From Mizuhopecten yessoensis (lineage: Eukaryota), in the NCBI RefSeq assembly GCF_002113885.1, contig NW_018408902.1:2515490-2579489 (forward strand): 64,000 nucleotides of DNA, given 5' to 3'. Shown one piece after another: positions 1 to 64,000 of this stretch (position 1 is the stretch's first letter; each line of letters starts with the position of its first letter). The translations under genes and the position numbers were made by a program. The notes beneath the pieces are model-generated. The model had not been told where the DNA came from, made no database searches, and worked only from the letters and a program-made list of their open reading frames with translations.

Positions 1-1202
1 ACAAACATGATTTACAAATGTGTATACAACACATGTCTTTAGAAATGTTTGTCTACAATGTTCTTCATGATCAGGCCCGTCTAACTTAATTACTTGCATA
101 CAAACACAGGTGTATCTGTATATTATTAGACACAGACAGTGTGATCAGTTGAGTTCTAACACGAATAACTTAATTAACCTCAGCTGATAGCGGTGGTCAG
201 GGGAAACTGAATATATTGACCGTATGGAGTGGACTGTGGCAGAAATAGGTTTTGACCATCAGGTAACTCATTTAAGTATTGTTAGTTTGATTATTACATA
301 TAAAATATGACTGTTTTGTTAACTTCCGATTATGTGTTTCCGTCCCTATCGACTCACACTAGTGCATATTAAGAAACTACAATTAGGTCCGTATTTCATA
401 GCCTCGGTTTGGCTATTGGAGCGTAACCCGCTAGTAGACTAATGCTGTAGTGTTAGCCAGGGAACAAATGATCGGTTACCACTGATGATAATACCAGGGT
501 ATTACATTGCTCATCTCTGATATATTAGTTACCTACTGAAGGTGATTATGGCTTAAATATAAAATATCGACTAATCAATTGTCAGTTTTGGTAATGTGCT
601 AATGAGTGTGTGTTATCTATAAAACAGGTGGATATATCAACGCCTAATACAGTGATTGAAGTCAGTCAATAGAATATACAGGTGAGTGATCTTTGTTTTT
701 CACGACCATCGTTCGGAGCACGTGTTTCACAAGAATCGATGACACACAAGGGAGTACGTGAATTTGTAAATCAATCGTGCCAGTTGTTTCCCTGTGAGGC
801 AGATGCTGGTAGGTTTGATTGGTTTTGAATATTATGTATTGGTAGTACAGGTGTCACTAGGTCACGCAGGTCTACTCGGCTACTAATAAGTGACGCCGTA
901 AGCAACATTTGATGAATGGACACAAGGGCACTGGATGTAGCCATGATAGTTACTGGTAGTCCTCCATGACCGGAATAGACATTGGTTATGAACAATGGCG
1001 AATCTGATTGATTGTCGTTTTCACTTTTAAAGGTAAATTTTCTGGTAATTGTTCTGTCTATGTTCAGATATATTTACGCGTAGAAATACATAAACAGTAA
1101 ATGAAGATGTAAATTGAACATACCCAAAGAGAGCCATTTATAGTAATCCTATCACGAGCGCTTATAATCGTGGCCAACGTCATACCAAATACTCACACAC
1201 AT

Positions 1203-1233
<31 letters not shown>

Positions 1234-2799
1234 AAACACGTGAAATTCATGTATATATGACTTATAACACCAAATTGATTGATACATATATTTCAAGTGT
1301 ATATTTGTAATATAGTATTGTCATTCTGCTGGAACACATTTTTTCGCTGTATGATTATATATTTATCTATAAAGCAAGATTTGACAGCATGCTTGAGCAG
1401 CACATATCTATGTGCTTTTAAAAGTATACCAAAAAGGTGAAACTATCTACAAGGTGATAGCACTTTTAGTTCCTGATGGAAATATATGCAAATTTGGCAA
1501 AGATAATTACTTTGACCTCTGTTTGTTCAAAAAATTGAACAGTTTAATTTGTGTTTTGCTTTTAAAACACAGCAATTACGTATATACAAACAAACCCATT
1601 TGTGTATTTGTACTGATTCAGGAAACATTAACAAATCACGTTATCGGTGCGTCTTATAGAGGAAACACGATATCACATTATAAATCTGATATAGTAATGA
1701 TGAGTCATTTATACAAATGCTTCCTCTGCAAGTTTTTAATTATTGACGTCATTATTATACAAAGGATGCAAATTATTATAAACATTATTTTGTAATGTAT
1801 AAGATAAGACTTCCGTTTGAAGTTTACGATGGTTCCCCTCAGATTCACACAGTTTTAGAATAATAACAGTAGTTTTATCTCATCAGAATGAACCTACCGT
1901 GAAATAGAGTCACTTCTGAATAGCTAAACCATTTAATTGACAATGAAATAAGATTGTCTAAAATCTTCTCTTCGATATAAAACGAAATTGGCAGACGAAA
2001 GTATAATTTAATTCTTAAGTTCATCCTTTTTTTCCCGGGAGCTGTCAATCTCTCTCCCAGTGAATTACATCTTCTAGCCAGTATGTTAACTTCAGTTCTG
2101 ATTCGCGAGCGCACGTGATGGAAATCGACAATGGCTACGGGGTCTCTGTTTCTGTTCTGTCTAAGGCTGATGTGTAACGTAACAGTTTGTTAGAAGACAG
2201 CACAGAACTCATCTTAACTTGCTACACCCATCGACAGATAGCGAGCACACATATACTTGTATATCTATAAAACATCTATAGGTACGCTTCATATACGTAT
2301 ACGCGCTCAGCTGCTGAAACAAGGCAGTATTTCTTCTAAGCCTGCGGACGTGCATGCATGGTTGGACGATCATGTTTCACAGAATGTGTAATGCACGTGC
2401 CGAATAGAGAGATCTTACAGATATGTATGTATGTTGATTGACTGTTTAAGAGTCAGTTTTAGACAAAATTAAGGATGGAACTTTATAATTTCGTGAATTG
2501 TATTTAGTGTAAAAATACTTCTAAGACTGAGATGTGTATACAGTGTTATAAGGCTACCGAGGACGGCGTGTGTTCCTGTTTATCAGCAGTATGTGTGTAT
2601 CCTGTAGGTAAGACGTTTATACCAACTGGGGTTTTCATATCTTAACTTTCTCATTGAACATATTTATTTATTTCTGAATATGAGTTGATACCATATTTAT
2701 TGAGTATGATTCGGTAACCAGTGATTGATGTCCATATGTATTAGTATTTGTGATTATGTAGATATACATAAATTGGTAAAATCAAATGAATCTGTTCAT

Positions 2800-3690
2800 A
2801 TATGTACGGTACACATGTGTAAAATGTATGTACGGTACACATGTGTAAAATGTATGTACGGCACACATGTGTAAAATGTATGTACAGCACACATGTGTTA
2901 AATGTATGTACGGTACACATGCTTTTAAACTGTATGTACGGTACACATGTGTAAAATGTATGTACAGCACACATGTGTTAAATGTATGTTCGGTACACAT
3001 GCTTTTAAACTGTATGTACGGTACACATGTGTAAAATGTATGTACAGCACACATGTGTAAAATGTATCTACGGTACACATGTGTAAAATACATGTACGGC
3101 ACACATGTGTAAAATGTCTGTACGGTACACATGTGTAAAATGTATGTACGGTACACATGTGTAAAATACATGTACGGCACGCATGTGTAAAATGTATGTA
3201 CGGTACACATGTGTAAAATGCATGTACGGCACACATGTGTAAAATGTATGTACAGCACACATGTGTTAAATGTATGTACGGTACACATGTGTAAAATGTA
3301 TGTACGGGACACATGTGTAAAATGTATGTACGGCACACATGTGTAAAACGTATGTACAGCACACATGTGTAAAATGTATGTACAGCACACATGTGTAAAA
3401 TGTATCTACGGTACACATGTGTAAAATACATGTACGGCACACATGTGTAAAATGTCTGTACGGTACACATGTGTAAAATGTATGTACGGTACACATGTGT
3501 AATGTATGTACGGTACACATGTGTAAAATGTATGTACAGCACACATGTGTAAAATGTATGTACGGTACACATGTGTAAAATACATGTACGGCACACATGT
3601 GTAAAATGTATGTACGGTACACATGTGTAAAATGTATGTACGGCACACATGTGTAAAATGTATGTACAGCACACATGTGTAAAATACATG
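2800..3690. repeat. 26-bp minisatellite (about 34 copies), unit ATGTACGGTACACATGTGTAAAATGT
   Basis: Unit repeats directly, with variants. It explains the repetitive ORFs at 2741-3939. Confidence 0.97.
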
Positions 3691-3861
3691 CGTAACACGA
3701 CTATAACATTTATTTGTATAATATATGTGTACGCTAAACATTCTTATAATATATATATACACATGTGTATGGGTCAAAGAAGTAATATTGACGGTAAAAT
3801 CCCATATAACACTGGATCCTAATGGATGTATGTCCGTAGGATACGAATTACTTAAAATATT

Positions 3862-3934
3862 ATATGGGGCAAAGAAGTAAGTGTGACAACCTAAACTTGT
3901 CCACACTGTTGGAATTACTTCTTTGCCCCATATA
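3862..3934. repeat. Short inverted repeat / mini fold-back (ATATGGGGCAAAGAAGTAA ... TTACTTCTTTGCCCCATAT)
   Basis: About 19-bp perfect inverted arms around a spacer of about 35 bp, next to the minisatellite and (TA)n. Confidence 0.75.
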
Positions 3935-3963
3935 CACATGTTTATAATATATCATATTTATAT

Positions 3964-4008
<45 letters not shown>

Positions 4009-7000
4009 ACGCTAAACATTCTAATATATATATATACACATGTTTAAAATATATATATTATATATATATATAATTGTAATGCAAACAGTAATGCACAAAT
4101 GAGTTGAGTCTATTACATTCTCATTTAAGTAATAGATATACCAGTCTCGTCATTAGGGTTACTTTTTGTCACCATCTTCCAGTTTCTATACCTCATGTCG
4201 ACTGATTGATAGTAAAGCATATATATATATATATATATATGAATCACACGCGATCAATCTATTACGCTGATGATATTTCTGGTTCAAATAAAAAAAATGA
4301 TTTCTGATCAGTTTCCCGTAAAGCTTATTTACAAAACCGAGTTAACTGATCACGATATCACTTTGATTGCTTCAAACATTTACTTTTGGATATTTCAATA
4401 ATTGAAAACAGTTCATGCAGAAAATGTTGGCATCTCTAAGGTGACATCCTAAAGCAGACAACATCCAGACTACTTAAATGTTCGGTGTACACTATACTTG
4501 CTGGGGTATCAATATTCATATTGTAATTCTACATAAAGAGTAATACATATTAAACATTACAAATATAAGCAAGACGTTACCCATATACAATGTTGCAGCT
4601 TTTTGCATGTACATGTATATAAACTCAGAGCAAGTTCTGATCTGGCAAGTGTAAACTAATATTTATGTTATATTAATTTGAAAATAACAACCTTGATAAA
4701 AGCACTTACTCAAATGATCGTGATGTTTCTAAAACAACATTGCAGTGTAGGTTCAAGGGCGAACCTGGTTTTAACCGAATTGATATACACTTTTCCATTA
4801 AAGACAAAATTCCACGAATGTCCTTTTGATATATATAAAACCCCACCTTTCTTGGAATTACTTGTTGTGTAATATCACTGAGTAGACAGGTGCTTAAACA
4901 GGCTTGTCATTGAAGCAGCTTTGTAGGTCTTTAAGAATGGGTATTTGCAGTGTATCGATATTCCTAGTGTATTAAAATACAAAGTCTGGTTATCTTATTC
5001 GTAGTGAACAACGTACAAATAGGTTATAGGTGTCTTGATGTTCTAAATTGAGAATAAAAAACAATAAAACTGACTATACTTTTGCCTAGGTAAGGAAGTG
5101 AACAATATATGTTAAAATCATGTTTCGCTGAATACATTATGCATCGCGGACATAGTAACCTTTTTCATCCCGGATACAGAGTTTGTGCCTCAGCTTTCTA
5201 TAATCAGGCGGTAATTTTCCACGACACACATTTCACATATAAATCATTATTATCATTTACTAATAGTTTTAGAAATACCTTTTTGTGAAATTTGGTTATT
5301 CGACAGCTGTGTAGTGAAGGTTTTCGCCATTGATCCCACTTAACTGATGCTGTATGTAGATTTTTGACACAGATGGTGTTTTTTTCGTCGCCCGTCAAAG
5401 GTACGATTTAACATTCATTAAATAATAAATGTTGAAAACATGCTTTATTTGTATTTAAGTAAAGATGTTCATGTATGTAGTACTGCAATCTAAATTGACA
5501 AAATGTTCGCCAGTCTTAATATCATTCGTTGACGATTTGTAATACACAACAAGTTTAAACTATAACATATATACAAATGGTCATGATACTAAATTATCAT
5601 TGTCGTGATAGGTAATATAACTGACATATTCCTGTAATATGATGATATACCATTCTCGTCATCAGGGTTATTTTTTGTCACCATTTTCCAGTTTCTATTA
5701 TATACCGACTGATTGATACTACTGTATTTAATTGAACAATAAAATACATTGATAAACTCTTGTTTTATGTACATATATGTACTTATGGCCCAGATGTTGA
5801 TGTTTATGTTAAGTAACGCTTCCCTGTAACTCCTGTGATCGTTCACGCGTACATCTGTCTATTCCTCAGCCATGCCTGCTATGCCGGAGGAATCCACTCC
5901 ACATGTTACAAGATAAAGCACATGTGCTTTTATGAGTGGGTTAATACATCATATGTTTACATACACACACGCGAACGGCCAGGTGAATCCATGCACTCAC
6001 TAAGCACACACATTACCAGAGACTTGGTAAACGTCTCTGTTAATATCGCTTATAGAAGGGAAATAACATCACATACTGAGATGATTTTCTCCCAGGATGC
6101 CTTATACACGTGACCTTGTTTATACGCTCAGGCTTCTTAAATAAAAAAGTAATTCATACAATGATTAAAACTCTAAAGATTTCTATTAATATGGCTGATT
6201 TGAAAATGTAAGTGCCGCTAGGGGGAGATGAGGAGTGAGAACGAGAGAGAACAATAATGGAGAGATAGAGGAGGAGAAAGACCGAGACATGTTAGGAGAA
6301 AGGGAGCAAGGGAAGACTTTAACTGAAAGGTTTAGATGGTTTGAGAAGATTGAATCTTTCACCAAATGAAATATATCAATACTGACACACCCTCAAAACT
6401 AGACTGTGGATACCTGTTAGATTGTGCTGAAATAAAATTATGAGTGAATGCATTACTTTTCCACTTAGAAAACAAAAAGCATGCATAAGTAAAATCTTAG
6501 ATACTGAACCATTTTAACGTGTTTCGTTAACACATATTTAACTACAGAACCGGTTTCTTTTAGCAGAGTAGAAATTTTCTTCGAGAAATATCCTTACAGA
6601 AACGTTTTTTGATTACCGCACCATCGTTGATGCACATTTTGAAAGATTTTGCTATAATCGCGTAAATTTCACTCGTGTGTCAAAATGCTTCTTTATCAAG
6701 ATTTTTTAGGACTCTTGAAATATATTGATAGCCTGTTATTTGTCTGTCACCCCGGCGAGAATATTGGTTATATTCTGCACTTGTGAAATATATCAATAAT
6801 TTGTCACACTCGGGGAATATTTATGGTACTGACCCATTAAATACGCTCTATATGTCGTAAAGACTAGCGTGAGGAAGTTTACATTTGTTTAAATAACAAG
6901 TGCCGCTTTAACCACATATAATTCATAACCTAATGCAATCATCACATTACGTTGACAGCTGATTGAAAGTGTACGCATTTGCTTTATTTCGACAGAGTGC

Positions 7001-7603
7001 ATAAAGAATTTTATTTTGAAACGTTTATGTACGTGTTACCTCAAATATATCTCATCACTCGGGACATCATCACTATTTATTCAGCCGTTTCACTTTTTTA
7101 TCAACATATCACAGACATGTATTATCACGTTTGGGCAAGCTTAAAATACTGCTACGAGGAGAAACCAGAGTTGTGCCGGTTACATATATTTAGAACGGAA
7201 ACTACCAGTAACCGTGTGCTACTTATGTAAACAAAATATGGAGTATTATTTTCAGGAACATAGTTATTGTGACGTTGGGCGTCTGTATGACAAACCATTA
7301 TAAAATAGACGTTTATGAGTTTGTGTTGTGTTGTTTACATATATAGGTAGTAACATCACCTGCTACCTGAACAACCTATGCTATTTTGGAACATACCTTA
7401 TTTATTACGTGTTTTTATCAATAGCCATCATACGTCCAGAAAACCCCCAATGTGTGTATGGTTTGTGCCTTACGTAATGTCACAAAGGCATTGACCTTCA
7501 GAGTCACATAAAATATTCGTGTTAGAATCGTTCCTAATTTCTGGTGAAACGCCCATGTGCTTAATGTTTATATATATATATATATATCTTATCTTTACTT
7601 CAG

Positions 7604-7655
7604 GGGCTCAGTTGAACATTCGTGAGGAGGCCGGCAACATATCCAGATATTTCAG
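7604..7655 (+). other. Putative non-coding 5'UTR exon of alpha-pseudokinase gene 1
   Basis: Pyrimidine tract plus CAG at 7601-7603 and donor CAG|GTAAAA at 7656; 52-nt island, more GC-rich than the flanks, with no ATG. Confidence 0.5.
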
Positions 7656-8981
7656 GTAAAAAAGAAAAAAGAAAACATTTTATATCAGTATAGATAAAAA
7701 AAAAGTTTTTTTCCTTTTACGACTTGATCATATGATGATTTTAAACGCCGCTATATACAGTTAAGTAGGTAAGTCTGTCTATGCATGAACATAAGTTATT
7801 CTTAATAACATCTTAGATATTTGTTTTTCTTTATGAAGTATTTCAGTTTTAATTTGGATTACTCCAAGTAAACATTATGAAGATTTATTTTCAAAAACAT
7901 GTTGTATTACCATAATAGTGATTGTTGCATGGCGTTACTTAAAATATCCCGAAATCATTAATTGTAGCAACGATATTGTCTTTCTGCGAACATGTATGCT
8001 ATGTACATGTAAATGGTAATTAATTATGAAGACATTATAAGATACAGATTAAAGGATACGTCAAAACGTTTCCTTAATATGAATGAAATATGAAAAAATC
8101 ACATATTGTCAACAATATTTGGATAAGCTTTGTTGAACATCCGATGTAAAAATATAATTACCAAGGCGAATTTCTGCTCAATATCAATCAATTAAATGTG
8201 CTTTAATACATTTTTTTCGTTATCCTTAAAGGTGATAAAACATCGACAATACAGGCCTGACACACTGGTACTATCTGTGTACATGTGTTGACCGGAAGGT
8301 TGGTATATTTTGTTAATATTATGTAACAGCTATTAACTTAAATTGACGTAGGTGTTATCATCTTCCATATAAATTTTCCTTTTCTTGGTCATCAATAACC
8401 AAATCAAACATCAAGTACAAAACATTTGTTTACTTTAGAAACAAGGAAAAGGTATTACGTGTTATTGGTATAATTCCCGATCTCATAGGTTGCAATTATA
8501 TTACGCAATCTTTATTAAGTTAGTGATGCTGAAAACTAAACAAGAAAATAAAAATAAAGAAAAAAATATATGTTTAGATAGTGAAATATTGCTAAGAAGA
8601 AGCGGTCGCAATCATGGGTTATCCTACAAAAAAGAATAATTCCGTAAAGGAATTTATTATCAAAGTATATACATGGTACTTTACTTTACATAAATGAAAA
8701 CCAACCAAAGCTCAACGAAAGCCTTATTGCACATATTAATAAAATTTATTGTTAAAAAAAATAAATAAATAAATATATATATATATATATTATTTGTAAA
8801 AAAAAAAAAAAAAATGTACGGGAAACGGTAATTAATGGTTACACTCAGCATCAATTCAATCTCATGTGTTAGGACACATATATCATTGTTATTATATCTG
8901 AGTAATGGAATAGAAATCTGATTTTATACTGGTATGATCAAACATTAATATTTATAACGAAACAATTGCTTCATTTTCAGG

Positions 8982-9986
8982 ATGGGGATTCTATCAAAAT
9001 TGAAACACACGGACAACTGTACTCTTCCATCTCTGACCAAATGTAAAGATGGCCACGAATGGTTCTCTAGCTTCGAATTCTACCCAATTGCTGTCGGTAG
9101 TCGAAAAACAGCCTTCGAGGGCATGATGTATGTGCCAAACAATTACTGGAGTCAAACACCTGCTATAATTAAATGTACAAATTACGGACAAGGAACAGAG
9201 GATGATGGCAAAGCGGAAGTTAGTGGAGCGGTCAAGGCGCAAGAATTTGCCGAAGGGTTCTCGAAAAGATTCCCACAGTTTTCTATCAAATTTCTGCGCC
9301 CTCTAGCGGCTGTTATGGACACCGTATCAGTGTTTAACGGTATTTTTCGTTTCCTGAAAGGTTACGACAAAGTTCTATCAGAGGGAGAATGTGTGTTGCT
9401 GGAAGAGAAACTGGAAGGTGATTTTGTCTCCTTCATATACAAAAATGGTGTAATCACATCAAACTGTGAGCCTATCCTTCAGGCGTTCTGCCATTACACC
9501 TACTCTGCTAGTAACGAGGAGCTGGTTATGTCTGGACTACAAGGAGTAAGAAATGGCCACTCGTACACCTTGTCCACTCCCTGTGTTCACTCGCGTGCGC
9601 GACAATACGGCAACACAGACGCCGGTGAAGGAGGCATCTCCACATTTTTCTCGCACCATCAGTGTAATGCATACTGCAGCGAGTTGCCCAAGTTTTCACC
9701 TACGGACCTATCTGCGTCGTCAAGTATTTCGTATGAAAAGCCGTATTCATTCGAGGACACGTTTCCGGTTCAGTACTCGAGCGGGCGATCAGGATGTGAT
9801 AGCCCGGAATTTTCTTACACTGAGCGCAGTATGTTAGTGACGGCTGAGATACACCCTCCCGCGTATGAAGGCGTTGACTCCCAGCCGCCGCCTCCGTACG
9901 ATTTCCAAAACAAGGCTTGTCATGGAAAATCAAATAATGCTGGATCATCAAATCATTTCTCCTCACCGGATGTTCGGACATATTGA
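8982..9986 (+). CDS. Alpha-kinase-domain protein 1 (predicted pseudokinase, 334 aa), PPxY tail
   Basis: Motifs PIAVGSRKTAF, AIIK, LLEEKLEGDF, LQAFCHYTY, MSGLQGV, LSTPCVHS, YGNTDAG, FFSHHQCNAYC match the alpha-kinase order. Acceptor TTTTCAG ends at 8980. Tail contains PPAY and PPPY. AATAAA at 10044. Confidence 0.93.
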   Translation: MGILSKLKHTDNCTLPSLTKCKDGHEWFSSFEFYPIAVGSRKTAFEGMMYVPNNYWSQTPAIIKCTNYGQGTEDDGKAEVSGAVKAQEFAEGFSKRFPQFSIKFLRPLAAVMDTVSVFNGIFRFLKGYDKVLSEGECVLLEEKLEGDFVSFIYKNGVITSNCEPILQAFCHYTYSASNEELVMSGLQGVRNGHSYTLSTPCVHSRARQYGNTDAGEGGISTFFSHHQCNAYCSELPKFSPTDLSASSSISYEKPYSFEDTFPVQYSSGRSGCDSPEFSYTERSMLVTAEIHPPAYEGVDSQPPPPYDFQNKACHGKSNNAGSSNHFSSPDVRTY

Positions 9987-11777
9987 CCTTTCACCTTAGT
10001 GATTGTTAATTACAATATGTTCAAATAACAACAATGATTGGCCAATAAAGCTAATTCCTCGGATGATGGTATGGTAGCGACATTGCTTGCCCTAAAATAT
10101 GTCTCCTTCGGCGGTGATAAGACAGTGTAGTTGCTAATCATAGGAACATGTCTCTCTGATGCTGGCAGTTTGATGTCCTCGTTTATTTTGTCAGTGATGG
10201 GTCTGCTGATAGTCCTATGAAACTAATTGCCTCTACCAGAAATTCGGTGTAGGACATGGATACCAAATACACTGCCTTTGATAATTTATCAAATTATAAA
10301 AAAAATAAATGAATATTTATAATCATATATTTTAGTCCAGGCTGTTTATGAAATATTGGAAAAATATACCGAACCTTAAACATAGTATTATTTATTGCGA
10401 TTCCGGATTTCATGAGCGTTTTCATTTCGGTACTATGTTCATTATGTAGAAATACGTTTATATACAGTTTCTGGAGAAATAGCAGTTATCTGAACAACAA
10501 TATATTTCGCCTCCTTGAAGGTTATGCATTGCTGTACTATTCATCATAAGCAGATCTTCGAAACTGAGGATGAATAATTTAATTTCTTATTTTTTGTGTG
10601 TATATGTCACATCCTTATATTGTAGAAATTATTAATCAGACAATTCGTTTCATATCTAAGTCAGTTCATAAAATTTCCCTCATAGTGTTAGTTTATGAAT
10701 CGATTACAAGGACCAAGTTTTCATCAGATTCTTATAAACGTTAAATAATGTTTGTTTTCTTTTATATTTACAAAATGGTAAAAATATATCTGATCAAATA
10801 TTATTTCAGATAGGAGGGAGTAGAGCTATGCTTTGCTATATATTATGTATTAATTGGTAAAGTTTGGATATGTATCCTTACTTTGACGCTCACTCGGCTG
10901 TGATTATGTTACCTATGTAAGATATCTCTGACCTAAGGAAGTCATGCGTGCCGTGTACGGCTTAGGGTTACGTTAAATCTTAGATTTAGTAGAGTGAACC
11001 CTTTCTCTTAAGTCCAATTTGATATATTTCGATCTATTTAATGTGATATCAATTTGTATTTACACAATCATTATTCTTTTTAATTACATATACCTATTAT
11101 TCTTATCTTAGAACATGCTTTCCTATTTTAATGTGATACATTGTACATAACACATTTATTTACATTGTTTGAAATTATAAATATATATATTTATCCTTGC
11201 TAGTTTTATTTGCACCCATAAACAGAACTTTTGTCAAAATATATAAAAGAATAACTTTATTTTTTAACAAATTCTTTTATATTTTTTTTGTCCAGCTTAA
11301 CGATCAATCGAAACCTGCTCTTATTAGTCAGCCAAAATATCATACATAATATTTATAATTTATTCGAAATCCAATCATATCGATTTAATGTTTAAATAAA
11401 ATTGTCTTTGGTTATCTTGCGTTTGTTTGTTTTGACTTTCTAAAATGAAAATATCCAATCACTGATAGGTTACCTAGCTGATGACAAAGTTAATTAAAGG
11501 GTAAAATAAAAAATTAAAAAAACCCATATCACATTTATCATCCTTTATCTACTTGTAATACATATATACAGCACGGTCAATCTGATACGGTCGAAGTGTG
11601 AGTTATGGAAAGGAGACAATATATATTAAACGATATATTTTGAAACATAAGATTTCACTGATATCAGACTATGACGATGTTGTTTTTTAAATTTACGATG
11701 ATATGGAGATACCGAAGAACAAGGAAATATACCCCGAACCGCCAGCCCTACCTCAACCCACCCGCGATCCTCCCGGG

Positions 11778-12068
11778 ATTACGCTCACCTACGCTCTCTG
11801 CACACCTGGGATATTTCATAGAAAAATCGAAGCCTGGTCTCGGGTAAAAACACCTGACCAATCGCCAGGCTGTCCTTTGAAGATTACAAAGGGGTGACAT
11901 CCGACTTCAAAGCCAGTCAATTTTTACCGTTATGCGACTGCGATATTTTTTTAATGTACATCAAAGAATCAAACTTGTCTTATTGTCTCATCAACAAGGT
12001 GGCACACACTTAGCCTTCAATTTTGCTTTGACATATTCCAGGGGTGCAGAGAGCGTACTGAGCGTAAT
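11778..12068. mobile_element. MITE-like element with about 37-bp terminal inverted repeats
   Basis: ATTACGCTCACCTACGCTCTCTGCACACCTGGGATAT (11778-11814) is the near reverse complement of 12033-12068. Confidence 0.7.
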
Positions 12069-12882
12069 TATCGAAAATGACCTCACCCTTATTTCTTAAC
12101 ATTTTCTTCGGGTTGGTAAGTATGGAATATGAAAAGCTTCTTGTTACACAACCAATAAGTGTTTCTTTGTGACGTTTCGATTACTAGTACGGTATGTACT
12201 CTGTCACCTTCATCAGATCTTTTCATAATCTACCTCACCCCTATCCCCCAGCCCCACCCCTTCCGATGATTTATCGTGCATCGATATTGTGAATTTATCT
12301 GAATTCGAGAACTATGACTGTACTTGCATGAATTAGGCACTGCTGTATATGTCAATATATACATGATTACGTAATACTCTTATTACAAAATGAAATGTAT
12401 TGCGAAAAACTGCCAATTTCTGTAAGTTTTCAGTGTCTGAAATCACAGACTATATGAACCCGATACTTAAACGAGCCATATGTGTTGAATTAATGTTATA
12501 GACTTTTCTTTCCTAAGTGGCTTCCAATGTTATCTAACTTCAGTCAATGGGATTGTTTTCATATTTTGTTCCATTAAAGGGTAAATATGGCCTATTTCAA
12601 ATAAAACAAATCCCTTTTTTTATCAGCTGGGATTATAAAAAGAGGACAGGAAAAGGTTTTATTTTCACACGTAGATATGGCTAGACTATAAGTCAAAATT
12701 GAAAGTAAATAGCATGTAGAGAAACTACATTGTTATAAGTAAGTCTTATATATGTAGAGGAAACGAGGTACTGCGCTTTTTATGACAGAAGTTCCTATAC
12801 AGAAGAGGCAAGATTACCATGTCGATGGGGTTATTGTTCTCGAGTTTTCGAAAAGTTTAACTGTACTAAATGATAAAATATT

Positions 12883-12958
12883 AATAATAATAATAATAAT
12901 AATATACAACATTTATGTAGCGCCCTATATAATTTGTAAAATTACTCTAAAGCGCTAT
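12883..12958 (-). mobile_element. 3' tail of an L2/CR1-type LINE or partner SINE ending in (ATT)n
   Basis: Minus strand reads AGCGCTTTAGAG...ATATAGGGCGCTACATAAATGTTGTATATTATTATT. A related copy lies at 23722-23790. Confidence 0.6.
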
Positions 12959-14109
12959 TGCACTATTGTTTGCCAAGTTAATGTTACTAAGCCATCAACA
13001 CAATAATCAATCAATGATACTTTACAATATTATATTATCATAGATAATAGCATCATTATCAATAATGATAGGCCAATCGCAATCCACTATATACGTATAT
13101 AAGTGATTCAGATAAACAGTTTTTAAACCTTTACACATCCACGAATACAAAATAAAATTTTAAATTAAAAAGAACAAAAAAACTTTAGAGACGGTGCTTG
13201 TATTAATAAATGTACCGCTAGAAAAACGAAGTAAACAAGCATCTACTTAAAAAATGAATTTATAAAATAGAGATATCAAATCATAGTAAACGATCTACCA
13301 CGTGTCCATTTCGTTCATTTACGACTCATCAGTCGTACTAAAGGTCAAAAGATTGAATATCCAAGTGTGAAGTGTTTCGATACATATATAAACACAGCGA
13401 AAGGGGACAGGTACATGCAAACCCTTTGTAACGTTAAAAATACAACTTGAGCCAACAACAGATAATGCATTCTTAAACTAATATTTCCTCTTAACTGTGC
13501 AGTAATAAATTGCAGCTACAGGGTAATGGGCAACACCTGGAGTGGATAGTCCACTAGCACAGTCAAAAGGAATCGCCAATGTAAAAATTAATTGGAATAC
13601 GATTAAATAATAAATAAAAGATCGAGATTAAAATATGTCAATGTGACATCAGTGTTCCTTACAAAGAAATTTGATAACAACACTTCCCGACTCAAATATG
13701 CAGTCACCTATGTATTTGTTTTTTAAATTCTTAGAAATCCTATTACATAACAATACAGCATTGAAATGTAAATCATGCAATACAAAAACTCTTTCCTAAC
13801 TGTCTTTAAATATAACTTTTCTTGGAAACACTTGTCTATCTGTTGCCAAGGAACATCATGTTTATAGCTCAATAGGGCGTGAGTAAACCGTTGGCAAACA
13901 TTTGATTAAATCTTGAACTAGGTTTACTGTCTTTGTGAAAGATTTTGATGCAGACACACGACTTATTGTCATGGTCAGGTACAAACATTTCAATTTACAT
14001 CGATGTAGCTTTGTATATGCATAATAATTGATACTCGATAAGATTTCTAGGATGTGATCCACTATTCATAAACTTTTTTTTACACTTAAGACAGTTTAGA
14101 CATCAGAGA

Positions 14110-14470
14110 AAATACAAAATGTGAATAACTAGAACGTGAAACTGGAACAAAAACAAAATGTGAATAACTAGAACGTGAAACTGGAACAAAAACAAAATGT
14201 GAATAACTAAAACATGAAACTGGAACAAAAACCAAAATGTGAATAACTAGAACGTGAAACTGGAACAAAAACAAAATGTGAATAACTAGAACATGAAACT
14301 GGAACAAAAACAAAATGTGAATAACTAGAACGTGAAACTGGAACGAAAACAAAATGTGAATAACTAGAACATGAAACTGGAACAAAAACAAAATGTGAAT
14401 AACTAGAACGTGAAACTGGAACGAAAACAAAACGTGAATAACTAGAACGTGAAACTGGAACGAAAACAAA
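14110..14470. repeat. 39-bp minisatellite, about 9 copies (AAAACAAAATGTGAATAACTAGAACGTGAAACTGGAACA)
   Basis: Direct tandem repetition. It explains ORFs 14086-14494. Confidence 0.97.
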
Positions 14471-17400
14471 AGATATTATAGCGTCAACACACATTGTTTT
14501 TATAAAAGCGAATAAAGCCCAAAAAACTCAACAGCGTCAAGAAAGACACAAATACATATCAAAGTACTGAAAGTCCTGAAAGGCTAAACCCATTACGTCG
14601 TCAATTTACATCATCTTTAAGCTTTAAGGGCACCATCAAACTAAGTCTGATCATACAAGTCATTATCATAAAATATTGAAGTGTGGGATTTCAAATGAAA
14701 TTTACAAACAATAGAACAACATTTAACAAACTTGATGGCACCCTTAGTTAATCTTAGCTCGGTTAACTTATCATATAAATTAACAATCGAAAGTGCAACA
14801 AACAATATAGGTAATTCAGACATTTTATTTTTACATTTATGTTTATATTATAAACATCAAATGTGCTGCCTCTGTCTATGAAAATGTATTCCAATATCAC
14901 TTGGTACTGTGAATGTAGCTTTAGGTAACTGAATAGCATGCCATTGTGAAGACTTAAGATTTATATTGGTAAATAAAATATATAACAGAATATCTGTAAA
15001 TAACATTGGAATGTTTTGAAATATAAATACAAAATCTACACAAAAACAGGATGTTACATGTACTTTGATCACGTGCTGTAAAATAAATGAATTTGTTAGT
15101 TGAGTGATCTTTTATAATCTTCCTGAAAACATTGACCCTTATGAAAAATCTCAGTGCTATAAGAAGTTGCATCTATGTAATTACATTGTATTTTAACTAC
15201 CAAATCAATTATATGATGCACTTTGTAAGTTTTAGTTGTACTTGACTGCTACCAAAATAGCCCCTACCGGAAACCTTTTCGGCAATATTTCTGACAATAC
15301 ACAACCTTCTTGGTAATTATCACTCTAGCGGCCCATTGCCTGTTTCGTTGAATTTGCTGTCGTTTTAGTTTGTTTAGATTGCCTGATGGTTTAGTCAATT
15401 ACAACTTGGTGTTTTTATCTCCTAATCAGTATATTTATTACTAAATCTAACTAAAGTTCTAATATTTCCATGACAGATTGTAAGAAGGTGTCACATTGTT
15501 GGACTAATCTAGAGACTGAACACAGAAGGTCGCTGAAGCAGTTTTTATGTAATTAGAGATACAATTAAAGTGTTATCTCGCACGTGCGTTAGCCCCATGA
15601 TGGGTTAAACGCGATAAACTGAAAGAAGAATTACGTATATCTTTAACAATTTAGTTCTAACATCTAATCTGCAGGTAAAACCCGAGGAATTAGTCAAGAA
15701 CATGACATGGACGCTATATATATAAAAATCCGATATTTTTGTCAACCTGCCAATCACATAATACACGAGTTTAAACGTCCCGAACAATGTTACAGCATTA
15801 TATCAAATGCATCAAGCCATGAATGGCTTACTAGAAACGTCAGCAAGATAGTACAAGCAAATTTTCTAATCAAATCCTGCACTTTTACAATTAACAGTAA
15901 TAAAAGTTTGTAATGTTTCTCGTCTGTATTTGTAAACCTATTCGATAATGAGTATACGATTCCAAGTGCCCGTGAGAACCACAGGTGTGCTAAAGCCCCT
16001 CCTCTCCCCAAAATAACAACTTCTAAGGCCCATAAAAAACCCAATTAAACATGACATTCACTCCTTAACTTCCTGTATTCCTTTTACTTTTTACAACCAG
16101 CAAAGTATTTACTGCTCGCTGTATCAGGTTTAGTACCCTAATGTTTACACAACAAATATCAACTTTTGCTCGGCGATCAATATCGTATCCTCCCTTTTAT
16201 GATATTGTTGATATTATGGTTAGAAAGAATCTATAACTGACTCTAATATTGATTTGTAGAGCCAAATACTATCATGACAAAGTATCCAGCAGAAGACAAA
16301 TAATGATAAAAAATATATTTGAAAGGTATTGTCAAAACACGAAACTTTCATTATACCAAAAAGCTTAATATTGATGACGTAATCCTTTTCAAGCTTAATC
16401 CACACTTGCATGAAAAATAAACTGTTTTGAGCGATAGAAATTTGGTTTTAAAATCCATAAACAAAAACAAATACTTACTTCTAAAAGCATTATTGAAATG
16501 ACTTAAATATCATTTCAAAAAGTATACCCCTTCCACGCCCACAAAATATATTTCAAATTTCGAGTATGCACCCCCTTTTCTTTGTTAGACAGGAATCGGA
16601 ACCCCCACTCACACACTGTGTCCTAACTCTGCCCTTCATCCCATTGCATATTTCGGTACTCGTACAGCCTTTACAAAATTTTAAATTAATTTGTTTAAAA
16701 GTTGATCATCTTTGGTTAAAAAAATTAAACTATTTGTTGAATTTGCAAATTGCAATTCTTTTCTAGTCACTTACTTGAAAAAATGGTATATTTGTTTGAA
16801 ACGATCCTGGTGTAATGTGAATATTTAAAAAAAAATCAAAGCGTTTAATTTCAATTTGAAGAGCGTGGATGTATCCCGGAACCAGCCGGGACCTACAATG
16901 TTTGGTGCTACAGATAGATAGGTAGAATACTTTCGATGTGTAAAGTTAAAACCCATTTAGATAAATTGTATAAAAACATCACGTGTTGTGAAATATTCTT
17001 CTGAATTGTGAATTAATCACACGAGCTGGTATTCCGGGTAATGCAGGGTACTATATATAGTGACCTTATTTATACATCCTCTGTAACATCTATTTTTATG
17101 CTTTAATACTTGGTTATTTCTGAGTGTTTATCACTGTGCTGATAAAGAAAATAACTGGAGTATAAAAAATATATTTTGTGATAGTAGATGGAAATTCCCA
17201 GCACATGTTTTGTTGACATATCATATAGGCTCGTTTATTTTAAATGTTTCGTCAATATTTCACGTCTTTAAAAATAAGGCTCTCCAAAGATTTTTAAATT
17301 AAAGATAGGTTTTCGTGCAATGGCTTGAACGTTCACAGTGGCTAATGTGTCGTCATACGTTATATGTTTGTCGCACGGGAAGAATACAGCTATTTAAGTA

Positions 17401-17940
17401 AGGTAAGTTTGTTTTTTAAATTTTAAAAGTTTTTCACGTAACGTCACTTTACCATTGAAATCTGTTTTAAAGTGAAAGAGTTGTTTTGTTGTTTCACATC
17501 CAATTTTGATAAAACTTTTGATATACTTTCACCATGTTACAAAAAAAATCAAGTGTTTCTAATAATTTTATTATTAAACGATGCTCTGTTATTAAGATGT
17601 CAATAATCAAACCAGCCTAAAAGTAAAACTTTAACGTAATTTCCGTGAGGCAAAATTCTTTTGCCACATCACCCGTCATGGTTATTCGGAAGAGCATTAG
17701 GGTCATGTAGAATTATTTTTTTTCGTTTTTTCGTGTTAATATTTCGTGTCGAAATTTCAAGATAAAATATCGAAATTTCGATTAAATAACTCGAAATTTC
17801 AAGATAGTAACTGGAAATTTAAAGATAATAAACGTATTTGGTCTTTAATTCTACAACTTTCGACTTGCTTATTCGAAATTTCAAGATATTAACTTGAAAT
17901 TTGGACTTTGTAACTCGAAATTTCGAGATAATAATAACTG

Positions 17941-18972
17941 TTAAGACCAGAATCTGTTCCATCTGGATCTGTTTGTAAACCGGCAAATGTATTTGGTCTT
18001 TAATTCTATAACTTTATTGATAAAACTTCGAACTCATTCTGCCTTGTTTCCTGGTCTAATACCTTCTTAACATTAATAAATATACTCTCTGTGAACCGGC
18101 ATCAAAACACGTTGTATTCTAGTTCAATCCTTATTACCAGACAGGAAAGTTAAGAGTTGACCAGTCATTTTCAACTCTACCGGATATTATTCAATTATAG
18201 CATTTAGCTGAGGTCGATACCTTTTCTCGGGTCGATAAATCCAGGTATTGACCGAAGTTAAAGGCTACATTTGTTTTATTATTTTACAAAACAGTAATGT
18301 AAGCAATCTGAAAAAAAACCCACAACAGAAAAGCTTCGGAAGTGAGACGGTGCATTGTTTGGAGACACGTCCTAATTATATTTTTAGAAACACCCAGTCC
18401 TTCAACAAAAATCACGCGCTCCAAGTCAATAACATATGATGTTATTATTTTTTCATATTATTACTGACACGTGATTGTGGCCAGGAGTGCATCACGTGTC
18501 CACCGATAAAAACCGATATTGACATGGATCGCGTGATTTTGTTGAAGGACTGGGTATTTCTAAAAAAAAGAATTATGACGTGTCTCCAAACAATGCACCG
18601 TCCCGCTTTCGAGTCTGTTTTTTTTCTTTTTCAGATTGCTTACATTACTGTTTTGAAATTAATAAAACAATTGTAGCCTTTAACTTCGGTCGATACCTGG
18701 ATTTATCAATCCGAGAAACTGCCTCCTCTGTTAATATATCTTTTCTCGGGTTAATAAATCCAGGTATCGACCTCAGCCAAAGGCTATAATTGAATATTAG
18801 TGAAAGTTGAAAATGATCAGAACTTGATATAGATTAACAGAAAGAGAGTATTAGACTGGGAAACAAAGACGGTTTACTTAGTCCGGAGTTTAATCAATGA
18901 TGTAAAGTAATTAAAGACCAAATAATTTGGCCGGTTTACACAAACGTCCGGATTGGGCAGAATCTGGTTTAA
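17941..18972. mobile_element. About 1-kb palindromic fold-back element with TTAA at both ends
   Basis: 17941-18030 pairs with 18885-18972, 18164-18257 pairs with 18684-18817, and symmetry continues to a centre near 18484. Confidence 0.8.
18258..18683. mobile_element. Kolobok/T2-type MITE (TTAA|AGG...CCT|TTAA) with long TIRs
   Basis: TTAA at 18258-18261 and 18680-18683, AGGCTACA...TGTAGCCT termini, arms over 150 bp. Confidence 0.75.
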
Positions 18973-20224
18973 ATAAAATCCTAAGTACATCAAACTGTGT
19001 TAAATTTTAAGCTTTGATACATTTTAAAATACCCAAGATTACACGAAAGCGCTTCTAGATTTCTATCAAGTGTCATTTGACACGTCTAGGGGGGAGTTGC
19101 GCTTTAGACGAAATCAGTATATCTGTATTGACCATGCATGCTCATAATAAAAAATAAATAAAAAATGAAATATTCATTCATTTGTATTCCTACAGCTTCG
19201 GGAGGTATCGCTCCCCTCCCTCCTTAGCCCGACCGTTGCTCCGCCCCTGGACAATGAACCTTCCTAAACGCCAGGTCGCCACACTATATGAAAACCCTTA
19301 TCTTGAAATTTTGAGTTATTAAGTCGAAATCTCGAGTTACTATCTTGAAATTTCGAGTTATAAACACGAAAAAACGAAATTATTGTTTATTCTCATTGGC
19401 GCTACTGCTCTTCCGTATGGTTATAATTCTAAGAAACGGATAATTATATTAATATTATCAACAGATACGCAAGATAATTATCCAGCCGTGTGCCAAAACA
19501 CTGAAAAATATTTTGTTTGATTTCAAATAATGGAACAATATATTAAATATATCATTGATATAGTTTAGTTTAAAGGTAAATTAAAAAATGATTCTACGTT
19601 TCGTAATTTCCGTTTTTTGGTGTGTAAAAACAAGACATCCTATGACCACGTCGATCGTATAACCATCTGTTTGAAATTGAGGGCACAGGAGGCCCTTCTA
19701 CTTCAGTCTCTTTACATGGTATAAACCTAGAATACAACCAACAGAAACGGCTAAATAATAATTAAAGCGTGACGATCTTTCCATTCTTGATCGTAACATC
19801 CGTGCTTCCCCAACATAAGGTGTTTATGTGTCGCAGTTGACTCATTTTTCGAGAGCTTGATCCTAATATAATGATTTCCTTAATATTTGTCGACTTTACA
19901 CGGAGAGACTGACAACTAATGGTTTTGATTTATGCAGGTTGATGAAGATTGTGGTTAAGATTTATGGTCACTATCACGATATCATTGTACAATTTTGTTA
20001 AAGAAGATATTTGGATCACGCTCCTTAATATGCTTCGATATTTCGTTGTTAACACCGCTGTTCTCGTTTGAAGGTCAGCCATTACTTTGATTTGACCAAG
20101 GATTGCGTACTTGTGTCATCGATGAAACAGAAGACGCTTATCCTTCCCGGTCTTGGTCTGGTCTTATTCTCCTTTTATACTTTTCAAGAGCCTTTACGTC
20201 AATCTTTTATCGTTTTTGTGACTG

Positions 20225-20733
20225 AACTAGAACACTGACAGGTCAGTAAGGGCCCCGTCATGTGGCAATATATCTCCAAAAATCATCAAGAATCAATCTG
20301 CCCATGTAGCTGAGCTTGACGTTTTACATTTGGACTTAAAAAAGTATTATGATGTGATTCTTGCTTCCTTCCATCTCCTTTAACCTTGACCCCTGACCCA
20401 ATGACCTTGACCTTAGGCAGTTGACTCCTTGTTCTGATCAACAAAATTTTCATCAGTGAAAAGATGCAAAATTTGACCTGGACCTTTGAACCTAATAACT
20501 TTGACCTTTGACCTTGACTTTTTACCTCAATGTGTATTTTTGTTAACTGAGCATATTGACTAAGTTTCATGTTCATCGGTCAATAAATACCAAAGTTATC
20601 AGCAAGGAACAAAAAAGGAACAGACAGACAGACAGACAGACAGATGGACGAACGGACACACAGACATACAGACACACAGACATACAGATTGATTACTATA
20701 GGGCACCCGTATCTCCGATACGGGGCCGTAATT
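20225..20733 (+). mobile_element. Helentron-associated (HINE/DINE-1-like) non-autonomous element
   Basis: AACTAG start, TGACCTT-rich core, (ACAG/ACGG)n microsatellite at 20620-20687, 3' hairpin CCCGTATC-tcc-GATACGGG at 20706-20724. Confidence 0.7.
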
Positions 20734-21155
20734 ACAGTTGTGTTGACACCTCGGTGTTCTCTTGCTGTTTTATCTCCAGATTTCACAAGTCACATACGTT
20801 TTTTGACTTGAGTATAATATATACAAATAATAATCTGTAAACGCACATATTTATCGGTGTTTTATTTCAGCGCTTGTCTCAATTTTAATCTTGCGTATAA
20901 TTATGACTGCGCTTATTGAAGTTCTTGTATTTGTTTGTCTATTGCAAAAAATCTTCAATGCGCTAATTTTTAGAAATCAAAGTATACACTAACATATGAG
21001 TCCGCTAAAGTAAGGACTTTTACAGTATTGTAGCCTTGTTTGTTATATGTGTGCTGGGGCGATGTACATCACAACAAACTAGAAATGCCACACAAGTCTT
21101 ATTTTTGTTTCTAAACAATGACTTCTCCTTTCAAACAGAGTTCATCGCTGCAGTA

Positions 21156-22013
21156 ATGGACAACTCTACGTATCCTTACCACACAGAGAATCTACAAGGC
21201 CACACAAGTTTTGAGTTCTATCCTTTCCACCAGGACCAGAAACACACGTGCTACAAAGGAATGCACTTTTCTACTAATCGTATCGATCAAACTAGAGTCC
21301 TTGTCAGAACTTCTACTGGGGAATCTTTCAGTAACAATGACGTGAAAGATATGCTTCTTGCAACCAAATATGCAGAAACGTATTTGGAGGGATTCTTCAA
21401 ACAATATTACATCAAAGAATTCCTGTGCATGTGTCGAATGACACATTCGCCCGTGTCGTTCGGGCAGCCGGTTGTTACAAGGTTGGCCTCAACGGCTCGG
21501 TGTCTGAATAGGTTCTTCAAGGTCATCAGAGGACACCACAAAATACTGAAGAAAGACGAATGGGTTTTCATTGAGAGACGCTTGTTAGGAGAATACGTTT
21601 CTTTTGTTGACGAAAAAGGACACAGAACGAAGGAGACAGACGGAAAAGAACAGGGAAGAACCTACTGTGACTTTGAAAGATTATTGTCAGCATTTTGTCA
21701 TTACACACTGGTGTCAAGTGGCCAGACACTTGTGGTTTGTGGTCTTACCGGTGTCCATAACGGACAACACACCCGCCTGTCCATTCCGTGCGTACACTCT
21801 GTCGACCAGACATTTGGTGCTGAAGATCAAGGAACACGGGGAATAGAAAACTTTGTCAAGAACCATAAATGTAACGCATTGTGCAAACACTTGTCGCTCC
21901 TCACAGACAATCGTAAACATAAACCACGGTACAATCAGTCTGATAAAGCAACAGGTGGGATGGAACGCGTTTTTGGTTCTGCTCAAGTAGCGGTTTATTC
22001 AGGACAGGCATAA
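21156..22013 (+). CDS. Alpha-kinase-domain protein 2 (predicted pseudokinase, 285 aa), no PPxY tail
   Basis: Acceptor ...TTTCAAACAG ends at 21138 and the first ATG is at 21156 (the track's TTG start is intronic). Motifs FIERRLLGEY, LSAFCHYT, VVCGLTGV, LSIPCVHS, FGAEDQG, HKCNALC. Candidate upstream donor AG|GTAAGT at 17403. Confidence 0.9.
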   Translation: MDNSTYPYHTENLQGHTSFEFYPFHQDQKHTCYKGMHFSTNRIDQTRVLVRTSTGESFSNNDVKDMLLATKYAETYLEGFFKQYYIKEFLCMCRMTHSPVSFGQPVVTRLASTARCLNRFFKVIRGHHKILKKDEWVFIERRLLGEYVSFVDEKGHRTKETDGKEQGRTYCDFERLLSAFCHYTLVSSGQTLVVCGLTGVHNGQHTRLSIPCVHSVDQTFGAEDQGTRGIENFVKNHKCNALCKHLSLLTDNRKHKPRYNQSDKATGGMERVFGSAQVAVYSGQA

Positions 22014-22545
22014 CTGAATATCGACGTGATTTCTGGATTTGTTTTTGTTTTAAAGGAACTTACTGCAGTATAAATGTGGAGTTATCTAGAGGTTTGATAG
22101 TGATAGATTGTGATATATTGATTATGACTTCTCACTCCTTGGGCAGAGATATCCACACTATCGGACAGGAAATTTTTGTTCTGGCTTAACCCGGGTTGAA
22201 AACCAGCCTGAAGCGTCAGCGTGTGCTCAACCGAAAGTTGTAACACATTTGTGTATTGCACTGAATTAATAGGCCAAGTAAATTTATCACATATATTTAT
22301 GTTGTATCTCTGTCACTTACAAGGTAAATGCTTTTTACAAATGACTAGTTGTAATAATACTGCCATTGTCTATATCATGACAAATAAAATCGTCCTCGAT
22401 TTGTATTGCTCACCTGTGGGTAATTGTTTTTATTCATTTGGATTATAGAAATATTGGGAAAAAAAGAAAGTTTCATTTTCAGGGAGGAGAACCCTGACGG
22501 TGTAACCCACGGCTGATGTAGTCTCGTTTGACTTATTTTTAAGCA

Positions 22546-23097
22546 TACGGCAAGCCAGCTTAGCATTTATTCAAGGAGCAATGTCGATATTTTATCTAAT
22601 TTTATCTATCTTATTTAATCAGATATCTTATATGGTATTATCGGTATCTTGTATAATATACAAGATATCTTATATACCATATGATATATCTCATATAGAA
22701 CTAAATGAGATATCTTAATTAAGAATATAAGATATCTTTTATAATATATAAGGTATCTCATATACTATATAAGATATGTTATATAGTGACGAGATTTCAC
22801 ATGATATCATTTATCTTACAGATTATACATTGTATGATATATCTTGCACAGAAAATAAATCGAGATATCTTATCTTATCAGCATATGAGATGTCTTATAA
22901 AAAACTCACAATTTGTTTATAAGATATCTATATAAGATATTTAATTTGTATATGAGAAATATATAAGATATATATATATTGCATAAGATATCTCGTATAT
23001 CATATAATATATCTTATATACTTTATAAGATATATGATATAGTTTTATGAAATTCGGGATTGACATTGCTCGTTGAATGTTAAGTTGGCTCGCCGTA
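22546..23097. mobile_element. MITE, family 'TA|YGGCAAGCCA', with AAGATATCTTAT-rich interior
   Basis: TACGGCAAGCCAGCTTAGCATT..TTCAAGGAGCAATGTC pairs with GACATTGCTCGTTGAATGTTAAGTTGGCTCGCCGTA. TA at both ends. Confidence 0.8.
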
Positions 23098-23721
23098 GAG
23101 GCAGCCTCCGGTTAGACAGTCAGGTATATCATCCTCGTGGGGATTTTTTTCTGTCCTACTCTTAAGGTAGGGAAATATCAATTTACTTCTAGAATCCTCA
23201 ATAAGTTTCTCTTATAAAAAAACCGTATCAAAATTTACCGCGAATACCGTGAATATTGTTTAACCAGCAGGGATCAATGTGATGATTCCTCATCTTATCA
23301 TCTGTTAAACTTATTGTAATATTAACATACCTTCCACGTTTGTCGACTTCTGTTTAAGAATCAAAACACGACCCTAAGGGAAGTAACTCAATAATACTTC
23401 ATACTAACTTGCACATGTGCTTTTAAACGGAAGATAAACTTCGTCTTGACTTAGCTTGTAATGTGAGAGCATTCTACCCTACCAACGAATCACATATATA
23501 TGATAACTACTTCCGGTTTTGGCTTAGTCATGCTAACAATCTGAATAAATACAGCTGTTCATTATCACGTACCGCGTTATAATTATTTTCTAAAGAAACA
23601 TGTTTAGCGGACCTGGAGATACAGTTCTCTTTAGAAAACTTTAGACAGAATAAAAAATCGAAAACTCACTATGAATACCTATTGGTGTAAGTATCTGGTA
23701 CGCTCTTAACTGATAATGAGA

Positions 23722-23790
23722 AGTAGTAGTAATATACAACATTTATAAAGCGCTTATATATTTTGTCAAATTAGTCTAAGGCGCTTTACA
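23722..23790 (-). mobile_element. Second L2/CR1-type 3' tail fragment
   Basis: Homologous to 12883-12958 (ATACAACATTTAT..AGCGC..ATATA..TTTGT.AAATTA.TCTAA.GCGCT). Confidence 0.55.
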
Positions 23791-26324
23791 ACACATGAAT
23801 AATAATATTTCTACAGTGAGATTTATAGATATAGTAGATAAAAAAGACATACAAATCAGCATTATACATAAAGTTACAGGACAATTATCTCAATATGCAT
23901 TTAATTGAATATGTAAAGAGTGGCGTGTTCATGACACCCGTGCAAAAAGCGTAAAATGGAGACGCAAAGAGGTGGGTCCTTATGTTGATATTCCGTATGG
24001 ACGACATTGCCTTAAACACTCAGCCTCCGTCGTCATTGAGGATTATGTCTGGAGTCTAATTTCATTAGAAGTGTTCATTTCCAAAACTTAGAGGTAGTTT
24101 TATTATAAACCACACATTAAATCAAAATGGCTTGCAAATATCCTGTTTAATCGATTTTAAAAATGCCACATACTCAGCTCCCTCATGAATATATCTAGTG
24201 CTATTACTTTTACCAATTTTTTAATGTATGTTACGATGTATGTACATGTAGTTTCAACTCTTTTTTTATTGTCAATATATTGCAGAAATATAAATAATAT
24301 ACATAATACAAGGCTTCGAAAACAAGTACAAATTTATTAAATTGTCTATTTAAATAAAATGTATCATAAAAAGCTAATTTTTTTTTGTTTTGTTTGTTTA
24401 TTCTTTTTAAGGAATGTTAAGATTCATTTAATTTTCAATTTTGATAAAATGTCGTACAACGCAATTTTTCCCATTACGTATATCAAATAATAAAAGTTTG
24501 TCAAAAATAATCCAAATACGTGATACATAAAAAGATACCCTCCCTCGATATATGATAACCATGTATCTACATTATGATAACCTATCAAACTCGACGACAA
24601 ACACGACGACATCAATTTTCCGAAAGGTTAAAGGTCAATCTTCTAAGAAGGAACTTGTTTGCATCTACACTACTTCATAGCCGGCCGTACTTCACACGTA
24701 TTATTTGTTACTCCAGAGTAAACTTTATGTGTTGAGTGTGTCCATGTTTGATTATATTATCTTTTTTTTTAACTTCCGGGACAACGTCGTTTTATCCTCT
24801 CAAGACAAAAATTGTTAATAAATTAATAACAATTCATAACCTGTTAACGAAAATTTCCAGGCCGCCATTTGTACGAATTGCTCGAGTTACTTTGAAAAGG
24901 GAAACTTCGTTTACAATAGTAATACTCTAGTCGTATAGTGTGCATTTGGTATATTTAATAAACACTTAAAACTAAAATATTCTCCTTATATATTTTATTA
25001 ACATTTAATATCAAAGCATATTCCTTATATAATTAATTAACCCTTAATACAAAAACATAAAAACATAAAAAGTAAACCCAAAGTACTAAACCATATATCC
25101 CCACTGTTTTTATCCTGAGTATTGAAATCTACCCTTTCCTGCGACATTTACGCTTAAGAACTCGTATTCCATATACTGTTTCATTTACCATAAATTTTAA
25201 AATATACACTCCATCTTTGAAGCAAATAAAAAATACGCCTAAGCATTATTTTAAAGTATATGTTAGGGTGTTGGGCTGATGTTCATCAACCTGCGTCACA
25301 GTCCGTGGTTATTAGGAAATACTAACCGAGTTTTTCTTTATTTTTATCTTTACTCAAGTCGATTGTAAATAAAAGAGCTATATATGGAAATTAATAATTG
25401 AAGTTGGATGACCCGTGAAGAAACAGACCTTTAAATACAACAACTGACTCATACATTGACGTAAATACATGCACGTACATGATAATAACTATGTTATATG
25501 AATATATTTTTTATACTTATGATTATGAAATAAGCGACATTTTGTTTTACAATAAGTGAAATTTTAATCAATTGTAATGAATTATAAAAATCAAGTTATC
25601 GCAATTAAAATGTTAAAACTGTCCACGTTAAGTTAACATATTTTATTTTTTTTTCTTTTTTTTTATATAAAATAATCCTAATTGATGTCATTCAGTCATC
25701 AAACTGTTGATGCGAAGTTGATTTGATTTAACAGACTTGACTACAGGTAACTTCCAAAAACTACCGCAATATTACTCTCGCTCTACATGAAGCTTAAACT
25801 ACCTGTAATGCAGGTAAAACGTATAAACTTGCTACAGTGTTTAACTACTCATCTGGATCCACTACGGGGTCTAGGTTTAAACGGGAGAAATTACTGCGTA
25901 ATAGATTGATTGACGTATTTAAGTATATTTCGAAATAGCGGTGGTTTCCCGGTGCTATTTATAGATAATATGATTGGTATATAAATCAAGTCGGTACCCG
26001 ATCATCGTTTAAACGACAAAAACAAGTGACCCAACCAAAGCACCCACGTAACGAAGAAATACTAGATATATATTTTCATTTCTCGATTCAAAGGTAAGCT
26101 GACGTATCTTTCAGAATATTGTTATAATACTGTTCAAAAGAAAATGATTGACGTATTTAAGTATATTTAGAAATAGCGAGGGCTACAGAAAAAAGTGGGA
26201 GAAAGGAGAACAAACCGTTCAAAAGAAAATGACTGAAAATTTGCTCTCTGGCAGAGTATATAAACGCGTATGTAAATAATGTATACTTGTCACTAAATTT
26301 GATTTAAACCTAACTTGTCTACTT

Positions 26325-27382
26325 GCTTACATATCTTGTTGACGTTAACCATGCTATATATCTAGTTAAAGTTAACCATACTACAAATCTTGTTGAAGTT
26401 AACCATGCTATATCTCTATTTAAAGTTAACCATGCTACATATCTTGTTGAAACTAACCATGCTATATATCTAGTTGAAGTTAACCATTCTACATATCTAG
26501 TTGAAACTAACCATGCTACATATCTTGTTGAAGTTAACCATGCTACATATCTAGTTGAAACTAACCATGCTATATATCTAGTTAAAGTTAACCATGCTAC
26601 ATATCTAGTTGAAACTAACCATGCTACATATCTAGTTGAAACTAACCATGCTATATATCTATTTAAAGTTAACCATGCTACGTATCTAGTTGAAAATAAC
26701 CATGCTATATATCTAGATAAAGTTAACCATACTACATATCTTGTTGAAACTAACCATGCTATATACCTATTTAAAGTTAACCATGCTGCATATCTAGTTG
26801 AAAATAACCATTCTACATATCTTGTTGAAGTTATCCATGCTACATATCTAGTTAAAGTTATCCATGCTATATATCTTGTTGAACTTAACCATACTACATA
26901 TCTTGTTGAAGTTATCCATGCTACATATCTAGTTGAAACCAACCATGCTACATATCTAGATGAAACTAACCATGCTATATATCTAGTTAAAGTTAACCAT
27001 ACTACATATATTGTTGAAGTTAACCATACTATATATCTAGTTGAAGTTAACCATGCTACATATCTTGTTGAAGTTAACCATACTATATATCTTGTTGACG
27101 TTAACCATGCTATATATCTTGTTGAAGTTAACCATACTACATATCTTGTTGAAGTTAACCATACTATATATCTTGTTGATGTTGTAACCATGCTACATAT
27201 CTAGTTAAAGTTAGCCATGCTACATATCTAGTTGAAGTTAACCATACTACATATCTTGGTGAAACTAATCATGATTTATGTCTAGCTGAAACTAATCATG
27301 ATTTATGTCTAGCTGAAACTAATCATGATTTATGTCTAGCTGAAACTAATCATGATATATGTCTAGCTGAAACTAACCATGC
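26325..27382. repeat. 27-bp minisatellite, about 39 copies (TACATATCTAGTTGAAGTTAACCATGC)
   Basis: Direct tandem repetition. The unit is a multiple of 3, which gives the two repetitive ORFs of about 290 aa. Confidence 0.97.
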
Positions 27383-28324
27383 TTACAAACAAATTGACAA
27401 ACGATCTCAATGCGGTTTTCTATTTTAACTTTTTTTTTGTTTCAATTATAAAATCTGTTTGTGTTGCTTTACAAGTATACACACCATAATGTAAAAAGTG
27501 GATAACCTTCTCTATATTCATATCTGTGTTTATAATTGTCTGGGTCGGGGAAGGGGTAGGGGGAGTTGGTGGGGGAGGGGGTATATGGTCGTAACATCAG
27601 TTTTCATGGAGAATACCGCAGAATTTAAGTATACGTGTGTCCTCATCGGGTATATAGACCGGATTACTACACCTACTGTTAAGCCAGAATAGCGGCTCCA
27701 AATCCCTCTGGAGGTACTTACCAGTTATATAACGTCTGTTTATCCCCAAGACACATATTGATAAGACTGCTACGATACTTTTAAAAGGGGTGGTGACCAA
27801 AAACACTGGTAGTGCTGGTCAGGACACTGACCCTAATGGTCCATACTGAGGTCAAAGGGACATACGTTATTTTTCATACCTTATTCATGTGAATTACCCG
27901 TTGATAGGTAAGTAAGCGAAAACGATTCTTGATAAAGGCAGGGATGAACTTATAACCATCTATGGATGAATAAAGGATTGGATTAATCCAACGTCCAACA
28001 AAGCCACAATGAGTTCGATGTTCTATTTAACAATACCTTATATATCTCATGTTGAGGGACGAAATTGTGCATTCTCATTTTAACACTATGTGACTACGGC
28101 TGATACGGAAAGGGAATACTGGTTTCGTAGTGATTTTAACCCACGAAAGATTACTAACACTATTCACACAAGTTTGTATTGACTGACAATATTTGAGTTC
28201 TCGACACTGTCATATGAAAAACATTACTAATGTAATGTACTTCATTGGGGAAATATATGTTTCTTTCGTCATTTATAATCGTTTTTCCATTTTCTTTTCC
28301 AGAATCAGAGGAATAAAAATCAGA

Positions 28325-29296
28325 ATGACGAATTTCATTAAACTGAGTAACGAGACCTATTCCTCTTCGGCATCATCAGATGAAAGATTCGCAAACTTCA
28401 GTTTTTCACCAAAAGCCACTGGAGGGACCATGGTCGTTTTTAAAGGCCTCATGTCATTGGTCAATCCGATTGGAGCGGATCCAATCAAGGCTGCTGTTAA
28501 GTTCTATCGCAACAACAACGATAAAACAGCAGCTGGTATTTGGAACCGGAAAGCCTCGGCCTATATACAAAACGCTGTTATTGGGGAGGCCTTTGCAACA
28601 AATTTCAAAAACATCACATTCCCAAAATGTTTTATGACTACGATTGAAACGGTGTCAACGTTAAATAGACAATTCAAGATGACGGATGGTCATCACCGGA
28701 AGCTGAGGAAAAACGAACTTGCTTTATTCGAAAGTTATATTGATGGCAGTTTTCAATCATTCGTTGATGACGATGGCACTATTCAAAAAGGCTGTCCAGA
28801 ACAATTGGAGGCGTTTTGTCATTTTGCCTACCATGAATCACGCGGTAAAATGATAGTCACTGGCGTAAAGGGCGTCCGCGCAAACGGCAAGTTCCAGCTT
28901 ACTGCTCCGAAAATTCACTCGATGGGAGGCAACTTCGGCCCGGATGACAGCGGCCAGGAGGCCGTTTTTAAGTTCTTTCTTGGACATAAATGTAAAAGAA
29001 GTTGTAAAACCAGCTGGCGCCATCCTCTCTCCTCCCCATCCGCTTTCGACCTGGGGCGAATAACCAGCCTGTTGTCAATCAATCAGAATCCAAGATCAGC
29101 AACACCGCCTCCGTCATATAAATCAGTGATTCAACTCGTTTGTGGAAACCAGTGCCACCGTTTCCTGATGGGAGATAATTCTGTTGTTGTGTTGCCAGAA
29201 CATTATCGTCAACATTTACAGACCGGAAGAGAGTTAGATATAGCGGGCAATACGATAGGTGTGTCGGACGCCGTTAGTTCCCTGCAGTGTGGGTAA
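28325..29296 (+). CDS. Alpha-kinase-domain protein 3 (predicted pseudokinase, 323 aa), PPSY motif
   Basis: Acceptor TTTCTTTTCCAG ends at 28302, ATG at 28325. Motifs AAVK, LFESYIDGSF, LEAFCHFAY, IVTGVKGV, LTAPKIHS, FGPDDSG, FFLGHKCKRSC. Tail TPPPSYKSV. Confidence 0.92.
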   Translation: MTNFIKLSNETYSSSASSDERFANFSFSPKATGGTMVVFKGLMSLVNPIGADPIKAAVKFYRNNNDKTAAGIWNRKASAYIQNAVIGEAFATNFKNITFPKCFMTTIETVSTLNRQFKMTDGHHRKLRKNELALFESYIDGSFQSFVDDDGTIQKGCPEQLEAFCHFAYHESRGKMIVTGVKGVRANGKFQLTAPKIHSMGGNFGPDDSGQEAVFKFFLGHKCKRSCKTSWRHPLSSPSAFDLGRITSLLSINQNPRSATPPPSYKSVIQLVCGNQCHRFLMGDNSVVVLPEHYRQHLQTGRELDIAGNTIGVSDAVSSLQCG

Positions 29297-31404
29297 GGGC
29301 GTGGTCTACTTCCGGACAAAGTTTTAATAAGTTTATGTCATGTTTCCATAATAGCTTTAATTGAAAAAAAATCGCATTTTGTAATTTTACTTTACGTCAG
29401 ATTATTACGAAACTATCGTACAATTAAAAAAAAAATATTGCTTAATCATAAAACTGCTTTTATATTAATATACAGGTGTTAAGTGTTATACTAAGCATAA
29501 GTATTTGTATCATTTTGGTACCGTGGACATTTATAATTGCAAGATAGGGGAATGTTTATATATGAATGTGTGCGTGTGTGTACGTGTGTGCGATATCACT
29601 ATGATGTTTTATTATAACTATACATTATATAAGGTTATTATCTATTATTATAAGAGAAGAAGCTTTGTAGTTATGTAAATGAACACATTGTACATTGTAT
29701 TTATAATCTATTAACGTACACCATAGTTTTATTTCTGATTAACTAACGTTTAACATTTGTGATCATTATCTACCCATATCTAATCGCTACTGAGGCGAAC
29801 CAAAGCGGATATTGTAGTACGATACTAATATGTGATAATATGTTTATCATTAAATAAAATAAGAATAGAAAAATTGGAAGATGGACTTGTTGTTCTATGA
29901 TACTATTAACTGAAGTGAAATGTAATGAAAACTAGTTTGCTTTAGTAAATTATTATTTGATAATCTTCCACATTCGTTAGAATCGCTAGAGTTGTATATT
30001 TAATAGTTGGAGTAATATTTAATAAATATGACAGTTACATAAAGCTGTACATGATGACGTAGACAAAAATAATGTCACAGGAGTGATATAATGAATTACC
30101 ACAAACGTCTACAGTGTTTCATATACACGGGTGTTTATTATCTTTAGTTTTGAACTGAAATCGATCGTGGGTAGGTTTTGGATCAGAAAAAAATCGAAAC
30201 GAATTACATAGAAAGTAAAACGAATTACCAAATATATTTACACTTAATATCTTCAATGGCGTTTATTACGTGTCGTTTTGGACGTAGATCGACCGTGGGT
30301 AGGTTTCTGGTCATAGAAAGTCGGTGAGTGTGGATATGTACTTAACAACATTTAAATCCATACGCAACATTATTCTATACCTCGAGTATTCATTGTACTA
30401 TAGCTATAATATACGGCCCCCTGTAACGGTCACTTTCACACACGATTGATTTTAACTAATAACATAATTCAGGCTGGTCATGTTTATTTGTTGAAAGTAT
30501 TTCGAGAGTCGAACTCCACAATGTGTTTACAATACAGAAATCGTAACCATCTTGTATAATACTAGGTTTGGCTTTCACCGCCAAAGAGGACATCGTTTTA
30601 TAATCAGGTTAACAAGTGTAGTATATTTGCAGAAATAATCTGCTAGATATATTGCTTTCAGGTGACAAGGTATTAAACTGTTACTCCGGTGTAGGATTGT
30701 ATTGTCCTCGTCAGTGTTAACAATGGGTAAATCGTATACACATACAGATATTGTATCTAGCTAGCTATTCAAAGGATTTATAAGACATGAACAATGTTTT
30801 TATATTTCAGTGCTCAGGTTTCTTCCCTTTTTTAAAATTTTTTAAGCATTCATTTTAATGCCTTTTATTTTTTTTAAACTTTCTAGCGATTTTACCGCAA
30901 CTCTAATGTTAATCCCGATTATATGATAATGTTTTTCTATCACAAATGAATCGATGTCGAATGGTCATCGAAACGAAACTTTTGTTTTCTTTTTACATGA
31001 GCGATAGGATTTGTCACATATGACTACACAACCGGACTTTACTGGTCTCAGATAGATCTAGGCCTAGTGATTACAAAGCCTGTTAAGATATCACAGTATT
31101 ATACCTTGGTGACGTATAGTTAATATTTCGCGATACTGTTATTATAATAGCCTCTTTTAAGTCCACATACAACGTGACCAGTCAATTGTGTCTATCTTAT
31201 CTATCACACATACGCCTATCCGGAACGTGCGTTTGCCAAGTAGTCATAGGAACCACCAAAATAACATAATACACAATATATAGCACCGTCAGTTTTATAG
31301 AGTATAACATTTCATGTTTTCTGAAACTTGTAAAAAAGAATCCAATATGTTAAAACAGTGTCGTTTATGATTAAGTTTGGTTGTTTTATATATATATATA
31401 TATG

Positions 31405-31645
31405 TATATTACCTCGGGTTAAAAGTGAAGGTCAGGGAAGTTACTGATAAGCAGTGTCGTCTATTATTCGTTGAAGGTAAGTTTGGCTGCTATATATAAA
31501 TATTATCCCGGATATAAGCGAAGGTCAAGGAAGTTACTGATAAACAGTGTCGTCTATTATTCGTTGAAGGTAAGTTTGGCTGCTATATATAAATATTACC
31601 ACGGGTATAAGCGAAGGGCAAGGAAGTTACTGATAAACAGTGGCG
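31405..31645. repeat. About 93-bp tandem repeat, about 2.5 copies
   Basis: GAAGTTACTGATAA recurs at 31437, 31531 and 31624 with shared intervening sequence. Confidence 0.85.
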
Positions 31646-32271
31646 TCCACCTGCTATGTCCAATGTCATTCACGAAATATTTTAAATATAAATAACACAT
31701 TCAACGACACCGGCAGAGGATGAGGGGATAGCGACATTTGTACTAACATATCTACAAAAGCTCGGTGAAAACAGATCTACGCAGCTAGTATGTAGTCATA
31801 TAAAGTTCATAATATGTATAAGTATTTTTAATAATTGAGATCAACAAAAATGACTAGGAGAATCAAACATCATTATGGATGCATGATTGACGCTTCAATC
31901 TCAGTACAACACTGACTGAACACTTGTAGTGTAATACAACAGTTATATATACAATGGTTTTGAAATTGATACTCATTATTTGGTATTAATTACAATGCAC
32001 AGCAAGCTATTAACTTTTGACTTAGAAAAACCAATGAATGGTATCAAGTGTGATATGTGTTCGTGTGAAGCAAACAAAATCATATTTCATTGTTTTGCCT
32101 TCATTCCTACATGGTCTTGCAAAATATAACTTAGCGTTGGCTTCTATCAAATATACAGACACATCAGAAATAAGTTGTGTTTTAACCATGAGAAATAAAC
32201 ACAACTCTCATAAGAATTACAAAACTTTGTGCTTCACGATCTTTGCATTATCTTCTATTAAATTCGTGATG

Positions 32272-33981
32272 TCAAGGACAGTCAGGAGCACTTTGGAATA
32301 TGTCAGTTTCATTGACCAGTATATACATTACAAGAGCGCCAATTGTAGAACCGACTTGAGTCACCACGCCACACCAAAACAGAGCTTTTCTACCTTCTCT
32401 TCTGAAGAGCGTTGCTATGGATACCTTTGAGAACGTCATTAATAGAACCAATAAAATCCATGACATCACCTTTGAATAAAAATAAAAATAAAATCATTAA
32501 CAAAGTAAAATGAGTAAAGGGATAATGTAGAAAAAGAACAATGTTGAGCTTATCCATTTTGACTTATATTTGCATATCTTTAAAGTGGCTTTAATTGTCA
32601 AATATTGAAAAGCTATTAATTCAAAACAATATTTGGTAAATTTGAAGCATGTTCGAAAACGAAAAGTTATATTGAAATAACCACCGTGTGTGAAAGACCT
32701 ATATTATCATTGGATGTATTTATTATGTATCTTTCGTACCATAATCACAGGACCCGCGACACTTTCGTACAGCAAAGGGGTTGGACTTTGTACAGCCATC
32801 AGCATAATGAATGCTGCCAAAGATGTACCCAACAAGACGAGAATACCGATAACGAGGCTCGAGGACACTGGAACTAAGAATACTCCAAAACACGCGACAG
32901 GATTGGCAATACTGGAGAGGGTGGCGCTAAGATGGTAAGCATTGGCACCATACGGTAGACACGAGTATGTCTGTATGGAAGGGAGCACCCCATTACCTAG
33001 AGCGTTGATCCAGCCGATCAGAATGATAAGGTACACATAAGTCCTTCGTCTAATTTCCGTCTGTTGGGGAGCTGGTTGGCTGACACTGCCAGAATAAATG
33101 TCAATCGTTCGAACTTTTTTGTTGTTAGGCAATAACGTTTGACTGGAGCCATTCACCATGGACGGATTGTGAACTGTGTCTGAAAATGTAGTGTAGTTAC
33201 GGCAAAAATCACTGTTTAAGTTAAAACTATTTATGAAGTCCTCGTCACTGGGTTCTTCTTTTACCTTTACGTGTTGTCTCTTACAGTACGGTAGGTAATT
33301 CAGAAGTGTGAACGCTAGACCACTCATCACTACCATACCGAAGAGGGAATAAAAGAAATGCTCCACTGGAAAGGAAGGATCTTGATATTCTGGTTGAATT
33401 TCATTATGTGAAATATTTGTAGTCGTGTCTAAGACCGATATATTCTGACACGTCATCTTCCCCACGCCTTGTCCTAGTGCTACTAGACTGGGGATCAGGC
33501 CACTCAGACCCTCTCCGATATACAGGCCAGACATATACTGGGTTTTGAACATGGACATAAAGGGAAGAAACAGGACAGACGATGTGCAGTCAACACTGGC
33601 AAGGAAAAACTGCAGAACCAATAAAGCCAAACTGTGATTCGTTCCCAGTACATACGAGGTATTCTTCCAGAAAAACACAAGGAGAAGGCAAGCGGCTGCC
33701 CCTACAACCAGAATAACATAAACTAAAGTCTTCTCGGGGATAGAATATTTGCAGCACAAAAACCAAAATGTCAGCATAACAGGTCCAATGTTCGCTAGTT
33801 GGGTAATCACTGTTAAATATGACGGGAGTTTCCAGCCCTCCGGTAAGTGAGGGACCATGATAGGCAGTTCTACCCAGAGGCCATTGACGGCTAACCATGA
33901 TGCAGTACCAAACATGGCGACAAGGATATAAACGAAGATGTTTACTTCGCGAAATCGATTGCAATTTCTTCTGTCAGTCAT
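32272..33981 (-). CDS. SLC52A: Riboflavin transporter, SLC52A (RFVT/GPR172) family; coding exons 33981-32740 and 32469-32272, 479 aa
   Basis: Signatures FGTASWLAVNGLWVELP, LPEGWKLPSYL, ANIGP, VDCTSSVLFLPFM, GEGLSGLIPS, NGVLPSIQTYSCLPYG, ANP. Phase-0 GT donor at 32739 and AG acceptor at 32471-32470 join to VMSWILL...TQVGSTIGA. Upstream acceptor at 34037-34036. Confidence 0.96.
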
Positions 33982-35924
33982 GATGTAAGATAATTAAAAT
34001 TGTCTTCCAATATCCTTCCGGTCGATAATTCTTTTCTGAAAAAGGGTAACAAATTGAATTTGAAATGTATAACAAAAATCTTCAAATAATTTTTAATGAT
34101 TAATCTGGATTTTATTTTCATAGTGAAAAAACCCCTGTATATTTATTACTTTCTTTAATAATGTTATAAACAAGGAAATAAGATTACTTATTATTTCAAA
34201 GCAAAAAATAAGTACGCATATTGTAACACATTTATTAAGTATTTTTAGAAGCGTAAGATGTTTTTGTAACAATAATAGAACACGGGATAGTTGACATAGT
34301 TAACAAAATGAAGCAAGTTGCAAACGCATATGTCTAACAGGAAACAACGAAAGAGGTAAGAATATTTGTAAAGGCTTACAGTCCTTCATTGAAATGAGAC
34401 ATAATGTTCAGAATGTATGTAACTATAACAGTTTGTTGACATTTTAAAAATGTATTGGATGTTTTTACCAAATATTTGTTATTTGATTTTTGAACATAAT
34501 TACATATCCCGCAGTGAAATATGTAAGGGGTATGGGAAGGATTGAAAATATATGAGGAGAAAGAGATGACACGAGAGCGAAGTACTAATATGCGAGATAT
34601 GAGAGAAAATACATAGACGGGAGACGGGCACAAGAGATAGAGAGAGAAACGAAATGTCAGATATGAAAACAAGACAGAAATTGGGGACAGTAATTGCAAT
34701 ACTGAGACGGGGACAGAAGATGCAATGGAATCCAAGAAGTTAGAGTTGTCTAATTGCGTCATCGCAATAAGTGCGAGGGAAAATGTTAGAATGCTATATA
34801 AGATGTTTTGAGATAACCAAGTCAAGAAAATGAACCAGCCCATTATTTTAAGAATGCCAGAAGAACGTCACTGACGTAAGGTATCCTTGTAGCCTGATTA
34901 TATTACTGTCAAACAAAAGAACAAATATATAAAGAAAACTATCATGTAGAAAAACAACTCTCAAATAAAAAATAAAATAAAATAACTGCCATACAATAAA
35001 CTTTATATATGAATATCATAAAACAGACTATGTATATAATAAACTCCCCTATAACACACCCATAGATAAATAATAATTAGACCACTCACTGTATAGAATA
35101 CACATTACACAATTGACAGTAACATTCATTAGAGATATTGTCAAATGCACATTGCATGAATAAATAACTGTTGTAGTACACACACTGTTAGGATTACCAA
35201 CGATCTTAAACTACTCTGTACTGGGTTGCGACAAGTTATAGTGATTTTTTCATGTTTTTTCGGAAATATTTTGAACAATTCTTGCTGAAACCTTGCATTA
35301 TAATTCCTGAAGTCGCTATGATCTTTTGTAACATAACAATCGTTTCGGTAACACGAGATGACCAGCTATCGAGAATTGAGAAACGTAGCGATTGGGAAAT
35401 GTCTTATCAAGTCAGTATCCTAACATGCAGAGAAGATTAAGGATCCCAAGATTAAGATTCCACAACATGCTATATTAAGTTAGCTAATGTGTAGCTGAGG
35501 CTTAGAGTCTAGACACCACGTAGGAATAATGTGACCCCCCCCCCCCCCCCCCCCCCCCCTGTAGTTTATCATGGATAGCGCCAACTGGTCAAACGATATT
35601 TAATGATCATCCTTAACAATTTTAAAATAAATCACAAATCATTAGTGAAGTGTTTTGATTATAAGCGTTAGAAAATACTATGTATATACCTATATTAACA
35701 AAAGAAGAAGTCACTTTACGAATCTCTGATTATATAGGACATCTTTAGGACGGGGTTTAAAAACAAATTTTGGTACTAACTACCAATAAATCACATACAT
35801 ATATATGCAAAATGAATCTTTTAGGGACAATCATTTGATCTTCGATAATACTTTTGTAACATAACTGTCATGCAATACTGTTTACTTTAATAAATGTAAG
35901 TCGTTACATAAATCACTTAATACA

Positions 35925-36113
35925 ATACATTTAAAACATTTAAAGTAACTGTAGTACAATGTTATACATTAAACACTCATACAACACACTAAACAGATTT
36001 AAAGTAACTGTAGTACAATGTTATACATTAAACACTCATACAATACACTTAATACATATAAAGTAACTGTAGTACAATGTTATACATTAAACACTCATAC
36101 AATACACTAAATA
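35925..36113. repeat. 59-bp tandem repeat, 3 copies
   Basis: AAAGTAACTGTAGTACAATGTTATACATTAAACACTCATACAA at 35942, 36001 and 36060. Confidence 0.92.
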
Positions 36114-36331
36114 GATTCCATAACGAGTATGTCACAAATGTAGTCATATTAAGGAATACAAACTGCAAAATATCTTCGTATCATAATTGTACGATGCTAG
36201 TTAATTGCCGTCCTTGTGATGACGTCATAATTTAGACAGGGATACACTAAACAGGGACTCCTACAATAGCTTTAAAGTATACAATTGTACTTAATGCTTT
36301 CCATATAAATACGACACTACGTGGTACATAC

Positions 36332-36450
36332 CTCGTCTCGGTTGCTCGCTGTACTCATCAGGATGTGGACTCCAGGTTACGCAGTACTATAACAGCCACA
36401 CGAGGGAACAGTTACTCACTGACGCTGGTTATTTAAACAATATATAATTG
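36332..36450 (-). promoter_or_regulatory. Putative first non-coding exon and core promoter of SLC52A
   Basis: Minus-strand donor GAG|GTATGT at 36331, Inr-like TCAGT at 36422-36418, TATA-like TATATA about 25 nt upstream. Confidence 0.45.
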
Positions 36451-39400
36451 TTAGACTTAGGACTTGTCTGGGTTGATACTCGGTCTGTGAACGATGTGTT
36501 TACTCTGTGTATCACTAGTCTGATAGAGTCGAACAACCGATAAAGTATCTCCGCTCATCATGTCTCGTTTAAAAGTGACATTTCCGTATTAAACAATTAG
36601 ATTTCTAGAGCAGCTTTTTCACAGCATATCGTGCCTTGTTAACTTATCAAATGGAAAGTAAATACACAACTCCATCTATACAACATTTCCAGACAAAGGG
36701 TTAACGTGTTGTACTGTCTTTTTATCGAAATAAACTTTATATCATTTTTTTTTTTTTTTTTTAGATTTTAACTGATTGCAGTAGACAATAAAGACATCAT
36801 AGGATGACGAAAAGTTATGTCGAGTTAGGCTCAGATTATAATTTTCTTCGGAAACTGTGATCCCGTTAAACCTGATGTAACTATGTAGTCAGAGTTGTAT
36901 CACAGACACTAAGCCGTTGCATGTTTTATGTATAAATATCTACTTCACAACGCTTTCGTTTGTTTTTCTTTTATAACTTCTCTAGTACAACAGTGTTCCT
37001 CGTTAATCCTAAACTACTATAAATTGTGTGGGGTCTGGTTTAGATAGTGTCAATTTGACACCTACATATAACTATGATTTCCACATGCTGTGTATGTGTG
37101 GCTTACAATATTTCTTTTCCCTGTCTAATAAACGCCCCTTACAGGTCATGTGTCTTGCGTCCTTTAACACTTGATGTGGTTCAACAAACAGTACGTTTGC
37201 TCTACGCATACGCAGTTTAATGTGATCCAACAATTACCCAATAAAATTTCCTATACATTTCCTTTGTTTACAGTAAAAATAGTAATGGGATTAGAGTTAT
37301 TTTCGATTGCCTTGATGTCATTGTACCGCCTATGATTCCATGATTTTCCATGATTTTCTGTATCACCGGAGTTTCGATAATGTCTATGAATATTGATGAT
37401 GCGGTAAATTTACTTCTGTTTTTACTTTTGCAGGTTACTTAGTATAGTAGACATACAACGGACGCATGAAAGACAGAGGACGAAATATAATACCGCAAAT
37501 ATTAACACTCGGGTTAGACATTTCTATTTTTAAAGGTATTGTCATAGTATAGTGATAAATAGTATCATAATTTCCTCTTTCATCTACAGCCAAAGTAACT
37601 ATTTGAAATTTAAAATTCCGGAATGAATACAAATAAAAAATGCATTGGTATTTGATATTTATTATCTGAAGTATCCAATATCCTCATTGAACAATATATA
37701 AATGATAATTATTTGTGTAATTACTTTGATCAGTGTTACCTTAGCAGCCCTATTTAAAAGTTTCAACGAAACGGTTGAAAATGTAAACAATGTATTATGA
37801 ACGGTCGATTGTCTTTAAATTTGAATCTACGTATATACGTGTAAAATGATATGATATTAAGACGGCACACATTATAATTAATCATTTATCTAAATGTCAC
37901 AAGGATGCAGGAACAAATTTTCATAAAATGGTGCAATGAGCTTGGCAGATTTTGTTTTTGAATTCCTTTAAGATGATTTTGGAAGCGCTTTTACAAAATG
38001 GCATGCGCTTTCACTTTTAATATTTTTCTCATTTTCTCACAATTTTCGGATCGGCTGAAAGAGTTGACTAAATGATGTATTTTATATTTCTTTTTTTATT
38101 AGCATTTTATCAATTTATTTGTTTGTTCTAATTCATCATTCAAAAACTTTTGCAAAAGCTTGATTTCAATTTTTGATAAAATGTTAATATTTACTTGTAT
38201 TTTATCATGTCACGTGTTTTAATCAGTGATATCTTATTTAAATTAGTTTTAAAGAATACAAAGTTATAACAAAACCGTATCAATAAAGTAAAGATTTGCA
38301 TGAAGATCCCTGAAAAAGTATAAGGAGATTGATAAAATAATAAAAATCCAAATATTCAGGTATATTTATCAAATATTAATATTTTAAAACTTGAAAGGAA
38401 TCATAATAGTATTTTTTAGCTTGCGTCATACAATAGCGAAACGTTGTACCGGGCTTGACATCGTCTAATGTATTAAAATGCAATACGCGAATGAATGTGC
38501 TTAATGTAGAAAAAATACAGAGCCACAGAGAGTTTAATTTGATGTGGAAATAACACTTAAACAACCTGAGGGCCAAACAGTACTAAATTTAATACCCATT
38601 GCGTTCCATTAGATCAATCAGCTAACCCGGAACTACGGAAAGTTTGGCTATAACGCTGCTGACGTTGTTTAAACTACCCTGCAATGAAATAGGGCATTTT
38701 CACTTAGATTGGCAGTTATTAAACCAGTATTTTTTATTTAAATGTTTGAAATGTATTATGCTATTTGTTTAACTAGATAAAAACAGATACTGTGAGGTAA
38801 ACAATACATGTATCTATTCGTTCACTCTTAACTACGATGCAATATCTGATTACAAATGTTTATTATAAAATCGCGTGTGGAATAAGAAACAAAATACACC
38901 AGCACTAGGATGAGTAGGTTTTATGTGTGGTTTTCTAGAATCTTTAATACACAACGTAAACAAGGAAAGAGAAAAACACAACAATATCACTAGGTATTAA
39001 ATATGCATGTGATTAAATTGTTTTAAAGTCATTCAACTTACCAGAAGATGTAATAAAAACTGAATCATATATATGCATATTTCGTATTATACATATTTAT
39101 CTTTTGACACGATAAGGGACGAGCGGAAGTTTTCCAAAAATATACTGGAAAAGAAACTGAGTCTGTGGAATATTACCACTAGTTAAATGATGATACCATG
39201 CGTCACAATGCAGTGTTATGGTTGACCGTGCATAGAAAATGTCCAGTACTGCATAGTCATTCTTGATGTTTTCAAACATTATTATCATCAAAGCAATCAT
39301 GCAAAAATACACAGAAAAGTAAAAAAAATATTATCTGCAAATGTAACAAAATACTTCAAAATGAGATTAAACCTCATTTGTAAAGAGTGTACATTCAACT

Positions 39401-41224
39401 TTTAAAAATATTAAAATTCAGTTTATTTCATAAGGTGGCGTTAATTAAGTGGCGATTTACTTTCCTGTTTGATTCTCTATTATACGTCAAATATCTTGAA
39501 AAATAAGATTTCAGCGTCAATTTTGAAACAAGCAAATGAAATATTCATTATTCAATTAGATATAAATAGTTACCTGTAAACAACATTACTTTGATATCTG
39601 GTACCAGTATACCTTAGTTGTATACGATATGCAGAAAGACTTTGTAATAGGGAAGTAGACATGGGAATGATACATTTGTATTAAAAATAGGAGTTAGGTA
39701 TATTTAAACATAAACGCTATATATATATATATGTATATCTATAATCAGCTGTCAAGGATTTTCCGCTAAACACTTCGTGCTCAATTAATTAGAAAGTTTC
39801 CCATGTTATTGTTAGCACCAAGGAAATATGTCCAATAGTATTGATAGTGACAGCAAAGTGTCGTTCTCCTCTGAGTAGAACTTATATTTAGCTTCATGTA
39901 GTGTATGCACCGAGCACTTCTATAAATAGATGTTTTATCACACACTTAATTTCAACCATCATGTTAGAGTTGACAAGCGTTTTTCAACTTTCCTTTTAAA
40001 ATTATTTAGTGTCGTTTATTCTAGTATACAGCTCCCGTACATACCTGTAATTGTGATTATGTTAAAAAGGAAAAGAATATATGGAAATATATGTGAATTA
40101 TAAAATCAAATAGTTTTGATACATATCTACGCCTTACTATTTTCTGGAAATGCTTCGCTGAGCGTAAGTCGATTTTTTCCCCGTGTGAAAGAAATTCACA
40201 AGTATGTATAAAATCTACTCACTGACCTTCCTCTATGTCATCGACCCGGCAGTAACATATTAAACCACGATCTGAACGTAACAGGTCTTGAAGCAATGAT
40301 TGCTCATCGGGATATTGTTGAGAGGAAATACAAGACCCTCGAAATGTCCACTTTGAACTTTGACGAAAAACAACAGGAAGAAAACATGAAAGTACTTTAC
40401 CAAGAAAAAGACACATTTTTGCTATTTTAGTCATTGTAATTAATAAGAGGTGATAGTGTATGTGTCTTAAACAAGTGTATAATGATGTTGCTTTTCATGT
40501 TTTCTCCGAATTGCCACTGTATATTTTCAGAAAACACGAAAATGACCATCTCTAGCTCCATCACCCTTACAGAAACAAACAAACGAAAAAAAAGATAGTT
40601 GATTTAATTGATTTGTATAGGAATAGTTCTTTTTACCAAATTCGGACTGTTGTAGATACATTAAAAATCTATTTACAAAGGTCTCTGCAATTTATTGCAG
40701 GATCCTCCACGTTTGTTTCACCACAATCGCTGTCAAAAAGGTGAATTATTTTTCAACGATTCGTTTTGAAATATCGCTGCTCTTATGATCTATAATAATA
40801 TCTGTTTAAATTAAGTCATCTCCATAATTCATATACCATTCCTCAAGGGTATATTTTATGACATTCCTGTATAATAAGTCTTGTTGACCAATACACTTCC
40901 TTGCAATGTTCTTTTCCTACCCACAAGACGTAAATCTAGGGGGTGGGAGTGTTCTTATATTTTGTTTCGATATCTCCTACGTTCCTCCTCTCAGTTCACA
41001 AAGCTTAAGACTTAAGATGCTCTTTTCCTTGTGTGTGACGCTTTCTGTTAAAAAAATTGTAAGAGCTATTTCTGTTAGAAATTTTGTAAGAGTTATTTCT
41101 GTTAGAATTTTTGTAAGAGTTATTTTCCCTGATTTGCTTTTTGTTGAAAGTAACACATGACACTTAATAGAATACATCAGTGAGATAGGTAACACAACAT
41201 GTTATATATAATGTTATATGTAAC

Positions 41225-41232
<8 letters not shown>

Positions 41233-41285
<53 letters not shown>
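41233..41285. repeat. (GA)n microsatellite
   Basis: About 26 perfect GA units. Confidence 0.97.
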
Positions 41286-41290
<5 letters not shown>

Positions 41291-44200
41291 ATATATTTGA
41301 ATATTTAATACTTCATGGTATCATGCGCAACTCTGTATAATATATTCATGGGAGAAATATCACATTTATATGATATATATACAGGCATAGAAATATAAAA
41401 TGAAGGATAGATTAATATTCATATCCCTGAGACATACTGTATGGAAATGTATTTTATATTATATGGAATATCATGTAAGTGTAATTGAGAATTAATGATA
41501 AAGTCGATTGAGATATATTCTAGAAGGTGAGTTTTGAAATCTACAGCAGTTATCAGAGTAGACATACAACCCATTTTAAACATTGTAGTTGAACATCTTT
41601 CTTCATGTAAGATGGAATATTAAGATTAAGAATATATCAAGGTATGTGTTCCTACATAAATGTTTCAGATTGTCCAGCGTTATACCACGTACGCCGAGGC
41701 TTTAAAAAACGTCATTTAATCAATTAAAAACAGGTAATTTATAAATCCTTAATCTGACATGTTTTGGAAATTCGATATTTGATTTTCTATTGAAGGACAG
41801 TCAGCTGATATCATAGAGTCTATCATTATTGGTTCGACGCTGAGATATGCTATGAACATATTTTGACATGTGTGGTTTACCTAAGTTTGTCAGACTGAAT
41901 GCACAAACATATCGATCATATTTACACGATAACATGAGTGAAATTTCCAGGAAAACTAGTTATCCTTTATTCTCTTAGAATCTGTACATTCCTAACTTGT
42001 GAATGAATTAATGTGTGTTTTTCCACTCTGGTACGATCAGAAAACTAATACATCATACTTTACCTGGAAAGATTATTATCAATGTATTCTTATTTACATT
42101 TCCCCGTGCTGTATAAGTTTAGATGTTGATTCACTAGGTAACCTACCAGATAATCACATGAGTATGCTAATTACCATTTAAGAACCTGCGAAGAGATATC
42201 ATATTGTGAAAATCTTAATTGATAAACATAATTTTTAATGCAGACAAAAGAAAAGAGTTTTGTGCCTCGGTTTTTATTTCCTTTATTTCCTCCTTGAATA
42301 CTATTCAATCTTTAGTACATTGTATGATGCAATACATGTATAGTAAAACATAGAACAGACCGGCTGGTCGAATTACCCGTTCAGAAGTAAAGGGATTCAG
42401 TAATGCTGATCTGAGCCTCGATAATTACATTAAACCCAAACACTTCGCCACAAGCGTTGCTGTGCAACTCGTGTGTATGCACTTTTCCTCGTGTTACATA
42501 GATTATATTGGTTAAAACCCGTACTTTTCCTACATTTTTTTGCTTCCTCAACCATGACGGACTGAACGAGTCATACATGATACCCCACCTCCTCGTGTTA
42601 GTAATAGAGTACGTTATTTATCTGTGTATATTTCCTAACCACCCGTGTTAAAACCGCGGTGTAGAATTTGTTTTATACACTTGTCAATTTCCATGAAATG
42701 AATAATTTCCATGCACGAATTCGACTGCATTTTGGCCTTGCTACGAATAGCAACGTGATAACGTGATAGCTGCAATGATAAATTGTTAAACCGAAAAAAA
42801 ATATATATAACACAGCCTTGTGGTTTCTTTTGAGAGTATCTGACATTTAAGACAATTACATTTGTGACGTGACAGTTATAGGTCACGGAGAGAATATCAA
42901 CATGAAAATAAAAATTATCTTAATTACCAAAAAAAAGAGATATCGGAAAAACTTGTGAACGCAAAAATACAACATCATTGTCTGTTACCTTTTAACTGAT
43001 TATAAGCAATATGATTATGTTTCTAACAATAATGTATTCGACTAAGATGATGATATTAAATATTCGATAATGACTTATAATACTGCTTTAATACGCATAT
43101 CGCATTATGATTTAACTGATATCTTAAATTTAAAAAAGGGGGCTTGTTTCGGGATTTAACCGATTAATAGCTATTGTGACAACCTTCGTTAAAACCGGTA
43201 ACTTTCCTACATTTCGTTGTTTCTTCACTCGTGACTGGCTGAATGACTCAAATACTTTACAAGAACTTCCCCGTGTTAACACACGGGTATATAGACTTTA
43301 TCGATGTGTATTTCCTATATCAGGAATGGTTACAATCAGGTACCCGAAACCACACGTATTATAACCACGGTGTGCATTTTGTGTTCTACACTTGCTAGAA
43401 TGGCAACAGCAGATGAGAAAGTGCTACAGTGATAAATGGTTAAAACTAATAGGTGATATGGCCGTTGTATTTGTTAGAGAGACGTAGGTCATGCATACTT
43501 GAGTGTTGACAGACACTTTTGTAGGCTACACATACAAATGTAAAGAGCATGAAACCAAATTTATAGAAATGACCAGAAATAAAGAAACATAATATCACAA
43601 AAACACATTGTGAACGCAAAAATATTTCATCATCGTCCATAACCTTTGAACTGCCTATAATCATTTTGACTTGGTTTCTAGCAATACTGTTTTGGGCTAA
43701 GATTATGATATTTTCGAGCAGTTTCAAAAATGACTGTAATCCTGCTAACACATATCTAATTGACATTTACTGCTATCGTAGATTTTAAAAAGCGCTTGAA
43801 CTGGGAGTAAACGACAAATATTGTTGAAGCCAGACAGTTTAAATAAGATACATAACAATCCGCTGTGGTGCATTCATTATTTTGTCTAAATATTTATTTA
43901 AGTGAAAACCAGAAAGACCGGACACAAATGAGAATAACGAATTTCCCTCTAGTGTGACCTTGTCGATTCGAACAGCAATCATAAATACTCATAATTATCT
44001 TTTTATTTAAGATTACCAAAAGTCGTTTCGTCAATCTTAATATTGATTTGACCTAAGTCGTGATACTATTTGATGACATAGACTTGTTATCATAGCGACA
44101 ATGTGTGTAAGACTGTATGTAATATTTATCACACACAAATTCACGTTATCATGCCCAAGGTCGAACGTATGATAACACTGTACTTCTAGGAAATTATTCA

Positions 44201-45914
44201 CTACAAACACGAAGTAAAAAAATTCGAAGTTGTACTGTGATTTAAAATAAATATCACGTAATGTTTCTAAATGTAAATGAAAAGATAAAAATAACCCACA
44301 TTCCTGGAAATTTCACTCGTGCTTTGCATTGATACATTCCATTTAAGGAAATTATGTTATATACCAGGGCATCTCAGACCTGCAAAAAATTTCCACTGCT
44401 TTTCTCCGCCTTGATGTAATAGACTCGACCGTCTTTGTACACAAACATTGTACATGTACCAGATGACTGATACATGGAAAATAAAATAAAATGGATTCAG
44501 CGCGGAAAAGATCATATCATCATAAAGCATGCATTACACGCGAGTTACGTGTGATCTTTAACAAGGCAATAAGTATAACTGTTGTGGAAACGTATCCATA
44601 AAGACAGGCTTTCTGGAAGTAGGCTGTCATAAAATTTGAATTTAGAAAGGGTAACATTTTCATATTTAGATTGGACTCGAAGTTGTTCATGTACAACTTT
44701 TACAATGTCTTCTGTATTTCACTCATACATTAAATAAAATTTTAATTGCTATTAATTTCACTCATAAGCTGAGAAAAATGTCATGTACTTGGAAATATTA
44801 GGTAGTTGTGTGTTAATACAGGGGAAACAACTCTTACAACGTTCGAATTTCAAACTTAAACGGATGTCTTTATTTTACCCACAGACAATGTCAAGTAGTG
44901 TTATAACTGGAAATCTGTTACACACTAGGTATGTACTACGACGTGAATATACTTGATAATGTGTTCTGCACAGAGAACGAAACTACATAAGCTGTAAGCA
45001 CCATTTAATATCGTTTATCGTAGATATGATTGAAACATTTTTCGGTTGTACACTATATATTTATATTTAAAATCATTTCCATCCCTTTGTGTTTGGTAAC
45101 TCAATGGTAAATGTTTACAAACCCAGTCATGTAAATAATATATTGCACTATATCTAATTATGAATATTATTCTAACAGAATGAGATACAAACGATCAGGA
45201 AATAATTTGATATCAAAAGAATTAAAAGGAAAGTACAAAAGACTGCTATGTAATGAAATTAAAAATCTAAGGCCAGATATGAAAGACTAGGGTAAGACTG
45301 AGTACTGCAATTTCTGTATATAAATACACCGTGTATGCTATATATAAACTAAACATAGGGTAAACTGGGAGGAACGCGTGATTTTTCTGTCGCTATAAAT
45401 AATTTAGGTATATTCCCACGTTGTATGTGGCGCTAACAATAACTTGAAAATTTTCACTTCTATTGGAACACCTAGTTTTTTTTTGCGGAAATCCAAGACC
45501 AAATATAGATTAAAAACAGCTTATGTTTACATTTAAATTCATGTTTCTCGTTTAAGAGCTCATTTCTTCTCTGCTTACTGTGCTGTGATACAACGAGCGA
45601 ACCTTACAAATGTAAGTCTGTTTTGTATAGACTAAATTACTAACATATATTGATACAGAATATTAATGCAGTGTGTTTTGCTGATGTTATTTTATATAAA
45701 GTAGAGTAAATAATATATTATTTTTTACTTTAACAAAATCAATATAACTTCCTTGAATTTCATTCATACGGAATACTATCGTATTGTGATTTTGCAGATA
45801 GTTTTTCTTTTCATATCAAATGGAATAAGAAAATTTCAATACTTAAAAAACAAAAAAAGCAAGCTGAAATCTTTATCATCAATATTTTTTTTTTTTACAG
45901 ATTTAAGTGGTATA

Positions 45915-46808
45915 ATGTGTAGTCAAATAGGAGCTTTGTTTCAAAATGAAACTCTGAATTCGGAATCCGGGCCGTGTGCATTCTTTCACTTCCGGCCATC
46001 CACTTCTGGTCAGAGACTAGTAGTTTATAAGGGTGCCACAACAGATTATCTGGCGGGAGATCACGTGGTTAAAGTTTTCAAGCAGAAAACAGAAAATGAC
46101 CCAGACTCTTCATATCAGCGCAGTTTGTGTTACATTGCAAGCAAAGAAACGGTCGAGAAATACTTACAGAAATATGGAAGAAAGACAATAACTTTTCTTG
46201 AACTTCGTTCTGCAGAAATGGACCAGATATCAATGTTTACCCGACACATCCGTTCTAGCGACAAACGTCATAAACGCCGTCTGCGCGAAGATGATGTGGT
46301 AGTATTTGAACAAGATCTCGGGAAAAACTTCGAAACTTTCATCGAACGGGACGGGACGGTGAACGCAACCTGTTGTGGTGAACTACAGGAGTTCGTCCAT
46401 TTCGTTTACAACGAGTCGAAAGGGCAAGAAATTGTGACGGGCCTGAAGGGAGGGACATTTAATCAAGGTAAAAAGTACAAACTTACATCACCGTCTATGA
46501 ATTCTGTTGGAAAGAAATATGGACCAGACGATTGCGGGGAAAAGGCTATTCTAAACTTTTTCATTTCACACGTATGTACAGACATCTGTTCGCAATGGCC
46601 AAAACCGTCAGTTCAGCACCCATTTCCTTGTTCAGAAACATTAGATAAAACTCACAATAAAACAACGGTTACCAGAGAAACCGAGATATTAAGAGATGAC
46701 ATGCCGCCTTTGTATGATTCACAATGGCGGCTTGATTTCGAGAAATCGGTGCCGATTTCCTCATATTTACAACCATCAGCACCCCCACCTTATGACTTTA
46801 TTACCTGA
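45915..46808 (+). CDS. Alpha-kinase-domain protein 4 (predicted pseudokinase, 297 aa), PPLY + PSAPPPY tail
   Basis: Poly-T + ACAG acceptor ends at 45900, ATG at 45915, candidate donor GTAAGT at 45612. Motifs HVVK, VFEQDLGKNF, LQEFVHFVY, IVTGLKG, LTSPSMNS, YGPDDCG, FFISHVCTDIC. Confidence 0.92.
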   Translation: MCSQIGALFQNETLNSESGPCAFFHFRPSTSGQRLVVYKGATTDYLAGDHVVKVFKQKTENDPDSSYQRSLCYIASKETVEKYLQKYGRKTITFLELRSAEMDQISMFTRHIRSSDKRHKRRLREDDVVVFEQDLGKNFETFIERDGTVNATCCGELQEFVHFVYNESKGQEIVTGLKGGTFNQGKKYKLTSPSMNSVGKKYGPDDCGEKAILNFFISHVCTDICSQWPKPSVQHPFPCSETLDKTHNKTTVTRETEILRDDMPPLYDSQWRLDFEKSVPISSYLQPSAPPPYDFIT

Positions 46809-47501
46809 ATGAAACGGCATCGTCGCTTTTAGCCTTTTCAACAAAAAAAAGCACTGTCCGTGATGGTCCCTTGATATAGCCACTGCTTTGCTCAACAAGG
46901 TAAACCTCTCATGATCGAGCTGAGAAATGCAGGATACGCTCCGAATGTCGTGCATTAAGAACAATAAAGGACAACAGTGGGAAAGTCTAGGGGAGTACCG
47001 AACATGTTACAGAGTTCACAGATAAGAGTTATTATGGTGTTATAACATGTTAGCGATGGCTTTCTGTAACTACCTGCTATTCCTTTAAATAGACGATTCC
47101 CTGTGATGTGTTATCATATAAAGGACACTGGAAATTCTCCTTGACGTCGGGTGTGGTAACCTGTATTCAGATATTATATATATTGTATAATTACAAGTCT
47201 AGTTTAAGATATATTAGACTTTACATCTATATATATTCTTACGAACTGTCTTTCGTTTTACCTATATAAATAACACGGGTAGAGATTAAGCCTAAAGGTT
47301 AAACCTGTCCTTTATATATCACAGCTGTTTATCCTGCAGTACGGAAATAAAATGATGCAATAAAATCGACGTGTTTTCTCATTTATATATGTTCAGTTAA
47401 ATGATATGCGGAAATAAATCTATGTTCCCAAAATCGTCTTGAAGAAAACCATATTTTACCAATTTCTATATTTGCTTACAGTGTACCTTCACAAAGTCGG
47501 T

Positions 47502-47794
47502 TATGACAAGCCAACTTAACATTAAGTATATATATATTATGCTATACAAGATATTTTCTGTGTATTGTATTGTGTCTTATAAGTTATAAAAGATGTCTTA
47601 TACACTGTGTAAGGGCCTGATATCATTAATGTAATATGATATATCTTATATAATAGATAAGATATCTAGTACCCTATTAAAAATATGTTTTAAACAAATC
47701 AGATATCTCGTATAAATTATAAAAAAATCTTACATACGTTAAGTGAAATTTTGACAAACTTTCAATGATTAAAAAATGAGTTTTTCTTGCCATA
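47502..47794. mobile_element. Degenerate copy of the 'TA|YGGCAAGCCA' MITE family
   Basis: TATGACAAGCCAACTTAACATT ... TTCTTGCCATA termini, interior with AAGATATC motifs. Confidence 0.6.
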
Positions 47795-49514
47795 GCTACA
47801 AGCTGACACTCCGTAATGTAATATTTCCTTCTGCTGCTAATAAAATATGAATTGAGCTCACCCGAAACATCGGTATTCTGATTGTTTTTCAGCTAAAGAG
47901 GTGACACTGTAGGTGGTAGAATCACCGTCTTCTTGACTAATGAACTAATGTTGTAATATATCTTAATTCTTTTCCGGTTAATCGTTATGATTGTTCACAC
48001 TCAGAAAAAAACATCGTTATCATGATTGGTGTCCAAACTAATGGACTCACTCAGTTATAACATTTTGTCAAGACAAACAAGGTTACTACGTGATAATGTA
48101 ATTGTTATTGGTATCTTGAGAAATGAGTTTACACCTGATCTGTATTATTTTTCTAAACTGTCTATATGTACAATAATACAAATTTTAGACTAAAGTACTG
48201 AATGCAAAAATCCCGATTGAAAATCAATTTTAAGCTGGCTTTTACTTCATTAAGGTCACGATTTGATCCAGACCCCAAGCGAAGTTTTAATCAGTTAACT
48301 TGCAATTTGATTTTTTATTTATTAAGTAAAGTACACCCATTAAAGTTATTAACGAAACATCTGTAATGTCTTAATCTTAATCTGAGACCCACACATCCTT
48401 TGTACAAACAAAATTATAATGGGCATAAGTCTTTCAAAGGATCAGTCGATAATCTTATCTTGATTTCATGCATAAAGGGGTTCGATATCATTTTTCTCTT
48501 TCCGATCATTGATATTGCCAGACTAAACCATAGAAATTACAAAACCGGTTTACCATAAATAATAGTGTTACAGTTATACTATGATGTAGTTAAAACATGG
48601 AAACATGCAGTACAGATTTTAAACGTGCCAGCTCTTTAAAAGGTATTTTAAGACACTTGAACAAACTAAGTGTAAATTCGTAGTAAATGTATTTTTAAAT
48701 GCCATTACAGACCCTACAATTCAATTGATCGGATTTTGTTTATCTTAATTCACTGACGTTTATACCCCCTATCCAATTTAAAGGCCAAATATCTTTATAT
48801 CTAACAGGCTAGATAGGTTCGTTTACAATGTTCATTGTCTGTTTTAATGAATTTACTTTTGAAGCAATGCGATTTTTCTTTGACAGACAGAGGGATTCTG
48901 TTGTAAGACACAGATAATAGCTAGAAATCACCCGTGTCTAGTTTTTACATTGTTACTGTGATCTACGCTCATGATTACTGTAAGTGAAGCCTACAATAGT
49001 CTGTAACCAAAACAGGTAAACAAACCCTCTATGCAAAATAATCTGTAACCAATCATAGGCTTCATTACATTTTAGTTGTAACAATTCATCATTTAAGCAT
49101 TATCTTTTCATTTATTTATTGATTATCTATTTGTTGTTAAACTATATTTATTTTAGAACAATAGAGGATAATTTGTCATTTCCCTATGAATACGATATAT
49201 ATTGGTACACTGACAACACAGGGTTTTCAAAGATGCGGGTTGATGAAGACTATGTGCTATGGTCGATTTTCTTGTAAACTTTATTTGTAGCGCGAGGGGG
49301 TCATATACTGTTTTTGGTTATGCTCATTAGTCTGTCTCGTGGTTTTATTGTCACTATATGCGTTCTCGATGTGAGGACGTGGCGTTTCTTGGATTCGACT
49401 TAACTGACATGGCAGGTGCCGTCGATAAAGCAGAAGGCGCTTAACCTTCCGGAACACCTGGTCTTGATCTCTTTGTAAAGAAGAACAAAACAAGCACTTA
49501 TTCTTATATGGGAA

Positions 49515-49638
49515 GTAACTGGAAAACTCACCGTGGTTTGGCAGGTGAAAAAATAGCTTTCCACTTCCGATTTGGGATTCAAACCTTGGCCGTATTGGTG
49601 AGAGACGAGTACGCTATCAGCTGCGCCATCCGAACACC
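49515..49638 (-). mobile_element. tRNA-derived SINE head with V-domain-like segment
   Basis: Minus strand has A-box TGGCGCAGCTGATAGCG, B-box GGTTTGAATCCC, then GGTGAGTTTTCCAGTTACTTCC. Confidence 0.55.
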
Positions 49639-52024
49639 ATTCTTGCGCGTGTTTAACATACGGTATATATCTCGGTTATAACACGTGACGTTAATGGTAC
49701 CTTACTGTAGATATTTGGTGATTTACGATAGAAAATACAAACTGATCAACTGATTCTTGTTTTAACAGATACTTAATTAACGTTATTATGTCTCTGACAA
49801 GTGAGGAAACAACAAAAATGCAAAAGTTACATGAAATCCGTCTGTAAAAGGTGATAACATGTTTCTGCACTTCATCATGCATCTATGTCTTGTACTTTAT
49901 GAAAATGTTAATCGGTCGAATAATATCAAATCAGTCGACCTTTTGTTATTATGGTCAACTTTTATTAAGAGTATATATAGTGGCATAAAGAAAATTCATT
50001 TAAAAGTTATACATAATAGTAACACAGTGAGTACATTTGTCCCCAGAATAATCTAGTTCAAGGCCAAATTGAAATAATTTGTTACATACAAATTAAGTTT
50101 TTTCATGGGAACAATCCGTGACAATAAGGAATGTCGTTAATCTTTTGGCGTCTTTTGTTTTTGATATATACGGCGATCATTGCACATAAATGCACCAGGA
50201 TATGCCAACAGACTAGTGCCAATATTTTATGAGGGCCAATGGTTTGGAGCATTTTTTATGCTCTCATAAATAGCACGACAAATATGTCATATTTTGGTTA
50301 TTAATTATTGATAATGTTTAATTTATGCTATCATTATAACAGGAACATGTCTGTGATATCTGACACTGTACTCGTTATTGAGTATAGCATAGCATGTAAC
50401 GTTACTCCTCGAGTTACCCCTTTCAGATACCAACTTTGCGGACAAGATAGATAGGAAAGTTCAGTCACCTATAGCATGTAACCTTTGAGCAGGCAAGGAC
50501 AATTCCTCAACCAATGTAGAACCATATAGTCGACGGCCATATGAGAATAAGTACAAATAGCATAGAAACAAGTGTAATGTGGTGTACATGTATTATTACG
50601 GGGATACAGAGTGGATGTCTAAGTGGAAATAATTTAATGTCGAAAAAGAAGATTTGTTGCTGATGCTGTTGATGCATGTTTGAGCTTATTCCCCAAACTT
50701 ATAATCTGTGTGCCACAAAAGCTCTAACACAGTAATGTACTTGTACTCTGGAGCGAGCCAAGCATAATTGGAACATGGAACCAGCTCCACGTGAGTAAAG
50801 GTTCCTATGACTTATCGCTGGTAAAATCTTTTTCAAACTTTTCAAAAGCATCTTTAGCATCATATTGTTACATCGAAACAGGTTGAAGTATACAAAAACG
50901 AACGAAGTGTTATAACAATAACGACAATGTCAGGACGGATTCAACAATAACATGAAGACCTGATGACAAATTGCACTAAACAAATATCGGACTCACTCAA
51001 ACTCGGAAACAAAATTAAGGTATTATGGAAGTAGAAGGGTTTTCTGAACCACTTGTGGGACCCGTCATCGCTTCCCTCGTCAAATCAGCAAGTATTTAAG
51101 CCACTGAGCAAGTGCTTAGGTCACTCAGTAAATAAGTAGGTCATCAAGCAAGTATTTAGGCCACTCATCGAGTATGTAGGTCATCAAGCAATTATTTGTA
51201 GGTCATCGATCAAAATGTAGGTCAGTCAGGTCACCAACATACAGTAGGGTACAGTGCACAAGTCTGTGATTATTGTACATACCGCTAATATTTGAAATTT
51301 ATAAATTAAAGGGTTGCAGGCTAACAGTCCCACCCACCCTTCTATGTCTCAACAGTAATTTAGACCAATGTGGACTTCCAACTTGGCCCCTAGAAGGATA
51401 AAACAGCTGTATGATGCCGTGTAATTCATTTTTAGCAAACTGTATCTATTACCAAATTTTAAAGGTGCAATCGTGTGTGTGTCACGTTCATCTTTCTAAA
51501 CAGTGAATCCTCATATAAAGAAAGCATGTCATATAGACAGCTGTAAACTTTGTAGGTGGATTGAAGTTGTTCTTACAGAAAACCCGGGATAAGTAGTTTA
51601 TTGGTCGAGAAGGACGCATCTATCCGGAAAAAACACTGTCTTGATCAATGAATGAACTGGTATGACATGTAAACGGTATGAACAGGGGGAGATTACTCTG
51701 CTTAATGTAACATTAACTTTCGTGACATTAGAAGTGACCGCGTTCGCTTACAGTTTCGAACTGAGATGATGTAAGATCCATAGGTTATATACAAAGCTAG
51801 AACATATTATTCATATTGCTATATATCTAGATGTGAAATTCAAGAATTGTGCACGTACCTCGTATGGAGTCTTTAAAAGTTCTGATCTAGAGAAAATACT
51901 TCATAAAACACTGCAATTGTTTGACTAGCAGTATTTATAGTTAATTAAATAAATGAAATATAGATATTATATCGAGATATTCTTTTTTGAAATCTTTCAT
52001 CTTTCTTTAACTTTGTTTTTGTAG

Positions 52025-52727
52025 ATACTCTTCAACTTTTTTTAAGAAGAGATAAGCAGACTTGCACGGGATCGACGGTTATTCCCCTTTTATGCCCTGG
52101 TGGCGCTGTTCTACATTGCATTCTTCCCATTCCTGAGCTTCCCACCCGACACACTGGTGTTTCTCAAAGTACTTCCAGTATGGAGTATTGTCTACTTTGT
52201 CAGACAAAATTCCGGGTTTCAAAAATCTAACGTCATTTCAAAGGAAGGTTACTCAGATTTTGTGACAATGGGATTGTTGATGTCGAGTGTTGGGGACACT
52301 TTTCTAGTGATGAGCAACATTTTTTTTCCATTCCAGGCATGTTAGCTTTTTTGATTGCGCATGTCTGTTACCTACTTGCCTTTGGAGCAAACAATATGCC
52401 AGAAAGTAACACATAGTATGTGTATGCCCTAGGAGGGGTCAGCGTCTCTCTCTTTATCACTGATGCTGTCGACAGGTGGGTTCTTGTCTACCTGTCAGTG
52501 ATCTGTACCGTGGGCTGGAGGGCGCAGGCGCGGTACGAACAGGATATGACGTTTGCCTCCTTGCTTGCTTGTATTGGCTACCTCTCCTTAATGTTCTCTG
52601 ACGCTGCATTGCAACTTCTAAATGGAATCTGCATATTCCTTTGAACGAGTTTATTGTGTTGACGACTTACTACTTGGCCCAGTTATGTATCGCCTCCAGT
52701 ACGAAATCGGATACAGAAACGGGCTAG
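52025..52727 (+). pseudogene. TMEM86: TMEM86/YhhN lysoplasmalogenase-family pseudogene
   Basis: Motifs LFPFY, LKVLPVW, GLLMSSVGDTFL, GMLAFLIAHVCYLLAFG, YLSVICTVGWRA, IG..LMFSD, TTYYLAQLCIA. Disabled by TAA at 52043, a frameshift near 52320-52330, TAG at 52414 and a frameshift near 52603. Acceptor ends at 52024, terminal TAG at 52725-52727. Confidence 0.88.
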
Positions 52728-54807
52728 CTCACCACGTGATAGATATGGTAAACTAAAGAAAACCGGACATTATATACAGGAAACCTTGTCCAACTGGACA
52801 GTTCGGTTCCCTGGTGACTGACTGGTTCAGATGTTAATGCATTGTGATTTTAAACACTTTCTTTCACAATGTACAGGTGTGTTACTGGATTTGTTACATC
52901 CTATATAGCCTCGTTATCATTTTCTTTTACTGGATACGAATTGTATAATATATACATTTTTTTGTGTTTAGCGTATTGGCCTATGTCTAATAAGGTCCAA
53001 AATAAATCGCCGTGCTACCTACTTATGACGCGAGTTAAAACAATTGTGCCTTTTTTCTTCGATTTTATACCAACTGTTGATGTATATTACATTTTCCTAT
53101 TTTTTGTAATCCATTGCTTTTTATTGTCCGGTATTATTGTTTAGTTTACAATAGACAAACTACGTTGAGGACGGAACAATGACGTCATGTCTCCATACCA
53201 AAACAAATTGCACTAAAATGTCTGGAATAATATCCGATGAATTCCCGTCACAACAGGCTGTCGACGTCAAGGTTGATACAATATAATGGTATTGCAAATG
53301 ATGCATAAAGGAGTCTTTTACTTCATAACAAGTAAATCGGCTGTATCGGTATTGTAAGCGTTGCCAGATATGTAAGTATGACTATAGTAAGATTCGGTAG
53401 CTATACAATACAACTGGTGGAACAAAATGGGCTGAAAATTAGGTATTTAATGAGCAAAAATAGAACCAATTTATACCAAGCAAGATAGTGGGTATCAATA
53501 GAGAGTATTGCTTTGGTCAAAAGGACATCTGAGGTAAAATCAACGATTTTGGTAAAAACGTGCAGTGACTGATAGGGCTAGGGGGGCTGTTGAATTGTAA
53601 GTAGTGCTATAGGGCTATCCATCTAGTGGCGACCAGGTTTCGCCATGGATGACATAGAGATAGAAACGAGAGGGAGAACTTCCAAAAACAGACAAGGTAA
53701 CTGTCATTGCCACATGGTACATCTAGCATTGTTGTTTTGGAAGATTAAAGTACTGCACGTGCTTCATTACTTATGTACAATAGGTGTGACCTACTCATGA
53801 ATAGTTAATTTTGTATAGATTGTTAAAAGTACCTGGGAATAATTTCAAAGGTAGTCTGAGAGTTTGCAGTTTGGGGTCATGAGTTGAGAGACGGGGATTC
53901 GATGAATGTGAGCCTCTGGGGCCTGTGATGGCCCGGATACAACACTTGGTGTGCTTTAGAACTATGTGTTTGATGTTGTAACTCTATATAATAGGTAGAT
54001 TGTTGTCGTGTTCCAGAACTGTGTTATAAAAAGACATTTGTTGAATTCAAGAGATATCTTACAAAGAGGACCTACTCGAGGTATGGCCATGACTGTCGCG
54101 GCCGTAACGGGAAGATATTAAAAACAATAGGTCCGCATGTTTTGTTTAGCGTGTTATGTCGCATTGGCTGTATCACTATAGCAAGGTGTTAAAAGTGTGT
54201 TATACAACTATCTGTATGTACACGCCGCTTCATTACTATGCATCATTAGCCTCATTATTTAGGATGTATGTACTAATGTTATAAATCTGCATGTTATGGA
54301 AGTTGGTCAGAACAACTTCATACTGTATACGCTTTGTTTGAGCTTGCATTGCTGAGCTGTTCAGGGTCATGGAAGATTATTCTGTTATTGTTTTGTGTGT
54401 TACATGCTATGAATTTTTCCATTGCCTCGAGTTTTTTGGAATAATAAAAGGTAGATTCCATTTCAGGTCACATCATTATTTTTTGTTTGTTTGTTTGTTT
54501 CTTTTACTACGTCACAATTAAATTCAAACAGGGGTGAATCGTTGCAGATATTGCGAAAACATTTCCTTCAGGTTCACTCCTGCAGGTAGAGCATTGAAAA
54601 AAGAATACACCTGCTGTTACCCACTGCAGGAGGCGACTAATGGGCGAACCCCCTGCAGAATTGGGGATTTGCATTGGTGTCCTCTATTTGGGGACACAAA
54701 AGCGACCAAAATGAATCTACTGCACCCATTGCAATATTTGGGATCTTTATCTTTCTTTCTACTTCTAACTACCTTTTTTTTCCTAGCGCCTTGCTTGGCA
54801 ACACCTC

Positions 54808-54980
54808 ACTTTTGGCCTTAATGTTGAGCGTTCGCCCAGGTGAGGAAGGCAATGGGTTCTGTCCGCAGGGCGGAACATACCAAAGACCTTAAAAGTGGTA
54901 GTTGCTATTCCCTGCTTAACGTTCAGCATTTAGGGGAATGGCAACAACTGTTTCACCAATTGTCAGTATTATGTGACCAA
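54808..54980 (+). mobile_element. tRNA-derived SINE with Meta-domain-like core
   Basis: Degenerate tRNA head followed by ACCAAAGACCTTAAAAGTGGTAGTTGCTATTCCCTGCTTAACGTTCAGCATTTAGGGG, resembling the conserved central domain of MetaSINEs (recognised from memory). Confidence 0.6.
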
Positions 54981-55760
54981 GCTAAACCAATCCTACAGGT
55001 TAATCCAAAATGTGTTTGACTCTGCTACATGGTGCGGTTCAATACCAAGGATATAAGAAATAAGCAAGATATCTTACACTGTAGTTCATGATAGTGCGAT
55101 TTCGGAGCGCACTGTGTCGTTAGACCGTTGATGTCTGAATAACATGGATGCGCATGTGTATATTCTTGATAATTTATGTAGATAGCTTTTTGTGTAATAT
55201 TGTCATGAACCTACTAGATGTTTTGTTGTCGGCATTCAACTATTAACCCAAAGTCAGAATTCAGCACACAGTGAAGTATACACTATCATTGACGAGGTAT
55301 CATGTTATCGTACAGAAAATACACTGTAGGTGTAATGTTGATAGAGCGCCAGTTACTTGTAATTAAAGTTAAAACCCCATAAATGTTCAATAGACCAAGA
55401 AAACTCTACCTTCTACCATGACTGAGGTCACCGACATATTATTATCACAGTACACGACTTTTTACTTCCGGATACCCAGCCTGGTTTTTTTCCATGTAAA
55501 TTGCATGACTTACGTATATCTTAATATAACTTGAGGATTTTGTTTTTGGGAAAGTTCTATTTGAGATCATTATGGCAATCGGGGAACGATGTCAGGTTAT
55601 GTTTGGACTACATTAAACCGGAGAATGTTGTAGTTTATACATTTATTTTTCAACGTATTTGTAACTACATATGCGACCCTGAAGATTTTGGACTTTGGCG
55701 TTACCGTTCGCATAGAGTAAGTACTCATATACACGTTAATATACAATTAACCAGTATGTG

Positions 55761-58700
55761 GACTATTACTTTTAATTGATTTTGAAAAAGCGTTCGACTC
55801 TGTGTCGTGGAATTTTTTCAATAAAACTTTGAAGTATTTTAATTTTGGCCCGAACATTATGAAATGGATACAACTTTTTAGGATAATACACACACAGCAG
55901 TAAATATAGGGGGGAATCTATCAACAATTTTCAATATGGAACGGGGCTGTCGTCAGGGGGATCCGATATCTTCATATATTTTCATTTTATGTGCTGAAAT
56001 TCTATCAATAATTCTAAAAAATATCAAAGGAATACTTATCAGGGAAAAGGAATCCTCTTATCACAATTTGCTGATGACACGTCTGTTATTCTAAATAGTT
56101 CAAAAAAATCTTTAGATGAAACATTAAAAGCTCTTAACTATTTTGCTAGTATTTCTGGACTAAAAATGAACTTCTCCAAGACCCAAGTATATGGATTGGC
56201 AGCAAAAATTACGGTGAAAATACTTTTACTACAAATTTTGACTTAAAAGAGGGAACATTAAAAGCTCTTAACTATTTTGCTAGTATTTCTGGACTAAAAA
56301 TGAACTTCTCCAAGACCCAAGTAGTAGTGATTGGCAGCAAAAAATACGCTGAAAATACTTTTACTACAACTTTTGACTTAAAATAGGGAAGTACATGCTT
56401 CACCCTATTAGGCATAGAATATGATGTAGACCTACACATAATTATCAAACTGAATTTTGACAAAAAGCTTGCAAAACTGAAGTCTTTAATATCTGTCTGG
56501 AACAAAAGAATACTTACACCAATAGGTAATATAGTTGTAATCAAAACTCTACTAATATTACAGTTTAATCATTTGTTTATATCGCTTCCATATCATGTGA
56601 CTTATATATTAAACAAATTAACAATACATTGTACAATTTTCTATGGAATAGTAAACCAGGTCAGGTTACAAGATATATAATTATAAAAACAAGAGGCCCA
56701 ATGGGCCTGCATCGCTCACCTGGTATAAATCTCACACTTGTAACCTTGAAAGTGTTCTAAAATAAAGCTACAGGCAAAATAAAATATCAGTATTTATGAT
56801 TAAAATTCATTCTAAAGAACCTTTTTTTTTTTAAAAAACATTTCACCCCTATGATTGAAAGTCGAACAAAGTCATTATGTTGAACAAATTTTATAGCCTT
56901 TCATCTCAGGAGGCAACTTGCAAAGTATCAACATCCTGGGACCCATGGTTATTCAGAACAGGTCGTTTAAAGATTTTAAACAAATTTGACCCCTGTGACC
57001 TTGAATATAAGTCAAAGTCATTCACTTTAACAAACCTAGTAGTCCTTTATCCCAGCATGCTACTGACTAAATATCAACATCCTGGGCCTTTTGGTTATTC
57101 AGAACAAGATGTTTGAAGTATTTAGCATATTTGCTCCTTGTGACCTTGAATATGATTCAAGGTCATACATTTAAACAAACTTGGTAGCCCTTGATCCTAG
57201 TATGCTACTGACTAAATATCATTACCCTGGGCATTTTTGGTTATTCAGAAGAAGTTGTTTGAAGTTTTTAACATATTTGACCCCTGTGACCTTGAATATG
57301 GGTGAAGATCATTCATTTGAACAAACTTGATAGCCCTTTACCCCTGCATGCTACTGACCAAATATCATTACCCTGTGCATTTAGGTTATTTAGAAGAAGT
57401 TGTTTAATGTTTTAACATATTTGACCCCTGTGACCCTGAATATAGGCGAAGGTCATTCATTTGAATAAACTTGATAGCCCTTAACCCCAGCATGCTACTG
57501 GCAACCTATCATCACCCGGGGCATTTTGGTTATCGAGAAGAAGTTGTTAAAAGTTTTAAACATATTTGACCCCTGTGACCTTGAATATGGGTGAAGGTCA
57601 TTTATTTGAATAAACTTTGTAGCCCTTCATCTCAGCATGCTAATGGCCAAATATCATCACCCTGGGCATTTTGGTTATTGAGAAGAAGTTGTTTAAAGTT
57701 TTTAAGATATTTGACCCCTGTGACTTTTAATATGGGCGAAGGTAATTCATTTAAAAAAACTTTGTAGCCCTTCATCTCAGCATGCTACTGGCCAAATATC
57801 ATCACCCTGGGCATTTTGGTTATTCAGAAGAAGTTGTTTAAAGGTTTTTTAAGACAATTGACCCCTTTGACCTTGAATATAATTGAAGGTCATTCTTTTG
57901 AACAAACTTGGCAGCCCTTCATCCAAGCATGCTACTGTCCAAATAACACAAATAAGTTTTTAACATATTTGACCCCTGTGACCTTGAAGCTCTTCATCCC
58001 AGTTTGCTTCTGGCCACATAGNGTGGAATCGTTATTTGATAAACAGAAATGAGCAAATATTGGAATTGAGAAATTGAAAGAAATATCAAAAAATTGTAAA
58101 AATGTATTTCGGAAAGATGTTTTAGATGCCTGGAATAAAACTATCAATGCAAGCAAAATATACAAAACAAATATTAGTGAAAATCCAATATGGTTTAACA
58201 GTGAAATAAAAGTAGATCGAAAAGTTATCTTCAATAATAAATGGTACAAAAAGGTGTTCATTTTATCCACAACATTATAAAAAAGATGATCTTTATACAG
58301 CTTAGAAGAATTTTGTGAAAAAATTAACATTCGTGCTAATTGTTTAAGTTATCAGAGTCTGAAAAATGTTATAGGTCAGTTTATAAGGAAGAACCTCCAA
58401 GCTTTCGATTCAGAAAATAATATTATGCTACCAAGTATACCCATAAATCTCAAGTTAATCCTAAGATGTAAGAAAGGAGCTCGTGAAATATATACCATAT
58501 TAATCAAAAATGAAGTTAAACCTGCCGCTCAAAATAAATGGAATCAAAACTTCAATATTGATGAAGATACGTGGAAAAATATATACAAATAACCTTTCAA
58601 TACCTGTACCAGTTCCAAACTACAATAGTTACTATTCAGAATAAATCATAGAATCCTAACCACAAACACATTTTTATTTCAAATAGGTAAATTAGATAAT

Positions 58701-59444
58701 AATATGTGCATTTTTTGTAAAAACTCATCCAGAAACAATAACACATATATTATGGGATTGTGAAAAAGGTATATAATTTGATAGAAAATATAAGAATTAC
58801 TATTATTGCAACAAGTTTTGGTCTTCGATTTAATAAAAAAAGAATTTATCTTTGGCAAGCAAATTAATAAATATACAAAGTTCAACTTGAATAACTTGAT
58901 ATTGCTCACGGTAAAACAATACACATATAAATCAAAATGCCTTGAAATAGAACTCAATCTGAATGGTCTAAAAAATCATATCAAATTCGAATTAAAAGCT
59001 TACTAAATTCTAAAATCCAAAAGTAACATTAAAAATAAAATACAGATTAACACACAGATACATCACTGGTTGCACATTTAAAATTTGAAATAAATTAAAT
59101 TTAACATCTTTCTGACCTAGGTTTCCCCTGTCCTTGCTTTGTCCCACATGTCTTGTCCTTTGTCTTTTGTGTGCATTTGATTTTTGTCTGTATACCTTAT
59201 GTCACGAATACCATTTATTTATATATTAATTTGTGTGGGTATATAACTGTAAGTGTAGGTGTGTCCAAATGTGAATTATTTTTTGTCTATGTATATAGGT
59301 ACATGCTTAACTATTTATTCATAGTGAATTAGTTAGCAACAACTATTAAGCTTTAAGAGCTTAACCAACAATCATATACCATATGTGTTGTGTCATGTCA
59401 TGTAAAAAAATAAATGAAAATGAATAAAAAATAAATTTAAAAAA
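55761..59444 (+). mobile_element. 5'-truncated, decayed L1/Tx1-clade LINE (RT, zf-RVT, 3'UTR, A-rich tail)
   Basis: RT motifs LIDFEKAFDSVSW, GCRQGDPISSYIFILCAE, QFADDT, SGLKMNFSKT; C-terminal PIWFN, RINHRILTTN, CIFC. Many stops and frameshifts. 8-bp TSD AGTATGTG at 55753-55760 and 59445-59452. Confidence 0.92.
56688..58020 (+). mobile_element. Satellite-bearing Helitron/Helentron-type element with about 146-bp tandem array, inserted in the LINE
   Basis: Starts AACAAGAGGCCCAATGGGCC..CGCTCACCTG. TTTGACCCCTGTGACC recurs about every 146 bp from 56985 to 57970 (7-8 units). The unit resembles bivalve Cg170/BIV160-type satellites (from memory). Confidence 0.75.
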
Positions 59445-60173
59445 AGTATGTGAATATATATTTATTGATATCACTATATGAATATATCTATAAGTGGATA
59501 TGAATATATATGTACTACTGTAAAAGTGGAAATTTGGCTGTGTCAAAATGCTTGCAATTTCGCTGTTGAGTACATCAGCGCGAATATATCCAAACGTCTG
59601 AGGAAGCCCAAGAAGACAGAAAGGCTGAGCGGTCAGTCTATTTAGATTCGAAACCATTACCAACACACAAATTTACACCGCGATCAGTTAAAAGTGTCAA
59701 ACACAACGCGAAAATTTTCATATGCGAGAATTTCCACTTTTGCCATGGTATAAATATCACTGTGTGAATTTTCTACATCTGTATGTGAATATAGTCTCAA
59801 TTCTGTGTCCTATTAACTCTCTAACTTTGGCGCAAGTGCTACCGTCGGTCGACGGTTCTAGTTTCATCAGAAATGTTTTCATAGCGTATAAGTCAACCAA
59901 GAAATGATATTATGGATTAATGGATTTACTTTTCTAGATCTTATTTCGGAGGAAATGAAACACATCCATTTGAAAACAATCAGTATGGGCATAAGAGCAT
60001 GCAAAGGAAATATTGCTGATATAAAGAACAATTATTCAATCTTTGCAAAAATGTAAATATATAAATAATATATATATTTCTTCCGTTTGAAAATCAGCAT
60101 CCCTTTGCATATTTTTATTGATACCTATTTAAAGGATTTTTTTTTTTATCTTTTCAGACTTAATCATTCATAG

Positions 60174-61166
60174 ATGGGTAGCAAACTTGGCACCGTGTTC
60201 GAGAATGAAACTTTCAACTCCAAAAATGGTCCATGTGCTGTATTTGATATATTGCCATTTAGTTCCGGTCAGAGACTAGTAGCTTTCAGAGGTATTATAA
60301 CACAGGCACTAGCAGAAGGTCACGTGATTAAAGTTTTCAGAGAGAAAACCGCAAATGACTGGCACTCATCGTATCGACGCTGTTTACACTACATTGAAAG
60401 TAAAGAAATCGTCCAAATGTACTTGCGGAAAAACAGAAGAAAAATGATAACTTTTCTAGATCTTTTTTCGGCGGAAATGGACCAGATATCACTGTTTTCC
60501 CGACGCATCCGTTCTAGCGACAAACGTCATAAACGCCGTCTGCGCGATGATGATGTGGTAGTATTCGAAAAATATCTCGGGAAAAACTTCGAAACTTTCA
60601 TCGAACGCGACGGAACGGTGAACACAAACTGTCGTGGTAAACTGCAGGAGTTCGTCCATTTCGTTTACAACGAGTCGAAAGGGCAAGAAATTGTGACGGG
60701 ACTGAAGGGAGTGGCATTAAATCAAGGTAAAAAGTTCAAACTTACATCACCGTCCATGAATTCTGTGGGGATGAAATATGGACCAGACGATATCGGGGAG
60801 AGGGCGATATTGAACTTCTTTGCAACTCATGAATGTACGAACCTTTGTTCCCAGTGGCCAAAACCAGTGATTCAAAACCCATTCCTTGTATCAGTTGATC
60901 CGGACATCCCTTCGAGACTTAGCGATTTTATGGAATCGTTGTCGTCACAAATAGACGCGCAGCAGTTTTACCTGAGTACTCCGCCATATTCCAGTGGCGT
61001 CAGCACAGCCGTGGTGCATGGTGGGACATGTACAGATAAAAGGACTCAAATAAACGACACACCGCCCCCGTATCAGTCACAATGGAGACTTGATTTCGAG
61101 GACTGTACAACAGATTATATACCGCCAGAACCATCAGCGCCCCCTCTTTATGATTTAACTACCTGA
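60174..61166 (+). CDS. Alpha-kinase-domain protein 5 (predicted pseudokinase, 330 aa), PPPY + PSAPPLY tail; closest paralog of gene 4
   Basis: Acceptor TTTTCAG ends at 60157. Motifs HVIK, VFEKYLGKNF, LQEFVHFVY, IVTGLKGV, LTSPSMNS, YGPDDIG, FFATHECTNLC. Confidence 0.93.
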   Translation: MGSKLGTVFENETFNSKNGPCAVFDILPFSSGQRLVAFRGIITQALAEGHVIKVFREKTANDWHSSYRRCLHYIESKEIVQMYLRKNRRKMITFLDLFSAEMDQISLFSRRIRSSDKRHKRRLRDDDVVVFEKYLGKNFETFIERDGTVNTNCRGKLQEFVHFVYNESKGQEIVTGLKGVALNQGKKFKLTSPSMNSVGMKYGPDDIGERAILNFFATHECTNLCSQWPKPVIQNPFLVSVDPDIPSRLSDFMESLSSQIDAQQFYLSTPPYSSGVSTAVVHGGTCTDKRTQINDTPPPYQSQWRLDFEDCTTDYIPPEPSAPPLYDLTT

Positions 61167-61924
61167 CATTAAAAAATGGACGTCATCCCTGATTTTTAAA
61201 ATACTTAAATTACTGGTCTACGACACAGTGATGCATCGCAAAAATAATCATGCGTTTTACCTACTAGTGCAATATAACATGATGTTGTCAGTCGAAACAA
61301 GCTAATCTTAAAAATGTAGAGGAGTATACGTAACGAATGCAGTGGTGACTCAACTATGTGTTTTGTCTCGTGTACTGGGACACGTGATTAATGAAGACAT
61401 GTGAACCCGTTGGTAATACTCTGCAATAACTGATAACAAACTGACATGGTTACGAAATATAAACTTTCGTTTTACGCATATAAACTGCACATCTCATAGC
61501 TGAATGCCTGTGTGGTTAGGTGTGTAGCTGGAAAATATACGCAGTTTTTAGATGACTGAAATGAAAGCTGTCAGACATAAATAAAGAACTGGCTCAATTT
61601 ACGTGTTAATTATTTATTCGTGACCAAGCTATACGGCAACATTCTTTATACATGCTTATCAGAGAACCAGTTCCAGGTGCAACGCCCTGCTGAGACCCCT
61701 TGACTTATGTTAAGCACTGTTTGACTCTATCACACTAGAATTGTACGCCTAAACCGTTAATCCGATTGAAATGTGCAAAAGCAGTGTGGGGCAAAAGTCA
61801 TTCACTTTCTGACTTTAATTCAACATAATCCTTTAATCTAAATCTAACATATCCCTGCTCTAAGTAAAAACACAAAGCAAAACTCGAATTAGTATAACGA
61901 ACCATAACAAGTACAAGGTCTAAT

Positions 61925-62325
61925 GTAACGAGAAAAGTAACGTTACACGTGTTGGACTATTATAACAAAACAAGTAAGGCTACACGTGTAGGTCTTATGT
62001 AACTAGACAAGTAACATTACACGTGGGGGGCTAACATGACGATACAAGTAACGCTTCACGTTTCAGGTATAAGGTGACGAGACAAGGAACGTTACACGTG
62101 GAGGTCTAACATGACGATACAAGTAACGCCTCACGTTTCAGGTATAAGGTGACGAGACAAGAACGTTACACGTGGAGGTCTTACATGACGATACAAGTAA
62201 CGCTTTACGTTTCAGGTATAACGTGACGAGACAAGGAACGTTACACGTGGAGGTCCAACATGACTATACAAGTAACGCTTCACGTTTCAGGTACATTGTA
62301 TAAGGTGACGAGACAAGGAACTTCA
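61925..62325. repeat. About 74-bp higher-order tandem repeat (dimer of about 37-bp subunits)
   Basis: TACAAGTAACGC recurs about every 74-75 bp, alternating with GACAAGGAACGTTACACGTG. Confidence 0.88.
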
Positions 62326-62996
62326 CACGCGCAAATCTGATGTAAGGGGACGAGTTATATGTTGCACGTGCAAGTCTTATTTCTTTTAACAACTTTTAAA
62401 TTACTCAACGCCATGGAATGTCGTTTATTACGGATACCACGTATGCTTATCATGTTACTAGCATAACAATATGTATATAATTTGTTTGGTTTAGTCGGCC
62501 ACAAGTGAAAACGCTAATTTTAGAATGACACAGTTTGTCGTTGGAAATCCTCAGCCTTGATAGTCTTCTAGGTATTAAGGGGTGTGGAAAATTACTGCTG
62601 CAGTACGTGACACGATACACATGTTTCATAGTCACAGGGTTGAACAGTACGTAAACTGTAAGTGAGACTGTGTCATTTAAATTCACGCGAAATACGCTAT
62701 AAGTAAGTATGTTACATTTGTGTTCCTACATGATATTGTAAAGTTGTATATAACCTTCCCATGGTACAGTCGAAACTATTTATCCCCGGTACTGGTAGTA
62801 CACTATGTGTGTTATATTGCACGATAACCGATTTTAGAATTAAAATGCACGTATATTCGAAAACATCGCCTCACAACATGTTGCGCAAAGTTAATCTTGC
62901 TTAATGCACTGTGGTTTTTCCTATAAAGAGTAACATCCCCGCATTAACTTCCGTTTGCATATAACTGTAGTACAATTTGTTCAGAGCACTTCCGTT

Positions 62997-63069
62997 GACC
63001 AGTTAGCTCAATCGGTTAGAGTAATGGTATAACAAACTGAAGTTCAGGGTTCGAATACCTATCTAGCCC
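62997..63069 (+). pseudogene. Degenerate tRNA (Ile-like) pseudogene or isolated SINE head
   Basis: A-box TAGCTCAATCGGTTAGAG, B-box GGTTCGAATACC, then a T7 run at about 63077-63083. Acceptor and anticodon stems are mispaired. Confidence 0.6.
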
Positions 63070-63394
63070 AACGGATTTTTTTTACACTCAGGACATTGTC
63101 GTTGATTGTACATTTCGTTTATTTATCTTTATTTTATCTCATTAATATCACGCAAGGTAAAGTTGTCTTTTCAGAAATAATTTATCAAAGCTATAGTCAT
63201 GCCGAAAAAAACAGTTTTCAATACATAGGTACAGTTTTTTGGCAGTGGTACGGGGTTCCTTCAATGCAATATGAACTGATTGGTGAATTACTCTACCGGA
63301 TAGAGAAGGGACAGAGATAAGGGAACGGGAAGGGGAGAGGTTTTAGGGGTAAACAATAGTGAGACGTGCGCATAGAAGGTAAGGGGATGAGGCA

Positions 63395-63681
63395 TATGGC
63401 AAGCCAAGATGTCCTATATTCATGGAGCAATGTTGATCCAGTACTTAACCAAATTATATAAGATATCTTATATACTTTATGAGATATCTTATATACTTTA
63501 TGAGATATCTTATATACTTTATAAGATATCTTATATACTTTATGAGATATCTTATATACTTTATGAGATATCTTATATACTTTATAAGATATCTTATATA
63601 ATAAATCAGATATTTTATATAATTTGGTTAAGTACTGGATCAACATTGCTCCATGAATAAATGACAACTTGGCTTGCCATA
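63395..63681. mobile_element. Young 'TA|YGGCAAGCCA' MITE with about 70-bp TIRs and an internal 21-bp tandem repeat
   Basis: 45 bp starting at 63417 are the perfect reverse complement of the segment ending at 63659. TIRs extend to TATGGCAAGCCAAG / CTTGGCTTGCCATA. Interior is (TTATATACTTTATRAGATATC)n. Confidence 0.9.
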
Positions 63682-64000
63682 GAGGTAGGGAGTGTTGAAA
63701 GGATGGCGAGTAGGCTGGCATTAGGAGAAATGAACGATAAGTTGTGTAATTTTAACGGGCTTTCTTGGAATGACACCCATCCTCAGACCATGACCATCAC
63801 AGAACCACCTTTACGTCTGACCATCGTACAATGCTTAAGAAGATGGCCGTCAAAACAAACCAGCAAGTTAACGGAGCCTACCACCTGCGGAAAAACACAA
63901 TACCGACAGTTTTTTTTATTATTATTAAAGCAGATAAAATCCAAAAATGCAATTCTTGATAAAAAAATGTCTGTCATGAAATAAGAGTATTGACATACAG

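What the first reader, a model, noticed from the sequence alone, without database searches (positions are those of the whole stretch)
8982..61166. Tandem cluster of five alpha-PSEUDOkinases: the catalytic Asp is Gly in every copy
Seen in sequence: all five ORFs follow the alpha-kinase motif order, but the DLQG Asp is Gly in each (SGLQG 9534, CGLTG 21741, TGVKG 28862, TGLKG 46440 and 60699). The LTDP Asp is T/I/A/S/S (9576, 21783, 28904, 46488, 60747), and the F-x-K-x-N-S-N loop has become F-x-S/T-F-I/V. Established: these Asps correspond to eEF2K D274/D284, TRPM7 D1765/D1775 and MHCK-A D756/D766, which are required for phosphotransfer. The ORFs are intact and mostly very divergent from each other, yet keep the Zn ligands (FCH/FVH and HxCxxxC) and the G-x-x-D-x-G loop. 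Inference: catalysis was lost once in a common ancestor, and the dead fold was then amplified and kept under selection for a non-catalytic role. I know of no described family of small stand-alone alpha-pseudokinases; automated annotation would probably call them alpha-protein kinase vwkA-like.
Basis: partly seen in the sequence, partly recalled or inferred. Interest (0 to 1): 0.9.

Follow-up and report, generated by a model that had tools for sequence, protein, structure and literature searches.

The report
Scallop cluster of dead alpha-kinase proteins
Five neighbouring Yesso scallop genes encode small proteins that keep the alpha-kinase fold but have lost its catalytic residues, and they belong to a large, undescribed mollusc family whose tails carry motifs that typically recruit ubiquitin ligases and membrane-budding machinery.

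Summary
The window is Mizuhopecten yessoensis scaffold NEDP02005575.1. Five + strand genes, each with one coding exon, all match Pfam Alpha_kinase (E 1e-21 to 1e-28). Each aligns on its own to solved alpha-kinases with Gly opposite the catalytic Asp and T/I/A/S/S opposite the metal-binding Asp. The FxKxNSN residues are also lost in all five, and the metal-binding Gln is lost in c2-c5. The zinc ligands, the hinge Glu and the GxxDxG loop are kept.

The c1 model has pLDDT about 97 over the domain and best matches MHCK-A, eEF2K and TRPM7. The five are not a local novelty. All named relatives that lack the second Asp are molluscs, and a sixth dead copy lies about 37 kb beyond the window.

The second Asp is absent from the whole 41-member clade holding the five copies. 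The first Asp position drifts (G/N/D/K), so "lost once" holds only for the second Asp.

c1 is under strong purifying selection (dN/dS 0.03-0.14), and its ortholog is a polyadenylated mRNA. For c4 against c5, dN/dS is 0.3. No RNA was found for c2.

Tails of the dead class are enriched in PPxY (37/64, 2.7 expected) and P[ST]AP (25/64, 0.5 expected). The likely role is a membrane-linked NEDD4/ESCRT adaptor, which is inferred, not shown.

Two earlier first-reader notes of this scan (s1-519445, s1-519540) had flagged the tail motifs on this same stretch.

The parts
8982..9986 (+). c1: 334-aa gene in one coding exon. It starts MG (possible N-myristoylation). The alpha-kinase-like domain spans about aa 27-238 and the tail is disordered.
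   Evidence: ORF. Pfam Alpha_kinase E 1e-28. AF2 pLDDT is about 97 for residues 11-240. Foldseek top hits are MHCK-A, eEF2K and TRPM7. dN/dS is 0.03-0.14 against three orthologs. A polypyrimidine-AG acceptor ends directly before the ATG.
9534..9536 (+). c1 Gly185 at the catalytic-Asp position (MHCK-A D756, TRPM7 D1765, eEF2K D274).
   Evidence: phmmer alignment to MHCK-A and 4kuj.
9576..9578 (+). c1 Thr199 at the metal-binding / phospho-acceptor Asp position (MHCK-A D766).
9855..9899 (+). c1 tail PY motifs: PPAY (9855-9866) and PPPY (9888-9899).
   Evidence: Motif scan. Both are conserved in the orthologs P0001 and P0002. Tail dN/dS is 0.04-0.09.
21156..22013 (+). c2: 285-aa gene, the most divergent copy. 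It has Gly196 (21741) and Ile210 (21783), Arg at the beta-strand Lys position, a 12-residue insertion, and a basic tail without PPxY.
   Evidence: The RNA runs X23 and X24 gave no reads on the CDS. There is no close ortholog. The nearest relative is P0014 at 41% identity.
28325..29296 (+). c3: 323-aa gene with Gly180 (28862), Ala194 (28904), PPSY at 29108-29119 and a conserved C-terminal ...VSDAVSSLQCG.
   Evidence: The tail is conserved in P0006, from another species, at 61% overall identity.
45915..46808 (+). c4: 297-aa gene with Gly176 (46440), Ser192 (46488), PPLY at 46704-46715, and overlapping PSAP/PPPY at 46773-46793.
   Evidence: dN/dS against c5 is 0.29-0.31.
60174..61166 (+). c5: 330-aa gene that starts MG. 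It has Gly (60699), Ser (60747), PPPY at 61062-61073, and overlapping PSAP/PPLY at 61131-61151.
   Evidence: The NCBI gene model has the same 330-aa product and a gene range that runs upstream beyond the 3-kb flank fetched. An in-frame TAG lies directly before the ATG.

Best explanation
The five genes encode small cytosolic pseudokinases of the alpha-kinase fold. They belong to an old radiation of such proteins that, among the named sequences, is found only in molluscs.

**What is shown**
- The zinc-stabilised fold is kept.
- Most of the phosphotransfer and ATP-site residues are gone: both Asp residues and the Lys and Asn of FxKxNSN in all five, the metal-binding Gln in c2-c5, and the conserved P-loop Arg across the dead class.
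- At least c1 and the c4/c5 pair evolve under purifying selection, in the domain and in the disordered tail.
- Across the family, the tails are strongly enriched in PPxY and P[ST]AP motifs, and many members start with MG.

**What is inferred**
- The dead domain serves as a binding module. It may hold a helical peptide target through the retained GxxDxG substrate loop. It may still hold a nucleotide through the retained beta-strand Lys and hinge Glu.
- The tail recruits NEDD4-type WW-domain ubiquitin ligases through PPxY. In c4 and c5 it may also recruit TSG101/ESCRT-I through PSAP.
- N-myristoylation (c1, c5) places the complex on membranes.
- The proteins would then act as adaptors for ubiquitin-dependent sorting or budding of whatever the dead kinase domain binds, much as ARRDC1 or Ndfip proteins do with other binding domains.
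For: - **Fold and family:** All five match Pfam Alpha_kinase. The AF2 model has pLDDT about 97 over the domain. Foldseek gives E 6e-15 and TM about 0.70 to MHCK-A, followed by eEF2K, TRPM7 and ALPK1.
- **Dead site:** Each copy aligns on its own with a non-acidic residue at both Asp positions. The positions at least 80% conserved in 36 canonical (Asp/Asp) relatives but variable in the dead class are exactly the P-loop Arg, the FxK Lys, the NSN Asn, Asp1, Gln and Asp2. No acidic residue is conserved specifically in the dead class.
- **Selection:** c1 against its orthologs gives dN/dS 0.03-0.14, with the tail at 0.04-0.09. c4 against c5 gives 0.29-0.31. DNA similarity to the c1 orthologs stops exactly at the CDS ends.
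- **Expression:** The ortholog contig L006 ends in poly(A). All five ortholog contigs have an in-frame stop before the ATG. Fourteen small assemblies hold at least 0.84 of the c1 words, twelve of them exactly 0.84, which fits an exon starting at the acceptor.
- **Tails:** Among small dead-class proteins, PPxY occurs in 37/64 (2.7 expected from shuffled tails), against 0/32 canonical ones. P[ST]AP occurs in 25/64 (0.5 expected), against 1/32. Both motifs occur together in 19/64. The motifs are conserved between c4/c5 and P0005, and between c3 and P0006, although synonymous sites are saturated.
- **MG start:** 28/84 of the dead class start with MG.
Against: - No binding, ubiquitination or localisation data exist, so the adaptor role rests on short motifs.
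- c2 has neither PPxY nor MG, and c3 and c4 lack MG, so one mechanism may not fit all five.
- The independent-contrast test of Asp loss against PPxY had too few contrasts to show co-evolution.
- Nucleotide binding is not testable here, and no model coordinates were available to inspect the pocket.
- Expression in M. yessoensis itself is only indirect for c1, was not detected for c2, and was not examined for c3-c5.
- dS is saturated in most comparisons other than c1 against Pecten and c4 against c5.
Confidence: 0.5

Rival explanations
1. They are regulators or decoys of active alpha-kinases. The dead domains would pair with catalytically competent alpha-kinases (eEF2K, TRPM-type or small vwkA-like kinases), or compete for their substrates, and tune their activity as many pseudokinases do. 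On this view the tail motifs only control turnover.
For: The fold and the substrate-loop residues (GxxDxG, hinge Glu) are conserved. Small canonical Asp/Asp alpha-kinases of the same size exist in other invertebrates such as Lingula, Adineta and Convolutriloba.
Against: No active partner lies in the window. No dimer interface was tested. This view does not explain why PPxY and P[ST]AP are enriched across the family, or why the tail of c1 is as constrained as its domain.
Confidence: 0.2
2. They are still enzymes. The domain would keep nucleotide binding and catalyse a different or metal-independent reaction (ATPase, or another transfer) using other residues, for example the Lys that replaces the metal-binding Gln in c3-c5.
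For: The beta-strand Lys (c1 K64) and the hinge Glu (E141) are at least 90% conserved in the clade. Lys replaces Gln in 54% of the clade.
Against: Six ATP-site or catalytic positions are lost together, and the first Asp position drifts among G, N, D, K, S and C, which looks like released constraint. No new conserved acidic residue appears. The PDB titles the D756A and D766A forms of MHCK-A as inactive.
Confidence: 0.12
3. Some copies, chiefly c2, are decaying or silent duplicates with no present function.
For: The two RNA-seq runs gave no reads on the c2 CDS, and the only contigs there have depth 2-6, no higher than over the neighbouring non-coding DNA. c2 has no close ortholog in the protein collection, and its nearest relative is 41% identical. 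It lacks MG and PPxY.
Against: The 285-codon ORF is intact in a 65% A+T genome, and all fold-critical residues are kept. An orthologous lineage (P0014, P0013) exists in other species' assemblies. Only about 19% of each of two runs, of unknown tissue, was read.
Confidence: 0.15

Closest known systems
Canonical alpha-kinases (Dictyostelium MHCK-A, TRPM7/ChaK, eEF2K, Entamoeba EhAK1 4kuj)
   Same: The Pfam family and 3D fold are the same, as are the zinc module (His, His, Cys, Cys), the hinge Glu and the N/D substrate loop.
   Different: Both catalytic-site Asp residues and the FxKxNSN residues are missing in all five, the metal-binding Gln in c2-c5, and the conserved P-loop Arg across the dead class. 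There are no accessory domains, and the tail carries PPxY/PSAP.
[quoted passage not shown]
   Same: It is an alpha-kinase domain with lost ATP-site residues and a scaffolding rather than catalytic role.
   Different: ALPK3 is a large vertebrate muscle protein that keeps the predicted catalytic Asp (D1774) and differs at four other conserved residues. The scallop proteins are about 300 aa with no other Pfam domain, lack both Asp residues, and form a large multi-gene family in molluscs.
Dictyostelium VwkA, the name given by automatic annotation
   Same: It has an alpha-kinase domain. NCBI names the relatives 'alpha-protein kinase vwkA-like'.
   Different: Pfam finds no von Willebrand A domain in any of the five, and the catalytic residues are absent. 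The name is a transfer from the domain only.
PPxY/PSAP adaptors of NEDD4 ligases and ESCRT (ARRDC1, Ndfip1/2, retroviral Gag and filovirus VP40 late domains); comparison from my own knowledge
   Same: A disordered tail carries PPxY, and c4/c5 have an overlapping PSAPPxY. Many members have an N-terminal MG.
   Different: The folded module is a dead alpha-kinase domain, not an arrestin fold, a membrane protein or a viral matrix protein. Binding to WW or UEV domains is untested.

Membership tests
Alpha-kinase family (Pfam PF02816), structural membership | Sequence match to the family profile above the curated cut-off | tested here: met
   Scores are 78-101 bits against a cut-off of 21.3 for all five.
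Alpha-kinase family (Pfam PF02816), structural membership | Alpha-kinase 3D fold with the C-lobe zinc module (His, His, Cys, Cys) | tested here: met
   The c1 model has pLDDT about 97 in the domain. Foldseek's 44 best hits are all alpha-kinases. H171, H226, C228 and C232 are invariant.
Catalytically competent alpha-kinase | Catalytic Asp of D-[LI]-Q-G (MHCK-A D756, TRPM7 D1765, eEF2K D274) | tested here: not met
   It is Gly in all five.
Catalytically competent alpha-kinase | Metal-binding / phosphorylated Asp of T-D-P (MHCK-A D766, TRPM7 D1775, eEF2K D284) | tested here: not met
   It is T, I, A, S and S in c1-c5, and it is absent from all 41 members of the clade.
Catalytically competent alpha-kinase | Metal-binding Gln of DLQG, and Lys/Asn of F-x-K-x-N-S-N | tested here: not met
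   Gln is kept only in c1 (T in c2, K in c3-c5). Lys becomes S or T, and the Asn residues are lost, in all five. These positions are 89-100% conserved in the canonical class.
Catalytically competent alpha-kinase | ATP-binding Lys in the N-lobe beta strand (MHCK-A K645, TRPM7 K1646) | tested here: inconclusive
   A Lys in the 'VVK' strand is present in c1, c3, c4 and c5, with Arg in c2. The N-lobe was not aligned directly to a solved structure.
Catalytically competent alpha-kinase | Phosphotransfer activity | not testable with these tools
   This needs a recombinant protein assay.
VwkA-type kinase | N-terminal von Willebrand factor A domain joined to the alpha-kinase domain | tested here: not met
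   Alpha_kinase is the only Pfam family above its cut-off in all five. The ORFs are complete at about 300 aa, with upstream stops in the transcripts.
NEDD4/ESCRT adaptor (functional class, not a homology family) | Conserved PPxY and/or P[ST]AP in a disordered region | tested here: met
   c1, c3, c4 and c5 have PPxY, and c4 and c5 have PSAPPxY, but c2 has none. The motifs are conserved in orthologs. The tail has pLDDT below 50. Enrichment is family-wide.
NEDD4/ESCRT adaptor (functional class, not a homology family) | Physical binding to WW domains or the TSG101 UEV domain | not testable with these tools
   This needs pull-down or ITC experiments.

The most novel reading that the evidence does not exclude
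Molluscs have turned a small myristoylated alpha-kinase into a large family of catalytically dead 'late-domain' adaptors. The dead kinase fold would bind a target or a nucleotide, and the PSAP/PPxY tail would engage ESCRT-I and NEDD4 ligases to sort that target into vesicles or for degradation. This would be a cellular counterpart of ARRDC1 or viral Gag built on a kinase fold.
Probability: 0.25. Interest if true: 0.8.

Novelty: new variant of a known kind. Interest (0 to 1): 0.62.

Why it matters
Pseudokinases of the classical kinase fold are well studied, but in the alpha-kinase family only vertebrate ALPK3 has been described as one (PMC9698156).

This is a whole multi-gene family. In the profile search, 84 of the 122 full-domain cluster representatives lack the second Asp. 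Every source-named member looked up is a mollusc: bivalves, a gastropod and a cephalopod.

The family shows what the alpha-kinase fold keeps when catalysis is gone. The zinc module, the hinge Glu and the substrate loop remain. The first Asp position then drifts.

The link to PPxY/PSAP tails and MG starts gives a concrete, testable non-catalytic function.

There is also a practical point. These genes are annotated as 'alpha-protein kinase vwkA-like', and such annotation has already been read as kinase activity in bivalve studies (the Mytilus 'VwkA' shell-field gene in PMC9283884). I did not check whether that gene is a dead member.

Tried and rejected
- **Read laying on c2 (window 18000-23000):** The two raw RNA runs gave no reads on the CDS, so c2 expression stays open.
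- **The search for homologous proteins with the 37-sequence alignment:** It returned only 8 proteins because of the word index, which made it useless as a taxonomic survey. The search with c2 found only c2 itself.
- **Independent-pairs test of Asp2 loss against PPxY:** Only 5-7 contrasts were available, so it had no power.
- **AU test on the full 122-row tree:** It did not finish in three runs and was replaced by a 48-row subset. The test of the five window copies as one clade was left unfinished.
- **YN00 estimates:** They failed, and NG86 dS is saturated, for c2, c3 and c4/c5 against the foreign orthologs.
- **Secreted glycoprotein reading of the conserved N-x-T:** I rejected it, because I see no hydrophobic signal-peptide-like N-terminus in the translations (no predictor was run), and many members begin with MG.
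- **Terminal exon of a larger protein:** I rejected this for c1, because the ortholog transcripts have upstream in-frame stops, and for c5, because a TAG lies just before the ATG.
- **Literature searches:** Searches for alpha-kinase plus pseudokinase, vwkA plus mollusc, the oyster kinome, and alpha-kinase domain plus PPxY found no description of this family.


Full report
**What is there**

The window is A+T-rich animal DNA (G+C 31-39%). It matches Mizuhopecten yessoensis assembly GCA_002113885.2, scaffold NEDP02005575.1.

Five long ORFs lie on the + strand:

| Copy | Coordinates | Protein |
|---|---|---|
| c1 | 8982-9986 | 334 aa |
| c2 | 21156-22013 (first Met) | 285 aa |
| c3 | 28325-29296 | 323 aa |
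| c4 | 45915-46808 | 297 aa |
| c5 | 60174-61166 | 330 aa |

All five match Pfam Alpha_kinase (PF02816) with E 1e-21 to 1e-28, and no other family passes its cut-off. A tblastn search of the whole window finds exactly these five and no fragments.

Each ATG is preceded within 25 nt by a polypyrimidine tract and AG. For c5, a TAG stop lies directly before the ATG. The NCBI gene range for c5 also runs upstream beyond the 3-kb flank that I fetched. The likely layout is therefore a non-coding 5' exon plus one coding exon.

**Check of the observation**

I aligned each copy on its own against the sequences of solved structures.
- In all five, Gly stands opposite the Asp of DIQG/DLQG in MHCK-A, TRPM7, eEF2K and the Entamoeba kinase 4kuj.
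- T, I, A, S and S stand opposite the Asp of (L/Y)TDP.
- A profile of the set gives the same register.
- I recomputed the Gly codons of c1-c4 and the second-Asp codons of c1 and c2, and they are exact. The other four I took as given.
- The FxKxNSN stretch has become F/Y-x-S/T-F-I/V.
- The zinc ligands and the G-x-x-D-x-G loop are invariant.
- One correction: the metal-binding Gln is kept only in c1. It is Thr in c2 and Lys in c3-c5.

An AlphaFold2 model of c1, built on a 37-sequence alignment, has pLDDT about 97 from residue 11 to 240. The tail is disordered. Foldseek's 44 best PDB hits are all alpha-kinases, led by MHCK-A (E 6e-15, TM about 0.70 on the target). Two of those entries, 3lmi (D766A) and 4zs4 (D756A), are titled as inactive forms. 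That supports the view that losing either Asp abolishes activity.

**The wider family**

A profile search of 1.84 billion cluster representatives gave 4350 hits. I analysed the best 150.
- At the first Asp column the counts are D 65, G 57 and N 30.
- At the second Asp column they are D 52, T 35, N 28 and S 11, plus others.
- The zinc ligands, the hinge Glu and the loop Asp are nearly invariant.

I compared 36 canonical (Asp/Asp) rows with the rows that lack the second Asp. The positions at least 80% conserved in the canonical rows but variable in the others are exactly the P-loop Arg, the FxK Lys, the NSN Asn, Asp1, Gln (Lys in 54% of the clade) and Asp2. No acidic residue is conserved only in the dead class. 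The beta-strand Lys and the hinge Glu remain.

The named members of the dead class that I looked up are all molluscs: Pecten, Pinctada, Mya, Saccostrea, Ostrea, Nucella and Octopus. The named canonical small relatives come from Lingula, Adineta and Convolutriloba. Most relatives, however, are unnamed assembly contigs.

A sixth dead gene, P0039 (GLKG / TIPT), lies on the same strand of the same scaffold, about 37 kb past the window's end. It is at least 90% identical across four scallop genera.

**History**

The tree is a quick IQ-TREE run on 122 rows, with the two Asp columns left out.
- All five copies fall in a well-supported clade (SH-aLRT 99) of 41 rows. None of those rows has the second Asp.
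- Six rows in that clade keep the first Asp. The rest have G, N or K.
- c1, c2 and c3-c5 sit in three different subclades, each together with genes from other bivalves. Only c4/c5 is a young pair.
- On the full tree, the second-Asp state changes 7 times and the first-Asp state (D or not) changes 16 times.
- On a 48-row subset, AU tests reject the non-Asp rows (p 7e-9) and the Gly rows (p 4e-4) as single clades. I named these groups after seeing the tree.

My reading is that the second Asp was lost once, early. The first Asp position then lost its constraint and drifted. The shared Gly in the five copies is therefore not good evidence of one event. The tandem cluster is old rather than a recent amplification.

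**Are the genes alive?**

*c1*
- Its orthologs are 90%, 83% and 80% identical in protein but only 78-82% identical in DNA.
- DNA similarity stops exactly at the CDS ends.
- dN/dS is 0.03-0.14, and the tail is as constrained as the domain.
- dS is about 0.8-1.0 against Pecten but saturated against the others.
- One ortholog contig ends in poly(A), and all five ortholog contigs have in-frame stops before the ATG. The 334-aa protein is therefore complete and expressed in that species.
- In the source species, 14 small assemblies hold at least 0.84 of the c1 words, and twelve of them hold exactly 0.84. That fits a last exon starting at the acceptor, but it is only indirect evidence.

*c4 and c5*
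- dN/dS between the two is 0.29-0.31.

*All four lineages*
- Relatives of c1 (P0002), c2 (P0014), c3 (P0006) and c4/c5 (P0005) come from runs with closely numbered accessions, so possibly from one foreign species.
- For c2, c3 and c4/c5 against these relatives, dN/dS is about 0.14-0.21 where NG86 could compute it, with saturated dS. For c3, dS was not computable. The tail motifs are conserved.

*c2*
- It is the weak case. The two raw RNA runs gave no reads on its CDS, and only contigs of depth 2-6 lie there.
- It has no close ortholog.
- It has neither MG nor PPxY.

**How it may work**

The tails point to a function. The counts below are for small proteins (400 aa or fewer) with tails of at least 10 residues:

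| Motif | Dead class (n = 64) | Expected from shuffled tails | Canonical class (n = 32) |
|---|---|---|---|
| PPxY | 37 | 2.7 | 0 |
| P[ST]AP | 25 | 0.5 | 1 |
| Both | 19 | - | 0 |

- c1, c3, c4 and c5 carry PPxY. c4 and c5 end in an overlapping PSAPPxY.
- c1 and c5 start with MG, as do 28/84 of the dead class and 20/36 of the canonical class.

From general knowledge, PPxY binds the WW domains of NEDD4-type ligases, P[ST]AP binds TSG101, and MG- starts are often myristoylated. My best explanation is therefore a membrane-linked adaptor. The dead kinase fold would bind a target, or a nucleotide. The tail would bring in the ubiquitin and ESCRT machinery. This step is inference, and no tool here can test binding.

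The rival explanations are regulation of active alpha-kinases, a residual non-kinase enzymatic activity, and decay of c2.

**Comparison with what is known**

ALPK3 is described as the first alpha-family pseudokinase. It is a large vertebrate muscle protein that keeps the predicted catalytic Asp.

The oyster kinome paper lists only nine atypical kinases and says nothing about dead alpha-kinases. No paper in the library combines 'alpha-kinase domain' with PPxY.

The 'vwkA-like' label is a transfer based on the domain alone, because no vWA domain is present.

I class this as a new variant of a known kind. The family is real, conserved and large. Its pseudokinase status is well supported by sequence, and its function is open.

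**Limits**
- There were no model coordinates, so I could not inspect the pocket directly.
- Expression in M. yessoensis is not shown directly for any copy.
- The taxonomic survey rests on the minority of sequences that carry names.
- The trees are quick searches, and some rows have long branches.

Noticed in passing
window 32707-33981 (-): An intronless 424-aa ORF matches the Pfam SLC52 riboflavin transporter family at E 1e-132. It sits between c3 and c4 on the opposite strand.
   Followed up: partly
L013 10001-10990 (same scaffold, about 37 kb beyond the window's end): This is a sixth dead alpha-kinase-like gene (P0039, 329 aa, GLKG / TIPT, starts MGQQ) on the same strand. It is at least 90% identical in Mizuhopecten, Pecten, Ylistrum and Argopecten, so the cluster extends past the window.
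   Followed up: partly
window 9015-9023 (c1 N12-C13-T14), and the same place in c2-c5: An N-terminal N-x-T motif, usually followed by [LFY]-x-S, is invariant in the five copies. An N-x-[ST] sequon is found in the first 40 residues of 62/84 dead-class relatives. The model predicts a beta strand there (residues 12-14, pLDDT about 97). Its role is unexplained, and it is unlikely to be a glycosylation site because I see no signal-peptide-like N-terminus.
   Followed up: partly
L003 10926-11024 (Pecten maximus ortholog of c1): The reading frame changes near codons 302-310, and the conserved tail continues in another frame. The annotated 317-aa protein therefore lacks the second PPxY. This could be an assembly error or a real frameshift.
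   Followed up: no
window 18167-18834 and 20171-20838: These are repeat-like stretches. Many RNA reads and high-depth contigs fit them only in part, so they are probably transposable-element copies.
   Followed up: no
window 26319-27204: Long ORFs of about 290 aa lie on both strands over a low-complexity, His-rich repeat. Pfam gives only weak matches below or barely at the cut-offs.
   Followed up: no
window 2782-3939 (-): Overlapping ORFs of 177-257 aa on the minus strand; the two scanned (257 and 177 aa) have no Pfam match.
   Followed up: no
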